A stretch of DNA of 64,000 nt, from positions 4,540 to 68,539 of the forward strand of contig JASHOU010000185.1 of the NCBI GenBank assembly GCA_030038475.1, read 5' to 3'. This document shows, in pieces, positions 1-64,000 of this stretch (positions within the stretch are counted from its first letter, which is position 1; every line of letters begins with the position of its first letter). The translations under genes and the position numbers were made by a program. This DNA is from Terriglobales bacterium. Lineage in GTDB: Bacteria; Acidobacteriota; Terriglobia; Terriglobales; Acidobacteriaceae. The notes under the pieces are model-generated. The model was given only the letters and a program-made list of their open reading frames with translations, was not told the origin of the DNA and did no database searches.

Positions 1-817
1 GCCAGCCGAGATCGAGAGGAATGCGCCAGTCGAGGCCGATCACCTCGGCGCCAGTTTCCTGCATAGAAGGTAGAAGCGTCGCGCTGTCGGTGCCAAAGTA
101 AATGACAGGCGCTCCGGTTTTTTGCAGATGTTTCACCAGGTCGCTCACGTGTGGCAGAACATAGCGGCGATAATCTTCGACGCTCAAACAGCCAACCCAA
201 CTGTCGAAGATCTGGATGGCATCGGCACCGGCGCGCACTTGCTCAGCGGAGTATTCAGCAGTCACGGCGACCAGTTTCTTCATCAGTTGGTTCCACGCCG
301 CGGGCGTGGAGTACATCATCTTCTTGGTGAAAATATAGTTGCGCGAGCCCCCGCCTTCGATCATGTAACTGGCGAGCGTGAACGGCGCGCCGCAGAATCC
401 GATAACCGGCAGCGTGTCGCCGAAGTGTTTGCACACCAGCTTTACGGCTTCAGAGACGTAGCCGAGATCGGCGGCGCGATCGGTGCGAAGCTGAGCGATA
501 TCTTCGGCCGTGCGCACAGGCTTTTCGATTTTTGGTCCTTCGCCGGCCGCGAAGTGAAAGGGCAATCCCATGACTTCAAGTGGAAGAAGAAGATCGGCGA
601 AGATGATGGCTGCGTCTACCTTCAGAATCTCGGCCGCTTCAATCGTGACCTGGGCCGCAACCGCGGGCTTCTTGCAAATCTCGATCAGGGAGTGTTTTTT
701 GCGAACTGCACGATATTCCGCCATGTAACGCCCGGCCTGGCGCATGAACCAAACCGGAGTTCGCTCAGTAAGCTGAGCTTTGGCAGCGCGCACAAACAGA
801 GAGTTGGGGGCAGACAT
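1..817 (-). CDS. hemE: Uroporphyrinogen decarboxylase (partial; C-terminal end lies beyond the window edge)
   Basis: Reverse-strand translation from ATG (complement of 815-817) reads MSAPNSLFVRAAKAQLTERTPVWFMRQAGRYM..., the URO-D N-terminal signature. The ORF runs off the window, so it is absent from the supplied track. Track ORF 122..895 (+) is its antisense shadow. Confidence 0.9.
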   Translation of the reverse strand, partial: MSAPNSLFVRAAKAQLTERTPVWFMRQAGRYMAEYRAVRKKHSLIEICKKPAVAAQVTIEAAEILKVDAAIIFADLLLPLEVMGLPFHFAAGEGPKIEKPVRTAEDIAQLRTDRAADLGYVSEAVKLVCKHFGDTLPVIGFCGAPFTLASYMIEGGGSRNYIFTKKMMYSTPAAWNQLMKKLVAVTAEYSAEQVRAGADAIQIFDSWVGCLSVEDYRRYVLPHVSDLVKHLQKTGAPVIYFGTDSATLLPSMQETGAEVIGLDWRIPLDLGW

Positions 818-1042
818 GAACCTCTTAATTTAGCATTATCGAGCGAGATGCGGCGCAGCAAGGTGCGACGGATTGGGCTCAGTCAGACCCTTTAACCACA
901 GGGGACACAGAGGTGCACGGGGGATTTCTTCGATTAGGCATGCAGCCCACCCCTGCCAAGTGGACATCCCTTGATTGGACTGTGTATTGGCCCATATCGA
1001 GGACCCCATATTGGTCTATCGGCCACTGGCTTGGTACACCCC

Positions 1043-1058
1043 TGGCACCTACTAAGCA
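1043..1058 (+). promoter_or_regulatory. Candidate sigma-54 (-24/-12) promoter
   Basis: TGGCACctactaaGCa has GG and GC in the canonical 12-nt register of TGGCACG-N4-TTGCW. The -12 region is AAGC rather than TTGC. It lies 28 nt upstream of the 1086 ATG. Confidence 0.3.
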
Positions 1059-1085
1059 AGCCGAAGGTCTTTCAAACTGGATGCC

Positions 1086-2684
1086 ATGCGACTCCCCCAG
1101 TCCTTCATCCAATCTCTCTTTCTTCGTACAGTCAATGTCCGCATAGTCAACTTTTCAATCCTCACCTGGGTGATCCTGTTGCTGGCATGGATGCCGGTGA
1201 GCGCCAGAGCAGCCAGTTCACAACTCGTTTTCATGCCTACGCAACTTCGATTCGGCAATGTCGAACTCGGTGACGGCGAAATTTTATCTGCCACGGTAAC
1301 GAACAGCGGGCAGACGAGCGTGACGATCGAGTCCATCACTGTGGGTAAGCCCGAATTCGCCACGTCGGGTTTCGACCTGCCCTTGACTCTGTCTGCGGGA
1401 CAGAGCGCCGAACTGAGCGTGAGCTTCACTCCCACGGCTCTGGGATGGCAGGGCACCACGGTCAAACTGATCAACAGCGAATCGGAGTCTGCGGTTCTTG
1501 AGGTTGCGGGTACAGGCACAAGCAGCGAAGTTGTGACCGCGAACCCTACGACAGTTTCGTTTGGTCAAGTGGCGATCGGAGGCACATCGACTGTCTCTGT
1601 CGTCGTTACGAATGTCGCTTCACGGAAAGTGATGCTGTCGTCAGTGCAGACAACGGGCGCCGGATTTTCGGTGAGCGGGCCCGCGTTTCCATTGACCTTG
1701 AATCAGGGGCAAAGCATTACGTTGAGCGCAACGTTTTCGCCGCAATCAGCGGGCGCGAGCGGAGGCAGCGTGTTTGTTTCCGGGCCCGGGCTGGCGATAC
1801 CGCTGAGCGGTACGGGTGAGACGCCGGGTCAACTCACCGCCAATCCTGCGAGTCTGGCGTTTGGCAGTGTGCAGGATGGCAGCAACGTGACTTTGACCGA
1901 CTCGCTCACGAATACTGGCGGGTCGAGCGTAACCATTTCGCAAGCCGGGGTCACGGGAGCGGCTTTCAGCATTAGCGGATTGAATCTGCCGCTGACGCTC
2001 AGTCCTGGATCGAGCGTAACGTTCAGCACAGAGTTCGCGCCACAATCGCCGGGCAGCGCAAGCGGCGGTATCACCGTGATCTCCAATGCCTCAGACTCGA
2101 GTTTGAACATTTCGCTGTCTGGTACAGGGATGGCGCAGGGGCAGTTAAACATCGCTCCTACGTCAGTGAGCTTTGGCAACGTGAATGTGGGCGCGAGCGC
2201 CAGCCAGACGGATAGCATCAGCGCCAGCGGCGCGAGCGTGACCATTTCATCGGCTAGCCTGAACAACTCCGAGTTCTCGCTGACAGGAATTTCGTTTCCG
2301 CTGACGATTGCGGCCGGGCAAAGCGTGGCAGCCACGCTGACGTTTGCCCCGCAGTCTGCTGGAAATGCCAGCGCCGTGCTGACGTTTACCAGCAACGCCG
2401 CGAATGCACCGACTGAGTCTATGAGCGGGGACGGCATTTCACAGACATACAGCGTTTCGCTTTCCTGGGCGGATTCCGGCTCGGGGATTGCCGGATATAA
2501 CGTCTTCCGTGGCACAGTACCAGGAGGGCCGTACTCGCAAATCAATTCGTCGCTCGATCCTACTCCCGCGTACACTGACAGTTCGGTCGTAGCCGGACAG
2601 ACCTACTATTACGTGGTTACGGCAGTGAACGAGAGCGGAGTGCAAAGCTCGTATTCCAATCAAACGGAGGCTGTAATTCCGTAA
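1086..2684 (+). CDS. Secreted multi-Ig-fold repeat protein (choice-of-anchor-D / HYDIN-like repeats) with C-terminal fibronectin type III-like domain
   Basis: N-terminal hydrophobic signal (ILLLAWMPVSARAAS). There are about five ~90-aa repeats of the pattern FG.V..G.S....V.TN.G...V.IS....G..FS.SG...P.TL..GQS....V.F.P. The tail is YSVSLSWADS...GYNVFRG...YYYVVTAVNESG (FN3-like). Confidence 0.75.
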   Translation: MRLPQSFIQSLFLRTVNVRIVNFSILTWVILLLAWMPVSARAASSQLVFMPTQLRFGNVELGDGEILSATVTNSGQTSVTIESITVGKPEFATSGFDLPLTLSAGQSAELSVSFTPTALGWQGTTVKLINSESESAVLEVAGTGTSSEVVTANPTTVSFGQVAIGGTSTVSVVVTNVASRKVMLSSVQTTGAGFSVSGPAFPLTLNQGQSITLSATFSPQSAGASGGSVFVSGPGLAIPLSGTGETPGQLTANPASLAFGSVQDGSNVTLTDSLTNTGGSSVTISQAGVTGAAFSISGLNLPLTLSPGSSVTFSTEFAPQSPGSASGGITVISNASDSSLNISLSGTGMAQGQLNIAPTSVSFGNVNVGASASQTDSISASGASVTISSASLNNSEFSLTGISFPLTIAAGQSVAATLTFAPQSAGNASAVLTFTSNAANAPTESMSGDGISQTYSVSLSWADSGSGIAGYNVFRGTVPGGPYSQINSSLDPTPAYTDSSVVAGQTYYYVVTAVNESGVQSSYSNQTEAVIP

Positions 2685-2780
2685 AAGTCGGCGATTCGGC
2701 CCAGCGTATTGAGCAGAGAGCGGAGACTGACTTCCGCGGCATTGCAGCTATAATGGCAGGCTTCCAAAAAAAGGAGCTGC

Positions 2781-5081
2781 ATGCGACCCTTCTCTGCGAT
2801 TGTGCTGATCTACACGCTGACGTTTTCCCTTGCCGTCCCACCTTTATCGTTCGGCGCTGACCCAGCCAGCTCAAGCCCGGCTGCTCTCGTCGGTTACTCG
2901 CCGCGCGCCAGCCAGAGCGAGCGCGAATGGGAGACGAAATTTCGCGCCAATCCTGACCCCACTAACCTACGGGAATACATGCAACGGTTGAGCGCGCGGC
3001 CGCACCACGTCGGCTCGCCCTACGATAAAGACAATGCCGAGTGGATCCTCGCCCACTTCAAGGAATGGGGACTGGACGCGCACATCGAACGGTTTGACGT
3101 TCTGTTCCCGACTCCGAAGATTCGCGTGCTGGGGATGGTTTCGCCAACCAAATTCACAGCCAAGCTGGAAGAACCGGCCCTGGCGATCGATCCAACCTCG
3201 AATCAGAAAGACGAGCAATTGCCCACCTACAACGCGTACTCGACTGACGGCGACGTTACCGCGCCGCTGGTGTTTGTGAACTACGGGTTGCCTGAAGACT
3301 ACGAAAAGCTCGACCGGCTTGGCATTTCGGTGAAAGGCGCAATTGTCATCGCGAAGTACTATCAGAGCTGGCGCGGCGTGAAACCCAAGGTCGCAGCCGA
3401 GCACGGAGCTATTGGCTGCCTAATTTACTCGGAACCGAAAGACGACGGTTACAGCGTCGACAATGTGTTTCCGCTGGGGCCGATGCGTCCGCCGGATGGA
3501 GTGCAACGTGGCAGCGTCATGGATTTTGCGTCCGCGAGTCCGGGCGATCCGCTGACTCCGGGGATTGGCGCGACGACCGATGCCAAGCGCTTGCAGCTGA
3601 GCGAGGCAAAAAGCATCACGAAAATTCCTGTGCTTCCGATTTCTTACGGCGATGCGCAGCCCTTGCTGGCCGCACTGGCGGGGCCAATGGCGCCGGAGGA
3701 ATGGCGCGGCACGCTGCCCATTCCTTATCACGTGGGACCAGGGCCGGCGCAGGTTCATCTGAAACTCGCCTTCAATTGGGACATCAAGCCGGTCTACGAT
3801 GTGATCGCGAAAATTCCCGGCAGCGTGGCTGCGGATGAGTGGATCATTCGCGGCAATCACCATGACGGATGGGTGAACGGAGCCGATGATCCCATCTCAG
3901 GGCAGGTTGCTCTGCTGGAGGAAGCACGATCGCTCAGTCTGTTGCTGAAACAAGGATGGAAGCCGCGGCGCACAATCATCTATTGCGCGTGGGACGGCGA
4001 GGAACCGATGTTGCTTGGCTCGACCGAATGGGTCGAGACTCATGCCGACGAATTGGCGGCACACGCAGCGGTTTATATCAACACAGACAGCAACGGTCGC
4101 GGCATTCTGGAGATGCAGGGCTCGCACAGCCTGGAGCAGTTCATCAATGGAGTGGCGCGCGACATTGAAGATCCGGAAACGAAGATGTCAGTGTGGCAGC
4201 GCGCTCAGCTGGTTAAGATTGCCGAGGCAAAATCCGCGGACGAAAAGAAGGAATTGCGGCAGCGAACCGATTTGCGCATCGACGCACTGGGCTCGGGAAC
4301 CGATTTCACAGGGTTTATCGATCACCTGGGCATCGCCTCGCTGAATCTGGGATTTGGCGGCGAGGACCCAGGAGGAATTTACCACTCCATTTACGATGAC
4401 TTCTACTGGTTCACGCATTTCTCCGACACGGATTTTGTCTATGGGCGAGCGATGGCGCAAACCATTGGCACTTCTGTGATGCGATTGGCAGATGCGGAAG
4501 TGTTGCCGTTCAACTTCGTCGATCAGGCCGACACCGTCGAGATGTACACGAAGAACCTGCAGAAATTGCTGGCCGACAAACAGAACGAGGCGCGCGAGCG
4601 CAATCAGGAGCTGGACGAAGGACTGTTTAAGGCGACGTTCGATCCTAGGCGTCCCACAGTCGCGCCGCCGCGGGAAGAAATTCCGCCACACCTGAATTTT
4701 GCGCAGCTGGAGAATGCTGTGGACTCGCTGACGCGCAGCGCGAAGCACTATCAGCAGGCGTTGACGCAGGCGCAGGCAAATCTTGATGACGAACCGGTTA
4801 CGGCAAAGCTGGGCGCGCTGAACAAAGAGTTGATCGAGAGCGAACGACGGTTAACCGATCCCGAGGGGTTGCCACGGCGTCCGTGGTACAAGCATCTGCT
4901 ATATGCGCCGGGCGTTTATTCGGGCTATGGAGTAAAGACGGTTCCCGGCGTCCGCGAAGGAATCGAACTGAAACGGTATGCGGAAGCGGATGAGGAGATC
5001 GTGCGCGTTTCGAAGGCGATCGAAAATGAGTCGGCGCTGATCGAATCGGCGGCGCAGCAGTTGGAACAAACAGGGCGATAG
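2781..5081 (+). CDS. M28-family metallopeptidase, glutamate carboxypeptidase II / transferrin-receptor-like (PA + M28 + dimerisation domains)
   Basis: Signal peptide, then RANPDPTNLREYMQRLSARPHHVGSPYDKDNAEWI, ...WIIRGNHHDGWVNGADDP..., ...CAWDGEEPMLLGSTEWVE..., and a C-terminal PRRPWYKHLLYAPG motif typical of PSMA/NAALADase-like enzymes. GGAG lies 6 nt before the ATG. Confidence 0.85.
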   Translation: MRPFSAIVLIYTLTFSLAVPPLSFGADPASSSPAALVGYSPRASQSEREWETKFRANPDPTNLREYMQRLSARPHHVGSPYDKDNAEWILAHFKEWGLDAHIERFDVLFPTPKIRVLGMVSPTKFTAKLEEPALAIDPTSNQKDEQLPTYNAYSTDGDVTAPLVFVNYGLPEDYEKLDRLGISVKGAIVIAKYYQSWRGVKPKVAAEHGAIGCLIYSEPKDDGYSVDNVFPLGPMRPPDGVQRGSVMDFASASPGDPLTPGIGATTDAKRLQLSEAKSITKIPVLPISYGDAQPLLAALAGPMAPEEWRGTLPIPYHVGPGPAQVHLKLAFNWDIKPVYDVIAKIPGSVAADEWIIRGNHHDGWVNGADDPISGQVALLEEARSLSLLLKQGWKPRRTIIYCAWDGEEPMLLGSTEWVETHADELAAHAAVYINTDSNGRGILEMQGSHSLEQFINGVARDIEDPETKMSVWQRAQLVKIAEAKSADEKKELRQRTDLRIDALGSGTDFTGFIDHLGIASLNLGFGGEDPGGIYHSIYDDFYWFTHFSDTDFVYGRAMAQTIGTSVMRLADAEVLPFNFVDQADTVEMYTKNLQKLLADKQNEARERNQELDEGLFKATFDPRRPTVAPPREEIPPHLNFAQLENAVDSLTRSAKHYQQALTQAQANLDDEPVTAKLGALNKELIESERRLTDPEGLPRRPWYKHLLYAPGVYSGYGVKTVPGVREGIELKRYAEADEEIVRVSKAIENESALIESAAQQLEQTGR

Positions 5082-5192
5082 GGACCGCGAGAGCTACGAC
5101 GAATCACGTGATGGAGAGGGATTTCTGTGCTTAGGGCAATTCTTGCCTGATTTCGTGCCAGAACCCGAGTCCGTTATAATCCCGCATACTCC

Positions 5193-6107
5193 ATGGATTT
5201 CGATCAACTCATCACGTTCCTCGAAGTTGCCAAGCAGGGCAGCTTTTCGCGCGCGGGAGAGAAAGTGTTTCGTTCGCAATCGGCGGTCAGCGCGCAGATA
5301 CGGCAGTTAGAGCAGGAATATGGCGACCGGCTGCTCGACCGCTCCGGCAAAACCGTGAAGCTCACGCCGGCCGGACAGGTGCTCTACGACTACGCTGGTC
5401 GCCTGAAGCAACTGCGCGAGGAGTCGCTGATGGCGGTGGCCGACCACAGCCGCACGCCGCGCGGCACGCTTCGCGTCGGCGCCAACGAAGCAACTTGCCT
5501 CTACGTTCTGCCCGAAGTGTTTGCCGAATACTGCCGGCGCTATCCGCCGGTGCAGATCAACATCTATCGGAATTTCAGTTACAAGGTTATAGAGAAACTG
5601 GAGAATGGCTCCATCGAAGTGGGTTTCGTGACCTTACCCATTCAGTCTCCGAGTCTGATGGTCCGCCCGATTCACCGCGACAAGCTGATGCTGATGGTCA
5701 GCCCGAAAAATCCACTGGCCCGGCATAAAACCGCGGCTGTCCGCGATATCGTCAAGCATCCGGTGTTGCTGCCAAAGACCGGCCACACGCGCAGACTGCT
5801 CGACAAGCTTTTCCGCCCGCATCGCGACGAGTTGCAAGTGCGCATGGAACTGCCCAGCATCGGCATGATCAAAAGCTTCGTTGCCGCCGATCTCGGGGTG
5901 TCGATCATCAGCGCATCGTTCGCCCGCGATGAAGTTGTTGCCGGAAGCGTAAAGCTGATCGATCTGGAGGACGCGGAACTGTTTCGCGAGCTCGGACTGG
6001 CCTATCGGCGCGACCGGACTCTTTCCTGCGCGGGCACTGCATTTATCGAAATCCTGCGAGAAATGACGGAGCCCGGCAAAAAGACAAATATCCCGGCGCA
6101 AGCCTAG
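5193..6107 (+). CDS. LysR-family transcriptional regulator
   Basis: N-terminal wHTH MDFDQLITFLEVAKQGSFSRAGEKVFRSQSAVSAQIRQLE followed by a LysR substrate-binding fold. Length is 304 aa. Confidence 0.9.
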   Translation: MDFDQLITFLEVAKQGSFSRAGEKVFRSQSAVSAQIRQLEQEYGDRLLDRSGKTVKLTPAGQVLYDYAGRLKQLREESLMAVADHSRTPRGTLRVGANEATCLYVLPEVFAEYCRRYPPVQINIYRNFSYKVIEKLENGSIEVGFVTLPIQSPSLMVRPIHRDKLMLMVSPKNPLARHKTAAVRDIVKHPVLLPKTGHTRRLLDKLFRPHRDELQVRMELPSIGMIKSFVAADLGVSIISASFARDEVVAGSVKLIDLEDAELFRELGLAYRRDRTLSCAGTAFIEILREMTEPGKKTNIPAQA

Positions 6108-6143
6108 ACGCCGCGGTAGTCAGCCACTACCTTGAAGAATTCG

Positions 6144-6175
6144 TTCACATTTCTTTCACACTTCAGTTTTATGCT
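6144..6175 (+). promoter_or_regulatory. Pho-box-like direct repeat (TTCACA-N5-TTCACA) plus -10-like TATGCT upstream of the phoU-like gene
   Basis: TTCACA is at 6144-6149 and 6155-6160, an 11-nt register. TATGCT is at 6170-6175, about 10 nt downstream of the second repeat. Confidence 0.35.
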
Positions 6176-6219
6176 AGCTTTTAACAGTTGACAGATCGCA
6201 AGGAATTGGTCAGATCGTC

Positions 6220-6981
6220 ATGGCTGTCAAACGAAAGGCGCGTTTACCGGTGAAGCGCCGCTCGACCTTGACGCGAGCGCGGGCTGTCGAAACTCGCCCG
6301 CATCCGGCGCAGCCGCATAACGGCGCTCAGGCCGACGACTTCGCCGAGGATGGGCTTACCGCGCTGGTCGTGCGAGCTTGCATGATTGCCCGCGACGCAA
6401 TCTACAACGTCAAGGATTTTCTCGCCGACGGTTCACGGCTGGCATTTCTGGCCATCAAAGATTGCGAGAAAGAACTCGACCAGATCGAGCGCAAAATCGA
6501 CGAGCAACTGCCCGAAGCCATTACCCGGGTGGGAGAAACCAAGGCGCGTGAATTGCTGGCCTGCCTGAAATTCATCACCGACCTGGAACGCATCGGCGAT
6601 CTCGCCTACAGTGCCGTGATGCAGATGCAAGCGCGCCGCGAAAAACTGCCTGCGGCCGACTCGCGCCAGCTGATCGAGATGGCAACTCTGCTACGCGAAA
6701 TGCTGGAGCAAGTGCATCAGGGTTTCGTCCAGCGCGATATTGCGCACGCCAAGAGCGTTCTGCAATCCGATCCGGAAGTGGACCGCCTGTGCCATGCCCT
6801 GTTTCACCGACATTTGGCTGAATCCGACAATGCGGGCGGGCAGAAGAATTTCGACATCCTGCTCGCTGCGCAGGCACTGGAGCGGGTTGGCGATCACGCC
6901 AAGAATCTCGCGGAAGAGGTTTACGGCCTCTCCGAAGGCCGCTCTTTGCGGCACAATGCGCGCAAGCTGTCGTCGGCGTAG
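6220..6981 (+). CDS. phoU: PhoU-domain phosphate-signalling regulator
   Basis: Two PhoU repeats with the characteristic E(R)(I/V)GD motifs (DLERIGDLAYS and ALERVGDHAKNLAEEV). There is a basic N-terminal extension. Confidence 0.75.
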   Translation: MAVKRKARLPVKRRSTLTRARAVETRPHPAQPHNGAQADDFAEDGLTALVVRACMIARDAIYNVKDFLADGSRLAFLAIKDCEKELDQIERKIDEQLPEAITRVGETKARELLACLKFITDLERIGDLAYSAVMQMQARREKLPAADSRQLIEMATLLREMLEQVHQGFVQRDIAHAKSVLQSDPEVDRLCHALFHRHLAESDNAGGQKNFDILLAAQALERVGDHAKNLAEEVYGLSEGRSLRHNARKLSSA

Positions 6982-7030
6982 GCGCAAGACGGCTGGCGGT
7001 TGCCGAGCGATTCATCGGCAAGTGACTACA

Positions 7031-7057
7031 GATCCTTCGCTTCGCTCAGGATGACAA
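7031..7057 (+). repeat. Short dispersed motif GATCCTTCGCTTCGCTCAGGATGACAA ('LRMT' element), copy 1
   Basis: It aligns with 19360-19389 (TCCTTCG-N-CT(C/T)AGGATGACA). It is intergenic, downstream of phoU. Confidence 0.6.
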
Positions 7058-7093
7058 ACTATTAGAGAATTTCGTGCAGTTATCTTCCCGCAG

Positions 7094-8053
7094 CTAAGTC
7101 GGTACGGGAACGCTCTCCACGATCTCGCGCAGAACCTGCTCGGCTTGCTCTGATTTTCTCAGCGTGGAAGTGTAAAGCGAACTTACCACCACCCGATGCG
7201 CGAAGACTGAAACAACTAACGGCTTGAAATCTTCCGGAGTGCAATAATCGCGCCCTTCGAGAAACGCCATCGCCTGTGCGGCACGGTACAGCATCTGCGA
7301 TCCGCGCGGAGATACTCCCAGCGATAGATACTCCGACTCGCGCGTCCTGCTAACAATATTCAGCAGATAAGTGATGAGCGATTCATCTACGTGCACCTGA
7401 GTTACGGCCTGTTGGATTTCAACCACATCGGCCGCATTGAGCGCTGGGTGCAGGTTTTCAAGCTGAGCTGCTCCTGCTTCCGAGCGCAGAATCTCGCGCT
7501 CGGCGCTGCCTTCCGGATATCCCATGCGAACCCGCATAAGAAAGCGGTCTAACTGCGACTCGGGCAGGGGATAAGTTCCATGATGCTCGATGGGATTCTG
7601 CGTGGCCAGAACCAGGAACGGCTGCGACAGCGGATAAGAATGCGCATCGATGGTGACCTGCCCCTCATTCATCGCTTCGAGCAGTGCAGATTGAGTTTTC
7701 GGAGTCGTGCGGTTGATCTCGTCGGCTAACAAAACGTTGGCGAAGACAGGTCCACGCTTGAATTCAAACTTCTGCTCGATGGCGGAATAGATGGAGATGC
7801 CGAGAACGTCGGAAGGCAGCATGTCGCTGGTGAACTGGATGCGCTGAAACGAGCAGTCGATGGAGCGGGCGAGCGCCTGGCCGAGAGTGGTTTTGCCGAC
7901 TCCGGGAACGCCTTCGATGAGCAGATGACCTTTCGCGAAGATGGCAACCAGAGCGAGGCGGAGAACCTCGTCTTTACCGCGGATGACGCGGCGCAGAGAC
8001 GATTCCAGTTCCGTGGCGCGCCGCGCGGTTGCGAGCAGGGTCTCAGAAGCCAT
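7094..8053 (-). CDS. MoxR-family AAA+ ATPase
   Basis: GHLLIEGVPGVGKT Walker A, LLADEINR Walker B, VLATQNP, and the C-terminal SPR....L..AA.A.A.L.GR.Y lid typical of MoxR/RavA-like ATPases. Confidence 0.9.
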   Translation of the reverse strand: MASETLLATARRATELESSLRRVIRGKDEVLRLALVAIFAKGHLLIEGVPGVGKTTLGQALARSIDCSFQRIQFTSDMLPSDVLGISIYSAIEQKFEFKRGPVFANVLLADEINRTTPKTQSALLEAMNEGQVTIDAHSYPLSQPFLVLATQNPIEHHGTYPLPESQLDRFLMRVRMGYPEGSAEREILRSEAGAAQLENLHPALNAADVVEIQQAVTQVHVDESLITYLLNIVSRTRESEYLSLGVSPRGSQMLYRAAQAMAFLEGRDYCTPEDFKPLVVSVFAHRVVVSSLYTSTLRKSEQAEQVLREIVESVPVPT

Positions 8054-8110
8054 TGGGTTGGATTCTACTATGGGAGCCGTCGGGAGCGCGGTTACCTACG
8101 TCACGAAACC

Positions 8111-8157
8111 CAGTTCTCAGTTCCCGCAAACTGTTCGTTTGAGAACCGAGAACTACG
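8111..8157. repeat. Heptamer-array hairpin (GTTCTCA / TGAGAAC) between htpX stop and moxR start
   Basis: CAGTTCTCAGTTCCCG - 14 nt - GAGAACCGAGAACTACG. The reverse complement of the left arm matches the right arm at about 12 of 15 positions. Confidence 0.7.
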
Positions 8158-9025
8158 AATTCGGCTGGAAAAATTCTGCCGGTCGTCCCGTCAACCGCTC
8201 GATGCGCTTAGCCGTCGGCGGATGCGTCGAGAACAGGTTGCCGAAGCTGAAGCCTCCGAGGAACGGTTGAATGATGAACAGGTGTGCGGTCGACGGGCTC
8301 GCCACCAGCGGCGCGCGGCGCGAATACGCATCGATCTTCGCCAACGCGCTGGCCAGCGCATAAGGATTGCCGGTCCAGTGAGCTCCGGTATCGTCGGCTC
8401 CATATTCGCGCGAGCGCGAAACGGCAAGCTGAATCAGTATGGCCGCGAGCGGAGCAAGAAAGATCATGATGATCGCGGCAACTCCGCCGCCTCCGCGCTC
8501 TTCGCGTTCACCCCGCATTCCGCCAAAGATCATGCCCCACTTGGCAACGGATGCGAGCCATGTAATCGCTCCCGCCAACGTTGCGGCGATGGAGCTGATC
8601 AGGATATCGCGATTGCGCACGTGGCCCAGTTCGTGCGCGATTACGCCTTCGAGTTCCTCATCGTTGAGCAGGTTGAGGATGCCTTGAGTTACGGCGACCG
8701 ACGCGTGTTGGGGATTGCGGCCGGTGGCGAAGGCATTAGGCGAATCCGTTGGGATGACGTAGACCTTGGGCGTGGGCAAACCGACCTTCTGCGCCAGTCG
8801 CTCGACGATATTGTAGACGCGCGGCAGATCTTCGCGGCTGACGGCCTGCGCGCGATAAGTGGCCAGCGCGATCTTGTCGGAGAAGAAATAGGAAATGAAA
8901 TTCATGACCGCGGCGAAACAGAGTGCCAGCAACATGCCGTTTTGGCCGCCCAAAGCGCGTCCTACCGCCATGAACAACAAAGTCATGACAGTAAGCAACA
9001 GCGTGGTTTTAAATACGTTGTTCAT
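8153..9025 (-). CDS. htpX: Zinc metalloprotease HtpX (M48 family)
   Basis: Multi-TM N-terminus, HELGHVRNRD zinc motif, and a C-terminal STHPPTAKRIERL motif. Confidence 0.9.
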   Translation of the reverse strand: MNNVFKTTLLLTVMTLLFMAVGRALGGQNGMLLALCFAAVMNFISYFFSDKIALATYRAQAVSREDLPRVYNIVERLAQKVGLPTPKVYVIPTDSPNAFATGRNPQHASVAVTQGILNLLNDEELEGVIAHELGHVRNRDILISSIAATLAGAITWLASVAKWGMIFGGMRGEREERGGGGVAAIIMIFLAPLAAILIQLAVSRSREYGADDTGAHWTGNPYALASALAKIDAYSRRAPLVASPSTAHLFIIQPFLGGFSFGNLFSTHPPTAKRIERLTGRPAEFFQPNS

Positions 9026-9094
9026 AATTGCCTCAGATTTTATCAGTCACTTTTATTTGATGTTGGAAACGGCGGTTTTGGCTCACGGGCAGTG

Positions 9095-9129
9095 CCCAGT
9101 TCTCAGTTCCCGGTTCTCAGTTCTCAGTA
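9095..9129. repeat. Five tandem heptamers (CCCAGTT CTCAGTT CCCGGTT CTCAGTT CTCAGTA) upstream of htpX
   Basis: Direct reading of the sequence. This is the same unit family as at 8111, 11706, 31223 and 48388. Confidence 0.8.
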
Positions 9130-9190
9130 AGACCGGAAGCGTTTGAGCGGACGGAAATTGGGACGTTCCCTTTAGCGATCATCCCTGTTC

Positions 9191-9226
9191 GCGCTTCAGC
9201 GCTCGCCCTGTTGGCGCTTCAGTGCC
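9191..9226. repeat. Pair of GC-stem/TTCA(TGAA)-loop mini-hairpins overlapping the 3' end and stop codon of the 491-aa gene
   Basis: GCGC-TTCA-GCGC (9191-9202) and GGCGC-TTCA-GTGCC (9213-9226). In gene sense they read ...GCACTGAAGCGCC...GCGCTGAAGCGC... = ...ALKRQQGER*. Confidence 0.6.
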
Positions 9227-10671
9227 CGGTCGAGAGTCATATCGAGCGCGGCGCGGGCTTTTTCGTATCCCTCGGGAGTGATCTTACCCTGTTTTCGCTC
9301 CACCTCGAGTTGAAACATTTCTTCTTTTAGGGCGTCAAGCAGCATTGCCGATCGCGGCGTTGGAGCGGCGTGGGATCGGGCGGCGTTTGCCAAACTTGCG
9401 TCCGCTGATCTTATGTCAGGTGAACTTGCGTTCTGCGGCGGTGCTGAAACCGCGGGGCGCGCAGCTCCTCCGACGGATGACGAGGACGACTCCGACAGAG
9501 GTGCGCGCGATGCGGCCGCAGCCGCGGATAAAGGGATGGATCCGGCACCGGATGCAGCTCCGGCCGAAGCGGCGGAAACGCCGCCTTGGCGCTTCGTGAC
9601 CACCCATCCGCCAAGGGCAAGCAGCAGGGCAAACGCGCCGAGGATCGGCCAGCGATATTGTTGCAGCGCATCGGGAACGTCGATCGGCGCGCCCAGTCCT
9701 CCGCCAGGACGATTGTCGGGCGCAGGTTGCGCCTGCCCATCGCCCGAAGCGCCCGACGACCCTGGCCCCATTCCGCCTGAGGCTGATTGAGCCGCCGATT
9801 GAGCCGGTTGCTCGGCAATCGTTCCTGTTCCGCTGATCGTGAACCCGAGCTGTTGGCCCACGTGAGTCTGCTGCGCGACTTGAACGACGCTGTCGGCCTG
9901 ATTCGGGTCTTGCATCGCATTGAACGACGACGACTCGGCAGCCGTGAAGTGCATCGATTTCGGCAGCATCACTACGAAATGCTCGGCGGGATAGAGCGGC
10001 TTGGGATCGACTTTCAGCTTTCCGGAGTAAGGCAGCGTGAACTCAAGCTGAAATTGGGTTTCTCCCGGACGGAGCGGGAAGTTGATGGCGTACAGGTTCT
10101 TCTCCGCCTGCGGAACAACGTCGGCGCTGATCGGCTGTCCGTTTGGAGCGCGCGCCTGCAACTGCAAAACCTTCGCCCCGGCGGGCAGGTAGAACTCGAA
10201 GTTGTGGTCGTTCATCTGCGTCACCGGCGGCGACGATGCGTTATTGACGGCGAAGAGGCGAATGCCCTGCAGGCTGCTCGAATCGGCCTGGAAGCGGAAG
10301 ACATCGGCGGTGAGGCTCAGGCCGTCAATCTTCTTGACCACGTCATACACCTTCACGTCGACAGAGTTGGTGCCGGGCGGGGCGATCTGGTGATAGGTGA
10401 CTCCCTGGTGAACGGCGCGGATGAGATGCGGGCCGGCATTATTGCCGTTCCCCGCATCTTTCAGCGCAAAACTGAATTTGCCAGCGGAGTCGGCCTTGGT
10501 GTTGGCGGCAACCTCCATGCCGTTCGAGAGGTTAATGAGGATGACCTCGTCTCCACCGGCGGGTTTGCCGGTGGTGCCGTTGGTGACGGTGCCAGTGAGG
10601 GTTTGAGCGGAGGCGGAGACAGCCAGCAGAATTATCGCGGCAAGAAAACTGAATTTTGTAAGTTTGTTCAA
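9196..10671 (-). CDS. Secreted/membrane-anchored hypothetical protein: N-terminal carboxypeptidase-regulatory-like fold, low-complexity linker, one TM, C-terminal CcmI-like coiled-coil motif
   Basis: Signal peptide MNKLTKFSFLAAIILLAVSASAQ, then TLTGTVTNGTTGKPAGGDEVILIN...ADSAGKFSF (CarboxypepD_reg style). TM is WPILGAFALLLALGGWVV. Tail is LKEEMFQLEVERKQGKITPEGYEKARAALD. Confidence 0.65.
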   Translation of the reverse strand: MNKLTKFSFLAAIILLAVSASAQTLTGTVTNGTTGKPAGGDEVILINLSNGMEVAANTKADSAGKFSFALKDAGNGNNAGPHLIRAVHQGVTYHQIAPPGTNSVDVKVYDVVKKIDGLSLTADVFRFQADSSSLQGIRLFAVNNASSPPVTQMNDHNFEFYLPAGAKVLQLQARAPNGQPISADVVPQAEKNLYAINFPLRPGETQFQLEFTLPYSGKLKVDPKPLYPAEHFVVMLPKSMHFTAAESSSFNAMQDPNQADSVVQVAQQTHVGQQLGFTISGTGTIAEQPAQSAAQSASGGMGPGSSGASGDGQAQPAPDNRPGGGLGAPIDVPDALQQYRWPILGAFALLLALGGWVVTKRQGGVSAASAGAASGAGSIPLSAAAAASRAPLSESSSSSVGGAARPAVSAPPQNASSPDIRSADASLANAARSHAAPTPRSAMLLDALKEEMFQLEVERKQGKITPEGYEKARAALDMTLDRALKRQQGER

Positions 10672-10764
10672 TCAGGCTCCTGGACTCAATTGGCGCTTGA
10701 TACTTAATTCATAAGGCTACGCATGGATGCTAACTCCACCAGTGCCGGTCTCTCTCGGAACGGC

Positions 10765-11067
10765 CTACGCCAGAAGTTCTTGCGGCACATGCACGCGGCG
10801 GACTTTGATCTTGCCCTCGTCTTTGCGGGCCTGCGCAAGATCGTAGGCTATTTGCATCCGTAGCCAGGTTTCGGCGGTGCTGCCGAAAGCCTTCGAAAGC
10901 CGGATCGCCATCTCCGGGCTGATGCCCGATTTGCCGTGAATAATGTTGTTGAGGGTCTGGCGCGTAACGCCCAAGATCCTCGCCCCCTCCGTGACGGACA
11001 AGCCCAGCGGCTCAAGGCAGGCGCTACTGACGATGCGACCTGGATGGGCGGGGTTTTTCATCGGCAT
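10765..11067 (-). CDS. higA: HigA-type antitoxin (XRE-family HTH)
   Basis: PAHPGRIV...[51 protein letters not shown] is the classic HigA/VapI HTH. It lies 22 nt downstream of the toxin gene. Confidence 0.85.
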
Positions 11068-11089
11068 AGTGTTCTCCTCGTAGCCGGCC

Positions 11090-11368
11090 TTAGTGGTAAT
11101 CGATCAATTCAACATCAAATGCATCGTTTCCCTCGAACCGAAAAACGACACGCCAATTGGCTCGCACCGTTACGGACCAAAAGCCCTTCATGTCGCCCTT
11201 GAGCGGATGAAGGTGATAACCGGGGAGGTTCAGCTCCTGCGGGGACAGCGCGTCATCCAAGACAGTCAAGATTTCCTGCACTGTCTTGGCGAGATCCGGC
11301 CGGATTCCGCGACGGTCGTCATCTTCATACAGCCGCTTGAGACCGCGATGCTTAAAGCTTCTGATCAT
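11090..11368 (-). CDS. higB: HigB-type toxin (RelE/ParE superfamily, 'plasmid maintenance system killer')
   Basis: [18 protein letters not shown]....I.P........L..L.......[28 protein letters not shown]...D....DY.DYH pattern. The toxin-first gene order is characteristic of higBA. Confidence 0.85.
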
Positions 11369-11372
11369 GCAG

Positions 11373-11392
11373 TATACACTGTAAAGTGTATA
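11373..11392 (-). promoter_or_regulatory. Probable higBA operator: perfect 8-bp inverted repeat TATACACT-GTAA-AGTGTATA
   Basis: It lies 5-24 nt upstream of the higB ATG and overlaps TATACT/TATACA -10-like hexamers. A tandem TTGTCAC TTGTCAC follows at 11393-11406. Confidence 0.5.
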
Positions 11393-11395
11393 TTG

Positions 11396-11701
11396 TCACT
11401 TGTCACAATATCCTTTAGCCCTGGAAGTCAGACCCTGCTCCAGCCGCGCGATCTCGGCCATGATGGCGGCCGCTTCTTCTTCTAACGACGAGCGCATGGA
11501 TTGGTAGTCCGCGTCGGGAACTTTGCCGGCTTTGTATTCGAAATTCAGGTCGCGCAGGTTTTCGTAGACTGCTTCTTTGCGCTCGCGCAGATAGCTTAGG
11601 CGCGTCTTCTCTTCTCCGGAGTAGACTTCGCCTGGAAAAAAGAAAACGTAGTAGAGACAGGCGACAGTGAAGACTGCGCAGACGAAAAGGGTCATGTTCA
11701 T
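11396..11701 (-). CDS. Small single-TM protein with CcmI N-module-like coiled coil (hypothetical)
   Basis: N-terminal TM LFVCAVFTVACLYYVFFF followed by RLSYLRERKEAVYENLRDLNFEYKAGKVPDADYQSMRSSLEEE. Position is downstream of ccmF-ccmH. The family assignment is from memory of CcmI/CycH N-termini. Confidence 0.55.
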   Translation of the reverse strand: MNMTLFVCAVFTVACLYYVFFFPGEVYSGEEKTRLSYLRERKEAVYENLRDLNFEYKAGKVPDADYQSMRSSLEEEAAAIMAEIARLEQGLTSRAKGYCDK

Positions 11702-11705
11702 AACA

Positions 11706-11813
11706 GCTCTCAGTTATCAGTCTCAGTAAAAGCGGTTCTCAGTTGCTAGTTCTCAGTTCTCGGTAAATGCGGCTTTCGGCGTTGGGCTCTCGGCTTTGGG
11801 CTTTCGGCTCTTG
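11706..11813. repeat. Two adjacent tandem arrays (GTTCTCA-type, then six GGCTYTC heptamers) in the ccmH-downstream spacer
   Basis: 11706-11767: GCTCTCAGTTATCAGTCTCAGT...GGTTCTCAGTTGCTAGTTCTCAGTTCTCGGT. 11771-11812: GGCTTTC GGCGTTG GGCTCTC GGCTTTG GGCTTTC GGCTCTT. Confidence 0.8.
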
Positions 11814-11903
11814 ACACGCAAATCTCGCGCCAAGAGCATCGCGAGCGAAACTCTCGCCCAAAATATGGCACCAGCGAATCGGAGCATCCACGACACAAGG
11901 CGG

Positions 11904-12506
11904 TCATACGTCGGTCTCCTTGCGGGCCTGGGCTCGGAACTGATCCAGTTCGTGGCCGTGCGGGATAGCGATGCCGTCGGTCAGGGCCGGCGTAGGCCGG
12001 CTCTTCCACGAGCGCACGATATAAACCGCGAGGGCTATGCCCAGCGCGAGAACCAAGAAGGGCATGATCCAGGCGACGCGATTGAAGCCGGTGGCGGTTG
12101 GCGCAGCGATCACCGTCGGGCCGTACTCCTGCACGAAGCCTTGCAGGATGAGGTCGTCGTTGTTGCTGCCGCCCTTGTCGATCGCAGCCGAGAGTTCGCC
12201 GCGCATTTTGTCCGAGGCCTGGCAGCCAACGTGATTGCATTCGAGCAGGACCTGGCCGCATCCGCAAGTGCACATCATGCGGTGGCCGAGGTCTTTGAAG
12301 CGGGCGTCGGTATCTCCGGCGCCGAGGAATGCAAACACAGCGAACGCGAGAGCGGCGGCTTGTAGCCAACGGCGCGGAGAGGGGGCGACCTCAGCGGCTG
12401 AAGCCGCATTTGCGAGAGGGTTGTTATCGCAGCGCTGAAGCGCTGCGCCACCCAAAAACAGGCGCAAAACCGACTTCTTCCGCAACCTGCTCAAGATCGA
12501 TCCCAT
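11904..12506 (-). CDS. ccmH: Cytochrome c-type biogenesis protein CcmH/NrfF-like (N-terminal ~40 codons are encoded by a hairpin repeat element)
   Basis: Signal anchor AAALAFAVFAFLGAG, thiol motif MMCTCGCGQVLLECNHVGC, MRGEL...I..G.S...I...FV..YG..V...P, and a C-terminal TM WIMPFLVLALGIALAVYIV. The ATG lies 1 nt after the ccmF stop. Confidence 0.8.
   Translation of the reverse strand: MGSILSRLRKKSVLRLFLGGAALQRCDNNPLANAASAAEVAPSPRRWLQAAALAFAVFAFLGAGDTDARFKDLGHRMMCTCGCGQVLLECNHVGCQASDKMRGELSAAIDKGGSNNDDLILQGFVQEYGPTVIAAPTATGFNRVAWIMPFLVLALGIALAVYIVRSWKSRPTPALTDGIAIPHGHELDQFRAQARKETDV
12394..12446. repeat. Double perfect hairpin element (GCGGC-TGAA-GCCGC ... GCAGCGC-TGAA-GCGCTGC) inside the 5' end of the ccmH reading frame
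   Basis: Stems of 5 bp (12394-12407) and 7 bp (12429-12446), both with TGAA loops. The 18-nt core CAGCGGCTGAAGCCGCAT is 17/18 identical to 18258-18275. Confidence 0.75.
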
Positions 12507-12507
12507 C

Positions 12508-14547
12508 TCAATCCCCCGCTCCCACTTCTGCTGGAGCGCGAACTGGCGCCGGCGCAGTCGCGCGGACGGCCGCCGCGTTCGGAATCAGTGCGGTAATAGT
12601 TCCGAAGACCATGATGATCAGCCCGATCCAGATCCAGGGCACCAGCGGATTCAAATGCGCCTTGATGATCGGGCGTCCCGTGGTCTCGTTTTTGCCTTCG
12701 TAGACGACATAAAGGTCGGCCACGAGAAACAGGTCTTCACGGAAGCTCGGATAAATACGCGGAAGCGTCTGCGGCTGTCCGCTGGCTTTGTAGAAGCGGC
12801 GCTCAGGATACATGGTCGTAATCTGCTTGCCGCCGCGGAAAACGTTGATGATTGCCCACTCGTTGCCGTAGTTGGGATTGTCATCCTGGGTGTAGGACTG
12901 GCAGACCAGCGTGTAAGGGTCAATGTTGATCTTATCGCCAAAGGCCATTTCCTTTTCGACTTCTTTATTGAAAGGCTGGCCGAGGATTCCGACGATAACC
13001 AGCGCCACGCCGAAGTGAACGATATATCCGCCGTAACGCCGCGTGTTGCGGTGGTAAAGGTGGAGCATAGCGGAGACGAGATTCATCCCGCTCTTGCCGG
13101 CAATGACGCGGCCCCCGCGCAGGAACTCTGAAATCACAGTGAAGGTCACGAGCGCCGAAAGAATGGCGGCCATCGTGGCATAGAAATACGAAGGATCCTC
13201 CCACGGGCGCACGCCGAACAGGATCATCATGCCGCCGACTGCGACCGAGCCGATGGCGGGAAAAAGAAAATTGCGTTTCAGGCTTTCGACGGACGTCTTA
13301 CGCCAGGCCAGCAGCGGTCCGACGGCGGTGAGCAAAAGCAGGAGCAAAGCAACCGGCACTGCGACGCGATTGAAAAATGGCGGACCGACCGTGACTTTGT
13401 GCCCTTGCACGAATTCCGAAAGGATGGGGAAAAATGTTCCCCACAAAATAGTGAAACAGACGACCAGTAAAAGCAGATTGTTGAACAGAAAACTCGACTC
13501 GCGCGAAACCAGCGACTCCAGTTTGTGCTCGCTCTTGAGATGATCGCGATTGGCGACCAGAAAGAAGCTGCAGACTGCCAACGTCAATCCGATGAACACC
13601 AGAAACCAGGTCCCGATCGAAGATTGCGCGAAGGCGTGCACCGAACTGATGACGCCGGAGCGGGTGAGGAAGGTGCCGAGCATCGAAAGCAAAAAGGTCG
13701 CGAAGATCAGCGACATATTCCACACCTTCAACATGCCGCGTTTTTCCTGCATCATCACCGAATGCAGAAATGCGGTGCCGGTGAGCCACGGCATGAGCGA
13801 AGCGTTCTCCACCGGATCCCATCCCCAATAGCCGCCCCAGCCGAGAACCGCGTAAGCCCAATGCGCGCCGAGAAAAACGCCGATGGTGAGAAAGCCCCAG
13901 GTCACCATGGTCCAGCGGCGCGTGATGTGAATCCACTTTTCGCCCGGATATTTCATGATGAGCGCGCCAAGCGCGAAGGCAAAAGGTACGGTGAAACCGA
14001 CATATCCCAGATAGAGCATGGGCGGATGGATGACCATCTCGGGATATTGCAGCAGAGGATTCAGTCCGTTGCCATCGCCGGGAAGCTGGCCCTGCATGGT
14101 GCCGAACGGGTGCGCGGCAAAATTCAGAATCAGCAAAAAGAAGACCTGCACCGACGCGATGATCACCGACGCGTAGGCAAACAGCCGCTGATCGGTTTTG
14201 TAACGCAGGCGAAGCACGAACCCGTAGCCGGCGAGCAGTAGCGACCAGAACAGCAGCGAACCCTCCTGCCCCGACCACAGCACGGCGAACTTGTAAGCCG
14301 CGGGCAAGTCTCGATTGCTGTGATGAAAGATATAGGCGATGGAGAAGTCGTCGTTGAACGCGGCCACCACCAGAACAACACCGGCGAGCAACACGGCGGC
14401 GAAGGTCGCAATCCCGGCGCGGCGCGCGGTTTCGCCGAGGCGAGCCGAAACCGCATCTTTGCCGAGTAATGCCACCAGTCCGGCGAGAAAAGAGTACGAA
14501 CTCAGCCCAAGCGCCAGCAAGAGCGCAAAACTGCCGATTTGAGACAT
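12508..14547 (-). CDS. ccmF: Cytochrome c-type biogenesis heme lyase CcmF/NrfE
   Basis: 679-aa polytopic membrane protein with the WWD motif WGGYWGWDPVENASLMPWL and conserved His-containing loops. Confidence 0.9.
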   Translation of the reverse strand: MSQIGSFALLLALGLSSYSFLAGLVALLGKDAVSARLGETARRAGIATFAAVLLAGVVLVVAAFNDDFSIAYIFHHSNRDLPAAYKFAVLWSGQEGSLLFWSLLLAGYGFVLRLRYKTDQRLFAYASVIIASVQVFFLLILNFAAHPFGTMQGQLPGDGNGLNPLLQYPEMVIHPPMLYLGYVGFTVPFAFALGALIMKYPGEKWIHITRRWTMVTWGFLTIGVFLGAHWAYAVLGWGGYWGWDPVENASLMPWLTGTAFLHSVMMQEKRGMLKVWNMSLIFATFLLSMLGTFLTRSGVISSVHAFAQSSIGTWFLVFIGLTLAVCSFFLVANRDHLKSEHKLESLVSRESSFLFNNLLLLVVCFTILWGTFFPILSEFVQGHKVTVGPPFFNRVAVPVALLLLLLTAVGPLLAWRKTSVESLKRNFLFPAIGSVAVGGMMILFGVRPWEDPSYFYATMAAILSALVTFTVISEFLRGGRVIAGKSGMNLVSAMLHLYHRNTRRYGGYIVHFGVALVIVGILGQPFNKEVEKEMAFGDKINIDPYTLVCQSYTQDDNPNYGNEWAIINVFRGGKQITTMYPERRFYKASGQPQTLPRIYPSFREDLFLVADLYVVYEGKNETTGRPIIKAHLNPLVPWIWIGLIIMVFGTITALIPNAAAVRATAPAPVRAPAEVGAGD

Positions 14548-14697
14548 CGCAGGAACCCCGCAGTACTTTACCGTATTTTTTCAGAGAAGCAAGCGCTATG
14601 CAATGACAGGCAGGGCCATAAGTGCGGGTTGGGTGCGGTATGGTCTGATCGCGGATTGGGCGGCTGAGCCTACGAACTCCGAAACGGGGTCTGGCAG

Positions 14698-15072
14698 CTA
14701 CTTCTCCAGAGGATAGCCCTTTTGCCGCCAATCGCGAATTCCGCCATCCATGGAGATGACATTCGTGTAGCCCATCTTCTGCAGATTATCGGCAGCCAGC
14801 GCGGAACGGAACCCGCCGCCACAATAGAGTATGAGTTCGGTTTGCAGATCGGGATATTTGGCCTCAATGTCGCGCTCGATCACACCCTTGCCCAGATGAA
14901 CTGCTCCGGGCAAATGGTCGGCGGCGAATTCGCGATCTTCGCGGACGTCGACGAGAACGAATTTCTCGCCGCGGTCCAGCCGGGTCTTGACCGCGTCAGC
15001 GCTGGTTTCGCGGACACGCTGTTTGGCGTCGTTGACAATCTTCAGAAAGCGCGGTGGATGCTGAGGGGCCAT
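14698..15072 (-). CDS. Rhodanese-domain sulfurtransferase
   Basis: FVLVDVREDREF...HLPGAVHL...LILYCGGGFRSALAADNLQKMGYTNV (active-site CGGGFRS loop). I chose the first ATG at 15072. The track start at 15117 is a TTG lying inside the repeat array. Confidence 0.85.
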   Translation of the reverse strand: MAPQHPPRFLKIVNDAKQRVRETSADAVKTRLDRGEKFVLVDVREDREFAADHLPGAVHLGKGVIERDIEAKYPDLQTELILYCGGGFRSALAADNLQKMGYTNVISMDGGIRDWRQKGYPLEK

Positions 15073-15073
15073 A

Positions 15074-15192
15074 TGATTTTGTAACTTTCTGATTTGCAAT
15101 TTTGACGTTGGTTCCAATGCCGGTTTCTTGAGCGCCAGAATACCAGACTTTTACATTACCGAATTGCCAAATTGCAAAATTGCCAAATTTCC
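15074..15192. repeat. Mirrored AT-rich octamer arrays (AATTGC(C/A)A) in the divergent rhodanese/SET intergenic region
   Basis: Right array: ATTACCGA ATTGCCAA ATTGCAAA ATTGCCAA ATTTCC (15155-15192). The left side (15074-15116) contains the complementary GATTTGCAATTTTGACGTTGG. Confidence 0.65.
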
Positions 15193-15228
15193 GCGAGCAT
15201 GGATTTCGTAAATCCATCTTATAGAACG

Positions 15229-15735
15229 ATGACCCTCGTTATTCGCCAATCGCGCATTCACTCTCACGGCTGCTATACCACCCGGCCGATTCGCAAAGGA
15301 ACGCTGGTCATCGAGTATGTTGGCGAAGTGCTCAGCTATGAACTGGCCGACGAACTCTACGATCCATTTCCCAACACCTATCTTTTTGGTCTGGATGGAG
15401 GCAAGCACATCATCGACGGTTTCGGCGTGGCGGCCTTCGTCAATCATTCCTGCCAGCCGAACTGCGAGACCGATCAGATTCGCGGCAAAATGTGGATCAT
15501 CGCGCTGCGCGACATTGCCGCCGGAGAAGAATTGACCTACGACTACAATCTCTACGACGGCGAGGATGACGCGCCTTGCACTTGTGGCGCCAAGCGCTGC
15601 CGTGGAAGTTTGTATTCGGCGGCGCACTTGCGCAAAATCGCGAAGAGGCGCGCGAAAGCGGCGACGGCAAACGTAGTGATAGCCGATGCAGCCTCTAGCG
15701 CTTCGTCGCCTCCCGTTTCGTCAAGAGACGCGTGA
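15229..15735 (+). CDS. SET-domain protein (putative protein-lysine methyltransferase)
   Basis: VIRQSRIHSHGCYTTRPIRKGTLVIEYVGEVL, FVNHSCQPNCE, GEELTYDYNL, and the post-SET Cys cluster CTCGAKRCRGS. The start is ambiguous (TTG 15172, ATG 15199, ATG 15229). 15229 gives the N-terminus typical of SET proteins. Confidence 0.8.
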   Translation: MTLVIRQSRIHSHGCYTTRPIRKGTLVIEYVGEVLSYELADELYDPFPNTYLFGLDGGKHIIDGFGVAAFVNHSCQPNCETDQIRGKMWIIALRDIAAGEELTYDYNLYDGEDDAPCTCGAKRCRGSLYSAAHLRKIAKRRAKAATANVVIADAASSASSPPVSSRDA

Positions 15736-15792
15736 TTTTCCCGGTGCTACAATCGTCTCTTCCGATTGCACTCGCGATCGGGGAGTCGTGTC

Positions 15793-16083
15793 TTGAACCG
15801 TGCTTCTGCCGGGTTGGAATCCGTAATTGCCAAAGCCCTGCATCGGGCGCCAACCAACGAGAGTGCGCTGCTGGCATGGCCGATCGCCTGCGGCAGCGCC
15901 GTGGCCGACCGCACTCGGGCGTTAAGCTTTTCCGAGGGCATTCTGCGCGTGGAGGTTGCCGACGCAGGATGGCGGCGGGAACTCGCCAACCTCGCACCGC
16001 GCTATCTCGCTTCCATCAACAAGTATTCCGCGGCATCGGTGCGGCGCATTGAATTCGTGGTGAAGGCGCAGCCGCAAAGATGA
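15793..16083 (+). CDS. DUF721-family protein (DciA-like fold, function uncertain)
   Basis: LLAWPIACGSAVADRTRALSFSEGILRVEVADAGWRRELANLAPRYLASIN....V..IEF pattern. The stop overlaps the gatC ATG (ATGA). TTG at 15793 has GGGGAG 7 nt upstream. The track start is 15766. Confidence 0.65.
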   Translation: MNRASAGLESVIAKALHRAPTNESALLAWPIACGSAVADRTRALSFSEGILRVEVADAGWRRELANLAPRYLASINKYSAASVRRIEFVVKAQPQR

Positions 16084-16418
16084 AAGTTACTGATAAAGAT
16101 GTCGCCTATGTGGCCGATCTGGCGAACCTCGAACTTACCGCGGAAGAGCGCGCGCGCATGCTGCGCGACTTGAACTCTATTCTCGAATATATCGGCCGAC
16201 TCAACGAACTCAATACCGACAGCGTGGCGCCGATGGCACAGGTTTCGGACCGTTATGGCGTCGATGAATCGCGCCAGGGCAGCGACCGGTTTGCGTACGC
16301 CATTCGCGACGATGTAAGAGAAGGCCTGCGCCAATCGTTGCCGCACGACGTTGCACTGAAAAATGCTCCGGAGACGGACGGAACATTTTTTGAAGTGCCG
16401 AAGGTGATCGAGCGATAA
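16080..16418 (+). CDS. gatC: Asp/Glu-tRNA amidotransferase subunit C
   Basis: MKVTDKDVAYVADLANLELTAEERARMLRDLNSILEYIGRLNELNTDSVAP is the canonical GatC sequence. It lies immediately upstream of gatA. Confidence 0.9.
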   Translation: MKVTDKDVAYVADLANLELTAEERARMLRDLNSILEYIGRLNELNTDSVAPMAQVSDRYGVDESRQGSDRFAYAIRDDVREGLRQSLPHDVALKNAPETDGTFFEVPKVIER

Positions 16419-16442
16419 CGACATAACGAAAGATAACGGCAA

Positions 16443-17879
16443 ATGGCGACTGCACTAACGATCGACGACATTCGCAGCTCCATCGCGGAACGCCGGACGA
16501 CGGCGGGCGCGCTCGCTGAGGATTTCTACAGTCGCATCCGAAAAAAAGACCCCGAAATCGGCGCGTTTCTGACTCTTTGCGAAGAGCGCGCTTTGGCGCA
16601 GGCGGCGCGCATCGACGCGATGGCCGCAGATGGCAAGCCCTTGCCGCCACTAGCCGGAGTTCCGATTGCCATCAAAGACGTCATTGTAACGAGCGGAGTG
16701 CGCACCACCGCCGGCTCCAAAATTCTCGACAACTTTATTCCTCCTTATGACTGCACGGCCGTCGCTCGTCTTGAAACGGCGGGCGCGGTGATTCTGGGCA
16801 AACTCAACTGCGATGAGTTTGCCATGGGATCGTCCACGGAGAACTCCGCGTATCATCCCGTGCGCAATCCGCGCGATAAAAGCCGCGTCCCCGGCGGATC
16901 GTCGGGAGGCTCGGCTGCGGCAGTCGCGGCCGAAATGGCGGTCGCGACGCTCGGCTCCGACACCGGCGGATCGATTCGCCAACCCGCGTCTTTTTGCGGC
17001 GTGGTCGGATTGAAGCCGACTTATGGACGCGTCTCGCGTTACGGGCTGATCGCGTTCGCTTCATCGCTCGATCATGTCGGCCCGTTTGCCAACTCAGTGA
17101 AGGATGCGGCTCTGGTGCTGCGCACGATCGCGGGCCGCGACCCTATGGATGCGACTTCCGCCGATGTTCCGGTTCCCGATTATGTGGCCGAACTCGAAAA
17201 GCCGGTCAAGGGATTGAAAGTCGGCGTCGCGAAAGAATATTTCGGCTCGGGACTCGACGATGAAGTCCGCGCCGCGGTCGAAGCTGCGATCCAGAAGCTG
17301 GCGGAACTGGGATGCGAAATTGTGCCGGTTTCGCTGCCGCATACCGAATATGCGATTCCAACTTATTACATTGTCGCGACGGCGGAAGCTTCGGCAAATC
17401 TTGCGCGTTATGACGGCGTGCGTTACGGCTTTCGCGCCAAATCGAGCGCGCTTTCACAAATGTACCGGCAGACGCGAGATGGTGGATTCGGCATGGAAGT
17501 GAAACGCCGCATCATGCTTGGCACTTACGCGCTGAGTGCTGGATATTACGACGCATATTACTTGAAGGCGCAGAAGGTGCGGACATTACTAACTCGCGAT
17601 TTCGAAGAAGCATTCACAAGAGTTGATGTGATCGCGGCGCCGACGGCTCCGACAGTGGCGTTTAAGTTAGGCGAGAAAGTAAATGATCCGCTAGCAATGT
17701 ATCTCGCCGATATTTATACCGTAACTGCGAATCTCGCGGGCATTCCGGGGATTTCCGTTCCCTGCGGCGAGAATCACGAGAAGCTGCCGATCGGATTGCA
17801 AATCTTTGGCCGGCACTTTGATGAAGCGACGGTGCTGCGAGTGGCGCACGCGTATGAAGGTGGGGCGGTTCGTAGCTAA
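16443..17879 (+). CDS. gatA: Asp/Glu-tRNA amidotransferase subunit A (amidase signature)
   Basis: [23 protein letters not shown] amidase signature, [29 protein letters not shown]. Confidence 0.95.
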
Positions 17880-17907
17880 GGTCCGTCCGGTGAGTGCGGC
17901 GTAACGA

Positions 17908-18624
17908 CTAAAGAGGCTCGTAGTATTTTTCCCCGGCGCAGGAGCGGCAGAGGATTTTGCCGTCCCGCAGAACTTCGCGGTGGAAGTTGATGCCTTCTCC
18001 GCAGCGGGAGCAGACGATGCGGTTGGACTTATAGCCTGGGAACTCTTCGGGAAGTAACTCGACTTTGACCCATTGGGTGGTGAATAAGTCGTCGTCGGAA
18101 AGTTCGCGGTAGGCGAGCATCTGCTGCTGGTTCTTGTTTTCGATTTCGGGATGGAGTTCGCGGGCGAGCGTTTTCGACGATTCTTTGGCGGCGACACGGA
18201 TGGCTTTATAGCGATGGTCCGAGGTCGCGACCTTCAGAGATGGGGACGATTGTCCCCCAGCGGCTAAAGCCGCATCCCTTCCGGTCGCTGACGGCACGAC
18301 TAAAGTCGTGCCCTTCCCGTTTTCGTCGATCTGCGAAGAAACGTGGGTGGCGAGGTCGACGAAGGTGGCGGCCATCTTTCCCCAGTCGCGGAATTTGAGA
18401 GCGCGCTTGCCGAGGCGGCATCCGGTGACGACGGCGATGGCATCGGTGGCGCAGCGGTCGATTTCGACGAAGGTGACAAGACGCTTGCGGTCTTTACCGC
18501 GCGGGTCGTCGATGCCGAGTTTGGCGAGGCCAAGCATAGCGAGGCGCACACCGAGAATTTGCCCGGCGCAGAGATGGCCGTGGGCCAACTCTGCTTGCCG
18601 AATAAGATCATCAATGGAAACCAT
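17908..18624 (-). CDS. FmdE-family protein with C-terminal zinc ribbon
   Basis: AELAHGHLCAGQILGVRLAMLG...VEIDRCATDAIAVVTGCRLGKR (FmdE/FwdE domain) and C-terminal CSRCGEGI...ILCRSC. The linker contains an in-frame triple-hairpin repeat. Confidence 0.8.
   Translation of the reverse strand: MVSIDDLIRQAELAHGHLCAGQILGVRLAMLGLAKLGIDDPRGKDRKRLVTFVEIDRCATDAIAVVTGCRLGKRALKFRDWGKMAATFVDLATHVSSQIDENGKGTTLVVPSATGRDAALAAGGQSSPSLKVATSDHRYKAIRVAAKESSKTLARELHPEIENKNQQQMLAYRELSDDDLFTTQWVKVELLPEEFPGYKSNRIVCSRCGEGINFHREVLRDGKILCRSCAGEKYYEPL
18242..18312. repeat. Triple perfect hairpin element inside the fmdE-like reading frame
   Basis: GGGGAC-GATT-GTCCCC (18242-18257), GCGGC-TAAA-GCCGC (18260-18273), GGCACGAC-TAAA-GTCGTGCC (18293-18312). 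Confidence 0.75.
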
Positions 18625-18628
18625 GATT

Positions 18629-18661
18629 GAGTAATTTTGTAATCGGGTAATTGTGTAATCT
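18629..18661. repeat. Octamer array (GTAATTTT GTAATCGG GTAATTGT GTAATC); contains the left copy of a 19-bp perfect inverted repeat
   Basis: 18634-18652 ATTTTGTAATCGGGTAATT is the exact reverse complement of 19411-19429. Confidence 0.8.
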
Positions 18662-18720
18662 AAGGAACGCTCGTGTTTCGCCAGTCGTTGGGCCGAAGGG
18701 AGAGCAGATCCTTCCGAATA

Positions 18721-19260
18721 CTATTCCGAACCGTTTTCCCACCAGCGATACTTCCTAACAAAGATTACCACCTCCCTCGGAGTCCTCTTGAACTTCGTAA
18801 GATCGAACTTTCTATTGCAGTGGTTATCACCCACCACTCCCGACGTACGAATCTCGTCCAGAGAAAACAAACCGGTGGAACATTGAATGCCACCTCCGGC
18901 ATAGGTGATTTGCAGGTCTAACAACTTGGACAGCCTTTGCCGAGAAACTGCTTCACGTTTGTCGCCGCTGTTACTGCTCTGATTCTCCGAAGGCGTGGAA
19001 CGAAGCTTTTCGTCGGGGAACAGCACCCTCCCATCATCGTCTGCGGTTCCTTGAAGAGGCATACCCTGTTCCACGATCGGCCTATGGGTATCAGGATTGA
19101 TTCGATACACTAAAACCCCGCGGCGTGGCACCGGCTTGCCATCTGTAGCGTTGATGAGTTGCACGGTAATGATAGGACTTCCTTGCTGCGCATGAGATGC
19201 TACAGCCACCAAACAGCAGAGTGCCGAAACTATCCAGTAAGACCTCATTGTGCGGCACAA
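18721..19260 (-). CDS. Hypothetical secreted protein, AT-richer than its surroundings
   Basis: Signal peptide MRSYWIVSALCCLVAVASHAQQ. I recognise no domain. Two hand-counted 100-nt samples give ~46% and ~51% GC, versus ~66% in a neighbouring fmdE sample. Confidence 0.55.
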   Translation of the reverse strand: MCRTMRSYWIVSALCCLVAVASHAQQGSPIITVQLINATDGKPVPRRGVLVYRINPDTHRPIVEQGMPLQGTADDDGRVLFPDEKLRSTPSENQSSNSGDKREAVSRQRLSKLLDLQITYAGGGIQCSTGLFSLDEIRTSGVVGDNHCNRKFDLTKFKRTPREVVIFVRKYRWWENGSE

Positions 19261-19359
19261 CTTCCGCTAAGGAAGCGAGTATACGGCTGTGCGATTGCGG
19301 AATTCCGAGTATTAATTACAAGCGATACGCTGCTTCGACCCGGGTGCAACGGATTCAAT

Positions 19360-19389
19360 GGTCCTTCGACTCCGCTTAGGATGACACGG
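19360..19389 (+). repeat. 'LRMT' element, copy 2 (GGTCCTTCGACTCCGCTTAGGATGACACGG)
   Basis: Same orientation and same core as 7031-7057. It is intergenic. Confidence 0.6.
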
Positions 19390-19397
19390 GTTGGGCA

Positions 19398-19446
19398 GTT
19401 TCAAATTGCAAATTACCCGATTACAAAATACTTAATTTCACAATCC
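19398..19446. repeat. AT-rich array containing the right copy of the 19-bp inverted repeat
   Basis: 19411-19429 AATTACCCGATTACAAAAT, starting 4 nt after the cysS stop region. Confidence 0.8.
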
Positions 19447-19449
19447 TCT

Positions 19450-20940
19450 CTACTTTCTACGCCATCTTACTCCGTCCTTCGTATTTTCCACGATGATACC
19501 CGCGTCGGTCAGCTCTTTGCGGAGTGCGTCGCTCGCCTTGAAGTTGCGCGATTTTCTGGCCGCTTCCATTTCGGAGAGCTTTTGGTTGATTTGCTCGTCG
19601 CTGAGCTGCGTGGAACCGGCGATCTCCAGTAACTCGGGGCTGATTTCCTTGGCTTTCTCCGTGCCTTCGGCTCGGGCCCAGTCGAGAATGGATTTCATCT
19701 TCGGCTGATCGTCGTCTTTCAGCACGCTGAAGATCTCGTCGAATTTCTCGAGCGTGGCGAGCAGCGCTTTGGCATCATCGTTGTGAACCTCGTCGGCATC
19801 GAGCGCGGTGTTGGCTTTGCGCAGCATGTCGAAGATCGCGCCCTGAGCTTCGGCGGTGTTGAGGTCGTCGTTCAGCGCGCTGGTGATTCGGGCGGCGGTT
19901 TCGCCGGCGAGCTGGGTGATGGCTGGGTTCGATCCCGCAGCAAATTGAGTGCTCGTCAGGCGAAAACGGAAGTTGCGCAGCTTTTCTACCGAGCTGGCGG
20001 CCGACTTCAATCCGTCGAAGGTGAAGTTCAGTTGATTGCGATACGGAACCTGCGTGAGCAGCCAGCGAATCGACGATGGCTTGTGGCCGCGCAGCACGAG
20101 GTCGCGGAGGGTGAAAAAATTGCCGAAGCTCTTCGACATCTTCTGGCCTTCGACGAGCAGAAAACGCACATGAAACCAGTCGTGCGCAAGCTGCTGCCCG
20201 CTGAGCGACTCCGACTGCGCGATTTCGTTTTCATGATGCGGAAAAATCAAATCTTCGCCGCCGGCGTGCAGGTCGAAGCTGGGGCCGAGCTCCTCCATTG
20301 ACATTACTGAGCACTCGATGTGCCAGCCGGGACGGCCGGGCCCGATCGCCGTCTCCCAGAAAGCCTCGCCGGGTTTCGGAGCTTTCCATAGCGCGAAATC
20401 GCGGGCGCTGTCTTTTTCGTATTCGTCGACGTCGACGCGCGCACCGTCGGTCATGCCGGCGAAATCTTTTTTTGAGAGCTTGCCGTAGGCGGGAAATTTC
20501 GCGATGCGGAAATAATAAGAGCCGTCGTCGGTGCGATACGCGAAACCTTTCTTTTCGAGTTGGGCAATGAAATCGGCCATCTCGTCGATGTGCTCGGTGG
20601 CGCGGACGAGGAGTGGCTTTTCGATGTTCAGAATCGCGGAATCTTCGAGAAACGCCTGGGTGAATTTGGCGGTATATTGCTGCACGGTGACGCCGTCGCG
20701 TGCGGCGTTGCGGATAATCTTGTCGTCGACGTCGGTGATGTTCATGACGTAGCGGACATCGTATCCGCTCTGGCGCAGAAAACGGTAAAGAAGATCGACG
20801 GCGATGAAGGTGCGGAAATTGCCGATGTGGCCGTAGTCGTAGACGGTGGGTCCGCAGGCGTACATGCGAACGCGGTTGGCGTCGATGGGATGGAAGTCTT
20901 CTACTTTTCCAGAGAGCGTGTTATAGAGGCGGAGGGGCAT
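19450..20940 (-). CDS. cysS: Cysteine--tRNA ligase
   Basis: MPLRLYNTLSGKVEDFHP...MYACGPTVYDYGHIGN (HIGH), ...KMSKS. The start is taken at the internal ATG (20938-20940) that gives the canonical N-terminus. The 71-codon upstream extension in the track looks spurious. Confidence 0.95.
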   Translation of the reverse strand: MPLRLYNTLSGKVEDFHPIDANRVRMYACGPTVYDYGHIGNFRTFIAVDLLYRFLRQSGYDVRYVMNITDVDDKIIRNAARDGVTVQQYTAKFTQAFLEDSAILNIEKPLLVRATEHIDEMADFIAQLEKKGFAYRTDDGSYYFRIAKFPAYGKLSKKDFAGMTDGARVDVDEYEKDSARDFALWKAPKPGEAFWETAIGPGRPGWHIECSVMSMEELGPSFDLHAGGEDLIFPHHENEIAQSESLSGQQLAHDWFHVRFLLVEGQKMSKSFGNFFTLRDLVLRGHKPSSIRWLLTQVPYRNQLNFTFDGLKSAASSVEKLRNFRFRLTSTQFAAGSNPAITQLAGETAARITSALNDDLNTAEAQGAIFDMLRKANTALDADEVHNDDAKALLATLEKFDEIFSVLKDDDQPKMKSILDWARAEGTEKAKEISPELLEIAGSTQLSDEQINQKLSEMEAARKSRNFKASDALRKELTDAGIIVENTKDGVRWRRK

Positions 20941-21019
20941 GCGCGTTGGACGAAGGGATATTCTATCGCGGGAGAGCCGCCAGCTTCGAGCCGCGAGCTT
21001 CGAGCCACGAGTTGAGACG

Positions 21020-21646
21020 ATGAACGAAAAAAACAGCACTCTGCTGTTGACAGTAGATTTGACGGGCACGTTTGTGTTTGCGCTGGAGGGCGCAATGACC
21101 GCCATCCAGTTTGAACTCGATTTTTTCGGCGTGATGGTGCTGTCGTTTGCCACGGCGCTGGCGGGCGGAGTGATCCGCGATCTGCTGATTGGCGCGGCCC
21201 CGCCGGCGTCTCTGCGCGACTGGCGTTATGCGGCCACGGCGTTCAGCGCCGGAGCGGGCGTGTTTTTTTTTCATCATTATTTGTTGCAGATTCCGAATGC
21301 GGCGATTATCGGGCTGGATGCGGCCGGGCTGGCGCTGTTTGCCATGGCGGGAACGGAAAAGGCGCTGGCTTACAAGATGCATCCGTTTATTGCCGTGTTG
21401 TTGGGCACGATCACGGGCGTGGGCGGGGGCACGGTGCGCGATATTTTTCTGGCGCGCGTCCCTAGTGTTCTGCAGAGCGACGTTTATGCGACGGCGGCGA
21501 TGGCGGGAGCGTTGGTGATGGTGGTGGGGCGAAAAGCGGGATTGTCTCCGGCAGCGGCCGCGGGAGTGGGTGGAACAGTATGTTTTCTGCTGCGCGTGAT
21601 TGCGGTGTGGCAGCACTGGAACCTGCCGCGTGTGACCGCGCCGTAG
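21020..21646 (+). CDS. TRIC-family cation channel (UPF0126/YadS-like)
   Basis: Two UPF0126 repeats: DLTGTFVFALEGAMTA...GGVIRDLLIG and GLDAAGLALFAMAGTEKA...GVGGGTVRDIFL. The start is taken at MNEKNS. Confidence 0.85.
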   Translation: MNEKNSTLLLTVDLTGTFVFALEGAMTAIQFELDFFGVMVLSFATALAGGVIRDLLIGAAPPASLRDWRYAATAFSAGAGVFFFHHYLLQIPNAAIIGLDAAGLALFAMAGTEKALAYKMHPFIAVLLGTITGVGGGTVRDIFLARVPSVLQSDVYATAAMAGALVMVVGRKAGLSPAAAAGVGGTVCFLLRVIAVWQHWNLPRVTAP

Positions 21647-21675
21647 GCCGCGTCGCAATGAGACACACGCGTTGA

Positions 21676-23028
21676 TCAGTTGCTGGAAGCGGGTTCGTGC
21701 AATTTGCGAGATGGCGTCAAGGCGTATACAGAAAGAACGACCATCATCGGGTCGAGCGGGCGACGGTAATAAAATTCCGGGCTGGTGATGTAGTAGATGA
21801 GAGGAAATATCAGCAGCAGGATGGTGTAGAGATAAGCTGCGTCGGGGCGTCGTTTCCAGGCTTTGCGCAGCCCGACGAGCGCCAGCACGGTGAAAGCGCT
21901 GCAGAAGGGAATATTTTCGGGGTCCCATTGTTCCAGTTGCAGGTAGGATTTGTCGAGGCTCCAATAACCGGTCCACATGAAGACAAATCTGCGCACGGTG
22001 GTCCAGGCGTACCAGCCGGGATCGCTTTTGATCGATGCAATAGCCTGAGCTTTTTTGGTTGCCATGTATTTCAGTTCGCCGTCGCGCTGGAACTCGGCAA
22101 CTTGGGCGGCGTTTTCCCACGGACCCAGTTCATGCGGCTCCCAATAATCTGTCGTGCCTTTTGTGCCCATGCGCAGCACCAGGCCCATGTTGTCGCGGAA
22201 CACTATGAAGGTATGAAAAGTGCGCCAGTTGCGCACCGTCCACGGAACAATAACTGCGACCAATGCCAGGCCCAGCGCCACATTTGGCAGCACCCACGGG
22301 CGGCGCTTGCGATGCCGAAGATAGGAAATTCGCGCCTGCAGAAACGGAAGCACCGTAATTACAGTCGCGCTGTTCAACGCAGCAAAGCCCCATAGCAATC
22401 CCGCGCCGACCCAGGCGGAGATTCGCTCGGTATCTTCTAGTTGCATTGAGATCAGAAAGAGCAGGCTAAGTAAGAGCGTGGAAAGCCACGTCTCCCAGAT
22501 GCGATCGAGCGGAAAATAGATTGCGTAGGGAAAAAAAGCCCAGGTCCATCCTGCCCAGGTGGCGACGTTTACGCCGAAGCTTCTGCGCGCGTAGAAAAAA
22601 ATTGGCAAGCAGGTCAACGACGAGATCAGCGCCTGAAAGCTGAGCACGGCAAATGCCGCGCTCTTCGTGTAAATACCAAACACCTTGAAAAAGCCGGCGA
22701 TGATGTAGGGATAAACGGGCGTCATCCAGGCGGTGGGGCCGGTTTTTACGAAGAGCGGACTGCTGAAGCCCTCGCCCTGCACAATCGAGCGCGCGATTCT
22801 TCCGGTTTCGAAGCCGAATTTGAAGTGGTCATACTTGGTGAGCAACTGCTCGGGATAGATGAAGCTCATGACCACGAGGCGTATGGCGAGCGCGGTCAAT
22901 ACCATCACGAGGAGCGTGCGGAAGCTGGAGCTGGCGCGGTTTTTGGCGAGGCCGATTTCCCAGGGTCCGGGTTGTTCGGTGTCCACTGTAGCGGCCTGCG
23001 AGTCGTTTCGATAATTCACAGATGGCAT
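21676..23028 (-). CDS. Family 39-like glycosyltransferase (ArnT/PMT_2-type polytopic membrane protein)
   Basis: About 11 predicted TM segments. The N-terminal region DHFKFGFETGRIARSIVQGEGFSSPLF...PVYPYIIAGFFKVFG is typical of the acidobacterial GT39-like family (recognition from memory). Confidence 0.7.
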   Translation of the reverse strand: MPSVNYRNDSQAATVDTEQPGPWEIGLAKNRASSSFRTLLVMVLTALAIRLVVMSFIYPEQLLTKYDHFKFGFETGRIARSIVQGEGFSSPLFVKTGPTAWMTPVYPYIIAGFFKVFGIYTKSAAFAVLSFQALISSLTCLPIFFYARRSFGVNVATWAGWTWAFFPYAIYFPLDRIWETWLSTLLLSLLFLISMQLEDTERISAWVGAGLLWGFAALNSATVITVLPFLQARISYLRHRKRRPWVLPNVALGLALVAVIVPWTVRNWRTFHTFIVFRDNMGLVLRMGTKGTTDYWEPHELGPWENAAQVAEFQRDGELKYMATKKAQAIASIKSDPGWYAWTTVRRFVFMWTGYWSLDKSYLQLEQWDPENIPFCSAFTVLALVGLRKAWKRRPDAAYLYTILLLIFPLIYYITSPEFYYRRPLDPMMVVLSVYALTPSRKLHEPASSN

Positions 23029-23055
23029 AGGTTGGCGAATGGCATAAGTTTGCGG

Positions 23056-23640
23056 CTAGGGCTTAAGCTCCGGCGTCAGTCCGGTTTGATGCAGCCGATG
23101 CTGTACCAGGAATGCGTAATGCACGGCAGAAACAATGGTGAAAATAAAAGTCGCGCGCAAAAAGACGGTGCGGCCAATCCAGATCCAGCGCACGGGTTCG
23201 ACCAGTTGGAGCATCACGAAAAAAATCGCGGCGACCTGGGCGAAGGTATTGGCTTTGCCAAAAATGCTGGGGCGAAAATCGCGCAGGCCGGCAATCATAA
23301 AAAGCACTCCGCTGATCATGAGGATGGAAATATCGCGGCTGAAAACCACGATCGTATATTTCCATGGAACCAGGACGCGCTGCTCGATTGAGAGCACGAG
23401 AAACATGGTGCTCATCAGCAGCTTGTCGGCGATGGGATCGAGATATTGGCCGAGCAGCGTTTGCTGATGCAAGCGGCGCGCCAGCAGCCCGTCGAGGCCG
23501 TCGCTCAATCCAGCAAGAACGAAGAGTGCTAGCGCCCATTTGAAATCGTGCTTGACGAGATTGATGACGATGAAGGGCAGAAAAATCATGCGCAGCAGGG
23601 TGAGCTGATTGGGAGCGGTGAGGATTTGGCGCAGGTTCAC
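23056..23640 (-). CDS. pgsA: CDP-diacylglycerol--glycerol-3-phosphate 3-phosphatidyltransferase
   Basis: CDP-alcohol phosphatidyltransferase motif GLSDGLDGLLARRL....LGQYLDPIADKLL. The GTG start at 23638-23640 overlaps the upstream stop (GTGA). The longer 344-aa track ORF overlaps the upstream gene in another frame. Confidence 0.85.
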   Translation of the reverse strand: MNLRQILTAPNQLTLLRMIFLPFIVINLVKHDFKWALALFVLAGLSDGLDGLLARRLHQQTLLGQYLDPIADKLLMSTMFLVLSIEQRVLVPWKYTIVVFSRDISILMISGVLFMIAGLRDFRPSIFGKANTFAQVAAIFFVMLQLVEPVRWIWIGRTVFLRATFIFTIVSAVHYAFLVQHRLHQTGLTPELKP

Positions 23641-24026
23641 CGCGATCGTTCTCCCTCGGCGGTTGGGCGGGAACCCGCGAGAAACTCGCTCACCAGCAGC
23701 GGGGCAGGATCCTGGCCGGTTTTCTGCGCGAAGCGCTGCGCGAGCGAGGGAAGATTTCCCTCGGGCAGATCGAGTTCCATGCGCTCTACGCGGTGCATGG
23801 GAAAGAAAACCACGCCCGAGGTGAAGGGCTCGCCGTCGCGAGTCTGGGTTACGAAATCGTCGAACGAGGAAAGATCGACGCCGCGCAGGCTGAGGCCCTC
23901 GGCCGAAAGCTGGAGAATCGCACCCCAGAATTTTTCGCGGGGATTGCCGAGCGTCGCGATGACTATTGCGCCGGGGCGAAAGGGGGCTGCGGCTTGAGGC
24001 TCTTGGTAAAAACTGGTGCTGGGCAC
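23637..24026 (-). CDS. Conserved-looking hypothetical protein (129 aa), translationally coupled to pgsA
   Basis: Balanced composition (GAIVIATLGNPREKFWGAILQLSAEGLSLRGVDLSSFDDFV...VVFFPMHRVERMELD). There is a 4-nt stop/start overlap with pgsA. I recognise no domain. Confidence 0.6.
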   Translation of the reverse strand: MPSTSFYQEPQAAAPFRPGAIVIATLGNPREKFWGAILQLSAEGLSLRGVDLSSFDDFVTQTRDGEPFTSGVVFFPMHRVERMELDLPEGNLPSLAQRFAQKTGQDPAPLLVSEFLAGSRPTAEGERSR

Positions 24027-24152
24027 GATGCGATTGTCTTATTTGAGGGGCGGGGAATGCAAATGGAGCTATGATTGGGCGAGCTGTCAACTGACGTTCT
24101 GGATGCTACCTCGATTAACAATAGCTCTTTAGGAGACAATTGCTACTGCACC

Positions 24153-25061
24153 ATGGCAGCCAACCGTTCACGCAATCGGATAATGTGCCTCGCTCTGCTC
24201 ATAAGCTGCGCCTCGATTGGAGCGGCGCAGGTCCCAGCCACGAGCGCAAGCGACAGTATCCCGGTTCCGTTTGAGAGGGACGGCAGATGGGGATACGAAG
24301 ACGGCAGGGGAAACACGATCGTCGCTCCTCAGTTCGCAAAGGCGGAAAAGTTTTCAGATGGTCTGGCGGCCGTTTACGTCGAGATTGCTCCAGCATCCGC
24401 TGCAAACGCCATAGGATCGCGTGACGCGGGCGTTCCGGCGATCCGAAACGAGAAAAAATGGGGATTTATCAATGACCATGGCGAAATGGTGATCGCGCCT
24501 GAATTTGAGGCCGTGGGCCACTTTTCCGAGGGACTAGCAGCTGCTTCCCGCGAGTTGCCATGGAGCGATGGCGAGACTTGGGGCTATATCAACAAGCATG
24601 GGGAGATGGTCATCAAACCGCAGTTCAACGCTGCATCCCCGTTTTCCGAAGGGCTGGCGCTCGTGTACGCCGGTGGGATTCCGTTGACCGACAATTTCGT
24701 GTTGAGTTTTGTCAAGATGGGCTACATCGACAAGGGTGGACGCTGGGTGATTGGGTCAAATTTCTGGTACTTCTTTTACGACAATTTTTCCGAGGGTGTC
24801 GTTCCGTTTAGGAAGAACTTTGGCAAATGGGGCTACTTGAATCAGCAAGGAAAGATATTCATCCGACCGCAATTTGACTGGGCTGGGAGTTTTTTTCACG
24901 GACTGGCCCCCGTCCTGGTTTCGGGTATTTGCACGCACATTGATAAAGGCGGGCACATTGTGGGTCAGAGCACGCCACAAATCAGATCCGGCAAGAAGAA
25001 TCCCGAGCAGGATCGTCGTGGTACGTATACTCGGGAGCCGACAGAATTTCCCTGCCTTTAG
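24153..25061 (+). CDS. WG-repeat (KWG-type) secreted protein
   Basis: Five repeats of (K/R/T)WGY(I/L)(N/D)..G..VI.PQF..A..FSEGLA.V. Signal peptide is MCLALLISCASIGAAQ. Confidence 0.8.
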   Translation: MAANRSRNRIMCLALLISCASIGAAQVPATSASDSIPVPFERDGRWGYEDGRGNTIVAPQFAKAEKFSDGLAAVYVEIAPASAANAIGSRDAGVPAIRNEKKWGFINDHGEMVIAPEFEAVGHFSEGLAAASRELPWSDGETWGYINKHGEMVIKPQFNAASPFSEGLALVYAGGIPLTDNFVLSFVKMGYIDKGGRWVIGSNFWYFFYDNFSEGVVPFRKNFGKWGYLNQQGKIFIRPQFDWAGSFFHGLAPVLVSGICTHIDKGGHIVGQSTPQIRSGKKNPEQDRRGTYTREPTEFPCL

Positions 25062-25108
25062 CTCGCGGCATTAGGGGAGTCAAGGGTATCAGTACGTGCC
25101 AGTTGGCA

Positions 25109-26524
25109 TTACCGCTCTCTCTCATTCTTCACCGCCTTCAAATCAATCCCCACTTGCTCAGCTTTCTTATAAAGATGAGAGCGCTCGAGGCCGAGTGAGC
25201 GCGCCGTGTTGGAGATTTGGTGGTGATTGCGTTTCAACTCCGTGAGGATGGTTTGCCTTTCGAAGGCGCGGACGCGGTCGGCCAGAGGACCGGCGGACAG
25301 CGATGCGGAGCCCGAGCCAGCGAAGGCAGAATCGGCACTCCCAAGGGCGATTGCGATCGAAGCGGGCAGTGCCTGGGAGACGACCTCCGCGGTCACTTCG
25401 TTCGATGTTGCCAGCAGCATCAGTCGCTCGACGGCATTTCGCAGTTCGCGGACGTTGCCCGGCCACGGATGCGCTTCGAGCGCAGCCATCGCGTCTGCGG
25501 TGAAGCGCATCGGCTTCCATCCGTTGGTGGCGCTCACTTGCGCGGCGAAGTGCTCGACCAGCGCGGGAATATCTTCGCGGCGTTCGCGCAGCGGCGGCAG
25601 GCGTAAAGGAAAAACGTAGATGCGATGAAATAAATCCTGGCGAAATTTGCCGTCGCGCACCTGAGCTTCCAAATCGCGGTGCGTGGCGACGACGACGCGC
25701 ACATCGACCGCGATGGCGCGCTCGCCGCCGATGCGCTCAATTTCGCCCTCTTCGAGTACGCGCAGCAGCTTGGCTTGCATGGCGAACGGCATGTCGCCAA
25801 TTTCGTCGAGAAAAATTGTGCCGTGCTGCGCCTGCTCGAATTTGCCGAGATGGCGCGCGGCGGCGCCGGTGAACGATCCTTTTTCGTGGCCGAATAGTTC
25901 GGATTCGATCAGCTCCGCCGGGACTGCGGCGCAGTTCAACGTGACGAACGGAGCGCCCGCCCGCGGACTGCGCTCGTGTAGAGTACGCGCTACCAGTTCT
26001 TTGCCTGTGCCGGTTTCGCCGAGAATGCAGACGCGAGTTTCGCTCGCGGCGACTCGCTCGACTTGCGCCATTACGCGGCGCGTGGTCTCACCTTTCCAGA
26101 CAATTTCATGTTTGCCGAGGCGGCGCGCCAGATCGCGGTTCTCGCGCTCCAAGCGGCCGAGTTTGAGCGCATTCTCCACGGTCAGAAGCAGCTTTTCGGT
26201 GGAGATCGGCTTTTCCAAAAAATCGAGTGCGCCGAGTCGCGTGGCGCGAACGGCCATTTCGATGTGCGCCTGGCCGGACATCATGACAACCGGAGTCGGC
26301 ACGGCCTGTGCTTTGAGCTCCTCAAGAAGCGCGAGGCCGTCTTTGCCGGGCATGACAACGTCGCTGAGGATCAGATCGAAGGATTGCGATTTGGCCAGCT
26401 CCAGAGCCTTGTTAGCGCTGTCGCAGACGGTGGCCTCATGGCCCTCGAGACGAAACGCCCGCGCGAGCGAGGCCAGGGTGTTGGCTTCGTCGTCGACGAT
26501 AAGTAAGTGCGCTTTTTGCGCCAC
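25109..26524 (-). CDS. Sigma-54-dependent response regulator (NtrC family: REC + AAA+ + Fis-type HTH)
   Basis: REC (LIVDDE...DLILSDVVMPG), Walker A GETGTGKE, GAFTGA-type loop EKGSFTGA, and the C-terminal HTH QISNTARSLGLERSHLYKK. Confidence 0.9.
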   Translation of the reverse strand: MAQKAHLLIVDDEANTLASLARAFRLEGHEATVCDSANKALELAKSQSFDLILSDVVMPGKDGLALLEELKAQAVPTPVVMMSGQAHIEMAVRATRLGALDFLEKPISTEKLLLTVENALKLGRLERENRDLARRLGKHEIVWKGETTRRVMAQVERVAASETRVCILGETGTGKELVARTLHERSPRAGAPFVTLNCAAVPAELIESELFGHEKGSFTGAAARHLGKFEQAQHGTIFLDEIGDMPFAMQAKLLRVLEEGEIERIGGERAIAVDVRVVVATHRDLEAQVRDGKFRQDLFHRIYVFPLRLPPLRERREDIPALVEHFAAQVSATNGWKPMRFTADAMAALEAHPWPGNVRELRNAVERLMLLATSNEVTAEVVSQALPASIAIALGSADSAFAGSGSASLSAGPLADRVRAFERQTILTELKRNHHQISNTARSLGLERSHLYKKAEQVGIDLKAVKNERER

Positions 26525-26558
26525 GATTTTCGACCTCGACTGAATTGCAAACCCAAAT

Positions 26559-28406
26559 CTACCGCAGAGACGCCGAGTATGCCCTAAAATCGCACGGCAA
26601 TTGAATGCGAAACGTGGTTCCTTTTTCTTTTACGCTTTCGACGGAGATTTTTCCGCCGTGGTCGCTCACGATCGATTGCACAATCGCGAGGCCAAGTCCG
26701 GTGCCATATTGTTTGGTCGTGTAATACGGAGTGAAAAGGCGTCCGCATTCGTCCTCGGTGAGGCCGGAACCGGTATCGGAGACGGAAAGCTCCACGCAAT
26801 CGGCGATTCGGCCGGTGCGAATGGTAAGTTCGCCGCCTTCGGGCATAGCATCGATTGCGTTGAGCACGAGATTTTCCAGCGCCCGATGCAGCAGATCGGA
26901 ATCGGCGGAAATCTCGGGCAAAGCATCGGCCAGTTCGGTGTGCAACGAAATTTTCTTGTCCTCTGGCCGGTTCGCTAACTGTCCGTGGAAGACGCGCGCT
27001 ACCGAACCAACAACATCGTTCAGTTGCGTCGGCCTTGGCTGCGGCTGCGGCATCTTGGAGAATTCGCTGAAACGGCCGACAATTGTTTTCAGATGGTTGA
27101 TCTCGGCGAGCAGCGTGGCCGTTCCCTCAGCGAAGACTTCGTCAAAGATCTCGGGAGATTTTTGCCGCGCGCGCATGAGATTTTCGACTGTGACCTGCAA
27201 AGGGAAAAGTGGATTTTTCAATTCGTGGGCCAATCGCCGCGCCAATTCGCGCCACGCAGCCACTCGTTCGGCCTGCAGCGTGCGTTCTTTCTGCTGCACG
27301 AGATCTTCGGTCATACGGTTGAACGACGCGGCCAGTTCGCCCAGTTCGTCGCCCGATTCCACATCAACTTTTGCGCCGAGATCGCCGGCAGCAACGCGGC
27401 GCGCGGCGTCAGCCAACGAGACGACCGGGCGCGTGACGCGGGCGGCGAACCACAAGCTGGCCACCACCGCTGCCAGAATTCCGACGCCACCGACCAGCAA
27501 TGCAGTCGAGACGATCTGCCTCTGCAATTCGATCAGCGGACGCCGTGAGCTGCCAACGAGTAAAACCGCCATCAGTGGTTGCTTTGCGTCATCTGCACTT
27601 GTCGCGGCGGAAAGCGCTGCGATCAGTGGGATGGCGTGAAACACTTCGGCATCGGCAGGGTCGGAGGTCCAATGAATTACAGCTTGAAATTCGCGGTGCG
27701 TGTCGCGCACCTTTTCGACCAGCGGCGCGATCTGGTCGACGCCCGCGGCCGGCCCGTTCAAGTCAAGCAGCGTCCTTGGATTCCACTTTGTGTCGAGGTT
27801 CTGATACAACAGCACGCGTGTGCCCGTGGGAATGTCGAGCGTGGAAAGAAAACGCTGATCGAGGCGCTGGCCGCCAATCACGTAGAGCGGCTTTTCTGCC
27901 ACGCGGGTGGCACGCACGGCAAAAAGGCCTAGGGACGGGCCATCCGGCAGCTCCTCGTGTTTGAGAAAGGCTTCGGGCGGGGCAGAAATGTCCGAGCCCG
28001 CGCTTGCGGAAACGGCCGATTCGGGATATCCGAATTTTGCCTGCCACTGAGCCGAAGAAAGAATTGTGCCGCGATCATCGACGAGTTCCAGAAAATCGAG
28101 CTGTTGTTGAGCCGCGAGGCTAAGAGCCGCGCCGACGTACTCGCCGGAGCCGGTGCCGTCGCGGTTCATCTCGAGCGCGATGTGTTGCACGGTTTCGCTC
28201 GCGGCGACGGATTCAACTTTGCGCTCGACCTCCGCTGCCCGGCGCTCGAACTCCGCTCGAAACTGTGCCGCAACCGCATAGGCGCGCTCCCGATCTGCCT
28301 GCTCGAATGAGCCGCGGATGCTGCTGTATACCGATGCCGAAATGACGACGACGCAGATCAGTACGGTCGACGCAAACAGCAGCAGAAGTTTTTTGCGGAA
28401 GCTCAT
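26559..28406 (-). CDS. Sensor histidine kinase (2 TM, ~270-aa periplasmic domain, HAMP, HisKA, HATPase_c)
   Basis: TM1 LLLLFASTVLICVVVISASVY, TM2 ALLVGGVGILAAVVASLWFA, HAMP, H-box LAHELKNPL, N/G boxes LNAIDAM...DTGSGL...GTGLGLAIV. The start overlaps the upstream stop (ATGA). Confidence 0.9.
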   Translation of the reverse strand: MSFRKKLLLLFASTVLICVVVISASVYSSIRGSFEQADRERAYAVAAQFRAEFERRAAEVERKVESVAASETVQHIALEMNRDGTGSGEYVGAALSLAAQQQLDFLELVDDRGTILSSAQWQAKFGYPESAVSASAGSDISAPPEAFLKHEELPDGPSLGLFAVRATRVAEKPLYVIGGQRLDQRFLSTLDIPTGTRVLLYQNLDTKWNPRTLLDLNGPAAGVDQIAPLVEKVRDTHREFQAVIHWTSDPADAEVFHAIPLIAALSAATSADDAKQPLMAVLLVGSSRRPLIELQRQIVSTALLVGGVGILAAVVASLWFAARVTRPVVSLADAARRVAAGDLGAKVDVESGDELGELAASFNRMTEDLVQQKERTLQAERVAAWRELARRLAHELKNPLFPLQVTVENLMRARQKSPEIFDEVFAEGTATLLAEINHLKTIVGRFSEFSKMPQPQPRPTQLNDVVGSVARVFHGQLANRPEDKKISLHTELADALPEISADSDLLHRALENLVLNAIDAMPEGGELTIRTGRIADCVELSVSDTGSGLTEDECGRLFTPYYTTKQYGTGLGLAIVQSIVSDHGGKISVESVKEKGTTFRIQLPCDFRAYSASLR

Positions 28407-29920
28407 CGCGAGCCCGCCTCGGGCCCTGCATTATTGGATGGCAATTCGGATCGTCCCTGATCTGGCCGTCGATCAGCCAGCCAAAAATCTGCCAGAGGAA
28501 GCCCGGCCTCGTTCCATTCGCCTGCATTCACATTCCACTCGCGCACGCGCGGACCTGCCGTGTCCGCGACGGGCAAATGAAAGAGTGGAATAACGGTATT
28601 CGTAGCGAGCAAACTGCGTTCCGCCCGATAAAGAGCATCGATAGAGTCGGCGCCTGGCGCAGGCTGCGGCAATCCGAGCTGCCGCGCAGCCTGGGCGATC
28701 GACGTTTCAGGATCGGAACTGGGTAGCGCGATCCGCACCAGGCGGATATCTTCCGCTCCGGCCAGCGATACTCGCAGCGTGATGCCAACTTCGCGCGCGT
28801 TGAGTGCGATGCGTTCGGCAATCAGTTGGGCTTGCGGATCGCGCGGGTCGTAACTCAGATTCAAGGCGGCGCTCAGATCGAGCGTTGAGCCGGGATTGAG
28901 CGGGGGCTGCCGTGAATCGGCCAGCAGACTGCGCGCGCGTTGCGGATCTGGCTGCTTGGGAAAAAGCGCGGCATAGCCGGTCATCCAGTTGGGCAAGATG
29001 CTGGCTGCGAGTTCTCCCGCGCCTTTCAATAATACCGACTGGATGGGCTTGCGATCGATAGCGAGCGCAAGGGCCTCACGCAGGCGAGGGTCTTGCGCTT
29101 TTGAACTCTGAGGGAAAACCAGCGCCAAAAGTTCGATGGGCAGCGACGCGAATGTCTCAGCGCGCCGGTCGGAGCCAGCGCCGGTGGCTGTCTGCGGCGC
29201 GGTTTCGATCACGTCGGCTTTGTCGAGTTCGAGAGCGACGGCCTGGTCGCGCAGCGATTTGCCGAATTCAATGGCGATCGCATCCAGAAAAGGACGACCC
29301 GCCCAGCTCTCTTCGTTGGCGGCAAGGCGAAGCAGTTTGCCGGGCTGCCATTCGGCGACAAGAAATGGCCCGGTACCGATAGGCTTACCGCTGTCATTTT
29401 TATCGCGCTTGAGCAGAAGATTACGCGGCAGCGCGAGTTCGGCGAGCAGCGAAGACATGGATTTTTCGCTGTCCTTGCCGTCCTCTTTGTTGCACTCAAT
29501 GATCACCGAATCGGCCGATGCGCGAACATTCCAGCCGGGATGAATCGCCGCCAGAATCTGTTCGATGGCAGCGGGCGATGCCGCACTGCCATCGTGGAAC
29601 TTTACGCCGCGGCGCAGTGTGAATTGGCATTGCCGCGTGATCGGGTCGCTCTGCCAGGCCACGGCCAGCGCCGGATGCGGCTTGGCTTGCGCGTCGAGCG
29701 TAACGAGCGTATCGCCGACGAGCGAGAGCGTACGGGCTATATCCCAGTAGTCGCCGGGCGCAGCGTTCTCGGGAAGTTCGAGAGTGGCCGGAGACGATTG
29801 CATCATTACGCGCAACGTGCCGCCGTAGTGCGGGCGCGTGGCGGCAGATGCGGGCGTTGCGGTCATCACGCACGCCAGCGAACTAATTGCCGCAAGAAAC
29901 CGATATGCGAAACGCCTCAT
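28403..29920 (-). CDS. Family-5 (peptide/nickel-type) solute-binding protein with no linked ABC permease or ATPase genes
   Basis: Signal peptide MRRFAYRFLAAISSLACVMTATPASAA, then RPHYGGTLRV...RRGVKFHDGS..., typical of SBP_bac_5. The start is taken at the ATG giving the signal peptide. It overlaps the upstream gene by 38 nt. Confidence 0.8.
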   Translation of the reverse strand: MRRFAYRFLAAISSLACVMTATPASAATRPHYGGTLRVMMQSSPATLELPENAAPGDYWDIARTLSLVGDTLVTLDAQAKPHPALAVAWQSDPITRQCQFTLRRGVKFHDGSAASPAAIEQILAAIHPGWNVRASADSVIIECNKEDGKDSEKSMSSLLAELALPRNLLLKRDKNDSGKPIGTGPFLVAEWQPGKLLRLAANEESWAGRPFLDAIAIEFGKSLRDQAVALELDKADVIETAPQTATGAGSDRRAETFASLPIELLALVFPQSSKAQDPRLREALALAIDRKPIQSVLLKGAGELAASILPNWMTGYAALFPKQPDPQRARSLLADSRQPPLNPGSTLDLSAALNLSYDPRDPQAQLIAERIALNAREVGITLRVSLAGAEDIRLVRIALPSSDPETSIAQAARQLGLPQPAPGADSIDALYRAERSLLATNTVIPLFHLPVADTAGPRVREWNVNAGEWNEAGLPLADFWLADRRPDQGRSELPSNNAGPEAGSR

Positions 29921-31220
29921 ACCATCCTGTATCTTTCCGCCTGACAATTGCGATTGCAGCATCGCCGCCGCTTTCCGGCCACAGCGCAGTGATTCGGCCA
30001 TCGAACTCCGCGGCTGAACTGGCCGGCACGGGATCGCGATCGAGAATCTCGAAGGCGCGGAGACCATCGCGCCCGGCGTCGCCGTTCTGCGAATCGCGAT
30101 TTTCCGAATCATCATCCTCCGAAATCAGCAACTGCGTGCCAGAACCGCAACTGGAGTGAAGCGCCGCCAGTTCACTTCCCGGTCTTGAGCTGCGGATCAA
30201 CTGGTCCGTCATACCATCCACCAGATGCAGCGATCCATCGACGCCCGCGAAGGCCCACAGCGCATAGTTCGACCGTGGAAGCGCGGCCGCCGAGTAGAAC
30301 GATGGAACGTTGGAAATTTTTCCAATGCCGGGCGAGAGAACTCCGGTGAAGAAGTTGCGCGACGCGGCATAAAAGGCGCGCACGGAATTGTCGTCCGCGG
30401 TCAGCGGCCACGGGTCGTCGCTATCGGCGCAGGCCAGTGCGAGCGGCGAGTTGGTGGTCGAGCGGCAGACGGTTCCGGGAAGGTAAAGGTCGAAAAGACG
30501 ATCGCGGCGAATCAGCAAACGTCCGCGCAGATCGCGGGGGAAGATGCGCGAGTGAACGATGGGCAGGGAGGCTTCCAGTTCCCAGCGTGCGGCTGGATTT
30601 GCAGCCTGATGACGATAGATGACGACCGCAGCTGGTTCGAGGACGAGCAGGCGCGGGCTTCCTGACATATCACCCCGGGACATATCGATGAGCGCGGCGT
30701 CGAGCATGGGCTGCTCCTGCGCCAACAACAGCATTGTCTTTAGAACGAGTGGCGGTGTGGCCGCGAAGGATGTTTCTGCTGGCGGCCTCGGTAACGAGAC
30801 CAGCGCAACTTTCTGCTCGTCGGACCCTACGGTTATCACGGCCGTCCAGACGTATTCGCGCAGGCTTTCGGAAAGAACGACTGCGATGGTTCCCGCCGAC
30901 TGGTCGGCTTTCGCGGCGTGCACGCCTTCGATCTGCAACTCGTCTACGAGCGCGGTGCGCACTTCGCGTACGGATTGTTCGTCGAGCGACGAGCGGTTGG
31001 TGATTTCAAGAACGAACGTTCCGGAACCCGAAGCGGCGGCGATTTTGTTCGCCAGTTGGCGCGCCGTATCTGACAGCGGCGAAGCGCATAAAAAAGATGG
31101 AGAATGCAAGACCGCAAGCAAGAGCAAAGTCAGCCAAGCCAGCCGCAGACTGCTCGATGTTCGCGCTCGCATGTGTGGAATGGGCTGATTATAGCGCGTG
31201 GTTGATGGGGATTTGCTCAT
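29883..31220 (-). CDS. Hypothetical secreted protein, first gene of the SBP-HK-NtrC operon
   Basis: Signal-like LRLAWLTLLLLAVLHSPSFLCASP. I recognise no domain, though the C-terminal half has a beta-propeller-like feel (WAFAGVDGSLHLVDG). An alternative start is M17 at 31172. Confidence 0.6.
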   Translation of the reverse strand: MSKSPSTTRYNQPIPHMRARTSSSLRLAWLTLLLLAVLHSPSFLCASPLSDTARQLANKIAAASGSGTFVLEITNRSSLDEQSVREVRTALVDELQIEGVHAAKADQSAGTIAVVLSESLREYVWTAVITVGSDEQKVALVSLPRPPAETSFAATPPLVLKTMLLLAQEQPMLDAALIDMSRGDMSGSPRLLVLEPAAVVIYRHQAANPAARWELEASLPIVHSRIFPRDLRGRLLIRRDRLFDLYLPGTVCRSTTNSPLALACADSDDPWPLTADDNSVRAFYAASRNFFTGVLSPGIGKISNVPSFYSAAALPRSNYALWAFAGVDGSLHLVDGMTDQLIRSSRPGSELAALHSSCGSGTQLLISEDDDSENRDSQNGDAGRDGLRAFEILDRDPVPASSAAEFDGRITALWPESGGDAAIAIVRRKDTGWYEAFRISVSCGN

Positions 31221-31222
31221 AG

Positions 31223-31301
31223 GTCAGTTCTCAGTTCTCAGTTCCCAGTGAAACCGCCGTTCAGATTTTTCTGGGAACTGGGAACCGCGAACTGAGAACT
31301 C
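31223..31301. repeat. Heptamer-array hairpin (GTTCTCA / TGAGAAC) between the SPFH gene stop and the next gene's start
   Basis: Reverse complement of 31223-31248 = CTGGGAACTGAGAACTGAGAACTGAC. Right arm 31271-31301 = CTGGGAACTGGGAACCGCGAACTGAGAACTC. The loop is 22 nt. Confidence 0.8.
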
Positions 31302-31310
31302 ACCCCGAAG

Positions 31311-32639
31311 CTATTGCTGCGGCTTTCCATCCTCTACATCGTCCGACTGGCTTACGTGATTTGTGGCGCCGATGCCGCGCAGTACGTCATTGGTGAAGAA
31401 AAATTTGCCATCGGCCGGGACCATCATGATCTGCAATTTATCGGAAAGGCGCTCGGCGACGATCTTGTTGATGAGCAGCGGATTCTGCTTCAGGATCGCG
31501 CTTTCGCTGGTCATGCGCTCGGCGTCGGCAGCGGCGGTCAGACGGATGCGCTCAGCTTCGGCCTGGGCCAGCAGTTTGCGGCGCTCCATCTCGGCTTTGC
31601 TGTCGATGAGTTTGGCTTCGCCGGCGGCCTCGGCGTTCTTGACGGTCGCTTCTTTGCGCGCCTCGGCTTCGAGCTTCGATTGCTCAATCTGCTTCTGCTT
31701 CAGCGGCAGCGTGTATTGCATGGCATCGGACTCGCTTTTGGCCTGCAGCACGCGAACGGCGGCTTGCCCTTCAGCTTGTTTTACCTGTTGAACTTTGTTT
31801 GCCTCGGCGTCGGCTTCGGCGATTTTCACCTGCTTCTGGTGAAGCTCGGTTTCGACTCCCATGCGGTCGTTTTCCTGTTCTTTGAGGAGCAGAGATTCGA
31901 GACCTTTAGCATATTCCTCGGGAAGTTCGATGTCGCGCAGCATGACTTCTTTCACCACGATGCCGTCGGCGGCGAGGCGTTGGCGAATGATGTCCGCGGA
32001 GCGCTGGCGAATCTCTTCGCGCCTGGCGGAAAAGACTTCGCGCACAGTGTAGTTCGGCACCAGTTCACGCCAGGCCGTGGCTACGACGGGCGGGACAATT
32101 TCCTTTTCCAGCGGCTGCGGCAGATTGGCTTGAATGTAGTCGAGACGCTTGGGATCGATTTGATAACGAACCGTGATCGCAAGGCCGAGTGTCAAGCCTT
32201 CTTTAGCTTGCACGTTCAACGGTTCGCCTTTCGCTGCGCCTTTTGCGGGTCCATCTTCGCCGAGGCCGGTGGTGAAGAGCTGGTCGCGGGTGTTGAACAG
32301 CTCGACCCGCTCAACCATCGGCGCAACGAAGTGCACGCCCGGATATAAGATTCCGGGCAACGTGCCTCTGGTCTGACTGACGCGCACGCCGGCCATTCCA
32401 CTGGGCACGATTACGATGCCGGCGGAAACGAGCAGCGGAGCCCAGGCCAGCATCGCGAAGGCAACGGACGTTCGCCAGCGCATGGCCGGCGCTTGGCCAG
32501 GCGCGCCGGCTTCGGGGTCGGGATGCAGACGCTTACGCTGCCAGGCGATTAAGAGGTAAGAGTCATAGCCAAGAATTGCGGCGGCGACCACGAACATCGC
32601 AATCCCCGCACTCAACAACAGATCCTTCAGCAAAAGCAT
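31311..32639 (-). CDS. SPFH/band-7 (prohibitin/flotillin-like) membrane protein with long C-terminal coiled coil
   Basis: N-terminal TM LLSAGIAMFVVAAAILGY. SPFH core is GVRVSQTRG...GVHFVAPMVERVELF...REVFSARREEI. The C-terminus is EA(K/R)-rich coiled coil. AGGAA precedes the ATG at 32639. Confidence 0.85.
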   Translation of the reverse strand: MLLLKDLLLSAGIAMFVVAAAILGYDSYLLIAWQRKRLHPDPEAGAPGQAPAMRWRTSVAFAMLAWAPLLVSAGIVIVPSGMAGVRVSQTRGTLPGILYPGVHFVAPMVERVELFNTRDQLFTTGLGEDGPAKGAAKGEPLNVQAKEGLTLGLAITVRYQIDPKRLDYIQANLPQPLEKEIVPPVVATAWRELVPNYTVREVFSARREEIRQRSADIIRQRLAADGIVVKEVMLRDIELPEEYAKGLESLLLKEQENDRMGVETELHQKQVKIAEADAEANKVQQVKQAEGQAAVRVLQAKSESDAMQYTLPLKQKQIEQSKLEAEARKEATVKNAEAAGEAKLIDSKAEMERRKLLAQAEAERIRLTAAADAERMTSESAILKQNPLLINKIVAERLSDKLQIMMVPADGKFFFTNDVLRGIGATNHVSQSDDVEDGKPQQ

Positions 32640-32652
32640 GGTGGTGTTCCTT

Positions 32653-32826
32653 TCAATTCTCAATTCCGGTGAGCATTTCGAGACGATTGTTGAGGGGTTT
32701 CCGCGCGCGGCGGGCGAAGGCCACGCGAACGATTTGTCCAAAGATGAGTTCTTCAATCAGAAGCGAAGCAGCCAGCGAAAATGTCAGGCCGCCGATGATG
32801 ACCAGAGCTTGCAGCATGGTTTCCAT
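32653..32826 (-). CDS. Small (57 aa) single-TM ORF just upstream of the SPFH gene (below the ORF-track size cutoff)
   Basis: My translation: METMLQALVIIGGLTFSLAASLLIEELIFGQIVRVAFARRARKPLNNRLEMLTGIEN*. GGAGG lies 7 nt upstream of the ATG. The stop is 13 nt before the SPFH ATG. Confidence 0.45.
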   Translation of the reverse strand: METMLQALVIIGGLTFSLAASLLIEELIFGQIVRVAFARRARKPLNNRLEMLTGIEN

Positions 32827-33069
32827 GTTTCAGCCTCCGCGCTTGCAGAGAGTAAAGGCACGTCGGGAGCCATAGGCAATGGATTGAAAGCAATGGAGTT
32901 CAGATCGCGAAGTTGCCGGTTTGTGTATCTAGAGAAACGCGGGCGTGGATTCTGTGACACGCCGCTCCGCGGGCTTTTCGGCGCAGTATGAAGCGCTCGA
33001 CATATAGCGGCCCACGGCTGACAACCAAGGTTGGTTTGAAACTTAGCTTCCGCTTACGCATCCCATTTT

Positions 33070-33828
33070 GTGGTAAGGTCTGCTCGATCGGACAGAATCT
33101 TCATGGTCACGCGACTCGATGACAAGGGATTGAAACGGCAGAGCCGCCGCCAACTGCTCAAACTGGCGCCGGTCGCCGCATTGGGCGTGTTTGCGGCGCC
33201 GGGGTTGAACGACCGTCTGGTGATGGCCGGAGTTCATTTCAGCGATTGGGCGGCTGGCGTTCTGTTTCGCAAGCAGCATCTTGCGCAGACTTTTCCGGAT
33301 TCCGAAGTCGTGCCGTTCGCGAAATTTCCCTACAACTATTACGACGTGGTCGACCCCGGAGTCGATCTCGAAAACTGGACGCTGACGGTGGAGGGCGACG
33401 TTCAGCGGCCGGGCGAATACACGCTGGCGCAGATCCAGGCACTGCCGAAGATCCGCCAGAACACGCGCCACGTTTGCGTGGAGGGCTGGGATGTGATCGG
33501 CTCTTTCGGCGGGGTGCGCATCTCCGACTTCCTAAAGTTGATTGGGGCGAACACGAGCGCGCGTTTTCTCGAGGTCACCTGCGTTGACGATTATTACGAA
33601 GTACTGGACATGGAATCGGTGCTGCATCCACAATCGCTGCTCTGCTACGAGATGTATGATCGGCCGCTCGATCGCGGGCATGGCGCGCCGTTGCGCCTGC
33701 AAATGCCGACCAAGCTCGGATACAAGCAGGCCAAATATCTCGATACCTTCCGCGTGGCCAACGTTCTGACGCCCGGCAAAACCGGCTACTGGGAGGACCA
33801 GGGCTATAGCTGGTTCGGAGGTCTGTGA
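33070..33828 (+). CDS. Molybdopterin-dependent oxidoreductase (sulfite-oxidase/MsrP-like catalytic subunit) with Tat-type signal
   Basis: Twin-arginine region SRRQLLKLAPVAALGVFAAPG. Moco-binding core is HVCVEGWDVIGSFGGVRISDFL...GAPLRLQMPTKLGYKQAKYL. Confidence 0.85.
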   Translation: MVRSARSDRIFMVTRLDDKGLKRQSRRQLLKLAPVAALGVFAAPGLNDRLVMAGVHFSDWAAGVLFRKQHLAQTFPDSEVVPFAKFPYNYYDVVDPGVDLENWTLTVEGDVQRPGEYTLAQIQALPKIRQNTRHVCVEGWDVIGSFGGVRISDFLKLIGANTSARFLEVTCVDDYYEVLDMESVLHPQSLLCYEMYDRPLDRGHGAPLRLQMPTKLGYKQAKYLDTFRVANVLTPGKTGYWEDQGYSWFGGL

Positions 33829-34664
33829 TGTCAGACGAGGAACGGCGCGAGCCCGGGAAAGAAGATCAAGCTGGCGCAGAAAAAGATGCCGCTGCGCCGC
33901 CGGACGCGGCGGCGAGCGCTGAAACCGAGAACGTCTCCATCGAAGCGACCGTCGAAAAAATAGAGATGGTTGCGGACGAAGCTACACCGGAGGAAACAAC
34001 AGCAGAAGAGCCGGAAGGGATTCGAGCGGCGTATGAGCATCCGCTGGCGATTCGAATTACACACTGGGTGAACGCCATCAGCTTGTTCGTGATGATTACC
34101 AGCGGATTGCGGATTTTTCGCGCCTTCCCCAGCTTCGGCCCGAAGATTCCGGAAAAAGTTCTGCTCGATATTCCCAAGTCGCTCACGCTTGGCGGCTGGC
34201 TGGGCGGAGCCTTGCAGTGGCATTTCACCTTCATGTGGCTCTTCGCCGCGAGCGGCACGTTCTACGTGGCGTACCAACTTATCAGCGGGCACTACCGCAC
34301 TCTGTTATTCACGCCCCGCGACATTCTCGGCGTCTGGCCGATGGTCCGGCACTATTTTTTCTTTGGGCCCAAACCGCCGGCGACGGGTCAATACAATTCT
34401 CTGCAAAAACTGGCTTACACGTCGACCATTGGATTGGGCGCGTTGTCGCTGCTCACCGGGATCGTCCTGTACAAACCCGTCCAGTTTTCGTGGCTGGCAT
34501 TTCTGTTCGGAGGGTTTCATCTCACGCGCATCTGGCATTTCGCGGCCATGTGCGGATTCCTGGCATTCATCCCCGGGCACCTTATCATGGTCGCAGTGCA
34601 CGGCTGGCAAAATTTCTATTCCATGCTCGTAGGATGGAAGCGCGATCCAGAGTATCAGGAGTAA
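33828..34664 (+). CDS. Cytochrome b (Ni/Fe-hydrogenase b-type / PhsC-like) membrane subunit with acidic N-terminal extension
   Basis: HPLAIRITHWVNAISLFVMITSGLRIF plus further TM helices carrying His residues. ATG overlaps the upstream TGA by 1 nt (TGATG), and GGAGG lies 7 nt upstream. Confidence 0.8.
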   Translation: MSDEERREPGKEDQAGAEKDAAAPPDAAASAETENVSIEATVEKIEMVADEATPEETTAEEPEGIRAAYEHPLAIRITHWVNAISLFVMITSGLRIFRAFPSFGPKIPEKVLLDIPKSLTLGGWLGGALQWHFTFMWLFAASGTFYVAYQLISGHYRTLLFTPRDILGVWPMVRHYFFFGPKPPATGQYNSLQKLAYTSTIGLGALSLLTGIVLYKPVQFSWLAFLFGGFHLTRIWHFAAMCGFLAFIPGHLIMVAVHGWQNFYSMLVGWKRDPEYQE

Positions 34665-34673
34665 AGGGAAGCC

Positions 34674-34758
34674 CAGGTGTCAGGGTTCAGGTCTTAGGCT
34701 TCAGGAAAAATGGTTCGCCCGGCCTGAGTGATAAATACGGCCTAAGACCTGACACCTG
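34674..34758. repeat. Array hairpin (CAGGNNN units) between convergent genes; probable bidirectional terminator
   Basis: Left: CAGGTGTCAGGGTTCAGGTCTTAGGCTTCAGG. Right: ...CCTAAGACCTGACACCTG. The complementary blocks are CCTAAGACCTGA and ACACCTG. Confidence 0.65.
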
Positions 34759-34764
34759 TCCGAT

Positions 34765-35031
34765 CTAGTGCTTCATGTTGTCGTCGGACTTCGTCTCATC
34801 TTTCTTCGTGGTGTCTTTCTTCGTGGTGTCGGCGGTTTTCTTTTTCGCCGTTTTCTTGGATTTCTTCTGTGTCTTGGACGTGTCCTTCGCCATGTCGTCC
34901 TTCTTCATGGTGTCGCTCTTCATCTGATCGTTCTGCATGTTGTCCTGCTTCATGGCATCGCCCGATTGAGCGAATGCCAGCGTGCCGAACAGCATGGCTG
35001 TGGACAACAGTTTTGTAGCAATATTCTTCAT
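34765..35031 (-). CDS. Small secreted Lys/Asp-rich pentapeptide-repeat protein (MXKDX-type)
   Basis: Signal peptide MKNIATKLLSTAMLFGTLAFAQ, then MKQDN-MQNDQ-MKSDT-MKKDD-MAKDT and a K/T-rich tail. GGAG precedes the ATG. Confidence 0.75.
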   Translation of the reverse strand: MKNIATKLLSTAMLFGTLAFAQSGDAMKQDNMQNDQMKSDTMKKDDMAKDTSKTQKKSKKTAKKKTADTTKKDTTKKDETKSDDNMKH

Positions 35032-35221
35032 GACGCATTTCTCCTTTTTGTCGAATCGTTGGCGAGCTAGTCGCCCCGAATGTGCACGACCACGGTATGA
35101 GATTCGCTGAACGGCGGGAAGTTACAGCACTCGCAAAAACTCGACGACAATAGTTTCTCGGCGAATAAGGATCATGCTGGCCGTCATTCCTAACGATACC
35201 GCCTGACGATACCGCAATTCG

Positions 35222-36409
35222 TCAGACGTGCAGCAGTTTCCATCCCAGGCTAATTCCATTCGAGATATGCTCGCGCGCGGAGCCTTGGCCCAGGTGCGCG
35301 GCCAACATTTGAGCGAAGCAGTGAGGACTCGAGCGAAACACCTGCATGGTGCGACGCCGAGCCTGGCTGTGTTTAGCCAGGAAGAGCATCATGCCCGCCA
35401 TCAGTGTGGGCCGGCGTAGCAGAGCGCGATGGCCTTTTTCATAGCGAGCAAGATCCCCACTCGCCATGCAATCGCCCAGCAGTACAGCTTGTTGAAAAGC
35501 GAGGCAAAGGCCTTCCCCAGTGATGGCGTCGACTCCGCCTGAGGCGTCGCCGACCAGTACGACCCGGTCGCGATAGACGCACCGCAACCTCCGAGTAACG
35601 GTGGTCGCACCGCGTTCGCTGGAACTGATTTCTGCATTTGCGAGGCGCGCGCGAAGTTCCGGGAATTCGCCGATCGTTTCGTCCAGCGCCGCTTGCAGCC
35701 GCAACTTCGGATCGGACGAGATCAATGCCACGCCGACTTCGTCGTCGCTGACAGGTGTGACATAAATCTGGCTGCGGCGACCCCAGTGCAGCTCGACAAA
35801 GTCCGTCCACGGCGCGACGCGGTAGTGCCGACGGAACCCGTAGCGCAGGTTTCTGTTTTCATCTGCTTGCCGTGTCGATCGATCCAGCTTTGCCCATCGG
35901 CGAACGCGTGATCTGGATCCATCGGCACCAACGATCCAGCGGGCGCGGATCAATTTTCCGCCGACCAATGCTCCGTTGAACAATGCTCCGTCGGCCATCT
36001 CTCCACCGATCGACGGACCGTCCGCGTGAAGCCCCGCAACCGGCGTCCGCCAGAGCAGGTAAACGCCGCTCGCGGCCGCGTGATCTATGAGGAGGCGATG
36101 CAAGTGAGTCCGCCGGATTCCATACGCGGCACCTCGCGCGAAGCGAGCCTCAGCTTGTTTGCCATCGCTCAGGAAACGAATGCCACGGAATGGATATGCG
36201 TCCCGGGTGGAAATTGAAATGCCGAGTTGGTGCAGGGCGACGACTCCATCCGGCATCAGCCCTTCGCCGCACGCCTTGTCGATGGGCGGGATGGCGCCAT
36301 CCGCAACAACCACGCTCAAACCGTGACGCCGCGCCGCGATGGCCGTGGCCAGGCCGGCTGGGCCGCCGCCGATTACCAGGACGTTTACGGAATGGGGAAA
36401 AAAGCTCAC
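35222..36409 (-). CDS. FAD-dependent oxidoreductase (geranylgeranyl-reductase / aromatic-hydroxylase-like)
   Basis: VLVIGGGPAGLATAIAARRHG dinucleotide fold and GDASGGVDAITGEGL motif. I prefer the GTG at 36409 over the TTG at 36427, which lies in the repeat array. Confidence 0.8.
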   Translation of the reverse strand: MSFFPHSVNVLVIGGGPAGLATAIAARRHGLSVVVADGAIPPIDKACGEGLMPDGVVALHQLGISISTRDAYPFRGIRFLSDGKQAEARFARGAAYGIRRTHLHRLLIDHAAASGVYLLWRTPVAGLHADGPSIGGEMADGALFNGALVGGKLIRARWIVGADGSRSRVRRWAKLDRSTRQADENRNLRYGFRRHYRVAPWTDFVELHWGRRSQIYVTPVSDDEVGVALISSDPKLRLQAALDETIGEFPELRARLANAEISSSERGATTVTRRLRCVYRDRVVLVGDASGGVDAITGEGLCLAFQQAVLLGDCMASGDLARYEKGHRALLRRPTLMAGMMLFLAKHSQARRRTMQVFRSSPHCFAQMLAAHLGQGSAREHISNGISLGWKLLHV

Positions 36410-36419
36410 AGGTTGGCCA

Positions 36420-36546
36420 GGTCTCAAAGTTTCAACGTTTCAAGGTTTCAGAGTTTCAGCGTGCCACGATCTAGTGCACAATTTTTGCCGGCCTCCATGA
36501 AACCTTGCTACTCTGAAACCTTGAGACCTGAACCCTTGAAACTTTG
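36420..36546. repeat. Octamer-array hairpin (GTTTCA(A/G)N / complement) between the type III PKS and FAD-oxidoreductase genes
   Basis: Left: GGTCTCAAAGTTTCAACGTTTCAAGGTTTCAGAGTTTCAGCG. Right: CATGAAACCTTGCTACTCTGAAACCTTGAGACCTGAACCCTTGAAACTTTG. Confidence 0.8.
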
Positions 36547-36553
36547 CTTCTGC

Positions 36554-37609
36554 CTACCATTGCAGCAAGACGAATTCCGCGCAGAATCCTGGACCCATCG
36601 CCGCCAGCAAGCCGAGCGTGCCGGGTTCGGGCCGGCGATTTTTCATCACTTCTTCGAGCACAACCAGCACCGAGGCCGACGATAAGTTGCCAGTCCGGCG
36701 CAAACACTGCCAAGAAACGTCAAGTTCGCCGTTCTCTAAACCAAGCGCGTCGGCTGTGGCCTCCAGAATCTTCGGACCGCCGGTATGCAATACCCAGGCG
36801 CCGATGTCAGCGCGAGTCAATCCCCGGCTGGCGAGAAACTCGTCGACATTGCCGGCGAGGTTCTTGCGAATCAGGTCCGGCAGTTCGCGGGAGAGAACAA
36901 TGCGAAAGCCTTTTTCCGATATGTCCCAGCCCATCATCTCTTCGGTATCGGGATAGAACACGGAACTGGTTGCCAGTATGTTTGGTCCGGAAAGTCCAAC
37001 AGCAGCATCAGTGCCGGCAACAATCGCGGCGGCTGCGCCGTCGCCGAACAGGCCCGACGAAATCAGATTGGCCATCGATAGATCCTGGCGCTGCAGCGTG
37101 AGGGAGCAGAGTTCGACCGCCAGCACCACCGCGAATTGATCCGGATATGCGCGCACATAATCGGCCGCGCGTGAAATTGCCGCCGCGCCTGCCACGCAGC
37201 CCAAGCCAAAGATGGGAACACGGCGGATGTTTCGGCACAGCCCCATGCGGTTGATCAGAAGCGCGTCCATTGAGGGACTGCAGATGCCGGTGACAGAAGT
37301 AAAAATAAAAGCGCCGAGATTCTGGCCGTGCAAGCTGGCGTCTGCCAGCGCCCCTGCGATTGCCTTCTCTCCCAATTCCTTGGCGGTGCGAATCCAGTGC
37401 CGGTTGAACTCGCCCCAGGTTTTTATGCCGGGATACACTTCTTTTGGCAGCGACAGGAATCGTCCGTCCACGCCGGAGTTGCGATGCAATCGGCGCAGCA
37501 CCTGGGGACTCTCGATGCCATCGCTCCAATACTCCTGGAGAGCGTTGAGAAGTGTTTCCTGCGAGTAGTAGTGTTGGGGAAACGCGCTGGCTGCGCTGAC
37601 AATTCGCAT
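36554..37609 (-). CDS. Type III polyketide synthase (chalcone/stilbene synthase family)
   Basis: Catalytic triad contexts are present: GLGCVAGAAAISRA (Cys), WVLHTGGPKILE (His), GNLSSASVLVVLEE (Asn). The 351-aa length is typical. Confidence 0.9.
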   Translation of the reverse strand: MRIVSAASAFPQHYYSQETLLNALQEYWSDGIESPQVLRRLHRNSGVDGRFLSLPKEVYPGIKTWGEFNRHWIRTAKELGEKAIAGALADASLHGQNLGAFIFTSVTGICSPSMDALLINRMGLCRNIRRVPIFGLGCVAGAAAISRAADYVRAYPDQFAVVLAVELCSLTLQRQDLSMANLISSGLFGDGAAAAIVAGTDAAVGLSGPNILATSSVFYPDTEEMMGWDISEKGFRIVLSRELPDLIRKNLAGNVDEFLASRGLTRADIGAWVLHTGGPKILEATADALGLENGELDVSWQCLRRTGNLSSASVLVVLEEVMKNRRPEPGTLGLLAAMGPGFCAEFVLLQW

Positions 37610-37732
37610 GATGTTTCGCCCTCAGGTTTGCGCTCATCTCACTACCGGTCAGATGATTGTATGCCGAATAATAAAATTTGGATGCCGGTGTTAAAGTTAA
37701 GTTTGTAAAAACCTTGTCAAAAGAGGACTCCC

Positions 37733-38308
37733 GTGAAATTCATTCTCGGAGCTGTGTTTGGCGTGATTCTGGTGCCCCTTTGCATTTTTCTTTATTTTGC
37801 CAGCGGCAGCGCGCCTGTGGCCACCACCGACGGCGACATGCCTTTCGAAACTTTGCTTGCGCATAAGGCTTTGGAAGAGCGCATTGAAAAGGACGCACCC
37901 AAGAATGTGCCCATCCAGCCGACCGAGGGAAGTTACCTCGATGCCGCCGAGCTTTACAAACATCACTGCGCGGTTTGTCACGGTCTGCCGCTTTCGCCGA
38001 AGTCGTCGATTGCGACTGGTATGTATCCGCACCCGCCGCAACTGTTCGAGGGAAAAGGTGTGACCGACGATGAACCGGGAGAAACTTACTGGAAGATCTT
38101 CAATGGCATTCGCCTGACCGGCATGCCCGGCTTCAGCAAATCGCTTTCGGAAACTCAGATGTGGCAGATAGCGCTTCTGCTGGCCAATGCCGACAAACTG
38201 CCGGCTTCGGCAAAAGCCGCGCTGGTTGCGCCGATTCAGGCTCCCGCTCCCGCGCCTGCCGGAACGGTTTCTCCGGCATCGCCGAGCGCCACGCCGCCGC
38301 CGAAATAG
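37733..38308 (+). CDS. Membrane-anchored c-type cytochrome
   Basis: N-terminal TM, heme motif CAVCHG, and distal ...GMPGF...Q.W.I. GTG start with GAGGA upstream. Confidence 0.85.
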   Translation: MKFILGAVFGVILVPLCIFLYFASGSAPVATTDGDMPFETLLAHKALEERIEKDAPKNVPIQPTEGSYLDAAELYKHHCAVCHGLPLSPKSSIATGMYPHPPQLFEGKGVTDDEPGETYWKIFNGIRLTGMPGFSKSLSETQMWQIALLLANADKLPASAKAALVAPIQAPAPAPAGTVSPASPSATPPPK

Positions 38309-38362
38309 GCCGTGGTGAGCGGCGGATCACGGGCGGCTGACGGCAAGTGAAATGAGAAAAAC

Positions 38363-38911
38363 ATGGCATTCAGTCGTCCCAGAAAACTCTTCACCGAAGC
38401 GGAGCTTTACGAATACGCCGTGGGAGCGCTGGCGCGCCGCATGCGCTCGGTCGCGGAACTGAAGCGGCTGCTGCGCAATCGCGTCGAAGCCGACACGGAA
38501 TTCGGCAAGACGCTCGTAGAGCTGATTATCGTTCGCCTCAAAGACCAAGGCTATCTGAACGACGCCAAGTATGCAGCGGCGTTTTCTTCCTATCGGCGGG
38601 ATAATGACAAATTCGGACGAATGCGGGTTATCACCGACCTGAAGGCGAAGGGCGTGCACGGTGACGTCATCGAAAAGGCCGTTTCTTCCGTCTACGACGA
38701 GGTCAAAGAAGAAAATCTTGCCCGCGACTATCTGCGGCGAAAACGGCTTCAGAAGCCGAAAGACAAAGACCAGAAACAGGCAGCTCGAATCTTCCGGCAG
38801 TTGATGCGCGCCGGATTTCGGCCTAAGACCATCTTTACGATTCTGAAGAAATGGGACGTAGAGGAAGAAACGCTGGCCGCGCTCGAGAGCGCGAATTCAG
38901 AGGCGTCCTAA
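38363..38911 (+). CDS. recX: RecA regulator RecX
   Basis: Three-helix repeats: LYEYAVGALARRMRSVAELKRLL, LKDQGYLNDAKYAAAF, LKAKGVHGDVIEKAV, IFRQLMRAGF. Confidence 0.85.
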   Translation: MAFSRPRKLFTEAELYEYAVGALARRMRSVAELKRLLRNRVEADTEFGKTLVELIIVRLKDQGYLNDAKYAAAFSSYRRDNDKFGRMRVITDLKAKGVHGDVIEKAVSSVYDEVKEENLARDYLRRKRLQKPKDKDQKQAARIFRQLMRAGFRPKTIFTILKKWDVEEETLAALESANSEAS

Positions 38912-39008
38912 TAGGACGGGCGTAGGCCTATTCCGTGGTTGCGTGGCTCCCCTATCTCTGGTAGAACTCTGCACTGAAGAAATCAACAATTTTTTTTCTG
39001 GAGGAACT

Positions 39009-39407
39009 ATGAAGAGCAAGTTATCTCTGAAGTTATGTCTGACGGTCGCAGCGGCGCTGCTGGCGCTTAGCGCATTCTCCTACGCGCAAGCCGGCGATGA
39101 CATGAAGAAAGCTGCCGACGACACCGGCAAAACCACCAGTACAGCCGCGAAGACGACGGCGCACGCCACCAAGACTGCGGCCAAGGACACCGGCAAGGCC
39201 ACGGCAACCGCTACCAAGGACACCGGCAAAGCCACAGAAACCGGCGCCAAGGATACAGGCAAAGCCACGGAAAAAGCCGCCGACAAAACCGGCGATGCCA
39301 CGAAGACGGCCGCGAAGGATACCGGGCACGGCGTGAAAAAAGGCACTAAGGCAGTGGGCCACGGCGTAAAAAAGGGTGCCGAGAAAACGGGCGATGCGGT
39401 GAAGTAG
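39009..39407 (+). CDS. Small secreted Lys/Thr-rich repeat protein (KDTGKAT repeats)
   Basis: Signal peptide MKSKLSLKLCLTVAAALLALSAFSYAQA, then four (A/T)(A/T)KDTGKAT(A/E) units and two GHGVKKG units. GGAGGA lies 5 nt before the ATG at 39009. Confidence 0.7.
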   Translation: MKSKLSLKLCLTVAAALLALSAFSYAQAGDDMKKAADDTGKTTSTAAKTTAHATKTAAKDTGKATATATKDTGKATETGAKDTGKATEKAADKTGDATKTAAKDTGHGVKKGTKAVGHGVKKGAEKTGDAVK

Positions 39408-39421
39408 TTCGATCTGCCAGT

Positions 39422-39456
39422 GGCAACGAAGTCGTCTGACTTGGTTGCCGCTTTTC
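39422..39456 (+). terminator. Rho-independent terminator after the KDTGKAT-repeat gene
   Basis: GGCAACGAAGTC-GTCT-GACTTGGTTGCC is a 12-bp stem with 1 mismatch. It is followed by GCTTTTCC. Confidence 0.55.
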
Positions 39457-39496
39457 CGCTTCACGCTCGATCAGATTGAGAGCGTTCCGTTATTCG

Positions 39497-40225
39497 TCAG
39501 ATTTTTCCGGTTGCGGCCAAGACCATGTAGAGAATCTGCGCCGTCGCCAATCCAATCCAGATGCGCTGGCGAATGCGCGAGCGGCGTATGTCGCGGAGCA
39601 AACCGGCGGCGGTGGCTTCGGTGACCAGAGCTTCCTGCTTTTCCTCCGCCAATGCGGCCGGTTGCAGATTGATTGGCCTCGGCGCGTCTGTCGGTTTCGG
39701 CTTGTCCGGATAGAACACCTTCGGCGTGTCCAGCACCTCCGACCACATCGGCAGCAGGATCCATGACTTTGGAATAATGTCGAGAATCGGTTTGGAAGTG
39801 AGATTTAGAGCCGGCTGAGTCTCGGGCGCAACGCGGTCGGCCAGATTCCGCAGCAGGGAGCCAACCCACAGGCGGCTGAGCTGATCCGTGATCAACTCAC
39901 CGACATCGACGGGCCGCGATTCCAATTCCAGCGGCGGCAGCGCCTCGGGCGAAATCATGTCTCCGATATTGGTGAAGACGGTGCGAAACCAGGGCAGGCG
40001 CAGCCGGTCGCCGAGAGCCAAGCCAGTATTCACGGGCCGCGACGTCAGTATCAGCGGCGGCAGTTTCTCGGGCGCGAAGGTATCGCGCAGATTGCCGGCC
40101 AGCGACCGCCAGAGCGGTTGAGTCAGGCTCGCCGGTGGAAGCAAATCCAGCGGGATCTCCGCCTGGACGGCCCCGGTTGGTGAGTCGGAATACCACGCTT
40201 CCGCAGCATTTGAGCGGTACAACAT
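39497..40225 (-). CDS. Tail-anchored hypothetical protein with three ~32-aa internal repeats
   Basis: Repeats: LWRSLAGNLRDTFAPEKLPPLILTSRPVNTG / WFRTVFTNIGDMISPEALPPLELESRPVDVG / LWVGSLLRNLADRVAPETQPALNLTSKPILDI. C-terminal TM is IWIGLATAQILYMVLAA. Confidence 0.55.
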   Translation of the reverse strand: MLYRSNAAEAWYSDSPTGAVQAEIPLDLLPPASLTQPLWRSLAGNLRDTFAPEKLPPLILTSRPVNTGLALGDRLRLPWFRTVFTNIGDMISPEALPPLELESRPVDVGELITDQLSRLWVGSLLRNLADRVAPETQPALNLTSKPILDIIPKSWILLPMWSEVLDTPKVFYPDKPKPTDAPRPINLQPAALAEEKQEALVTEATAAGLLRDIRRSRIRQRIWIGLATAQILYMVLAATGKI

Positions 40226-40517
40226 AAGAGTTTAGAACGTGTCCCAAGAACCCACTCTTGATCTTAAGATGCAGGGGCGCGGTCTGTCACGCGTCTTTAC
40301 CGAGCTTTACGGGTTGCGCGACGGGCAGCTTTCGCTCGGCCGGCCGACAACTAGACCGGGCACAACTGAAAAAATTTCCATCCCGCCTCGCCACCGTCGT
40401 CCTTCAAACTACCTAATTCCTTGGGTACATGCACTTTAATGCCGTTGAGCCGCACCTCCGGTTCAAGCACAATCGCAAGGCGGGTTAAATGGTGACATCG
40501 AAAATGGAGAAGCTCGA

Positions 40518-40877
40518 TTGAGCAATCACGGACAAGCGACAGCCAGGGCTCATGAGAAAACGCGGCGTTTCTCCCGCTATCGCTACGACGCGCGCATTGA
40601 GGTCGCGGTTTTTCGTGACGGTCTGACTACGACCTGCTGGGGCCGAATCAATGAACTCGGCCAGGATGGCATTGGCGCGACTCTCAGCGCGGAATTGCAG
40701 GCTGGAGAAGTTGTATCGCTGGAGTTCCCCATACCGCTTGCTCCCCACGTCGTCAAACTGCGCGCGCTGGTGTGTTACTGCGACGGACTGCGCTGCGGAT
40801 TCGAATTCCTGGTAGTGACCGACGAACAAAAGCTGACTCTGCGCCAGGTCTGCGTGGTACTGGCAAACGTTTCCTGA
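40518..40877 (+). CDS. PilZ-domain protein (putative c-di-GMP receptor)
   Basis: RRFSRYR (RxxxR) and NELGQDGIG (D/NxSxxG-like) motifs. TTG start with GGAGA 7 nt upstream. Confidence 0.7.
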   Translation: MSNHGQATARAHEKTRRFSRYRYDARIEVAVFRDGLTTTCWGRINELGQDGIGATLSAELQAGEVVSLEFPIPLAPHVVKLRALVCYCDGLRCGFEFLVVTDEQKLTLRQVCVVLANVS

Positions 40878-40986
40878 GCCTTCCCGGATTCCCGATTCGA
40901 TCATTCCATTACTGCCGTAACTACCGGCGAATTGCCCGGCCCGCTTACCATTTCAGCATCGTCGGTGCGCCGAGGGAAAGGACTGT

Positions 40987-43593
40987 ATGGGGGAGAAAAC
41001 CGCCCCGCCGGCAACAGATTTAAACGAGCCGCCGCAGGGAAAGGTGCCGCACGAAGCGACTGAGCGCGGCGCTCCACCGCCGCTCATCCGTCCCGTCGAA
41101 GCCAGCCGCGTCGAACCAGTCTCAACGCAAGCTCCAAACTCGGTGCGCGGCAACGATGCCGCCGAAGTTTCGCTCGCCATCGAGAAAGTGTATTTCGAAC
41201 AGATTATCGAAAACGCGCCGGAAGCGATCAGCATCGTCGACGAGGGAGTGCGCATTCTGCGCATCAATGGCGAGTTCACCCGTCTGTTCGGGTATACGGC
41301 CGCCGAGGCCACCGGTAAACAGCTTGACCAGCTCATCGTTCCGCCCGATCGCTATGCGGAGACGGCATGGATCGGCGAATGCGTGAAGTCCCAAAACAAA
41401 ATCTCGCTCGAGACGCGCCGCCAGCGCAAGGATGGCTCCCTGGTCGAGGTACTGCTCGCCAGTTCACCCGTAATTCTCAACGGCAATCGGGTTGGAGCCT
41501 ATGCCTCCTATCGCGACATCACAGATCAAAAGCGCGCCGAAGATCTGAATGCGGCCTTGTATGCCATCGCCGCGCGCAGCCAATCGGCGGAAGATCTGCA
41601 GCAGTTTTTTGCCGCCATTCACAATATCGTCGGCCAGTTGATGAATGCGCGTAACTTCTATATCGCCATCTACGATCCCCAAACCCAGCTCTTGAGCTTT
41701 CCCTACTTCGTCGACGAACACGATGCCACGCCAGCCCCCAAGCCGCTGGGCCGCGGTATAACGGAATATGTGCTGCGATCGGGTGAGCCGCTGCTGAGCA
41801 CACCGGAGATTTTCGACGATTTGGTAGGGCGCGGCGAAGTGGAACTGATCGGCGCGCGCTGCGTGGACTGGCTCGGCGTCCCGCTCAAAAGCGGCCCCAA
41901 TTGCTTCGGTGTGCTGGTGGTGCAGAGTTACAGCGAAAAAACCCGCTTCGGCGACCGGGACCGCGAGATTCTGAAATTCGTCTCCCAGCAATTGGCTGCC
42001 GCTATCGAGCACAAGCGCTATGAAGAGGCCCTCCGCCGCTCCGAGTCCCGCTCCCGCTCTCTGATCTTGAGCGCCGCCTTCGGTATTTGCCGCTGCACCG
42101 TCAGCGGCAGATTCCTGGATGTGAATCCGGCGCTGATTACCATGCTCGGGTATGGTTCGGTGGAAGATCTTCTGCGGCTGGACGCACGTTTGGAAGTTTT
42201 CGTCGATCCGCAGGGACTGGAGCGGCTGGCTGAAGATTATCGCCGTTCCGGAAGCCTGAATGGTGTCGAGGTGCAGTGGAAGCGCAAAGACGGCCGCATC
42301 ATCATTGTGCGCCTCAGCGGTTGCGCGGCCACCATCACCGATGTGCCGGAAGAAGTCCTGGAGCTGATTGCCGAGGATATCACCGACCGGCGTCAGCTGG
42401 AGGAGCAACTTCGCCAAGCACAAAAAATGGATGCGGTTGGCCGTCTCGCGGGTGGCGTTGCCCATGATTTCAACAATCTGCTCATGGTGATCAACGGATA
42501 TACCGAGGTGTTGCTGGAACAGATGCCGCGCGGCAGCGCCATGCACCATAAAGTGCAATCTATACAGCAGGCCGCCGACCGCGCCGCTACTCTCACCCGC
42601 CAGCTCCTGGCGTTTAGCCGCAAGCAGCTCCTGGAGCTTAAGGTGGTCGACGTCAACCACGTCATTGGCGACATGGAGCGACTCCTGCGGCCCCTGATCG
42701 GCGAAAACATCGAACTAGTCACGCAACTTTCGCCGGATGCTGGACACACGCGCGCCGATGTTGGCCAGCTCGAGCAAGTCATCATGAACCTGGTCGTCAA
42801 TGCCAAGGACGCGATGCCGGAAGGCGGCAAGCTTACGGTGAAAAGTTCCGATGTTACCGTCCGCCACAGCTTCAGCGAACACCGTTTCATCCAGCCGGGC
42901 CGCTATACGGTCATTTCTGTTTCCGATACCGGCCACGGCATGGACAAAGAAACCCAGTCGCGCATCTTCGAGCCATTTTTTACCACCAAGGAAAAAGGCA
43001 AAGGCACCGGCCTTGGCCTTTCTACCGTCTATGGCATCGTCAAACAAAGCAATGGATATGTGTTCGCGCAAAGCCAGGTGGGTACGGGCACAACCTTCTA
43101 TGTTTATCTGCCTCGCGTGGAGGATTCGGCGGAAGAGCTCAGCCCGGCACAGTCCGAGCAGAACGAAACTGCGGGCTGCGAAACCGTCTTGTTGGTCGAA
43201 GACGAGGAATCGGTGCGCGAACTGGTCAATGTGACGCTGGCCTCTCGCGGCTACAAAGTCCTGGAAGCCGAACATGGCGAAGCCGGCCTTCGCATCGCCG
43301 AGACCTGCAAAGAAGAGATCGATATCCTCATCACCGATGTGATGATGCCTGGCATGGGTGGCCGCGAACTGGCGAAAAGGTTGGTCGCGCTACGTCCCGG
43401 GATTAGCGTCCTGTATCTTTCCGGCTACACAGAAGATGCGGTCTTCACGCAGGGCTCGCTTGGCGCCGGCGCCGGGTTTCTGCAGAAACCCTTCACTCTC
43501 CAGAATCTTGCGCGGAAAGTCCGCGAAGTACTGCGCTCGCGGCCGGCACCGTCGCCCGCTCCTAAATCGATAGCCAAGTCGGCTTCGAAGTAA
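40987..43593 (+). CDS. Hybrid sensor histidine kinase (PAS-GAF-PAS-HisKA-HATPase_c-REC)
   Basis: H-box VAHDFNNLL, N box NLVVNAKDAM, G boxes DTGHGM / GTGLGLSTV, and C-terminal REC VLLVEDEESVR...ILITDVMMPGMGG. Confidence 0.9.
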   Translation: MGEKTAPPATDLNEPPQGKVPHEATERGAPPPLIRPVEASRVEPVSTQAPNSVRGNDAAEVSLAIEKVYFEQIIENAPEAISIVDEGVRILRINGEFTRLFGYTAAEATGKQLDQLIVPPDRYAETAWIGECVKSQNKISLETRRQRKDGSLVEVLLASSPVILNGNRVGAYASYRDITDQKRAEDLNAALYAIAARSQSAEDLQQFFAAIHNIVGQLMNARNFYIAIYDPQTQLLSFPYFVDEHDATPAPKPLGRGITEYVLRSGEPLLSTPEIFDDLVGRGEVELIGARCVDWLGVPLKSGPNCFGVLVVQSYSEKTRFGDRDREILKFVSQQLAAAIEHKRYEEALRRSESRSRSLILSAAFGICRCTVSGRFLDVNPALITMLGYGSVEDLLRLDARLEVFVDPQGLERLAEDYRRSGSLNGVEVQWKRKDGRIIIVRLSGCAATITDVPEEVLELIAEDITDRRQLEEQLRQAQKMDAVGRLAGGVAHDFNNLLMVINGYTEVLLEQMPRGSAMHHKVQSIQQAADRAATLTRQLLAFSRKQLLELKVVDVNHVIGDMERLLRPLIGENIELVTQLSPDAGHTRADVGQLEQVIMNLVVNAKDAMPEGGKLTVKSSDVTVRHSFSEHRFIQPGRYTVISVSDTGHGMDKETQSRIFEPFFTTKEKGKGTGLGLSTVYGIVKQSNGYVFAQSQVGTGTTFYVYLPRVEDSAEELSPAQSEQNETAGCETVLLVEDEESVRELVNVTLASRGYKVLEAEHGEAGLRIAETCKEEIDILITDVMMPGMGGRELAKRLVALRPGISVLYLSGYTEDAVFTQGSLGAGAGFLQKPFTLQNLARKVREVLRSRPAPSPAPKSIAKSASK

Positions 43594-43596
43594 CCA

Positions 43597-44181
43597 CTAC
43601 TTCTTCGCCGTCGGCGGCAAAATGCCGTTCAACCGCAGATACATCGCCGCTTCGGCATAGTGGTCGGCCCAGTTGCTGGCAATTCCCAGCGCGAATCGGC
43701 CGTGCGAGAAATCCTGGCCGCCGATGTTGGCGGCGATTTCACCGAGCTTGGAATCGTCCATTTTGGCGAGCGCATCGCCGCAGAAATCGAACGATGCTTT
43801 GAGCGCCGCAACCAGCTTATCTTTGCTGTCCGTGTCTTTGACTTCGTCCACCTTGGGAGCGGCGACATCGGCGGTCTTGCTGCAAAGCTGATAGTTCGCC
43901 TCAATCATGTGGGCAACCAGGTGGCCGAATGTCATCTGGTCGGGAGTCGGTTTGTAGCTGAACTTATCGGCCGGCATGGCGTCGACGGCCGCAATGGTAT
44001 TTTTCGAACGGCTGGGAAACTGACCGCGCAGCGCGCTGGCGATCGGGTCTTTGATCGACGTGGCGGCCGGGGCAGCCGGGTTTGCGGCGGAGCTTTGTGC
44101 GGGCATAGTTTGCGCGATCACCGTACCGGCGACGAGAAGTAGAACCGTAATTATCGCCATCGGAAACCTAGGCTTCTTCAT
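43597..44181 (-). CDS. DinB-family (DinB_2) protein with signal peptide
   Basis: FGHLVAHMIEANY...WADHYAEAAMYLRLNG four-helix-bundle His motifs. The start is taken at MKKPRFPMAIITVLLLVAG. Confidence 0.8.
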   Translation of the reverse strand: MKKPRFPMAIITVLLLVAGTVIAQTMPAQSSAANPAAPAATSIKDPIASALRGQFPSRSKNTIAAVDAMPADKFSYKPTPDQMTFGHLVAHMIEANYQLCSKTADVAAPKVDEVKDTDSKDKLVAALKASFDFCGDALAKMDDSKLGEIAANIGGQDFSHGRFALGIASNWADHYAEAAMYLRLNGILPPTAKK

Positions 44182-44333
44182 TTGGTCCTCCTGGGGGCGA
44201 TGAAAAGGATAGCGCGGGCAGCGCCTCTCGCGCCACAGCGCGACGGTCGATCGCTTATTCAAGCCGTTCATCCAAACCGTGAATCACTCATGCAAACCGC
44301 TCATCCGCACTGCGACTGCGCTATCCTAGTACC

Positions 44334-45308
44334 ATGCACGAGCATGGCGGACACGCGCATTCGCATGGCACGGGGCGGGTGCTGCGCATCTCGCTCGCCG
44401 TCACCATCGCTTATGTGATCCTGCTGGTGGTGGCCGGAATCCGCGCGCACTCGCTGGCGCTGCTCTCGGAAGCGGGACACAATCTTTCCGATTTTCTCGC
44501 GCTGCTGTTGTCGTTGGTGGCGGTGTTTCTGGAAAGCCGTCCGCCGAGCGCAACCAAAACCTATGGATATCGCCGCGCGGGAGTGCTGGCCGCGCTGGTC
44601 AACGCCCTGTCGCTGGTCGCCGTGTCATTTCTTATTTTCTACGAGGCGTTCCGGCGCTTGCAGCAGCCCGAGCACGTGCGCGCCGGAGTGATGATCTGGG
44701 TGGCTGCGGCGGGCGTGGCCATGAACGGGGCAATCGCCCTGCTGCTGTGGCGTTCCGCCCGCGATGTGAACGTCCGCAGCGCGTTGCTGCATGAGGTCGG
44801 CGACACGCTTTCGACCGCAGCCGTAATCGCCGGCGGTTTTGCCATCCTCTGGACGGGTCAGTACTGGATCGACGCGGCATTGTCATTCGGCATCGGCGCG
44901 CTGATTCTCTGGTCGAGCTTCGGCATCGTCCGCGAAACCATGAATATTCTGCTGGAAGGCACTCCTCGCGGCATGAGCCTGGAAGCGGTGGACTCGGCGA
45001 TGCGCAAGATCGCGGGCGTGAACGAGGTGCACGATCTGCACGTCTGGAGCATCGGATCGGAAAACCACGCCCTCTCGGCGCACGTAAAGATCGCCGACAT
45101 GGCAACCTCAGAGAGCGACGCCATCCTGCGCGAGATCAACGAACAACTCGGGCGGGTTTTTGGTATTCACCATACTACGATTCAGCTCGAACACGTGGTG
45201 TGCGAGACCGCTCATGCCTGCGTAATTGCGGTCAATGAGCAGGTGCATGACAGGGATGAAGATGAACACAACCACTCTGCGCACGACCACGGAAGACACA
45301 GACACTAG
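44334..45308 (+). CDS. Cation diffusion facilitator (CzcD/ZitB-type) transporter
   Basis: His-rich N-terminus, SEAGHNLSDF (TM2 HxxxD-type site), LHEVGDT (TM5 site), the cytoplasmic domain DLHVWSIGSENHALSAHV, and a His-rich tail. Confidence 0.9.
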   Translation: MHEHGGHAHSHGTGRVLRISLAVTIAYVILLVVAGIRAHSLALLSEAGHNLSDFLALLLSLVAVFLESRPPSATKTYGYRRAGVLAALVNALSLVAVSFLIFYEAFRRLQQPEHVRAGVMIWVAAAGVAMNGAIALLLWRSARDVNVRSALLHEVGDTLSTAAVIAGGFAILWTGQYWIDAALSFGIGALILWSSFGIVRETMNILLEGTPRGMSLEAVDSAMRKIAGVNEVHDLHVWSIGSENHALSAHVKIADMATSESDAILREINEQLGRVFGIHHTTIQLEHVVCETAHACVIAVNEQVHDRDEDEHNHSAHDHGRHRH

Positions 45309-45332
45309 ACGCGCGTCGCATGATGAAGCCGA

Positions 45333-47084
45333 CTAGGTGTGATGCTGGCGCTCGAAGATTTCCTTCACCGTCTCGATCGTGTCTGCATCTTCGGCGCGCT
45401 TGTCCGGGCGCAGCCGCACGATGCGGGGAAAGCGCAGCGCGTAGCCGCTCTCGTGGCGCGTTGAGCGCATCATATTATTGAACGCAACCTCCAAAACAAT
45501 CTTCGGTTCCACTGCCAGCCGTAATCCACGTTCGCCGGTTTTGTGAGCGAGAAACCATTGCGTCATTTCGGCAATCTCTGCGTCGGTGAGCCCGGAATAC
45601 GCCTTGCCGATATTCACCAGTCGCTCGCCGTCCCACACGGCAAACGTGTAGTCGCTGAGCACGCCGATGCGCTTGCCGTGTCCGTATTCGACGGCAGTCA
45701 CCACTACGTCGAGCGTGGCCAGCTCCCGTTTCATCTTGAGCCACGCCTTGCCGCGACGGCCCGGAGTGTATGGAGAATCAAGGTCTTTGATCACCAATCC
45801 CTCATTGCCACGATCGCGCGCAGCGGTGAAGAGAGTTTCAAGCTCGCTCGCCGATTTCGCGGTCGCAACCGGAGCCCGCAAGACATTCTCCCGTGAAATA
45901 TTCGCAAGGAAGTTTTCGTCCGAATCCTCAAAACTGAGGCTATGCTGTTTTTGGAATTGGCTTGCGACAGCGCTTCGATTCATGGAAATAGGTACGGCAA
46001 GAGGAGCGGCAAGAAGTTGGTCGAGAATCTTTGCGCGTTCATGGAACGGGCGGTCGAGCAGCAGCTCGCCATCCGCATACAAAACGTCGAAGACGAGATA
46101 GGCGACTGGTATCTTACGCATCAGTGTGGCGCTCACTTTTTTCCGGCCCAGCCGCTGCTGCAGCGTGCTGAAGGGCAAGGCGCGACCGGAAGATCCCGCA
46201 GCAGTGACGCTCCATGCGACGATTTCGCCATCGAGAATCGCGTCTTGCGGCAGGCCGGCGAGCGCCGACGGCAATTCGGGAAAAGATTCGGTGATCTCAT
46301 CGCGCGTTCGCGAAAAGATGCGCACCTCGCCTTGGCTCACATGGGCCTGTGCGCGGATGCCGTCATACTTATCTTCGACCGCGGCATTCTGAAAATAGCT
46401 CAGCGCTTCTTCCGAAGATTCGATCGGACTCGCCAGCATGAAGTCGATGGGATGAAAAAGGCGCAGCCGCGCTTCGGCCAGTTTGCCGGCAGAAGCCAGA
46501 CGCAGCGTTTCGCCCACATCGCCGATCAGCATGTTGGCGCGCTTTACCTGTTCCAGCGGCGCTTCAAAAGCGCTGGCGATGGCTTCTTCTACCAGACTCT
46601 CTTTAAGGCCGATGCGTAAGTCTCCGGTGACGATCTTCACAATGTATTTCGCTTCGAGCGGCGTCACTCCCTCTAGAAGCGCGCGGAGAAGAGCTGTTTT
46701 CGCGGCTGGCCCGCGCGCCGCGGCAATCTCGGAAAATGCCTCCCGCACTTCAGTGAGCCTGAGGTCTGCGACCGGGCCGGATTTTGGCCGGTGCTGAAGC
46801 GTTTCGGCAGCAACCGATCCGGCGTCGCCGTGCCGGCGATAAATCTCTGTCAGTTCAACCTCCGATTTGCCTGACAGATCGCCGATCACCTGCCACAGGA
46901 TCGCCCCGCCCACCTGCAAAGTTTGTTCTTCGTATGCGGGAAACGGGCGCCCGGAGAGAAATATCGTTGCTGCCGCAGCCTCGTCGGCAGCAAGCGACCA
47001 CAAATAGCCGGCGACAATCGCCTTTTTCTCCATCTTCTTCGTGGTCGCGGCGATGGCCTCACAGGTTTCGGCGAAGTGGAGCAT
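45333..47084 (-). CDS. ATP-dependent DNA ligase, Lig1/archaeal-type with N-terminal DNA-binding domain
   Basis: Adenylation motif I EDKYDGIRAQ, motif III/IV contexts (LDGEIVAW, FDVLY), and motif V/VI (EGLVIKD, WLKMK). The start is taken at MLHFAETCEAI. Confidence 0.9.
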   Translation of the reverse strand: MLHFAETCEAIAATTKKMEKKAIVAGYLWSLAADEAAAATIFLSGRPFPAYEEQTLQVGGAILWQVIGDLSGKSEVELTEIYRRHGDAGSVAAETLQHRPKSGPVADLRLTEVREAFSEIAAARGPAAKTALLRALLEGVTPLEAKYIVKIVTGDLRIGLKESLVEEAIASAFEAPLEQVKRANMLIGDVGETLRLASAGKLAEARLRLFHPIDFMLASPIESSEEALSYFQNAAVEDKYDGIRAQAHVSQGEVRIFSRTRDEITESFPELPSALAGLPQDAILDGEIVAWSVTAAGSSGRALPFSTLQQRLGRKKVSATLMRKIPVAYLVFDVLYADGELLLDRPFHERAKILDQLLAAPLAVPISMNRSAVASQFQKQHSLSFEDSDENFLANISRENVLRAPVATAKSASELETLFTAARDRGNEGLVIKDLDSPYTPGRRGKAWLKMKRELATLDVVVTAVEYGHGKRIGVLSDYTFAVWDGERLVNIGKAYSGLTDAEIAEMTQWFLAHKTGERGLRLAVEPKIVLEVAFNNMMRSTRHESGYALRFPRIVRLRPDKRAEDADTIETVKEIFERQHHT

Positions 47085-47290
47085 CCTGCATTCGATTCTA
47101 TGACTGATGGCTGCGACTTCGCGCCCATTGGCATCGTTGCCGACCACTCAAAATAGAAAACTTCTAAGCTGCTGATTCGCAGCGGGATATTGACGGTGAG
47201 TCTCGGCTTTTCCAGGTTCGAGTTTTTCTCCAACTGTGGTACTCTAGCTACACGTTGGAGTCTTCCTTCTCCGAGGCACATCCAATTCCT

Positions 47291-48370
47291 ATGCGACATT
47301 GGCGGCAAATTTTGCGTTTTTTGGCGGCGATACAGCTGCTTCCCGCACTCGAAAGCGGCGAGGAAACGCTCGTCGGTGGCCAGGCCGTGCTGGAAGGCGT
47401 GATGATGCGTTCTCCGCACGCCTGGGGCATCGCGGTGCGCAAGCCGTCGGGCGAAATTGTTACCCACAGCGAACCGCTGGAGCGGCCCTCCGAACATCAC
47501 AAATGGATGGGTTGGCCCGTCGTGCGGGGCGTGATGACGCTTGGCCACGCCATGACTCTTGGCTTTCGCGCGCTGAAGTTTTCCGCGAATGCGGCGCTGG
47601 AGGAAATCTCGGCCAACGATGCCGCAACGAAAGATTCCGCGACCGCTGGGTCTGCGAATCAAGTTCCCGCCAAGAAGTTTGAGATCACCGGCTGGATGGC
47701 GGCATTGAATATGGCGTTTTCCATCGCCTTCTTCATTTTCATGTACAAATACCTGCCGTTGCTAGCGACGACCGAATTAAAGAAGGCAAATCCAATCTTC
47801 GGTCAGCAGGTGATGTTCAATCTGGTGGACGGGCTGATTCGCATCACATTGTTCCTGCTGTTTGTGTGGGGCGTCTCGCTCTGGAAGGACATTCGCCGCG
47901 TTTACGAATACCACGGGGCCGAGCACAAGACGGTTTTCGCTTTCGAAAATGGCGATCCGCTCCAGACCGGCGCGGTGCAGAAATATTCAACGTATCATCC
48001 GCGCTGCGGGACCAGCTTTCTGATGACAGTGATGATTATCTCAATGTTCGTCTACATGGCGATTCCGGTGCAGACTTTCTGGGCTCGCTTTGGCATTCGC
48101 ATCGCGCTGCTGCCTCTAATTGCGGGCGTTTCCTATGAGATTATCCGCTTTGCCGCCAGGCGTTTTTCGGCAAGGAATTCCTCGACCGCGAACAGTTCCG
48201 CAACTGCGCCTGGCTTCTCGCTGTTTGCGTTGATGACGGCTCCCGGCCTGTGGCTGCAGCGCATCACCACGCAGCCTCCAGATGACCGCCAGGTCGAATG
48301 CGCCATCGTCGCCCTCGACTCCGCCATGGCTCTGGAAAAGCAGCGCGGCGGCGAATTAGTAATTGCGTAG
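47291..48370 (+). CDS. DUF1385-family membrane protein (commonly linked to prfA/prmC)
   Basis: VGGQAVLEGVMMRSP...EYHGAEHK...HPRCGTSF motifs. Position is upstream of prfA-prmC. The alternative TTG start is at 47255. Confidence 0.8.
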   Translation: MRHWRQILRFLAAIQLLPALESGEETLVGGQAVLEGVMMRSPHAWGIAVRKPSGEIVTHSEPLERPSEHHKWMGWPVVRGVMTLGHAMTLGFRALKFSANAALEEISANDAATKDSATAGSANQVPAKKFEITGWMAALNMAFSIAFFIFMYKYLPLLATTELKKANPIFGQQVMFNLVDGLIRITLFLLFVWGVSLWKDIRRVYEYHGAEHKTVFAFENGDPLQTGAVQKYSTYHPRCGTSFLMTVMIISMFVYMAIPVQTFWARFGIRIALLPLIAGVSYEIIRFAARRFSARNSSTANSSATAPGFSLFALMTAPGLWLQRITTQPPDDRQVECAIVALDSAMALEKQRGGELVIA

Positions 48371-48387
48371 CGGTTCCCACCGCGCAT

Positions 48388-48550
48388 AGTTCCCAGTTCC
48401 CAGTTCTCGGTTCTCGGTTCTCAGTAAAACCCCTACAATAAGATTTGTGAGAGCGAGTACGGAACTGATTCATGCGCGATGCCGCTGTTTTTTGCGGTCT
48501 TCTGAATTGCGGACTGGAAACTGAGAACTGTAACCGGGAACTGAGAACCG
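48388..48550. repeat. Split heptamer arrays: (GTTCYCA)n at 48388-48425 and (TGAGAAC)n at 48514-48550, ending 2 nt before the prfA ATG
   Basis: AGTTCCCAGTTCCCAGTTCTCGGTTCTCGGTTCTCAGT ... 88 nt ... CTGGAAACTGAGAACTGTAACCGGGAACTGAGAACCG. Confidence 0.8.
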
Positions 48551-48552
48551 AA

Positions 48553-49632
48553 ATGTTTGAACGTCTTGACCAAATCGAAGCCCGCTACGACGAGCTGACC
48601 AATGCTCTGGCTTCGCCGGAGATCGTCAACGACTCGGCGAAATACCAGAAGACTGCCAAGGCGCATAGCGAGATTTCCGAGATCGTCGAGAAGTATCGCG
48701 AGTATAAGGATCTGAAGCGCGGCATCGCCGAGAGTAAAGCCATGCTTGCCGAAGAAAAAGACGCCGATATGCGCGCCTACGCCGAGGAAGAACTGGCGAA
48801 ACTCGACGCGCGCATTGTGACCGTCGAAGAGGAACTCAAGGTTCTGCTGTTGCCGAAGGATCCGAACGACGAGAAAAACGTCATTCTCGAAATTCGCGCC
48901 GGTACGGGCGGCGATGAAGCGTCGTTATTTGCGGCCGAAGTCTTCCGCATGTACAACCGCTACGCTGAAACGCAGAAGTGGAAGGTGGAAGTGCTCTCCA
49001 CTTCGGAATCGGGCGTAGGGGGATTGAAAGAAGTGATTGCGCTGATCGAAGGCGACCGCGTCTTTTCGCGCCTGAAATACGAGAGCGGAGTGCATCGCGT
49101 GCAGCGCGTGCCGGCAACCGAACAACAGGGCCGGGTGCATACCTCGGCAATCACGGTCGCGGTGCTGCCGGAAGCGGAAGACGTCGATATTAAAATCGAG
49201 CCGAAAGACCTGCGCATCGACACCTTCTGTTCCTCCGGCCCCGGCGGGCAGTCGGTGAATACGACCTATTCCGCTGTGCGCATCACGCACATTCCGACCG
49301 GTACGGTGGTCAGTTGCCAGGACGAAAAGTCGCAGATCAAGAACCGCGAAAAGGGAATGCGTGTGTTGCGCTCGCGGCTCTATGAGATCGAGATGCAGAA
49401 ACAGCAGGAGGCGCTGGCAAAAGAGCGCAAGCAGATGGTCGGGTCGGGCGACCGGTCGGAGAAAATCCGAACTTACAATTTCCCGCAAAACCGGCTCACC
49501 GATCATCGCATCGGGTTCACCATTCACCAGCTCGAGCAAGTCATGGACGGCAAACTGCAACCCGTGATCGACGCGCTCATCACACACTACCAGGCCGAGA
49601 AGCTGAAGGGTGAGACCGCGGGCGTGGTGTAA
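48553..49632 (+). CDS. prfA: Peptide chain release factor 1
   Basis: [19 protein letters not shown]..., the PAT tripeptide context (RVQRVPATE) and the GGQ motif ([12 protein letters not shown]). The start is at the ATG giving the canonical N-terminus. Confidence 0.95.
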
Positions 49633-49687
49633 GGCGCTAGGCTAGCGTTACAGCTAGGCACGCCGCCGTTCGTGTTCAAATAGCTTC

Positions 49688-50638
49688 GTGCATCTTCGCT
49701 CCGCGCTCAATGCGGCAATCGACCGGCTGACCACTAACCACGTTCCCTCGCCGCGGCTAAATGCCGAACTGCTCATCATGTTCACGCTCGACTGCGATCG
49801 CGCCTATCTCTACGCACACCCGGAGCGGCAACTAACTCTTGACGAATTGCAGCGCTACGACGAAGCTTTGGCGCGTCGCGCGACTGGCGTTCCGGCGCAG
49901 TACATTACCGGGCATCAGGAATTCTGGGGGCTCGATTTGATCGTGTCGCCAGCGGTGCTCATTCCTCGTCCGGAAACCGAGCATGTTGTGGAGGCGGTGC
50001 TGGAAATTGTGTCGAGAGTGGGATCCAGGCGGGAACAAGAACAAGAACAAAAACAAGATCAAAAGCAAGAGCCGCGGACAGGAGTGTCCGCGCCACACGA
50101 ACCTCGTAACGAGCCTCATTCACGTCATCTTCGCATTATCGATGTCGGCACCGGCTCGGGAGCGATTGCGCTCGCGCTAGCTACGGAAATGCCGACGGCG
50201 GAGATTCACGCGACAGATATTTCCTCTGCGGCGCTGGAGGTGGCGCGCGCTAACGCGGTGCGGCTTGAACTGGCTTCACGAATCGAATTTCACCTCGCCG
50301 ATCTGCTGAACGGTTTTCCGCCCGCATCCTTCGACGTAGTGGTCTCAAATCCGCCCTACGTTGGCGCGTCGGAGGAAGATTCCGTGCAACTCGAAGTCCG
50401 CAAATTCGAGCCGCGAAATGCTGTGTTCGCTGGGCCAACCGGACTGGAGGTAATCGAGCGGCTGATTCCGCAGGCCCACGCGGTACTGCGTCCCGGCGGA
50501 TGGTTCATATTCGAGATCAGCGGAACAATTGCAGAGGAGGTGCGCGACCTTCTCTCAAGCTGGAATGAAGTTGAAATCAGAAACGACCTGCAAAACATTC
50601 CGCGAGTCGTTATTGCGCAGAAACCAACGAACCGCTGA
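49688..50638 (+). CDS. prmC: Release-factor glutamine N5-methyltransferase, with an unusual ~35-aa insertion
   Basis: PAQYITGHQEFWGLDL, IPRPETE, SAM motif IIDVGTGSGAIALALA, and catalytic NPPY. Confidence 0.9.
   Translation: MHLRSALNAAIDRLTTNHVPSPRLNAELLIMFTLDCDRAYLYAHPERQLTLDELQRYDEALARRATGVPAQYITGHQEFWGLDLIVSPAVLIPRPETEHVVEAVLEIVSRVGSRREQEQEQKQDQKQEPRTGVSAPHEPRNEPHSRHLRIIDVGTGSGAIALALATEMPTAEIHATDISSAALEVARANAVRLELASRIEFHLADLLNGFPPASFDVVVSNPPYVGASEEDSVQLEVRKFEPRNAVFAGPTGLEVIERLIPQAHAVLRPGGWFIFEISGTIAEEVRDLLSSWNEVEIRNDLQNIPRVVIAQKPTNR
50033..50091 (+). repeat. In-frame hexamer array (GAACAA x3, AAACAA, GATCAA, AAGCAA) plus 7-bp hairpin GCGGACA-GGAG-TGTCCGC inside prmC
   Basis: Direct reading. 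It encodes EQEQEQKQDQKQEPRTGVSA in the prmC frame. Confidence 0.75.
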
Positions 50639-50714
50639 GCGTTCGTTAATCTTTGCGCAGAAATCCGGCTTGCCGCTTCTAGCGAGCAACCTGACCGATA
50701 TCCGAATTCGCCGC

Positions 50715-53700
50715 TTAAAAGGTTACCCGCACGCCAAACTGCGCGGCGAAAGGAATTCCAACCGTGGTGCCGGGGCCGAAGAAATCTCCCAGCGCGCCCT
50801 CGGGCACCTCGAGCTGTTTGAGGCTGGTGATGGGCACAGAGGCTCCCTGCGTGCAGGTGTAAGGGCTTCCACCCGGACAATAACTGCTGACGATGGTCTG
50901 ACCGTATTGATTGGGTTGCATCTGTGCTCCGGGCACGGGGAGCTGCACGACGTTGACCGCGTAGTTCGCGCCGGGATTGTTGCGGTTGAAAAGATTAAAG
51001 AACTCAAAGAAGGGATCGACCATCCAGCGCTCGTTGATTTTGATGGGACGCGTGACGCGCAGATCGGACTGAATGTAGGGCGTGCCGCGAAAGATATCCA
51101 GAGGGGTATATGCGGGCGAGCCGTTGTTGAGCGCAACCCAGATGCGCCCGGTGTTGTCCGCGCTGGTGATTGTGATAGGACGAGCGCTCTCAATCTGGTT
51201 TATGGTGCTCAACTCGAAGCCGCCGGGAACGTGCACAGTGCCGGCAATCACGGCGCGATGGCGAACGTCTTCGCCCGAGGGACCGTAGTCGCCGGGTCCG
51301 AACGCGTCCAGCTGCCCGGCATTCGGATAGCCGTGCGGTACCTGGCAGACGCCGTCGACATAGTCGAACAGCTCGCCCAGCAGGCATCCCCAGGTTTGCG
51401 CCTTGGAGAGCTGATAGTTCGCAACCAGGTTGAAGCGGCGCATATTGCCCTGCATGTGCAGCATCAGCGCGTTGTAACTGGAACGGTTGTCAGACTCGAA
51501 GACATTGACGTTGGGCACAAACATTTGCTGATCGGCGGTATCGGATGCGGGAATCAGCGGCGTGGTTATCGTAGGCACTCCGGCATCCGTAGGGGCGCTG
51601 CTGTAGGGGAATGCGCGGTAGCCGTGGTTGCCTTGTTCGTGCACGTAATCGGCGCTTACCAGCCAACGATCGTTGAAGGCGTGTTGCACGCCGCCAGTGA
51701 TGTGGATGGCGTATGGCGTCTTGTAATTTGACCCAATCAGATTTCCAGTCACGCCAGAGCCGCCAGTCAGGCAGCCGGGCCCGGTGAGCGCATAGGTCGC
51801 ATGCGAGGATCCACTAAAGGTGCACGATCCCGAAATCACGTTCGTGTTGTTGACGCCCTGAAACGCTGTGGCCCATCCGTTCTGCGCCAGGTCGTCGTAG
51901 TACAGGCCGAAGCCGGCGCGGATCACGGTCTTCGCGCTGCTGCCGGGCGAGTAAGCGACGCCGAGGCGCGGCGCGATCTGCTTGCGGTAATCCTGCGGCA
52001 CGCTGGGCGCAATTGGAATCTGCAGTGCTTGCAGCGTCTGATACGCCGCGTTATCGGCCTCGCTTCGTCCCGAGCCGACCATCAGGCCCCAGGTGGTCTG
52101 GTAACGCAGGCCGTAGTTGACGGTCAGCTGATGCGAGATGCGCCACGAATCCTCGGCGTAGAAAGCCAGTCGTTGCACGTTCTGGGAAAAGCTGCCGTCG
52201 CCCTCCGGCGTGTAGCTGCAAGTCGATCCGTCCGAAGCGGTGAAGTCGATACACTGTGGCGTGAAGGTTCCAAACACGCTGGGGTTCTGCACGTAATAGG
52301 TTGGATTGTTGACGTACTTGGCCAGCGTCTCCGCCGTCGAGGCAAACGCGCCGCCCAGCACGGGTTCATGAATGAAGTCGACCCCGAACTTGAGCGCATG
52401 GCTTCCCATAACGTGGCTCAGGTCGTAGCGAAACTGATATTTATCCTGATTGCGCAGGTCGGGGAAAAGCGTGATGGGAGTCGCAAACTGATTATCGCCG
52501 AAGGTCTCGAAGCCGGAAATCGTCAGCGCCGTCGAACTGAAGGGAAATGCCAGCGCAAAGCCCAGATCCGAATTCCGAGTCTGTGTCAGATGCAGCAAGC
52601 TGGAATCGAGCACCAGCGTGCCGAGCCACGTCGGGCTGAAAGTGTAGGTGTTGCTGAGCGCGACATTCCAATAATTGTTGTGCGTGGTTAGACCGGTCGA
52701 GGGCAGCGTACCCTGCTCGACCAGCGCATTGTGCGTGAGGTAGCTATCCATCGAAGTCCGGAGAAACCACTGCGACTTCGAAGACTGCGCCCAGTCAAAG
52801 CGCGTCGAGCCGATGTAGTCGCGGAACGGAATGGGAACATCCGGCGGAACGGCGATCGAAGGAACACCGGTAATCAGGCCAGGGCAACCTTCACAGTATT
52901 TGCCTGACGCCAATTCCGAGAGCGCATCGAACTGCGTAATGCTGGCCGGACTGTAAGCGATGCTCGCGTTCTCGTGGACATTCTCGAAGGAAGTGAAGAA
53001 CCACACCTTGTTTTTTGCGATCGGTCCGCCCAGCGTCCCAACATAATTCTGTCGAGAAAATGGCTGCTTGGGATTGTGCACGCAAACTCCGTCGCTGCAG
53101 GTCTCCGCCGGATTTTCGATGGGAAAGCGGGCGTTGAGCGCGGCCTGGCGGTCAAAAAAAACCGCATCGCCGTGCCAGTCGTTGGTTCCGTGCTTCGTGG
53201 TGATGACAACCGACCCGGCGGTAGTCCAACCGGTATCGGCATCTTCATTCGAGGTGCGCACGGCAAATTCCTGAAGGCCGTCGGGAGAAAAATTCTGCAA
53301 AAAGCCCCCGATCCAGTCGTCCGAATTATCGGCGCCGTCAACCGACAATTCGTTGTTCAATCCTGAGCTTCCGCCGGTGGAGACCGCGGTGATGCGTGCT
53401 TTGGTGGGATCGGAAGGCTCAACCGGCTCGGTTCCGGGCACCAGATAGGCGATATTGGCAAAGCTGCGCGCCGGCAGCGGCAGAGTTTCCAGATCGCGCG
53501 TACCGACGACACCGCCGTGCACCGCGCTTGCCGTCTGAGTCACTTCTTCCGTAATGGAAGAGGTAGTTCCTTCTACGGTCACCGTCTCGCGCCCGGTGGG
53601 CGGTTTGAGCGTTACCGAAATGTCGCGCACCATGCTGACCTCGACGGCGACGTCGGCGGTCGCGACGGCAAAACCCTTGGCGGTGACAGTAACCCGATAG

Positions 53701-53984
53701 CGCCCCGGCAACAGCCCTTCAATGCGGAATTCTCCGCGGGCGTCGGTTGTGGTCTCGCGCGAGATCGCCGATGCGACGGATTGTACGACCACGCTCGCTC
53801 CCGCCACGCGTGCTCCGGTGGCGTCCTCGATTTCACCCCGAAGAGCGCCGTTCCAATTCTGGGCGTGCAGGAGCGGCGAAAACGAAGCCGCGGAGATGAC
53901 CAGAAGCGCTACAGCGGGGAAGCCAACGGAACGAATCAGCAAACTTGATCTGCGAACTGCCGCAAGTGAGATGCGATTGAGCAT
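50715..53984 (-). CDS. TonB-dependent outer-membrane receptor with N-terminal carboxypeptidase-regulatory-like domain
   Basis: Signal peptide, then GALRGEIEDATGARVAGASVVV...TDARGEFRIEGLLPGRYRVTV (CarboxypepD_reg). A plug-like region follows, then an ~850-aa beta-barrel ending in the aromatic terminal ...FGVRVTF. Confidence 0.85.
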   Translation of the reverse strand: MLNRISLAAVRRSSLLIRSVGFPAVALLVISAASFSPLLHAQNWNGALRGEIEDATGARVAGASVVVQSVASAISRETTTDARGEFRIEGLLPGRYRVTVTAKGFAVATADVAVEVSMVRDISVTLKPPTGRETVTVEGTTSSITEEVTQTASAVHGGVVGTRDLETLPLPARSFANIAYLVPGTEPVEPSDPTKARITAVSTGGSSGLNNELSVDGADNSDDWIGGFLQNFSPDGLQEFAVRTSNEDADTGWTTAGSVVITTKHGTNDWHGDAVFFDRQAALNARFPIENPAETCSDGVCVHNPKQPFSRQNYVGTLGGPIAKNKVWFFTSFENVHENASIAYSPASITQFDALSELASGKYCEGCPGLITGVPSIAVPPDVPIPFRDYIGSTRFDWAQSSKSQWFLRTSMDSYLTHNALVEQGTLPSTGLTTHNNYWNVALSNTYTFSPTWLGTLVLDSSLLHLTQTRNSDLGFALAFPFSSTALTISGFETFGDNQFATPITLFPDLRNQDKYQFRYDLSHVMGSHALKFGVDFIHEPVLGGAFASTAETLAKYVNNPTYYVQNPSVFGTFTPQCIDFTASDGSTCSYTPEGDGSFSQNVQRLAFYAEDSWRISHQLTVNYGLRYQTTWGLMVGSGRSEADNAAYQTLQALQIPIAPSVPQDYRKQIAPRLGVAYSPGSSAKTVIRAGFGLYYDDLAQNGWATAFQGVNNTNVISGSCTFSGSSHATYALTGPGCLTGGSGVTGNLIGSNYKTPYAIHITGGVQHAFNDRWLVSADYVHEQGNHGYRAFPYSSAPTDAGVPTITTPLIPASDTADQQMFVPNVNVFESDNRSSYNALMLHMQGNMRRFNLVANYQLSKAQTWGCLLGELFDYVDGVCQVPHGYPNAGQLDAFGPGDYGPSGEDVRHRAVIAGTVHVPGGFELSTINQIESARPITITSADNTGRIWVALNNGSPAYTPLDIFRGTPYIQSDLRVTRPIKINERWMVDPFFEFFNLFNRNNPGANYAVNVVQLPVPGAQMQPNQYGQTIVSSYCPGGSPYTCTQGASVPITSLKQLEVPEGALGDFFGPGTTVGIPFAAQFGVRVTF

Positions 53985-54167
53985 AAGAAAGCCATCCTGC
54001 AAACGAAGGAATTGCCGCGGTGTAAATTGTTACGAAGTGATCATCTGTGCAGCTTGGCTAAGCGAACCGAGACTAACGGGGAGACGCTGGATACTACCAG
54101 CGATAGTGGCGTCAAAACCACTCTTAACAAGACATTCCCAAGAAACCGGACCAGATTGGGAGAAAAG

Positions 54168-55205
54168 CTAACGGACCATCCACTCTGTCACTTCGTGCGT
54201 CAGCGCAAGCAGCGGGCTATAGACAGCAAGGACGCAAGCAAGCATGGCAAGAGCAAGGGCGACTGGAACCACCCGCCATGCACGCACTCGCATCGCCCGA
54301 GCTTTGCGGTCTTCATCCCATGCAAGCAGGCGCGCCACGCGAGCGCTGATTGATCCGGTGACGAAGCCGACCGTACAGACGGGAGCAGCCTCTACAGGAA
54401 CGAGGCGGGAAAGCTTGACCAGTGCCGCAGCCAGGTTCACGGCATCATCAACGTTTGAGACGGCTGCATCGTCGGCGGCAAGTTCGGCGGCTTGCGACCA
54501 GGCGCTTTCCAGTTTGGCCATCCCGGGAAAAGGACAAAAACGAAAAACAAGTTTTTTCAGATTGTCGTGAAAGCGGATGTGCGCGACTTCATGTTTCAGC
54601 GCCATGTGCAGCTCATCGCGCCCCAGCAGCGCAACCGTAGACTCTGAAACCAGCACTCGCGATCTGCGCACGCCCACTAAAGTAAGCGGCGGAGCCTCGC
54701 GGCGCGAGCGGAAGACGACCGGGGGGAAGATGACCGGGCGAAAGACTGCCGAGCGAAAGATGGACGGCTCCCCGTCATTGTCCGTGCTCTCAGCGACGTT
54801 CCCGTTCTCATCCTCGACAGCCAGCGAACGAGCGCCCTCCAGCCAGCCGGCAACTACACGAGAAGTCCTCGACTGCGCAACCAGCACGCGGAAGCATCCC
54901 CAGCCCAGCAGAAGCAGCGCGCAAACTCCCAGCGCCAGCGGCATTCTGCCAATGCCCTCGTCGATATTGATGTTGATCGATCGCGGTTCCAGCAACTGAA
55001 ATGACGGGACGACAAAAGCGAACGTAATAACAACGGAAATCGCCAGCGGCAGAACGCGCAATGTGGAGAGCAGAGTGGCCACGCGACGTTCGGTCGCATG
55101 CAGCAGCTTCACCCAGCGCCACGAAACTGCGACCAAAGCCGACAGCAGGCAATAAACGAGGACGAAGAACGTGAGCGAGACCGCGATTCCGCGAAGGGCA
55201 AACAT
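54168..55205 (-). CDS. BlaR1/MecR1-type M56 membrane metalloprotease lacking an extracellular sensor domain
   Basis: Four N-terminal TM segments, zinc motif HEVAHIRFHDN, and a C-terminal TM. The ATG overlaps the blaI stop by 1 nt. Confidence 0.8.
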   Translation of the reverse strand: MFALRGIAVSLTFFVLVYCLLSALVAVSWRWVKLLHATERRVATLLSTLRVLPLAISVVITFAFVVPSFQLLEPRSININIDEGIGRMPLALGVCALLLLGWGCFRVLVAQSRTSRVVAGWLEGARSLAVEDENGNVAESTDNDGEPSIFRSAVFRPVIFPPVVFRSRREAPPLTLVGVRRSRVLVSESTVALLGRDELHMALKHEVAHIRFHDNLKKLVFRFCPFPGMAKLESAWSQAAELAADDAAVSNVDDAVNLAAALVKLSRLVPVEAAPVCTVGFVTGSISARVARLLAWDEDRKARAMRVRAWRVVPVALALAMLACVLAVYSPLLALTHEVTEWMVR

Positions 55206-55660
55206 CAGCGCTGCTCCTGGGCGTTGTTCTCTCTGGCTTTTTTGCGGCTTTGCAGTTCGCGGCGTTTCCGTTCCACCAGAAGCTGTAGCTCGTCCAGCAA
55301 TTGCGCGTCATGCGCGCTGAGCGCTTCCACAAGATACGAAAGCGGCAGCGAGGAAGCATCGCCCGATCCCAGCAACCGCGTGATGCTCTCGAGCGCCGTG
55401 ACCCGCTGCAATTCTTCAGGAGTTTGCCGCGGAGTATAGCGGAACGCCCTGCCCTCGGCGACGCGGTCGAGCAGACCTTTCTTGTAGAGACGATCCATCG
55501 TCGTCATGACGGTCGTATAGGCTTGGTGGATTTTGCCATCGGCAAGCAGTTCGCGAACCGTGGCGCTGCCCTGCGCCCAGAGCTTTTGCAGCACCTGCTG
55601 CTCGAAGGGTCCGAGCTGAGGTCGGGAACCTGCCCCGAAGATGGAAAATACTTTGGTCAT
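55205..55660 (-). CDS. BlaI/MecI/CopY-family transcriptional repressor
   Basis: Winged helix QVLQKLWAQGSATVRELLADG...YTTVMTTMDRLYKKGLLDR..GRAFRY. Confidence 0.85.
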   Translation of the reverse strand: MTKVFSIFGAGSRPQLGPFEQQVLQKLWAQGSATVRELLADGKIHQAYTTVMTTMDRLYKKGLLDRVAEGRAFRYTPRQTPEELQRVTALESITRLLGSGDASSLPLSYLVEALSAHDAQLLDELQLLVERKRRELQSRKKARENNAQEQR

Positions 55661-55678
55661 TAACTATAAGAAGAGCGA

Positions 55679-55692
55679 TTAATACTTATTAA
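55679..55692 (-). promoter_or_regulatory. AT-rich palindrome TTAATA-CT-TATTAA upstream of blaI (possible operator or promoter element)
   Basis: It lies 19-32 nt upstream of the blaI ATG in a locally AT-rich stretch. It lacks the TACA/TGTA core of known BlaI/CopY boxes. Confidence 0.25.
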
Positions 55693-55809
55693 GAGCAGTG
55701 GTCACGCGTTCTAGTCAAAAAGCATACCATACCGCCTCGCGCGCTGTGCCCGGCTAAATCGGCCAGCAGCGCATGTTTGCTCGAAAACGGAGACACAATG
55801 TCTGCAAGA

Positions 55810-56232
55810 CTATTCCGCTGCCTTTTGCACCAGCGCCGCGATTCCTGCGATATTTTTTATCAGCTCGGATGGGAATCCGTGTCTTTGCTGAAGATATTCC
55901 GGCGAATTGTAAGAGAGCCATACCTTGCCCTGCTCGTCCTGCCAGGCCAGCGCCTTGAGCGGCAAATCGATGGCCAAGCTGGGCGCGGCAACCATCAAAG
56001 GCGTCCCACCTTTCGGACTGCCAAAGATGAGCAATTGCGTCGGCCGCATTTTCAAGCCGGCTTTTTCGGCTTCGCCGCTATGGTCCACCAGCGCAAACAC
56101 AATCATGCCTTTCTCTTTGAGAATGGACTGTAGCCGCGCCAGCGTTTCCGGCACTGAGTAACGGCTGGGAACATCGACGATTCCCTTATCCTTAATTCTA
56201 GTATTAGTAATTCCAGCGCTTGCGATTTCCAT
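55810..56232 (-). CDS. DUF302-domain protein
   Basis: SRYSVPETLARLQSILKEKGMIVFALVDHSGEA...PTQLLIFGSPKGGTPLM...LPLKALAWQDE.GKVWLSYN. The start is taken at the ATG at 56232. The upstream track extension looks non-coding. Confidence 0.8.
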   Translation of the reverse strand: MEIASAGITNTRIKDKGIVDVPSRYSVPETLARLQSILKEKGMIVFALVDHSGEAEKAGLKMRPTQLLIFGSPKGGTPLMVAAPSLAIDLPLKALAWQDEQGKVWLSYNSPEYLQQRHGFPSELIKNIAGIAALVQKAAE

Positions 56233-56393
56233 GGGGCTCCCCAATCTTCGTTCTCTCCAATCTCCTTCGCGGCGCAACTCGGCTTTCGCAACCTGGCCTT
56301 CCCACGCCACAGGCCGTGGCCACTCGTGTCTCAGTTCCTCATGGTGAATCGGCGACGCCACGCGGCTCATCCTTTATTCTATAGAAGACTTTT

Positions 56394-58889
56394 ATGGCAA
56401 CCTCAACCACGCGGAGCACTGCCCGGGAAACCGCTACCGGGGTCATCGAAAATTACGAGCGCGAACGCATTTTTAACCTCTTCCGGCAATTCGGATATCT
56501 GGAAGCTGAACTGAACCCACTTGGCCTCCTGCCGTCGCAGCCGCATCCGGATTTGGCGGTCGACAACGAGTGGGCGCGGGAAGCGCGGCGCATCTATTGC
56601 GGCAGCATTGGCGTGGAGTTCATGCACATCGCCGATCCCGAACGGCGACGCTGGATTCAGGAGCGCATCGAAGACAAGCCGGCCGTCGTCGATCAGCAGC
56701 GGGCGCTCGACATGCTCTTGCGCGCCGATTTATTCGAGCAGACGCTGCAGCAGCGCTACCTGGGCAATAAACGCTTTTCGCTCGAAGGCAACACATCGTT
56801 GCTCCCGGCGGTCGATCAAATCCTGGACGTCGGCGGCGAGCGCGGTGCGGTCGAATTGGTAATCGGCATGAGCCACCGCGGCCGGCTGAACATGATTATT
56901 CATGTCGCCAATCGTCCGGCGGAGCAGGTGTTTGCCGAATTTGAAGATGTCGATCCGCGCAGCGTGCTGGGATCGGGCGACGTGAAGTATCACATGGGCG
57001 CGACCGGAGAATTCACCACCCGCGGCGGAAAGAAAATTCATATCCATCTGGCGTCGAATCCCAGCCATTTGGAAGCCGTCGATCCGGTGACGGTAGGTCG
57101 CACGCGCGCCAAGCAGGACCGCGCCGGCGAGGGCGGCACGGCCAAATACCTGCCGGTGGTGGTGCACGGCGACGCCGCATTTGCCGGCCAAGGCATCACG
57201 GCTGAGACCATCAACTACGCCGATCTCGCCGGTTACACCGTCGGCGGCACGATCCATATCGTCGTCAACAACCTGATCGGGTTCACCACCAACGCCCGCG
57301 ACGAGCATTCTTCGCGATTTTCCGCGCAACTCGGCCGGCGGCAGGCGATTCCCATCTTTCACGTGAACGGCGAAGACGTTGATGCAGTCATGCGGATCGC
57401 GCGAATCGCCACCGAGTATCGCTACCAATTTGGCACCGACGTGATTGTCGATTTGATCGGCTATCGCCGCCATGGTCACAGCGAAGTCGATGACCCCACG
57501 GTGACGCAGCCGTTGATGTACAAGGCGATCAAAGAGCATCCGCCGCTCTATCAGATCTACGCCAAACAAATCGGGGCGGAAAACGTGGCCGAGCAAGTCG
57601 CAACCGTGAAGAGTGAATTTGAAGCGGCGCAGAAAAGCGCGACCAAATTCACCAGGAAACAGCTGATGCGCGACCTTCCCGGCTACTGGGATGGTTACTT
57701 CGGCGGCCGCTATAAACCGGAGTACGAGCAGCTCACAGGCCTTGCGCGCGAAGAGTTGGCCGAACTCACCGAGCGGCTGACGACATATCCTGAGGGCTTC
57801 CACATCCATGCCAAGGTGAAGAAGCTGCTGGAGCAGCGCCAGGACATGGGAATCGGCAAAAAACCGGTCGACTATGGCATGGCGGAGTCGCTGGCCTTTG
57901 CCAGTCTGGTGAAGCAGGGCATTCCCGTGCGCTTGAGCGGACAGGACTCTCGCCGCGCGACCTTCAATCAGCGCCACTCCGTTCTCATCGATACGGAGAA
58001 CGAAACCGAATACGTTCCCCTGCGCAACATCGCGCCGGGTCAGGCGCCGTGCGATATCTACAACTCGCCGCTTTCTGAAGCGGGCGTGATGGGATTCGAG
58101 TATGGCTACAGCCGCGACTATCCCGAAGCGCTGGTTTTATGGGAGGCGCAATTTGGCGATTTCGCCAACGTGGCGCAGGCGGTGATCGACCAGTTCGTTT
58201 GCGCCGGTGAAGACAAGTGGAACCTGCTGTCGGGGTTGGTGCTCTTGCTGCCGCACGGCTACGAAGGTCAAGGTCCGGAGCATTCAAGCGCGCGCATCGA
58301 GCGATTTTTACAGCTGGCGGCGCGCGACAATATCCAGATCTGCCAACCCTCAAATGCGGCCCAATATTTCCATCTGCTGCGGCGGCAGGCGCTGCGCAAG
58401 TGGAGAAAGCCGCTGATCGTCTTCACACCCAAGAGCATGTTGCGGCACCCGGACGCGCTTTCTCCGCTCGAAGATTTCACGCATCAAAAATTCCTGCCGG
58501 TGATTCCCGATACCGAGATCCAGGATGCCAAACGCATTCTGCTCTGCACCGGCAAGATCGGGCACGAATTGCGCGCCGAACGCGAGAAGCGCAAAGATTC
58601 CAGCACGGCGATTGTTTTTCTCGAGCAGATGTATCCGTTTCCCGAGGCGGAACTTAAGGCCGAACTGGAGCGCCACAGCACGGCGCGCGACATCGTCTGG
58701 GTGCAGGAAGAGCCGGCAAACATGGGCGCACTTTCCTATATTCTGCCGCGCCTGAAGCACATCACCGACGATCGTCCGGTGCATTCGGTGAAGCGCTCGG
58801 CGAGTTCGAGCCCGGCAACCGGCTCGGCCAAAGCGCATGAGGTGGAGCAGAAGGCGCTGCTCGCGCTGGCATTTACTACTGTCGACTAA
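56394..58889 (+). CDS. sucA: 2-oxoglutarate dehydrogenase E1 component
   Basis: FRQFGYLEAELNPLG, YCGSIGVEFMHI, GMSHRGRLN, the ThDP motif region VHGDAAFAGQG, and LLLPHGYEGQGPEHSSARIERFLQL. Confidence 0.92.
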   Translation: MATSTTRSTARETATGVIENYERERIFNLFRQFGYLEAELNPLGLLPSQPHPDLAVDNEWAREARRIYCGSIGVEFMHIADPERRRWIQERIEDKPAVVDQQRALDMLLRADLFEQTLQQRYLGNKRFSLEGNTSLLPAVDQILDVGGERGAVELVIGMSHRGRLNMIIHVANRPAEQVFAEFEDVDPRSVLGSGDVKYHMGATGEFTTRGGKKIHIHLASNPSHLEAVDPVTVGRTRAKQDRAGEGGTAKYLPVVVHGDAAFAGQGITAETINYADLAGYTVGGTIHIVVNNLIGFTTNARDEHSSRFSAQLGRRQAIPIFHVNGEDVDAVMRIARIATEYRYQFGTDVIVDLIGYRRHGHSEVDDPTVTQPLMYKAIKEHPPLYQIYAKQIGAENVAEQVATVKSEFEAAQKSATKFTRKQLMRDLPGYWDGYFGGRYKPEYEQLTGLAREELAELTERLTTYPEGFHIHAKVKKLLEQRQDMGIGKKPVDYGMAESLAFASLVKQGIPVRLSGQDSRRATFNQRHSVLIDTENETEYVPLRNIAPGQAPCDIYNSPLSEAGVMGFEYGYSRDYPEALVLWEAQFGDFANVAQAVIDQFVCAGEDKWNLLSGLVLLLPHGYEGQGPEHSSARIERFLQLAARDNIQICQPSNAAQYFHLLRRQALRKWRKPLIVFTPKSMLRHPDALSPLEDFTHQKFLPVIPDTEIQDAKRILLCTGKIGHELRAEREKRKDSSTAIVFLEQMYPFPEAELKAELERHSTARDIVWVQEEPANMGALSYILPRLKHITDDRPVHSVKRSASSSPATGSAKAHEVEQKALLALAFTTVD

Positions 58890-58919
58890 GTTACGCGCGC
58901 GGCTTTTCGCCGAAAGCTC

Positions 58920-58948
58920 TTGACTGTTGACCATAGTTCTGCAACTAT
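58920..58948 (+). promoter_or_regulatory. Candidate arsR promoter (TTGACT-17 nt-AACTAT) with overlapping palindrome ATAGTT-CTGC-AACTAT
   Basis: The -35 element is at 58920-58925 and the -10-like element at 58943-58948. The palindrome spans 58933-58948. The arsR ATG at 58955 is only 6 nt after the -10. Confidence 0.4.
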
Positions 58949-58954
58949 CGAAAT

Positions 58955-59311
58955 ATGGTTGCGGCACAAACCGCAAAATCTCTGGAGCGGGTAGCGAAAG
59001 TGGCTGACATGCTCTCGGCCATGGGTTCGGAACCGCGGCTCCGGATCATGCAGCTTTTGCTGTCGGCTCATCCTGATGGCCTCGTCGTCACTGAGATTCA
59101 GGAAGATCTGGACATTCCAAACTCCACCCTGTCTCATCATCTGGAAAAACTTAAAGTCGAAGATCTTGTCCGCGTTCGTCGCGAGAGCACATTCCTGAGA
59201 TATACCGCCAACACGGAAGCGCTTCAGGAATTGCTTCAATTCCTCTACGCCGAATGCTGTACGCGAAGCAAGGCTATCAAGCCCGAACAAATCGTTCGAC
59301 TGTGCAACTAG
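58955..59311 (+). CDS. arsR: ArsR/SmtB-family metalloregulator
   Basis: LSAMGSEPRLRIMQLL...V.EI.E.LDIPNSTLSHHLEKLKVEDLV wHTH, plus the C-terminal Cys pair ECC. It heads the ars cluster. Confidence 0.85.
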   Translation: MVAAQTAKSLERVAKVADMLSAMGSEPRLRIMQLLLSAHPDGLVVTEIQEDLDIPNSTLSHHLEKLKVEDLVRVRRESTFLRYTANTEALQELLQFLYAECCTRSKAIKPEQIVRLCN

Positions 59312-59320
59312 GGAGGCATC

Positions 59321-60148
59321 ATGAGCACGGCAAACATCAAGGAAGTAGTCAAAGAAAAGTACGGACAGGCCGCGCTTCGCGTGAAGACCGGCGGGAGTTC
59401 CTGCTGTGGAGCTGCGGCGGGCAGCGGCTGTGCCGACCCCATTACCTCCAATCTCTACGACAACTCGCAAGCGCAGCAGATTCCCGAAGAAGCCCTGCTC
59501 GCTTCGTTCGGCTGCGGCAATCCCACGGCTCTGGCGCAGCTGAATCCCGGTGAAACTGTGCTCGATCTCGGCTCTGGTGGCGGCATTGACGTTTTGCTTT
59601 CGGCAAAACGAGTCGGCCCCGCGGGTAAAGCCTATGGTCTTGATATGACCGATGAGATGCTCGCGCTGGCCAATGAAAACAAGCGCAAGGCGGGAGTCGA
59701 GAATGTCGAGTTCCTGCAGGGTGAAATCGAGCACATCCCGCTGCCCGACGATTCCGTAGATGTCATCATCTCCAATTGCGTCATCAACCTTTCAGCCGAC
59801 AAAGACCGGGTTTTGAGGGAAGCATTTCGAGTCTTGAAGGCTGGCGGACGTTTCGCTGTGTCCGATGTTGTGACCTGCGGCACGGTGCCGGCTGAGATTC
59901 GTAAAAGCGTGCTGCTCTGGGTTGGCTGCGTTGCCGGCGCTCTTGAAGAGAACGAGTACCGTTCCAAGCTCGCGTCTGCTGGTTTCGAAAAAATCGAGAT
60001 CGAGCCAACCAGAATTTATCGCATCGAAGACGCCCGCGAGTTCCTTTGCGGCCAGAACATCGACGTAGATACGATTGCACCGCAGGTGGATGGCAAGTTC
60101 ATGAGCGCCTTCGTGCGCGCCGTGAAGCCGCAGCAGAGTGAGCCCTGA
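59321..60148 (+). CDS. arsM: Arsenite S-adenosylmethionine methyltransferase
   Basis: KEKYGQAAL...SSCCG...FGCGNP, SAM motif [12 protein letters not shown], and the conserved Cys residues (CC near the N-terminus, C in VGCVAGA). Confidence 0.85.
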
Positions 60149-60685
60149 TTGAGCTCACCTGCTGCTAGTGAGAACAAAGTGCCACAACACTACAACGTTT
60201 TGTTCCTATGCACCGGGAATTCGGCTCGATCGATCATGGCCGAGGCCGTCATGAATTACAAAGGTCGGCCGACGTTTACAGCTTACAGCGCCGGAAGCCA
60301 TCCGTCGGGCGAAGTTCGACCGGAGGCGATCGCGGAGCTGAAGAACGCCCACTTGCCCACGGACGGTCTCCGAAGCAAGAGTTGGGACGAGTTCGCAAGA
60401 GCTGATGCCCCCAAGATCGATTTCGTCTTTACCGTCTGTGATAACGCTGCAAAGGAAACGTGCCCGATCTGGCCGGGTCAGCCTCTGACGGCTCATTGGG
60501 GAGTTCCCGACCCGGCTGCGGTTCGCGGTACGCGAGAAGAAATCAAGCGTGCGTACCGTGAGGCCTTTCTGACTCTGGAACGCCGCATCGATCTATTCCT
60601 TGCCCTGCCCCTCGCAACCATCGACAAGCTTGCAATCAAGAACGAGATCGACAGGATCGGCCGTCACAAGATCGGCAATCAATGA
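60149..60685 (+). CDS. arsC: Arsenate reductase, LMW-PTPase (thioredoxin-coupled) type
   Basis: P-loop LFLCTGNSARSIMAEA plus the downstream Cys (TVCDNAAKETCP). The track start is a TTG directly after the arsM stop. The in-frame GTG at 60179 is an alternative. Confidence 0.85.
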   Translation: MSSPAASENKVPQHYNVLFLCTGNSARSIMAEAVMNYKGRPTFTAYSAGSHPSGEVRPEAIAELKNAHLPTDGLRSKSWDEFARADAPKIDFVFTVCDNAAKETCPIWPGQPLTAHWGVPDPAAVRGTREEIKRAYREAFLTLERRIDLFLALPLATIDKLAIKNEIDRIGRHKIGNQ

Positions 60686-60723
60686 ATCGAAGATCAATGG
60701 ATCGGCCATCAGTGAAATTCAAT

Positions 60724-61545
60724 ATGCGTGCCAGACTCACTGCGGAGTTTCTAGGGAGCGCGTTCCTCGTTGCCACTGTGATCGGGTCCGGCATCATGGG
60801 GGAACGGCTCGCGGGTGGAAACGTCGCTATTACTCTGCTTGCGAACACGATCGCCACCGGCGCGGCTTTGGTCGCTCTCATTCTGACGTTTGGGCCGATC
60901 TCCGGGGCACACTTGAACCCAGCGGTCACGCTCGCCGATGCAATGGAGCACGGCATTCCGTGGCCGCAAGCGGCGGCGTACATACTTGTGCAGTGTGCTG
61001 GGGGTGTTGCCGGAGCGATCGTTGCAAACCTCATGTTCGAATTGCGCTGGTGTTCGATCTCGACGCATCCTCGACACGGGTGGCCGCTGGTTCTCAGCGA
61101 GTTCGTAGCAACATTTGGACTTCTATCGGTAATCTGGGGATGTTCGCGACTGCGTTCAGGCGCGGTGCCATTTGCCGTTGCGGCCTATATCACCGCCGCT
61201 TATTGGTTCACTGCGTCAACTTCGTTTGCAAATCCGGCGGTAACGATTGCCCGCTCCTTGTCTGACACCTTTGCCGGGATTCAACCCTCCGACGTTCCCC
61301 TCTTCATCGTGGCACAAATATCGGGAGCGCTGGCCGCAACCTTTTTTGTTTCGGTGGCTTGTCCCGAATCTTTCAACGCACGCGGACCAGGTATTGGTGC
61401 CGCATCCTCGCTAGATCACAGAAAACGAATGTGGCGTCCGGAAGTGCGCTCGACTTATCCGCGCAGAAAACAACAGCCCACGGTCAAGGTTCGGTGTTCA
61501 AGCATCGATCTTCCGAACAATGACGGTGGGCGCGAGTTTCTCTAA
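60724..61545 (+). CDS. MIP/aquaporin-family channel (ars-linked, aqpS-like); 3' end probably frameshifted in a T6 run
   Basis: Two NPA boxes (HLNPAVT, FANPAVT). After the T6 run at 61342-61347 the in-frame tail looks non-protein-like. The +1 frame reads FLFRWLVPNLSTHADQVLVPHPR* and stops at 61412-61414. Confidence 0.75.
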   Translation: MRARLTAEFLGSAFLVATVIGSGIMGERLAGGNVAITLLANTIATGAALVALILTFGPISGAHLNPAVTLADAMEHGIPWPQAAAYILVQCAGGVAGAIVANLMFELRWCSISTHPRHGWPLVLSEFVATFGLLSVIWGCSRLRSGAVPFAVAAYITAAYWFTASTSFANPAVTIARSLSDTFAGIQPSDVPLFIVAQISGALAATFFVSVACPESFNARGPGIGAASSLDHRKRMWRPEVRSTYPRRKQQPTVKVRCSSIDLPNNDGGREFL

Positions 61546-61611
61546 CTCTCCAACCAACTAGAGACGGAGCAAGCCCAGTCCTTTACGCAGCGGCGCCGCT
61601 AACCAGCCGCT

Positions 61612-61863
61612 CTACGGCCAGCGTTTGGCTGCATCCTCCCATCCGGCAACGCGCGCCGGCGCACCGGCTGCCTGGGCCGCGACCACCGGAGGAATCCTCA
61701 CCGGCTGCGGCGGCGGAGCGGCTAGACTCGGCTTGGGAGCTTCGGCGATCTGCTCTTTCTCGTCCGAAAGCAGCGGAGCGGCAACGCGCAGCGCTTCGAC
61801 TTCTTTTTCCAGCCGCGTCAGTTCCAGTTCTTTTTGCCGTAAAACCTCATACACATTTTTCAT
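61612..61863 (-). CDS. Small coiled-coil / Pro-rich hypothetical protein
   Basis: MKNVYEVLRQKELELTRLEKEVEALRVAAPLL followed by a Pro/Ala-rich tail. It lies downstream of and co-directional with the GAF protein. Confidence 0.5.
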   Translation of the reverse strand: MKNVYEVLRQKELELTRLEKEVEALRVAAPLLSDEKEQIAEAPKPSLAAPPPQPVRIPPVVAAQAAGAPARVAGWEDAAKRWP

Positions 61864-62010
61864 GCTTGGGCACCTGTGTCCTGTAGCAAGCGATAACAAC
61901 CGATTAAGCGCAGAGTATGGTTCTTACGGCCATTTGTCAAGGAAAACGGCTCTCCGCGTGCACGGATGGTTATTTGCCACGCGGCCTATGCGGATAACAT
62001 CTCGACTAAC

Positions 62011-63288
62011 TCAACGGAAGACCACCACGGCGACCAGAATGCCGACGATCAAAACCAGGAACGCGAGAAGATTGACGTGGTTCGCCAGCCAGGATTCCTC
62101 AACCGGCGGGGAGTTCGCGAGGAAAGCGGGCAGAAATTCCTCCTGCTGCGCCGGCGCTAAGGCATCTTCCGCCGCGCAGGAGGGTGTATCCTGCGCCTCG
62201 CCTTGCACCTCGTCCCGAATGACCTCTTGCTCTCCACCTTGCATTTCGGTCGGCTGCGGTTTGGCCGAAGCTTGGGCTTTCTGTTTCTCCTCGAAAGCTT
62301 TCTTCTCGCGCTCTTTTCTTTCTCGATCCAGTCGTTCGCGATCGAGTCGTTCGCAATCGAGGCACAGCGTTCTCGCTTCCGATACCGGGAATCCACACGA
62401 CGCGCATTTTTTCACGCGCAGCATTGCCTCGGGAATGGGCACGACCGCCGACGCTTCGATTGGAGGCGGCGTTGGCTTTGGACCGAGGGTTGGTACCGGC
62501 TCGGGTACCGGATCTCGCAACGGCGGCCGCGGCGGAATTTCAGGCGGTTCGACGTGCGGCAACTCTGGCTTTGACGTCTCTTTTTCTCTTAAAGATGGCG
62601 GCAGCATTGATGGCGGATTAAGAGTGTCCGGGCCGCTCACCGCGTGTGGCGGAATATGGAGCGGATTGCTTGCCGGGTTCGCGGCATCTTGTTTTGGCGC
62701 AGTCGTCGTACCGGATTTTTCACGCTGCTCGGCCAAATCGAGCGCGGTTGAGGTGAGCGCAGCCATCCGTTCGAGTGCAATCAGATCGCGCTCTTCAAAA
62801 GCGTAAGGATGATCGGAGAAAAGTTCGAACAGGCCGCGAACTTCGCCGTTGCGCCGCAGCAGCGGCAAAACCACAATCGAGGCGATGCCGAGCGCGCGGC
62901 AGGCTTCCAGATTCACGCGTGGATCGGCTTCCGCGTTGTCGCAGCGCAGCAACTGCCGGCGGGCGATGCTTTCGCCGGTCAATCCGGAGCGAACCTGCAG
63001 GCTTGCGCCCACCGCCGGCGCGGAAGAACCGGCGCTGGCGCGGCAAACCATCTCCTCGCCCTGCGGCAGAGCCAGCGCGGTTCCGGTGGCTCCGGTGATA
63101 TATTGCGCGCGCTCGACTAACAATTGCAGGGCCGAGTCGAGTTCGGTTTCATCGAGCGCGTGGCCGCCCTGGAGTCTGTTGTTGATTGCGCTTTCGGGGG
63201 TGCGATCCGCCGGCCCGACCGCGTTCTCGGCGGCGCTCCCAGCATCAGCGGCTGGGAGTTGTTCTTCGGGTTGGGCGGACCCGTGCAT
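62011..63288 (-). CDS. GAF-domain protein with Pro-rich linker, zinc ribbon, charged coiled coil and C-terminal TM anchor
   Basis: GAF core LVERAQYITGATGTALAL...CRASAG...GIASIVVLPLLRRNGEVRGLFELFS. Zinc ribbon CASCGFPV....CLDC. C-terminal TM LLAFLVLIVGILVAVVVF. Confidence 0.75.
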   Translation of the reverse strand: MHGSAQPEEQLPAADAGSAAENAVGPADRTPESAINNRLQGGHALDETELDSALQLLVERAQYITGATGTALALPQGEEMVCRASAGSSAPAVGASLQVRSGLTGESIARRQLLRCDNAEADPRVNLEACRALGIASIVVLPLLRRNGEVRGLFELFSDHPYAFEERDLIALERMAALTSTALDLAEQREKSGTTTAPKQDAANPASNPLHIPPHAVSGPDTLNPPSMLPPSLREKETSKPELPHVEPPEIPPRPPLRDPVPEPVPTLGPKPTPPPIEASAVVPIPEAMLRVKKCASCGFPVSEARTLCLDCERLDRERLDRERKEREKKAFEEKQKAQASAKPQPTEMQGGEQEVIRDEVQGEAQDTPSCAAEDALAPAQQEEFLPAFLANSPPVEESWLANHVNLLAFLVLIVGILVAVVVFR

Positions 63289-63429
63289 GAATCAGATAAA
63301 CAGCAAGGCGAGCATTGGCGATTGCAACGCTATAAGTCGCGCCGAAGGGCCTTAACCCGAGTCTGGCCTTGAACAGTTGGGGCTGTCAAGGGGCGCACAA
63401 CCTTGCGCCCGAAGATCTTCCTGCTCATT

Positions 63430-63457
63430 AGCTTACCTTCAGCTTACCTTCGTAAGC
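63430..63457 (+). repeat. Tandem 11-mer (AGCTTACCTTC x2) closing into a GCTTAC-CTTC-GTAAGC hairpin
   Basis: Direct reading. It is intergenic, between the GAF gene and the last partial ORF. Confidence 0.6.
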
Positions 63458-63540
63458 CGAACGCGGACTTTTGCAGTGAGTCGCGCGGTTGATTCTAAGA
63501 GAATCGACTTCGGTGCATTCTCGTCCATGGGTGAGGGCTC

Positions 63541-64000
63541 ATGAAAATGTTTCGGCTACAGCCTGGGTGTCTTGCGACCCGCATTCTGACCTTATTCGCG
63601 CTGATCTTATCGGTCGTTTTCGCTTCCGGGCAGGATTCCGGACAGAGCCTGGGCGATGTCGCCCGCAGGCTTCGCAAAGACACCAGCAACGAAGTCAAAA
63701 TGACGGATGCAGACACAAAGAAGCTATTCGACTCCGTCGACACGATCTTTGCCTTCGCCGCTGAGGACACGGGTATGACGAAGCGCGCCGTGGTGAAGCG
63801 CCGCCTGGTGGGCAAGGACGATGTGGAGAAGTATGTCAATGGACGCCTGGCCAAGGAAGAATACACGCAGCGCTTCCAGCAGGAAGAGCTGAGCATGAAG
63901 AAAATCGGGTTTTTGCCTCGGGATTTCAATCTGAAGGAATTCTTGGTCAGGGCCAACGGCCAGGAAATCGCCGGCTACTATGACGACGAAACCAAGACCA
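63541..64000 (+). CDS. Hypothetical secreted protein (partial; continues beyond the window)
   Basis: My translation from ATG 63541 is open to the window end: MKMFRLQPGCLATRILTLFALILSVVFASGQDSGQSLGDVARRLRKD...EFLVRANGQEIAGYYDDETKT. It has a signal peptide and protein-like composition. It is absent from the track because no stop lies in the window. Confidence 0.6.
   Translation, partial: MKMFRLQPGCLATRILTLFALILSVVFASGQDSGQSLGDVARRLRKDTSNEVKMTDADTKKLFDSVDTIFAFAAEDTGMTKRAVVKRRLVGKDDVEKYVNGRLAKEEYTQRFQQEELSMKKIGFLPRDFNLKEFLVRANGQEIAGYYDDETKT

Follow-up and report, generated by a model that had tools for sequence, protein, structure and literature searches.

Tandem heptamer and octamer arrays in intergenic spacers

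The window (the whole 64,000-nt stretch of DNA analysed here, from a soil acidobacterium, 58% G+C) carries roughly ten sites, among housekeeping genes, at which the spacer is built from short tandem arrays (Table 1). TRF detected 12 arrays that repeat every 7 or 8 nt and reach 2.7 copies or more (9097–9128, 11735–11761, 11770–11809, 15162–15189, 18639–18660, 20982–21005, 31224–31249, 31271–31300, 36424–36458, 36498–36546, 48388–48425 and 48519–48548). First-order Markov simulations of the window produced 0.47 on average and never more than 2. All 12 are intergenic, although intergenic DNA makes up only 11.2% of the window; these include the array at 20982, missing from the list in a first-pass annotation of this DNA, which lies upstream of both the real cysS start and the PF03458 gene. 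That annotation had described 7/8-nt arrays in the spacers and assigned one common unit to five of them. Both observations hold: the 10-mer AACTGRGAAC occurs 13 times, always inside those five spacers. The common unit is best written as GAACTGA (complement TCAGTTC). The distances between arrays and start codons were also reproduced, and the prfA start at 48553 is confirmed by the conserved RF1 N-terminus of 80 orthologues.

Table 1. Repeat elements of the window, with neighbouring genes (from Pfam matches where marked) and folding results (energy in kcal/mol; z-score against shuffles).
Positions	Strand	Feature	Neighbours and distances	Fold	Basis
8108..8158	-	GAACTGA-family short hairpin, ~2 units per arm, 20-bp stem	overlaps htpX stop (8153–8155); 58 nt upstream of moxR start 8053	8054–8156: z -2.4	sequence, fold; Pfam
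9090..9128	-	solo array, 4.6 units, GAACTGA in htpX sense	70 nt upstream of htpX start 9025	no complementary partner; z -1.5 without arm pairing	TRF
11702..11767	-	solo purine-rich arrays GAACTGA, TAACTGA, GAGACTG	reach ATG 11701 (1–5 nt)		sequence, TRF
11770..11812	-	second heptamer array, 5.7 copies; GGCTYTC on + strand, GAAAGCC/GAGAGCC in gene sense		no partner array	TRF, sequence
15162..15189	+	AATTGCCA octamer array, 3.5 copies	10 nt upstream of SET-domain gene start 15199	proposed left partner 15076–15105: no significant fold (z 0.2 and 0.6)	TRF; Pfam
18629..18661	-	GTAAT octamer family, 3' arm (gene sense) of long-loop element	ends 4 nt before FmdE-gene ATG 18624		sequence
19398..19446	-	GTAAT-family long-loop element, 5' arm (gene sense)	begins 3 nt past cysS stop codon at 19450		sequence
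20974..21011	+	array, 7/14-nt period, GAGCCGCGAGCTTC	divergent spacer, cysS (true start 20940)/PF03458 gene (start 21019)		TRF, sequence; Pfam
31222..31304	-	complete GAACTGA-family hairpin, 34-bp stem	whole 90-nt spacer, SPFH-gene stop (31311) to ATG 31220 (3 nt)	31218–31313: -49, z -6.7	
34674..34758	.	CAGGTCT/AGACCTG-family hairpin	between convergent genes: cytochrome b561 (stop 34664), small Lys-rich secreted protein (stop 34765)	34662–34770: z -3.2 (second value -2.5); no T-tract after stem	
36418..36546	-	octamer-arm hairpin, GGTTTCAA (5') and TTGAAACC (3'), ~45 bp	fills spacer, type III PKS gene stop (36554) to FAD-monooxygenase start 36409 (~9 nt)	36410–36556: -64, z -7.6	
48388..48425	+	prfA-upstream hairpin, 5' arm (AGTTCYC)5.4	preceded by small conserved hairpin 48371–48383 directly after DUF1385-gene stop	48368–48558: -70, z -4.9	sequence, TRF, fold
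48426..48513	+	prfA-upstream hairpin, loop			
48514..48550	+	prfA-upstream hairpin, 3' arm, GAACTGA-type units	2–4 nt before ATG 48553		

The two GTAAT-family arms have an exact inverted 18-mer in common, TTTTGTAATCGGGTAATT (19411–19428 in the arm at 19398–19446), and enclose a 736-nt loop holding an ORF (18721–19260, minus strand, 179 aa) that has no Pfam match and whose N-terminus resembles a signal peptide.

Folding and pairing of the arms

A complementary array had been proposed at most loci. Comparison of folding energies with shuffles bears this out at five sites, which fold into stems of 20–50 bp (z-scores -2.4 to -7.6). These hairpins bury the sequence immediately before the start codon of the following gene, and the stem at 31222–31304 takes in positions -1 to -4. 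The proposal does not extend to 9095–9129, 11706–11767 and 11771–11812, which are solo arrays with no partner, nor to 15074–15192, which folds no better than its shuffles (z ~0) and has 15162–15189 as its sole clear array. About 40% of the window arrays are unpaired at the alignment threshold. The region 11699–11830, which holds solo purine-rich (R) arrays, is less stable than its own shuffles (z +1.9) and hence unusually unstructured, and the genes adjoining arrays have weak SD pairing (+0.6 to -5.6 kcal/mol).

The first-pass annotation also argued for selection on structure. Stem mismatches, read on the gene-sense strand, show no excess of G·U over A·C (14 vs 13), and the mismatch fraction of an arm with its own partner (0.080) is no better than with arms of other loci (0.086, p = 0.44), both tests being weakened by the ability of near-identical units to pair in several registers. 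No arm-specific covariation was found. Selection on pairing ought to show up in comparisons of this kind; with own-partner pairing no better than cross-locus pairing, there is no positive sign of it.

Polarity relative to stop and start codons

The layout in Terriglobia genomes runs from stop codon through (TCAGTTC)n, loop and (GAACTGA)n to start codon. All pairs identified by alignment have the pyrimidine-rich (Y) arm first (40 Y..R vs 0 R..Y), although 60 of the 100 census arrays have no partner at that threshold; by duplex energy, 81 partners lie upstream and three downstream. Across unrelated units, the 5' arm is T-rich in 19 vs 1 hairpins with periodic arms. The purine arm is indeed always on the start side, as first described, but Y-arm/loop/R-arm is identical whichever strand is read, which makes this automatic for complete hairpins. 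What is genuinely regular is the strand-symmetric polarity, and this extends to the solo arrays, which are mostly Y after stops (Y 23, R 9) and R before starts (R 14, Y 3). The 5' arm lies 0–8 nt from the upstream stop codon in about 32 of 36 spacers, a tighter spacing than that between 3' arm and start, although the 3' arm, too, frequently reaches the start codon. Elements occur in co-directional, divergent and convergent spacers at roughly the background frequency of each type, which is not as expected of a dedicated 5'UTR device.

Distribution, sequence families and turnover

Of 120 genome matches to a 21-mer of the unit, 86 are to Acidobacteriota (Terriglobia), mostly Terriglobales, and TRF returned 333 rows of period 7 and 45 of period 8 over approximately 1.1 Mb of related loci. 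The elements are a lineage-wide set of Terriglobia intergenic inverted repeats whose arms are 7–8-nt tandem arrays, in two forms: the short-loop hairpins of this window, and long-loop cassettes, which in relatives enclose a PF05635 gene. Several sequence families exist, the commonest being (TCAGTTC)n ... (GAACTGA)n. The GTAAT arms were found again in other genomes at 94% identity (arms of L046, L075 and L109), conserved while the cargo differs, and AAACCTTG, AAGACCT and further units reappear at other Terriglobia loci. Units taken at first for locus-specific are thus sequence families, and the case for a conserved structure with freely varying sequence fails.

The DUF1385–prfA spacer is in one of three states among 80 orthologues: a window-type hairpin; a GTAG-headed REP-like (REPIN-like) doublet, in many relatives; or a PF05635 cassette with arms GTCGTTN/NAACGAC. 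The prfA hairpin is kept across lineages despite diverged loops; elsewhere the ATG of prfA is directly preceded by (NAACGAC)n arrays. The prfA–prmC spacer ranges from 11 to 837 nt and contains heptamer hairpins of other kinds. The loop contains TACAAT (48434–48439), and orthologous spacers conserve TA(C/A)AAT; this is probably the prfA -10 box, in which case the main prfA transcript may carry the 3' arm without the 5' arm. Copy number is polymorphic, with contigs that are otherwise identical differing by exactly one 7-nt unit (slippage), and arm lengths at the orthologous phoU site vary widely (e.g. Y10/R2 vs Y2.5/R6). The window contains no transposase, integrase or RAYT gene, and no target-site duplications were found.

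Cassettes with PF05635 genes in relatives

Genes of PF05635, the 23S-rRNA intervening-sequence protein (an Avd-like four-helix bundle), are flanked by inverted arrays in 7 of 7 independent contexts (phoU–phoB, comM-like, Transglut_core2, L044, nuoF–nuoG, DUF1385–prfA and a Chloroflexota locus), with Pfam E-values for cassette proteins of 4e-38, 2e-35 and 2.5e-15. One and the same PF05635 cassette, its internal leader conserved, recurs between the same arms in at least four unrelated contexts; phoU–phoB in L017 has the same arms and lacks the gene. The nuoF–nuoG cassette, whose arms are 94% identical to the GTAAT arms of the window, persists with its arms inside an essential operon while the proteins diverge to 78% identity. 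Close PF05635 homologues are mostly orthologous, vertically inherited copies. None of the window elements carries a PF05635 gene.

Comparison with known repeats

REP/BIME elements, CRISPR, intrinsic terminators and any Rfam family were rejected as the identity of the arrays, in agreement with the first-pass annotation for the first two. Like REP, BIME and REPIN elements, the arrays form abundant extragenic imperfect palindromes, often just past stop codons; unlike them, they lack a GTAG head and have arms made of tandem arrays, and the window has no intact copy of the relatives' REP motif.

The repeat kind had gone unrecognised, yet close kin are described (PMC2670836, PMC4679880, PMC12721329), and a closely similar kind of repeat hairpin is known from cyanobacteria and Haemophilus. 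Cyanobacterial 7-bp STRR hairpins lie between the co-transcribed hupS and hupL; transcript stability or translational coupling has been suggested as their role (PMC2670836). The Terriglobia elements likewise consist of tandem 7-bp intergenic units able to fold as a hairpin in the spacer of genes transcribed together, but differ in phylum, base composition (58% G+C here) and units; Y..R polarity, stop/start anchoring and PF05635 cargo are documented here for the Terriglobia elements. The STRR units CCCCAGT and CAACAGT have a CAG core in common with the Terriglobia unit.

In the hmw1A 5'UTR of Haemophilus influenzae, the hairpin consists of an (ATCTTTC)n array on the left paired to a purine-rich arm on the right, and its cleavage by RNase III raises expression and is needed for repeat-number change (PMC12721329). 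The pyrimidine heptamer 5' arm, the purine-rich 3' arm before the start, the long imperfect stem and the variable repeat number are common to both systems. At hmw1A, however, the repeats are confined to one arm, opposite a G-rich sequence without repeats, and only this one virulence locus is involved, whereas in Terriglobia both arms are arrays and the window has roughly ten sites per 64 kb. Cleavage is experimental for hmw1A and predicted for the Terriglobia hairpins.

In Coxiella, RNase III cleaves the 28-bp terminal stem of the intervening sequence (IVS) and excises the element, which carries an S23p ORF and, in its stem region, heptameric direct repeats (GACAGAT) that vary in number between strains (PMC4990558). 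As in the 23S rRNA IVSs of Leptospira and Coxiella, where an inverted-repeat stem (~28 bp) surrounds an optional PF05635 ORF, the PF05635 genes of relatives lie between arms of the same type as the window hairpins. These cassettes resemble rRNA IVSs but are sited in mRNA spacers rather than in helix 25 or 45 of 23S rRNA; the window elements also differ in lacking the gene, and for them RNase III cutting is a prediction.

Interpretation and alternatives

Our best reading, to which we assign a probability of about 0.5, is that these are slippage-prone repeat hairpins, probably leader-sequestering and cut by RNase III, akin to STRR hairpins and rRNA IVSs. Where transcription reads through the spacer or spans an operon, the RNA's pyrimidine-rich 5' arm and purine-rich 3' arm would form a 20–50-bp stem, burying the leader of the downstream gene and the bases just ahead of its start codon. 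Such a stem would be an RNase III substrate. Once it had been cut, or opened by a ribosome that terminates at the neighbouring stop, the 3' arm would be freed as an A/G-rich, SD-poor leader with unusually little structure. A difference of one unit alters arm length and could thereby tune expression. Anatomy, polarity, family membership, turnover at orthologous sites, copy-number polymorphism and the PF05635 link are observed directly; that both arms are transcribed together, that RNase III cleaves the stem and that expression is affected is what we infer. The reading draws on the intergenic excess, stems, lineage, polarity, turnover, slippage, PF05635 link, leader properties and precedents. 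Counting against it are the lack of G·U preference and of an own-partner advantage, the spread over spacer types, the probable promoter in the prfA loop and the unpaired arrays. Occlusion of the 5'UTR, proposed earlier, accords with the folds that bury the region before the start but may not apply at prfA, where the probable loop promoter may leave the 5' arm off the main transcript. The earlier interpretation as a whole is partly supported.

Selfish or neutral repeat DNA is an unlikely explanation, though one to be taken seriously. Here, slippage and inverted duplication, or MITE/REPIN-like spread, would produce RNA hairpins with no selected role; arrays would grow until they met coding sequence, and polarity would arise only from purging of pyrimidine-rich arrays at starts. 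The absence of both G·U bias and arm covariation fits, as do the background-like spread over spacer types, the fast turnover in which unrelated repeat elements alternate in one spacer, the one-unit polymorphism and the very unequal arms at the orthologous phoU site. Set against this, the nuoF–nuoG cassette and arms have been kept in an essential operon at 78% protein identity, the prfA hairpin outlasts loop divergence between lineages, a stem of -49 to -64 kcal/mol that reaches the -1 position before a start codon is hardly neutral for translation, and neither target-site duplications nor a transposase were found.

We consider it distinctly unlikely that the purine arrays are the functional part, as a single-stranded platform for an S1, Csp or CsrA-type protein or for SD-independent initiation, with pyrimidine arms secondary. 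The model is the proposal for the TAACTGA repeats of marine Beggiatoaceae, which also occur in cyanobacteria and Bacteroidetes (MacGregor 2015; PMC4679880). The Terriglobia unit matches that heptamer at 6 of 7 positions (with an initial G rather than T), one TAACTGA unit is present at 11710, and both repeats are intergenic, run forward a few nucleotides upstream of SD-less starts and interrupt every one of the three reading frames with stop codons (PMC4679880). The excess of solo R over Y arrays before starts, the (NAACGAC)n arrays abutting the prfA ATG, the weak SD pairing of array-adjacent genes and the unstructured solo R region point the same way. However, 40–68% of Terriglobia arrays have a complementary partner, mostly an inverted array upstream, whereas the Beggiatoa genome has 169 direct sets and one inverted (PMC4679880). 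Solo Y arrays are equally common and placed after stop codons, the element at 34674–34758 lies between convergent genes, and units differ so much between families that no single binding word can be defined.

A role at the DNA level, with the arms as terminal inverted repeats for the PF05635 protein or an unidentified recombinase that moves the cassettes, and the short-loop hairpins as cargo-less derivatives or landing pads, is very unlikely. It would account for the same cassette and internal leader between the same arms in unrelated contexts, for phoU–phoB arms with and without cargo and for conserved GTAAT arms around different cargo, and rRNA IVSs have been proposed to be mobile (Ralph and McClelland, as cited in PMC4990558). 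PF05635 proteins, though, have no known catalytic activity, their close homologues are mostly inherited vertically, and the lack of transposase, integrase and RAYT genes from the window and of target-site duplications tells against movement.

Least probable is a role as transcription terminators or REP-like barriers that protect the upstream 3' end from 3'–5' exonucleases: in its favour are the high stability of the stems, the element between convergent genes, the 5' arms placed tightly behind stop codons and the comparable siting of REP elements, but no stem is followed by a T-tract, a terminator scan scored none, many elements lie in apparent operons (nuoF–nuoG, htpX–moxR) where termination would be harmful, and a solo array has no partner with which to build a barrier.

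Tandem heptamer arrays in the intergenic spacers

In the window, Tandem Repeats Finder (TRF) recovered 12 arrays with a 7- or 8-nt period and no fewer than 2.7 copies, compared with a chance expectation of 0.47 on average, and never more than two, in 30 first-order Markov simulations of the same sequence. They fall where the first-pass annotation had placed tandem 7-8-nt spacer arrays, with the addition of one that it had not listed, between cysS and a PF03458 gene (table). On a gene map curated around the arrays with Pfam and homology, all 12 are intergenic, against an intergenic share of 11.2% of the window. The array at 20982-21005, seemingly coding, sits between the true cysS start at 20940, placed by its conserved MPLRLYNTL N-terminus, and the start of the PF03458 gene at 21019; the 71-codon N-terminal extension of the long cysS ORF (19450-21153) is spurious. 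About 10 of the approximately 36 spacers of at least 60 nt carry arrays. The 10-mer AACTGRGAAC occurs 13 times and is confined to the five spacers for which a GTTCTCA/TGAGAAC unit had been proposed; the unit they share is best given as GAACTGA (complement TCAGTTC). The window yielded no Rfam matches at gathering thresholds and holds no rRNA genes, all array sites lying between protein-coding genes.

Coordinates of arrays, hairpins and neighbouring features in the window
Feature	Position (strand)	Fold	z-score	Remarks
Hairpin	31218-31313	stem 34 bp, -49 kcal/mol	-6.7	
Hairpin	36410-36556	stem about 45 bp, -64 kcal/mol	-7.6	
Hairpin	48368-48558	long-range stem, 88-nt loop, -70 kcal/mol	-4.9	
Hairpin	34662-34770		-3.2	
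Hairpin	8054-8156	20-bp stem	-2.4	
Solo array, partnerless	9090-9128			
Solo array, partnerless	11702-11767			
Solo array, partnerless	11770-11812			
Array, 7/14-nt period, GAGCCGCGAGCTTC	20974-21011			78-nt divergent spacer, cysS / PF03458 (glycine-transporter family) gene; absent from the first-pass annotation
Cargo ORF of long-loop element	18721-19260 (-)			179 aa; signal-peptide-like N-terminus; no Pfam match; low codon-model score; lies between GTAAT arms where window G+C is at its minimum (0.549)
HigB-like toxin gene (PF05015) and HTH_3 antitoxin gene	10765-11368 (-)			directly downstream of array-preceded ORF 11396-11701
Small secreted protein gene	34768-35031 (-)			Lys/Asp/Thr-rich, 88 aa, 15-nt repeats; convergent neighbour of the 34674-34758 hairpin
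In-frame 33/66-nt tandem repeats	39165-39325, in ORF 38943-39407 (+)			Ala/Lys/Thr-rich protein (AKDTGKATE...); no Pfam match
Small hairpin CGGTTCCCACCGC	48371-48383			immediately 3' of the DUF1385 stop codon

Folding and anatomy

Folds were computed in the sense of the flanking genes and compared with shuffles. Strong or clear stems were found at five window sites, with z-scores from -2.4 to -7.6 (table), and the pairing of arms in several registers suggested from the first reading was seen with an inverted-repeat finder. A complementary partner had also been described at most loci; this holds for the five sites with clear stems, whereas three arrays are solo and 15073-15201 folds no better than shuffles. 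The region 11699-11830 was less structured than 198 of 200 shuffles. A single element with a 736-nt loop has the arrays at 18629-18661 and 19398-19446 as its arms, which have an exact inverted 18-mer in common; the loop carries one ORF as cargo.

Across the loci compared, the typical co-directional layout runs from a stop codon through 0-8 nt, a 5' arm, a 15-120-nt loop and a 3' arm to a start codon, and of the 35 hairpins classified by spacer, 27 are in co-directional ones. In about 32 of 36 spacers, no more than 8 nt separate the 5' arm from the stop, a TAG stop often being part of the first array unit itself; the 3' arm comes as close to the start in about half. Spacer types are occupied about as expected from background, with 60 co-directional, 12 divergent and 12 convergent spacers holding elements against expectations of 60, 11.4 and 12.6. 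Only about one-third of window genes have a strong Shine-Dalgarno match, and array-adjacent genes have weak ones. The hairpins are not intrinsic (Rho-independent) terminators: a terminator scan scored none of them, and no T-tract follows the 3' arm. We also dropped the pyrimidine array as a source of -35 boxes (TTCTCA) for TAAAAT/TACAAT -10 elements, the spacing being 7n+1 (8, 15 or 22 nt) against the required 17±1.

Unit families and lineage

The units outside the GTTCTCA spacers had been described as specific to their loci, and the combination of conserved structure with free sequence had been read as a sign of selection on structure. This argument needs correction, the units being recurrent families. 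The GTAAT arms have 83-94% identical counterparts in three other genomes; they form short-loop hairpins at two related loci (L075 and L109) and flank a gene between nuoF and nuoG at others (L046 and L214-L221). GGTTTCAA-like and CAGGTCT units are likewise present at other Terriglobia loci. The array units are thus sequence families and not locus-specific inventions. Of 80 non-GAACTGA units, 31 contain CAG or CTG, an enrichment over the 17 ± 3.4 expected, and in all of the eight or more unit families containing either triplet, CAG is in the 5' arm. In one of these nuoF-nuoG loci (L215, 775-1000), the 5' arm of the PF05635 cassette is triplicated, with three GTAAT copies and a repeated segment of about 45 nt between them.

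A scan with GAACTGRGAACTGRGAACTGR over one genome per species returned at least 120 stretches. Among the matches listed, 86 were from Acidobacteriota, mostly Terriglobales, Acidobacteriaceae and Ca. Sulfotelmatobacter, and the remainder were mainly from Bacteroidota, Planctomycetota and Verrucomicrobiota. The window prfA is 86-93% identical to that of 80 metagenome loci. The set of genes in the window, among them TonB-type receptors that carry CarboxypepD_reg domains, is consistent with an acidobacterium. Period 7 dominates in the related loci. The Terriglobia hairpins are a real, abundant and lineage-typical repeat system.

Polarity

The arms are strongly ordered, with a pyrimidine-rich (Y) array at the 5' end and a purine-rich (R) array at the 3' end. 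Using strict arms, 25 (TCAGTTC)n...(GAACTGA)n pairs and none in reverse were found in the Acidobacteriota loci plus the window; local alignment gave 40 Y..R pairs and no R..Y pairs among 100 elements. Judged from duplex energy, an upstream partner exists within 250 nt for 81 of 119 purine arrays and a downstream one for three, compared with an upstream partner for only 7 of 43 in other phyla. Among hairpins whose arms are periodic, whatever the unit, the T-rich arm is the 5' arm in 19 cases to 1.

The first-pass annotation had reported a non-random orientation with the purine arm next to the start codon. For complete hairpins this is automatic, because the Y..R layout is its own reverse complement; it is the solo arrays that bear on the claim independently, 37 of 49 obeying the rule. 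After stop codons these comprise 23 Y and 9 R arrays, and before start codons 14 R and 3 Y, the latter counts being subject to a tendency of the gene caller to put starts just after purine arrays, where every frame contains TGA. Pyrimidine arrays, being stop-free in every frame, can end up inside an overextended ORF. The rule is not universal, as a Chloroflexota cassette has the reverse order. In this MAG (L102, 5900-6600), (GAGAACC)n lies upstream and (CAGTTCT)10 downstream of a PF05635 gene, and a normal AAGGAG Shine-Dalgarno sequence stands between the downstream array and the next gene. Tentatively, polarity may reflect selection at the level of whole families, only elements with purine-rich, start-compatible gene-facing ends being able to spread into start-bounded spacers.

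Turnover and selection on pairing

If the stems were maintained as RNA folds, their mismatches might be expected to betray it. Stem mismatches in co-directional spacers showed no sense-strand excess of G·U (14, against 13 A·C), and arms were no better matched to their own partner than to arms from other loci (mismatch rates 0.080 and 0.086, p = 0.44), although both tests are of limited power because near-identical units can pair in many registers. There is thus no positive evidence from these two tests for a selected RNA fold, and the earlier claim of selection on an RNA or DNA structure found no support in them. The arms of one locus, L133, match perfectly, including a variant unit; compensatory change as a general pattern, which this case had prompted, was not borne out by the statistics.

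Turnover was followed in the DUF1385-prfA spacer of 80 orthologues, which exists in three states: a window-type hairpin whose loop has a conserved TA(C/A)AAT box, the probable -10 element of prfA; an inverted, REP-like doublet with a GTAG head; and a cassette whose arms are (GTCGTTN)n...(NAACGAC)n. These states are interleaved on a neighbour-joining tree of prfA (sequences 14-24% from the window), which is star-like and poorly resolved, so that repeated gain and loss cannot be separated from recombination. The small hairpin next to DUF1385 is kept as CGGTGCCCACCGC in most orthologues (L121-L200), irrespective of the element that follows. In the same close relatives the prfA-prmC spacer is between 11 and 837 nt long. 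Its contents include ATTGCAG/AGGTCAG heptamer hairpins, GGTCGTT arrays and further palindromic repeats, as well as small genes that have been inserted; immediately ahead of prmC there is a conserved GTGGTGAAATAG box. Unit number is also polymorphic, with otherwise identical contigs differing by exactly one 7-nt unit.

Long-loop cassettes and PF05635

Long-loop cassettes, in which a gene lies between the arms, encode PF05635 proteins (Pfam E-values 4e-38, 2e-35 and 2.5e-15). This family comprises the 23S-rRNA intervening-sequence (IVS) protein and is related to bAvd. Inverted arrays flank the PF05635 gene in all seven independent contexts examined: phoU-phoB, a comM-like gene, Transglut_core2, the locus L044, nuoF-nuoG, DUF1385-prfA and a Chloroflexota locus that uses GAACYGA/TCAGTTC units. 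GAACTGA-family arms and a conserved internal leader are common to four of the contexts. One genome (L017) has the same arms at phoU-phoB around an unrelated 85-nt loop with no PF05635 gene. No gene of this family was found in the window, none of whose elements carries one, and tblastn found no PF05635 remnants in the 18625-19449 element. The phoU-phoB spacer is a recurrent cassette site in relatives; in the window, the PhoU-domain gene (6220-6981, +) has a convergent moxR as its next neighbour, with nothing but the GGATGACA motif in the spacer between them.

Comparison with known repeat systems

The 7-bp STRR repeats of filamentous cyanobacteria form hairpins between hupS and hupL, for which roles in transcript stability or translational coupling have been suggested (PMC2670836). 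The window arrays share their 7-nt units, their strictly intergenic placement and the formation of hairpins between co-directional genes, but their matches are mainly acidobacterial instead of cyanobacterial and their unit is GAACTGA/TCAGTTC, in place of those of STRR1-3. The TAACTGA repeats of marine Beggiatoaceae, cyanobacteria and Bacteroidetes, one base from GAACTGA, are intergenic, forward and a few nucleotides upstream of starts without a Shine-Dalgarno sequence, their function being unknown by their authors' account (PMC4679880). Position and direction are alike in the window, which holds just two single TAACTGA words; TAACTGA repeats are, however, almost always direct repeats without an inverted partner, whereas in the set of loci compared here 40 of 100 elements (alignment) and 81 of 119 arrays (duplex energy) have one upstream. 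Classical 23S rRNA IVSs are bounded by a stem and excised by RNase III, and some carry a PF05635 ORF; that of Coxiella has a 28-bp terminal stem region with GACAGAT heptamers in strain-dependent number (PMC4990558). Terminal inverted repeats making a long stem around the element are common to both. The ORF, optional in known IVSs, is present in seven contexts in related genomes and in none of the window's elements. The window sites lie between protein-coding genes and not in 23S rRNA helix 25 or 45. In the Haemophilus influenzae hmw1A 5'UTR, a hairpin has an (ATCTTTC)n left arm and a purine-rich right arm; its cleavage by RNase III raises expression, and RNase III is needed for changes in repeat number (PMC12721329). 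No description of heptamer-repeat elements in Acidobacteria was found in the literature searched, and a search of papers for the literal repeat sequence gave a single unrelated human paper. The Terriglobia elements belong with STRR-like or IVS-like heptamer hairpins and are not a new category.

Other repeat classes were also compared. MITEs combine terminal inverted repeats with a target-site duplication; inverted repeats are present here, and the spacers inspected have no consistent direct duplication flanking the arms. REP, BIME and REPIN elements are recognised by a conserved palindrome of 20-40 nt that has a GTAG-type head, and by an associated RAYT (IS200/IS605-like) transposase. We rejected them for the window, where the arms are tandem heptamers and the GAGACG...CGTCTC motif of the relatives has no matches; among the window's own genes there is no RAYT transposase. 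Integron attC sites (5'-RYYYAAC...GTTRRRY-3' core sites with intI nearby) were rejected since GTT comes first and AAC last, there is no integrase and the flanking genes are housekeeping, as were CRISPR arrays (identical 25-40-nt direct repeats with unique spacers between), the units here being 7-8 nt and contiguous.

Function and significance

Beyond the observed anatomy, family structure, turnover and PF05635 link, the Haemophilus, IVS and STRR precedents and the computed folds suggest what the hairpins may do. Most likely, the two arms of a read-through transcript would pair into an RNase III-sized stem, burying the leader of the downstream gene, and cleavage, or melting by the terminating ribosome, would expose an unstructured purine-rich leader. 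Competing with this, above all, is the view that the elements are selfish or neutral DNA that is simply tolerated, a view that stays alive because the tests for selection on pairing were negative and the distribution over spacer types is background-like.

A broader proposal, to which we give a probability of roughly one in four, is that heptamer-armed inverted repeats and PF05635 (S23p/Avd-like) genes constitute one widespread element class, residing in rRNA helices as classical IVSs and in mRNA spacers. Its ORF-less derivatives would include heptamer repeats of several phyla that have long gone unexplained, namely the cyanobacterial STRR, the TAACTGA repeats and the Terriglobia hairpins, the four-helix-bundle protein would bind or act on the arrays and RNase III would process the stems. 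Supporting this are the array-flanked PF05635 genes in seven of seven contexts, including Chloroflexota, the presence of the same arms at one orthologous site whether or not the gene is there, the heptamers in the Coxiella IVS stem and the enriched CAG core. The link offers a handle on two old puzzles, the purpose of bacterial heptamer repeats and the job of the intervening-sequence protein.

The elements occupy about one in four window spacers and abut the starts of essential genes (prfA in the window; in relatives, nuoG and phoB). Should they act at the RNA level, Terriglobia, which are among the most abundant soil bacterial groups, would have in them a major and hitherto undescribed layer of operon architecture, and unit-number polymorphism would be a tunable, mutation-prone expression setting for many genes. 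To our knowledge, such tuning by repeat number has been shown experimentally for one Haemophilus adhesin only. Even if inert, the arrays break assemblies and mislead start-codon calling, since the Y arm is stop-free in any frame and the R arm has stops in all three.

Further repeats in the spacers

REPIN-like GTAG-headed inverted doublets (GTAGAGACGCGGCTTGCCGCGTCTC...GAGACGGGGCAAGCCCCGTCTCTAC) were seen in spacers of relatives, at L121, L124, L129-L132, L146 and others (260 nt upstream of prfA), with further doublets at L066 (4423-4512) and L133 (5942-6019); the window has a single degenerate half copy, TAGAGACGGAGCAAGCCC, at 61559-61576. A dispersed motif, ...CCTTCG(C/A)(T/C)TCGCT(C/T)AGGATGACA..., recurs in spacers of the window (7033-7056 and 19361-19386) and of two other loci (L076 and L103), and a copy lies inside the 18625-19449 long-loop element.

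Follow-up and report, generated by a model that had tools for sequence, protein, structure and literature searches.

Between cysS and a gene for an FmdE-like protein, a Terriglobales bacterium carries one additional gene that is bracketed by a perfect inverted repeat. This arrangement raises the questions of what the two repeat arms represent, how the gene came to lie between them, and what the gene does. The first-pass annotation of this DNA offered two readings: that a foreign gene had entered the loop of a pre-existing intergenic hairpin, or that the repeats are the termini of a small non-autonomous mobile cassette. We have addressed these questions starting from a stretch of 64,000 nt, here called the window (C58:4540-68539), which belongs to an assembly of 4.46 Mb in 216 contigs with 57.2% GC and an estimated contamination of 3.5%. 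The explanation that best accounts for the whole, and which we consider likely, is that an orphan module composed of an Rhs toxin remnant and an immunity gene resides in the loop of a hairpin that is conserved in the genus. The features on which the argument depends are collected in Table 1.

Table 1. Features of the cysS/fmdE interval, in window coordinates.
Feature	Position	Strand	Description
FmdE-like gene	17908..18624	-	FmdE domain and C-terminal zinc ribbon; conserved downstream neighbour
fmdE-proximal hairpin arm	18631..18659	.	GTAATTTT GTAATCGG GTAATTGT GTAAT on the + strand; core 18634-18652
Loop DNA just past the insert	18698..18720	-	TATTCGGAAGGATCTGCTCTCCC; aligns with the 3′ half of the relatives' GTCAT...GGAATCTGCA motif
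Inserted segment (toxin remnant and immunity-like gene)	18721..19364	-	644 nt, 51.6% GC; exact span of homology to metagenomic Rhs loci
Gene for 175-aa secreted protein, putative orphan Rhs immunity protein	18721..19248	-	Signal peptide; transthyretin-like beta-sandwich N-domain; invariant C123 and C144
Remnant (39 codons) of an Rhs C-terminal toxin gene, 3′ end	19245..19364	-	GPLNPLH...SGSCAAQ*; TGA stop overlaps the next ATG (ATGA)
Copy of dispersed GTCATCC...GAAGGAYC repeat ('LRMT' motif)	19360..19385	-	Reads GTCATCCTAAGCGGAGTCGAAGGACC; resident of the loop
cysS-proximal hairpin arm	19403..19437	.	ATTGCAA ATTACCCG ATTACAAA ATACTTA ATTTC on the + strand; core 19411-19429
cysS, cysteinyl-tRNA synthetase	19450..21153	-	Conserved upstream neighbour

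The repeat arms are members of an intergenic hairpin family

The sequence ATTTTGTAATCGGGTAATT at positions 18634-18652 has its exact reverse complement at 19411-19429, which leaves 758 nt between the two 19-nt cores, precisely as the first-pass annotation had reported. No matching 19-nt repeat arose in a shuffled-sequence control (0/100 shuffles), and a search of the window that allowed up to three mismatches returned these two positions only. The distances to the neighbouring genes, given earlier as 4 nt on each side, have to be corrected. The ATG codon of the fmdE-like gene (18622-18624) lies 9 nt from the core at 18634, the arm as a whole stopping 6-9 nt short of this codon, and 20 nt separate the cysS stop codon (19450-19452) from the core that ends at 19429.

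Each arm is a short tandem array of four phased GTAATNN(N) units per side. In the genome as a whole, the 19-mer has four exact copies and 38 copies within three mismatches (reversed control, 0), and a census of GTAAT-array arms gives 86-112 arms, the number varying with the rule applied. Plus-then-minus pairs of such arms number 34, and 31 of these enclose loops of 11-60 nt; the loops of the remaining three measure 150, 745 (the cysS/fmdE site) and 793 nt by the census. We define the GTAAT-array hairpin family as pairs of inverted arms, each of three or more phased GTAATNN(N) units, that recur at many intergenic sites, and the arms at cysS/fmdE have these properties. Because of the 19-mer copies and the arm census, we assign them to this family, and the earlier identification of the repeats as array-hairpin arms is thus borne out by the genome census and by the spacers of relatives described below. 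It had been thought that a 19-mer common to many unrelated sites would count against an insertion. The word is indeed common, but its abundance leaves the reading as a split hairpin unharmed and hurts only the reading as a mobile cassette.

A computed fold of the 861-nt stretch pairs the arms around the entire insert in both the minimum-energy and the centroid structures, and its overall energy is not better than that of shuffled sequences. No Rfam family matches the window at the gathering threshold, and a search of the region at E values up to 5 returned two snoRNA matches only, both at chance level.

The hairpin is conserved in the genus and older than the gene

We sampled one genome per species and located the fmdE-like gene in 24 other species of the genus. 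In every same-genus genome where both genes were located (23/23), cysS lies directly upstream of the fmdE-like gene, and the spacer between them measures 60-205 nt, as opposed to 825 nt here. The 175-aa gene is absent from all 24 species; only marginal matches were obtained, and these in two genomes of the same order. A GTAAT-array hairpin occupies 11 of the 23 spacers by a strict count (at least three phased units on each side) and about 17 of the 23 when judged by eye. Spacers that have no such hairpin carry other repeats, GC-rich palindromes or the GTCATCC...GAAGGATC motif. The interval comparison that the first-pass annotation had proposed has a clear outcome: the gene is missing from the relatives, its two neighbours are adjacent, and the hairpin is intact in most.

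Two relatives are especially informative. Both arms have orthologous counterparts in related genomes, and in one of these (G002) the arms carry a compensating change, with GTGATC paired to GATCAC. The loops of G010 and G002 are 121-125 nt long, start with ACCC(G/T)TGTC(A/G)T(T/C)CC and contain GGAGGAATCTGCA, and the GTCATCC...GAAGGAYC motif sits at the same place in them as in the loop studied here. This motif had been annotated at 19360-19389; its presence on the minus strand is upheld, and its extent shrinks to the span given in Table 1. When positions 18721-19359 are omitted, the joined flanks (186 nt) align from arm to arm with the spacers of G010 and G002, which are uninterrupted (201-205 nt) and the two most similar to them. 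The alignment covers the motifs of the loop as well as the CCTTAGATTAC stretch that leads into the right arm, and the inserted segment has no counterpart in it. Therefore, the hairpin and the repeat already residing in its loop are older than the gene, and the two arms are the halves of a single, genus-conserved hairpin between cysS and the fmdE-like gene. We also considered that two hairpins had decayed and that one arm of each survives, and this candidate was ruled out by the alignment of the joined flanks as a single hairpin with both relatives.

Limits and origin of the inserted segment

Nucleotide homology to metagenomic loci runs from 116 nt upstream of the ATG of the 175-aa gene to its stop codon. 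The 117 nt upstream of the gene translate to GPLNPLHPGRSSVSLVINTRNSAIAQPYTRFLSGSCAAQ*, and this peptide is 72% identical (tblastn, E = 1e-14) to the last 39 residues of a 274-aa Rhs protein encoded at a metagenomic locus (L048). At that locus, the toxin gene and the homologue of the 175-aa gene are joined by the same ATGA stop/start overlap that joins the remnant to the 175-aa gene. Since the insert holds this piece of a toxin gene, its origin can be placed in a toxin-immunity locus.

Both ends of the insert lie within the loop, at distances of 46 and 68 nt from the arms. At the left junction, the last 5 nt of GTCATCCTAAGCGGAGTCGAAGGACC (GGACC) are also the first 5 nt of the toxin remnant. The right junction falls directly past the TAG stop codon of the 175-aa gene, where the next sequence, TATTCGGAAGGATCTGC, can be aligned to the motif in the relatives' loops. 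An imperfect direct repeat of 9-11 nt is formed by TCGGAAGGATC, within the loop DNA just past the insert, and TCGAAGGAC at the left junction. No recombinase, transposase, terminal repeats or clean target duplication was found in the insert. A target-site duplication was also sought just outside the arms, as the first-pass annotation had suggested, and none was found: the flanks ...AAGT| and |TACTC... share no direct repeat.

These limits bear on the alternative that the arms are the terminal inverted repeats of a small non-autonomous mobile cassette. A perfect 19-bp inverted repeat around a single gene, built from a 19-mer that is multi-copy in the genome, has the look of such an element. However, relatives have the arms at the same site without the gene, family members elsewhere, including one in a Terracidiphilus metagenome-assembled genome (MAG), have the gene without the arms, homology to the donor loci stops well inside the arms, and no target-site duplication lies outside them. 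We consider this alternative, which the first-pass annotation had kept beside its preferred reading, to be the least probable of all those weighed here, and we have abandoned it in favour of insertion into the loop of an existing hairpin.

An assembly artefact, in which the 644-bp segment was misjoined from a relative co-occurring in the metagenome, must also be weighed, as the continuity of both junctions is read from the assembled contig. The assembly is MAG-like, with the fragmentation and contamination given above, the left junction abuts a dispersed repeat, and an exact-sequence look-up of the FmdE-like and 175-aa proteins found them on this contig only. Against this stand the need for two independent misjoins inside a 68.9-kb contig, the divergence of the local GTCATCC...GAAGGATC copy, which is the sole genome match within three mismatches, the position of the right junction in unique sequence, and the occurrence of a comparable orphan module in another genome. 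An artefact is accordingly extremely improbable in our estimation.

That other module, in the Terracidiphilus MAG, lies between rsmB and a gene for an MFS transporter, where there are no arrays, and its left end falls within approximately 5 nt of ours. The unit of remnant plus gene therefore seems to be passed around as such. It is possible that the remnant carries expression signals of the 175-aa gene, and this may be one reason why the two are shared as a unit.

The composition of the insert was also atypical. Its GC content (Table 1) compares with 57.3 ± 2.8% in genome windows of equal size, which places it at the 3rd percentile. The open reading frame has 51.3% GC and a GC3 of 55.7%, the neighbouring genes have 57-59% GC and a GC3 of 63-73%, and the open reading frame falls at the 2nd percentile of the GC3 distribution of long open reading frames (at least 300 aa; 67.5 ± 5.1%). 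The low GC content noted earlier from hand counts is thus a real deviation, although smaller than estimated. Of seven family members examined at other loci, six likewise lie 7-13 GC points below their host loci. Judged from homology and composition, the 175-aa gene is an acquired gene.

A contrary history would make the gene ancestral at this site, with loss from every sampled relative and the arms rejoined each time. Only one genome per species was sampled, and a second split hairpin (see below) demonstrates that cargo can persist across several species. Nevertheless, this history requires many independent precise deletions to account for 23 of 23 relatives without the gene, and inverted repeats are no promoters of the deletion of intervening DNA. 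The toxin remnant, moreover, indicates derivation from an Rhs locus rather than from the spacer, and the composition is atypical. We therefore hold ancestry followed by repeated loss to be very improbable, and insertion into the pre-existing hairpin, the reading that the first-pass annotation had favoured, to be highly probable. The universal adjacency of cysS and fmdE in the relatives, their hairpins, the joined-flank alignment and the toxin remnant all speak for it.

We propose the following course of events. An Rhs polymorphic-toxin locus in a different member of the Acidobacteriaceae was the probable donor. From it came 644 bp of foreign DNA, in which the 39 final codons of the toxin's C-terminal domain overlap by ATGA with the whole downstream gene, and this DNA entered the hairpin loop beside or inside the resident GTCATCC...GAAGGATC repeat. 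Because the junctions exhibit only the 5-nt overlap and the imperfect 9-11-nt direct repeat, we infer illegitimate or micro-homology joining. The loop makes up most of the spacer outside the arms, and landing in it would for this reason need no special mechanism.

The toxin gene and its partner

The family to which the 175-aa protein belongs occurs in several settings. The real start of the gene is the ATG at 19248, as judged from alignment with 18 homologues, and the protein begins with MRSYWIVSALCCLVAVASHA|QQ, a Sec-type signal peptide. The earlier assignment of a 179-aa open reading frame with a signal peptide at 18721-19260 stands as to the frame and the signal peptide, and gives way to the shorter product as to the start. 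The 18 homologues, with 51-79% identity, were drawn from metagenomes and from assemblies of Terracidiphilus, Acidobacteriaceae, Terriglobia and Granulicella. Twenty-two positions are invariant among them, two being cysteines, and the full-length homologues have a comparable hydrophobic, signal-peptide-like N-terminus. The gene is single-copy in its own genome, and at five other kinds of site its homologues have no such arms.

In intact loci, an X-type toxin gene precedes the family member directly, with a 4-nt overlap (L046/L047, L048/L049, L084 and L085). This linkage extends over six metagenomic loci with four distinct toxin-gene pairs, and one pair (L046/L047) lies within a multi-copy RHS locus. 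The toxin partner, which we refer to as X, starts with the end of an RHS core, ...GKERDTESGNDYFDARYYASSMGRFMSPD...NLYSYMRNNPLGGIDADGH, for which the motif is ...ARYY..GRF.SPD...NLY.Y..NNP....D.DGH. Its sources name it RHS repeat-associated protein, and longer forms have the Pfam domains RHS_repeat and TEN_YD-shell. The N-terminus of X is common to 3882 database proteins, and among the 120 matches listed the C-terminal domains vary, with lysozyme, peptidase M23 and DPBB included. Judging from this arrangement of its sequence, X is an Rhs toxin with polymorphic-toxin architecture. Sibling Rhs proteins with cell-wall-degrading domains make toxin action in the periplasm plausible.

The toxin and its partner diverge together: a toxin with 61% identity has a partner with 56%, and a toxin with 43% identity has a partner with 30% (E = 4e-6). 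X itself belongs to no Pfam family, its AlphaFold2 model is of low quality (pLDDT 50), and Foldseek gave no meaningful fold matches. A faint likeness of SFHSGAD and LEAHYD motifs to LAS-type zinc peptidases was noticed; nothing supported it, and we make no such claim.

A tblastn search of the genome under study with four X proteins found the 39-codon remnant and no intact X, and a search for RHS repeats (PF05593) found none. Absence of the toxin from the genome is uncertain, because the assembly is in 216 contigs and Rhs loci assemble badly. From the linkage of toxin and partner, together with the lack of RHS repeats and of an intact X in the assembly, we conclude that the segment would be an orphan module of toxin remnant and immunity gene.

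A putative immunity protein

By rule, the gene that directly follows an Rhs-type polymorphic toxin domain is the cognate immunity gene (PMC3150448; PMC3482391). On this basis, the 175-aa protein is probably an immunity protein that neutralizes the X-type toxin. The protein would be exported by its Sec signal peptide and would neutralize the toxin in the periplasm, which is its most likely site of action. A toxin that acts in the periplasm fits, because the immunity protein carries a signal peptide. As the toxin itself has no copy in the genome, the gene would protect its host against toxin delivered by competitors.

Some observations are compatible with a different function. The insertion would then stand, and the 175-aa protein would be another secreted accessory that travels with Rhs toxin genes, such as a periplasmic adaptor, a chaperone or the product of an unrelated cargo gene. 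Its signal peptide and its generic fold, transthyretin-like or carboxypeptidase-regulatory-like, speak for this. Searches of Pfam with the 175-aa protein found no family and no known immunity family, and AlphaFold2 modelling followed by Foldseek gave only generic transthyretin-like or pilin-like beta-sandwiches, none with E < 1e-3. One family member (L043/L052) adjoins a tRNA-Arg gene with no toxin nearby. On the other hand, in four distinct pairs the gene directly follows the toxin C-terminal domain on its 3′ side, with the 4-nt overlap, and co-divergence with the toxin and an orphan occurrence with a toxin remnant are the classic marks of cognate immunity genes. The known chaperones and adaptors of Rhs proteins are encoded upstream of rhs, not past the toxin domain, which also counts against an accessory role. 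We regard such a role as distinctly unlikely and retain the immunity function as the preferred reading.

With regard to expression, cysS, the 175-aa gene and the fmdE-like gene all lie on the minus strand, and a scan of positions 18550-19500 for sigma-70-type promoters and intrinsic terminators found none. The simplest assumption is that the 175-aa gene is probably co-transcribed with cysS and fmdE. The GTG start listed for cysS is probably placed too far upstream.

A second split hairpin

Paired hairpins split by gene-sized inserts account for two of the 34 pairs in the genome. In the second case (C175:11532-12376), the arms are 793 nt apart and lie between a gene for a HIT-family protein and a peptidase gene. 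Three relatives (G021, G017 and G041) have a compact hairpin there, with 92-119 nt between the genes. A membrane + VOC-domain gene occupies the spacer of a fourth relative (G018), and the genome studied here has the same gene, frameshifted by a 44-nt tandem duplication. In G011, the membrane + VOC-domain gene is accompanied by higA and a small membrane open reading frame, and this last frame recurs in G015 beside higB-higA. G006 has an unrelated 523-nt segment, and G012 has mtgA and no arms. In five other species, the arms thus enclose or adjoin at least three unrelated cargoes, and from this genus-wide comparison it follows that the cargo between the HIT/peptidase arms is both recurrent and varied.

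Two views can be taken of why inserts are found in loops. With the arms directly adjoining the genes on either side, a spacer of this kind offers hardly any neutral ground except the loop, and geometry alone could explain the placement. The bolder idea, that array-hairpin loops are preferred, break-prone entry points for foreign DNA, strikes us as rather unlikely. Hints in its favour are the two split pairs among the 34 and, at the HIT/peptidase site, the compact hairpin of three species beside the varied cargo of five others. By such a route, the AT-rich arms would form a hairpin or cruciform, the loop would be cut, and the break would be repaired by end joining or micro-homology, stray toxin-immunity or toxin-antitoxin modules being captured during the repair; the genome encodes Ku. 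If true, the hairpin family would constitute dispersed, recombinase-free cassette landing pads in these Terriglobales.

Discussion

The cysS/fmdE locus preserves an unusually clear record of gene acquisition: relatives retain the empty site, both ends of the insert can be placed nearly to the base, and the type of donor can be identified. The acquisition took place without any mobility gene. With the second split hairpin, it makes testable whether array hairpins are marks or makers of sites where accessory genes accumulate. To our knowledge, interbacterial antagonism is little studied in Acidobacteriota. An uncharacterized secreted protein family and an uncharacterized Rhs C-terminal domain from soil Acidobacteriota now gain a testable role as cognate immunity protein and toxin.

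The closest known systems are the orphan toxin/immunity modules of Rhs and CDI loci, and orphan immunity genes directed against T6SS effectors (PMC3150448; PMC3967940; PMC3482391; PMC10539506). The module described here resembles Rhs/CDI orphan modules in that the gene lies directly past a variable C-terminal toxin domain, itself preceded by the conserved end of the RHS core, partner and toxin co-diverge, part of the toxin gene is retained in the stand-alone copy, the host genome is without the toxin, and the GC content is below that of the host. It differs in that its toxin domain and partner fall in no described family, and in that only the 3′ end of the toxin domain is left of the toxin gene, whereas in classic orphan modules part of the rhs core is retained and permits recombination. 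Furthermore, it stands alone between housekeeping genes, in a hairpin loop, with no adjoining rhs locus or array of immunity genes, and its host belongs to the Terriglobales (Acidobacteriota).

The hairpin itself invites comparison with several classes of intergenic repeats. IS1397 and ISKpn1 are IS elements whose transposases recognize REP/BIME palindromes as insertion sites, and as at such sites, foreign DNA is found here inside a multi-copy intergenic palindrome whose halves are left on either side. REP/BIME palindromes are insertion targets for IS elements (PMC1525189), whereas the present insert has neither transposase nor terminal repeats. The arms here are AT-rich arrays of 7-8-nt units; REP stems are GC-rich. 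Cyanobacterial STRR sequences are intergenic tandem arrays of 7-nt units at many genome sites. They are like the arrays described here in this respect, but the latter form inverted hairpin pairs, consist of GTAATNN(N) units and occur in Acidobacteriota. A full-text literature search for heptanucleotide arrays in Acidobacteria found no paper.

A single promoter-less gene bracketed by sequence that can form an imperfect hairpin is also reminiscent of integron cassettes with their attC sites. An attC site, however, moves with its cassette, whereas the hairpin here belongs to the site, is older than the gene, and has the ends of the insert inside its loop, which is not the arrangement of an integron cassette; nor is an IntI or attI apparent here. 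Finally, chromosomal hotspots of horizontal transfer are spacers between core genes that hold different accessory genes in different species. The HIT/peptidase spacer, with a VOC-domain gene, higBA, an unknown segment or nothing as its cargo, behaves in much the same way. What sets the present sites apart from such hotspots is that the two arms of a single hairpin delimit them, and a hairpin-bounded site gives a precise picture of the locus before and after insertion.

A dispersed repeat in the hairpin loop

The loop of the cysS/fmdE-like array hairpin (an intergenic hairpin with arms of tandem GTAATNN(N) units) carries a copy of a dispersed repeat, TTGTCATCCTGAGCGAAGCGAAGGA(T/C)CTGC. Searches allowing ≤7 mismatches returned 78 matches to this sequence vs 6 for its reversed control, and the genome holds approximately 45-70 copies besides that in the loop. 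An extra hairpin is present between GAGCG and AGTCGAAGGA in some copies. A search of the window against Rfam gave no family match. In five relatives, copies lie in the cysS-fmdE spacer, either within the array hairpin or in its place.

Locations of repeats, hairpins and flanking genes
Feature	Location	Remark
Dispersed repeat, loop copy	window 19360-19385	
Dispersed repeat, other example copies	window 7030-7054 (C58:11569); C54:12672/12726; C182:7398/7450	contigs of the same genome
Second split array hairpin	C175:11532-12376	HIT/peptidase spacer, same genome, outside the window
Array hairpin with 150-nt loop	C10:10188-10398	same genome
35-nt direct repeat	L043/L052 3949-3983 and 4624-4658	brackets 175-aa gene homologue
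FmdE-like gene	window 17908-18624	
cysS	window 19450-21153	longest ORF

A second split hairpin

Another array hairpin split by a gene-sized insert occupies the HIT/peptidase spacer, which is an accessory-gene hotspot across the genus (loci L055-L083). Some species have a compact hairpin in this spacer, and others a VOC-domain gene, mtgA, higBA together with a membrane ORF, or a segment of unknown nature. In the present genome, a 44-nt tandem duplication at ~12178-12265 of C175 shifts the reading frame of the VOC-domain gene. Elsewhere in this genome, the 150-nt loop of an array hairpin contains short tandem repeats (GGGTCATC... and GATTTGTAAATCC..., each present twice).

Relatives of the 175-aa gene

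At L043/L052, a homologue of the 175-aa gene, itself a putative orphan Rhs immunity gene, follows tRNA-Arg(CCT) at a distance of 240 nt and is bracketed by the direct repeat CAACAGGAA(C/A)ATG(C/G)GCTAAAGGGTGCGCCACCCGCC. Family members in L048 and L053 are likewise flanked by repeats of the GGGTGGCCC/GGGCCACCC type. The X toxin is the Rhs C-terminal toxin encoded directly upstream of family members in intact loci. At L050 (2830-2870), the middle of its gene (...NAIYKAFALGAQYGEESIG) runs into the part of the immunity-like gene that encodes the signal peptide, and the two are not in the same frame. This fusion is a deletion derivative from which the C-terminal half of the toxin has been removed. 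In L051, from a Terracidiphilus MAG, the last ~35 nt of the gene are tandemly repeated, with a few changes, directly past the stop codon (5523-5560).

Flanking genes

The longest cysS ORF begins at a GTG located 86 codons upstream of the catalytic domain, and the true start is probably near MPLRLYNTLSG. Among congeners, only G011, G003 and G010 match the FmdE-like protein over its full length. Most congeners give a two-piece match that skips residues ~95-135, and this linker is therefore a lineage-specific insertion.
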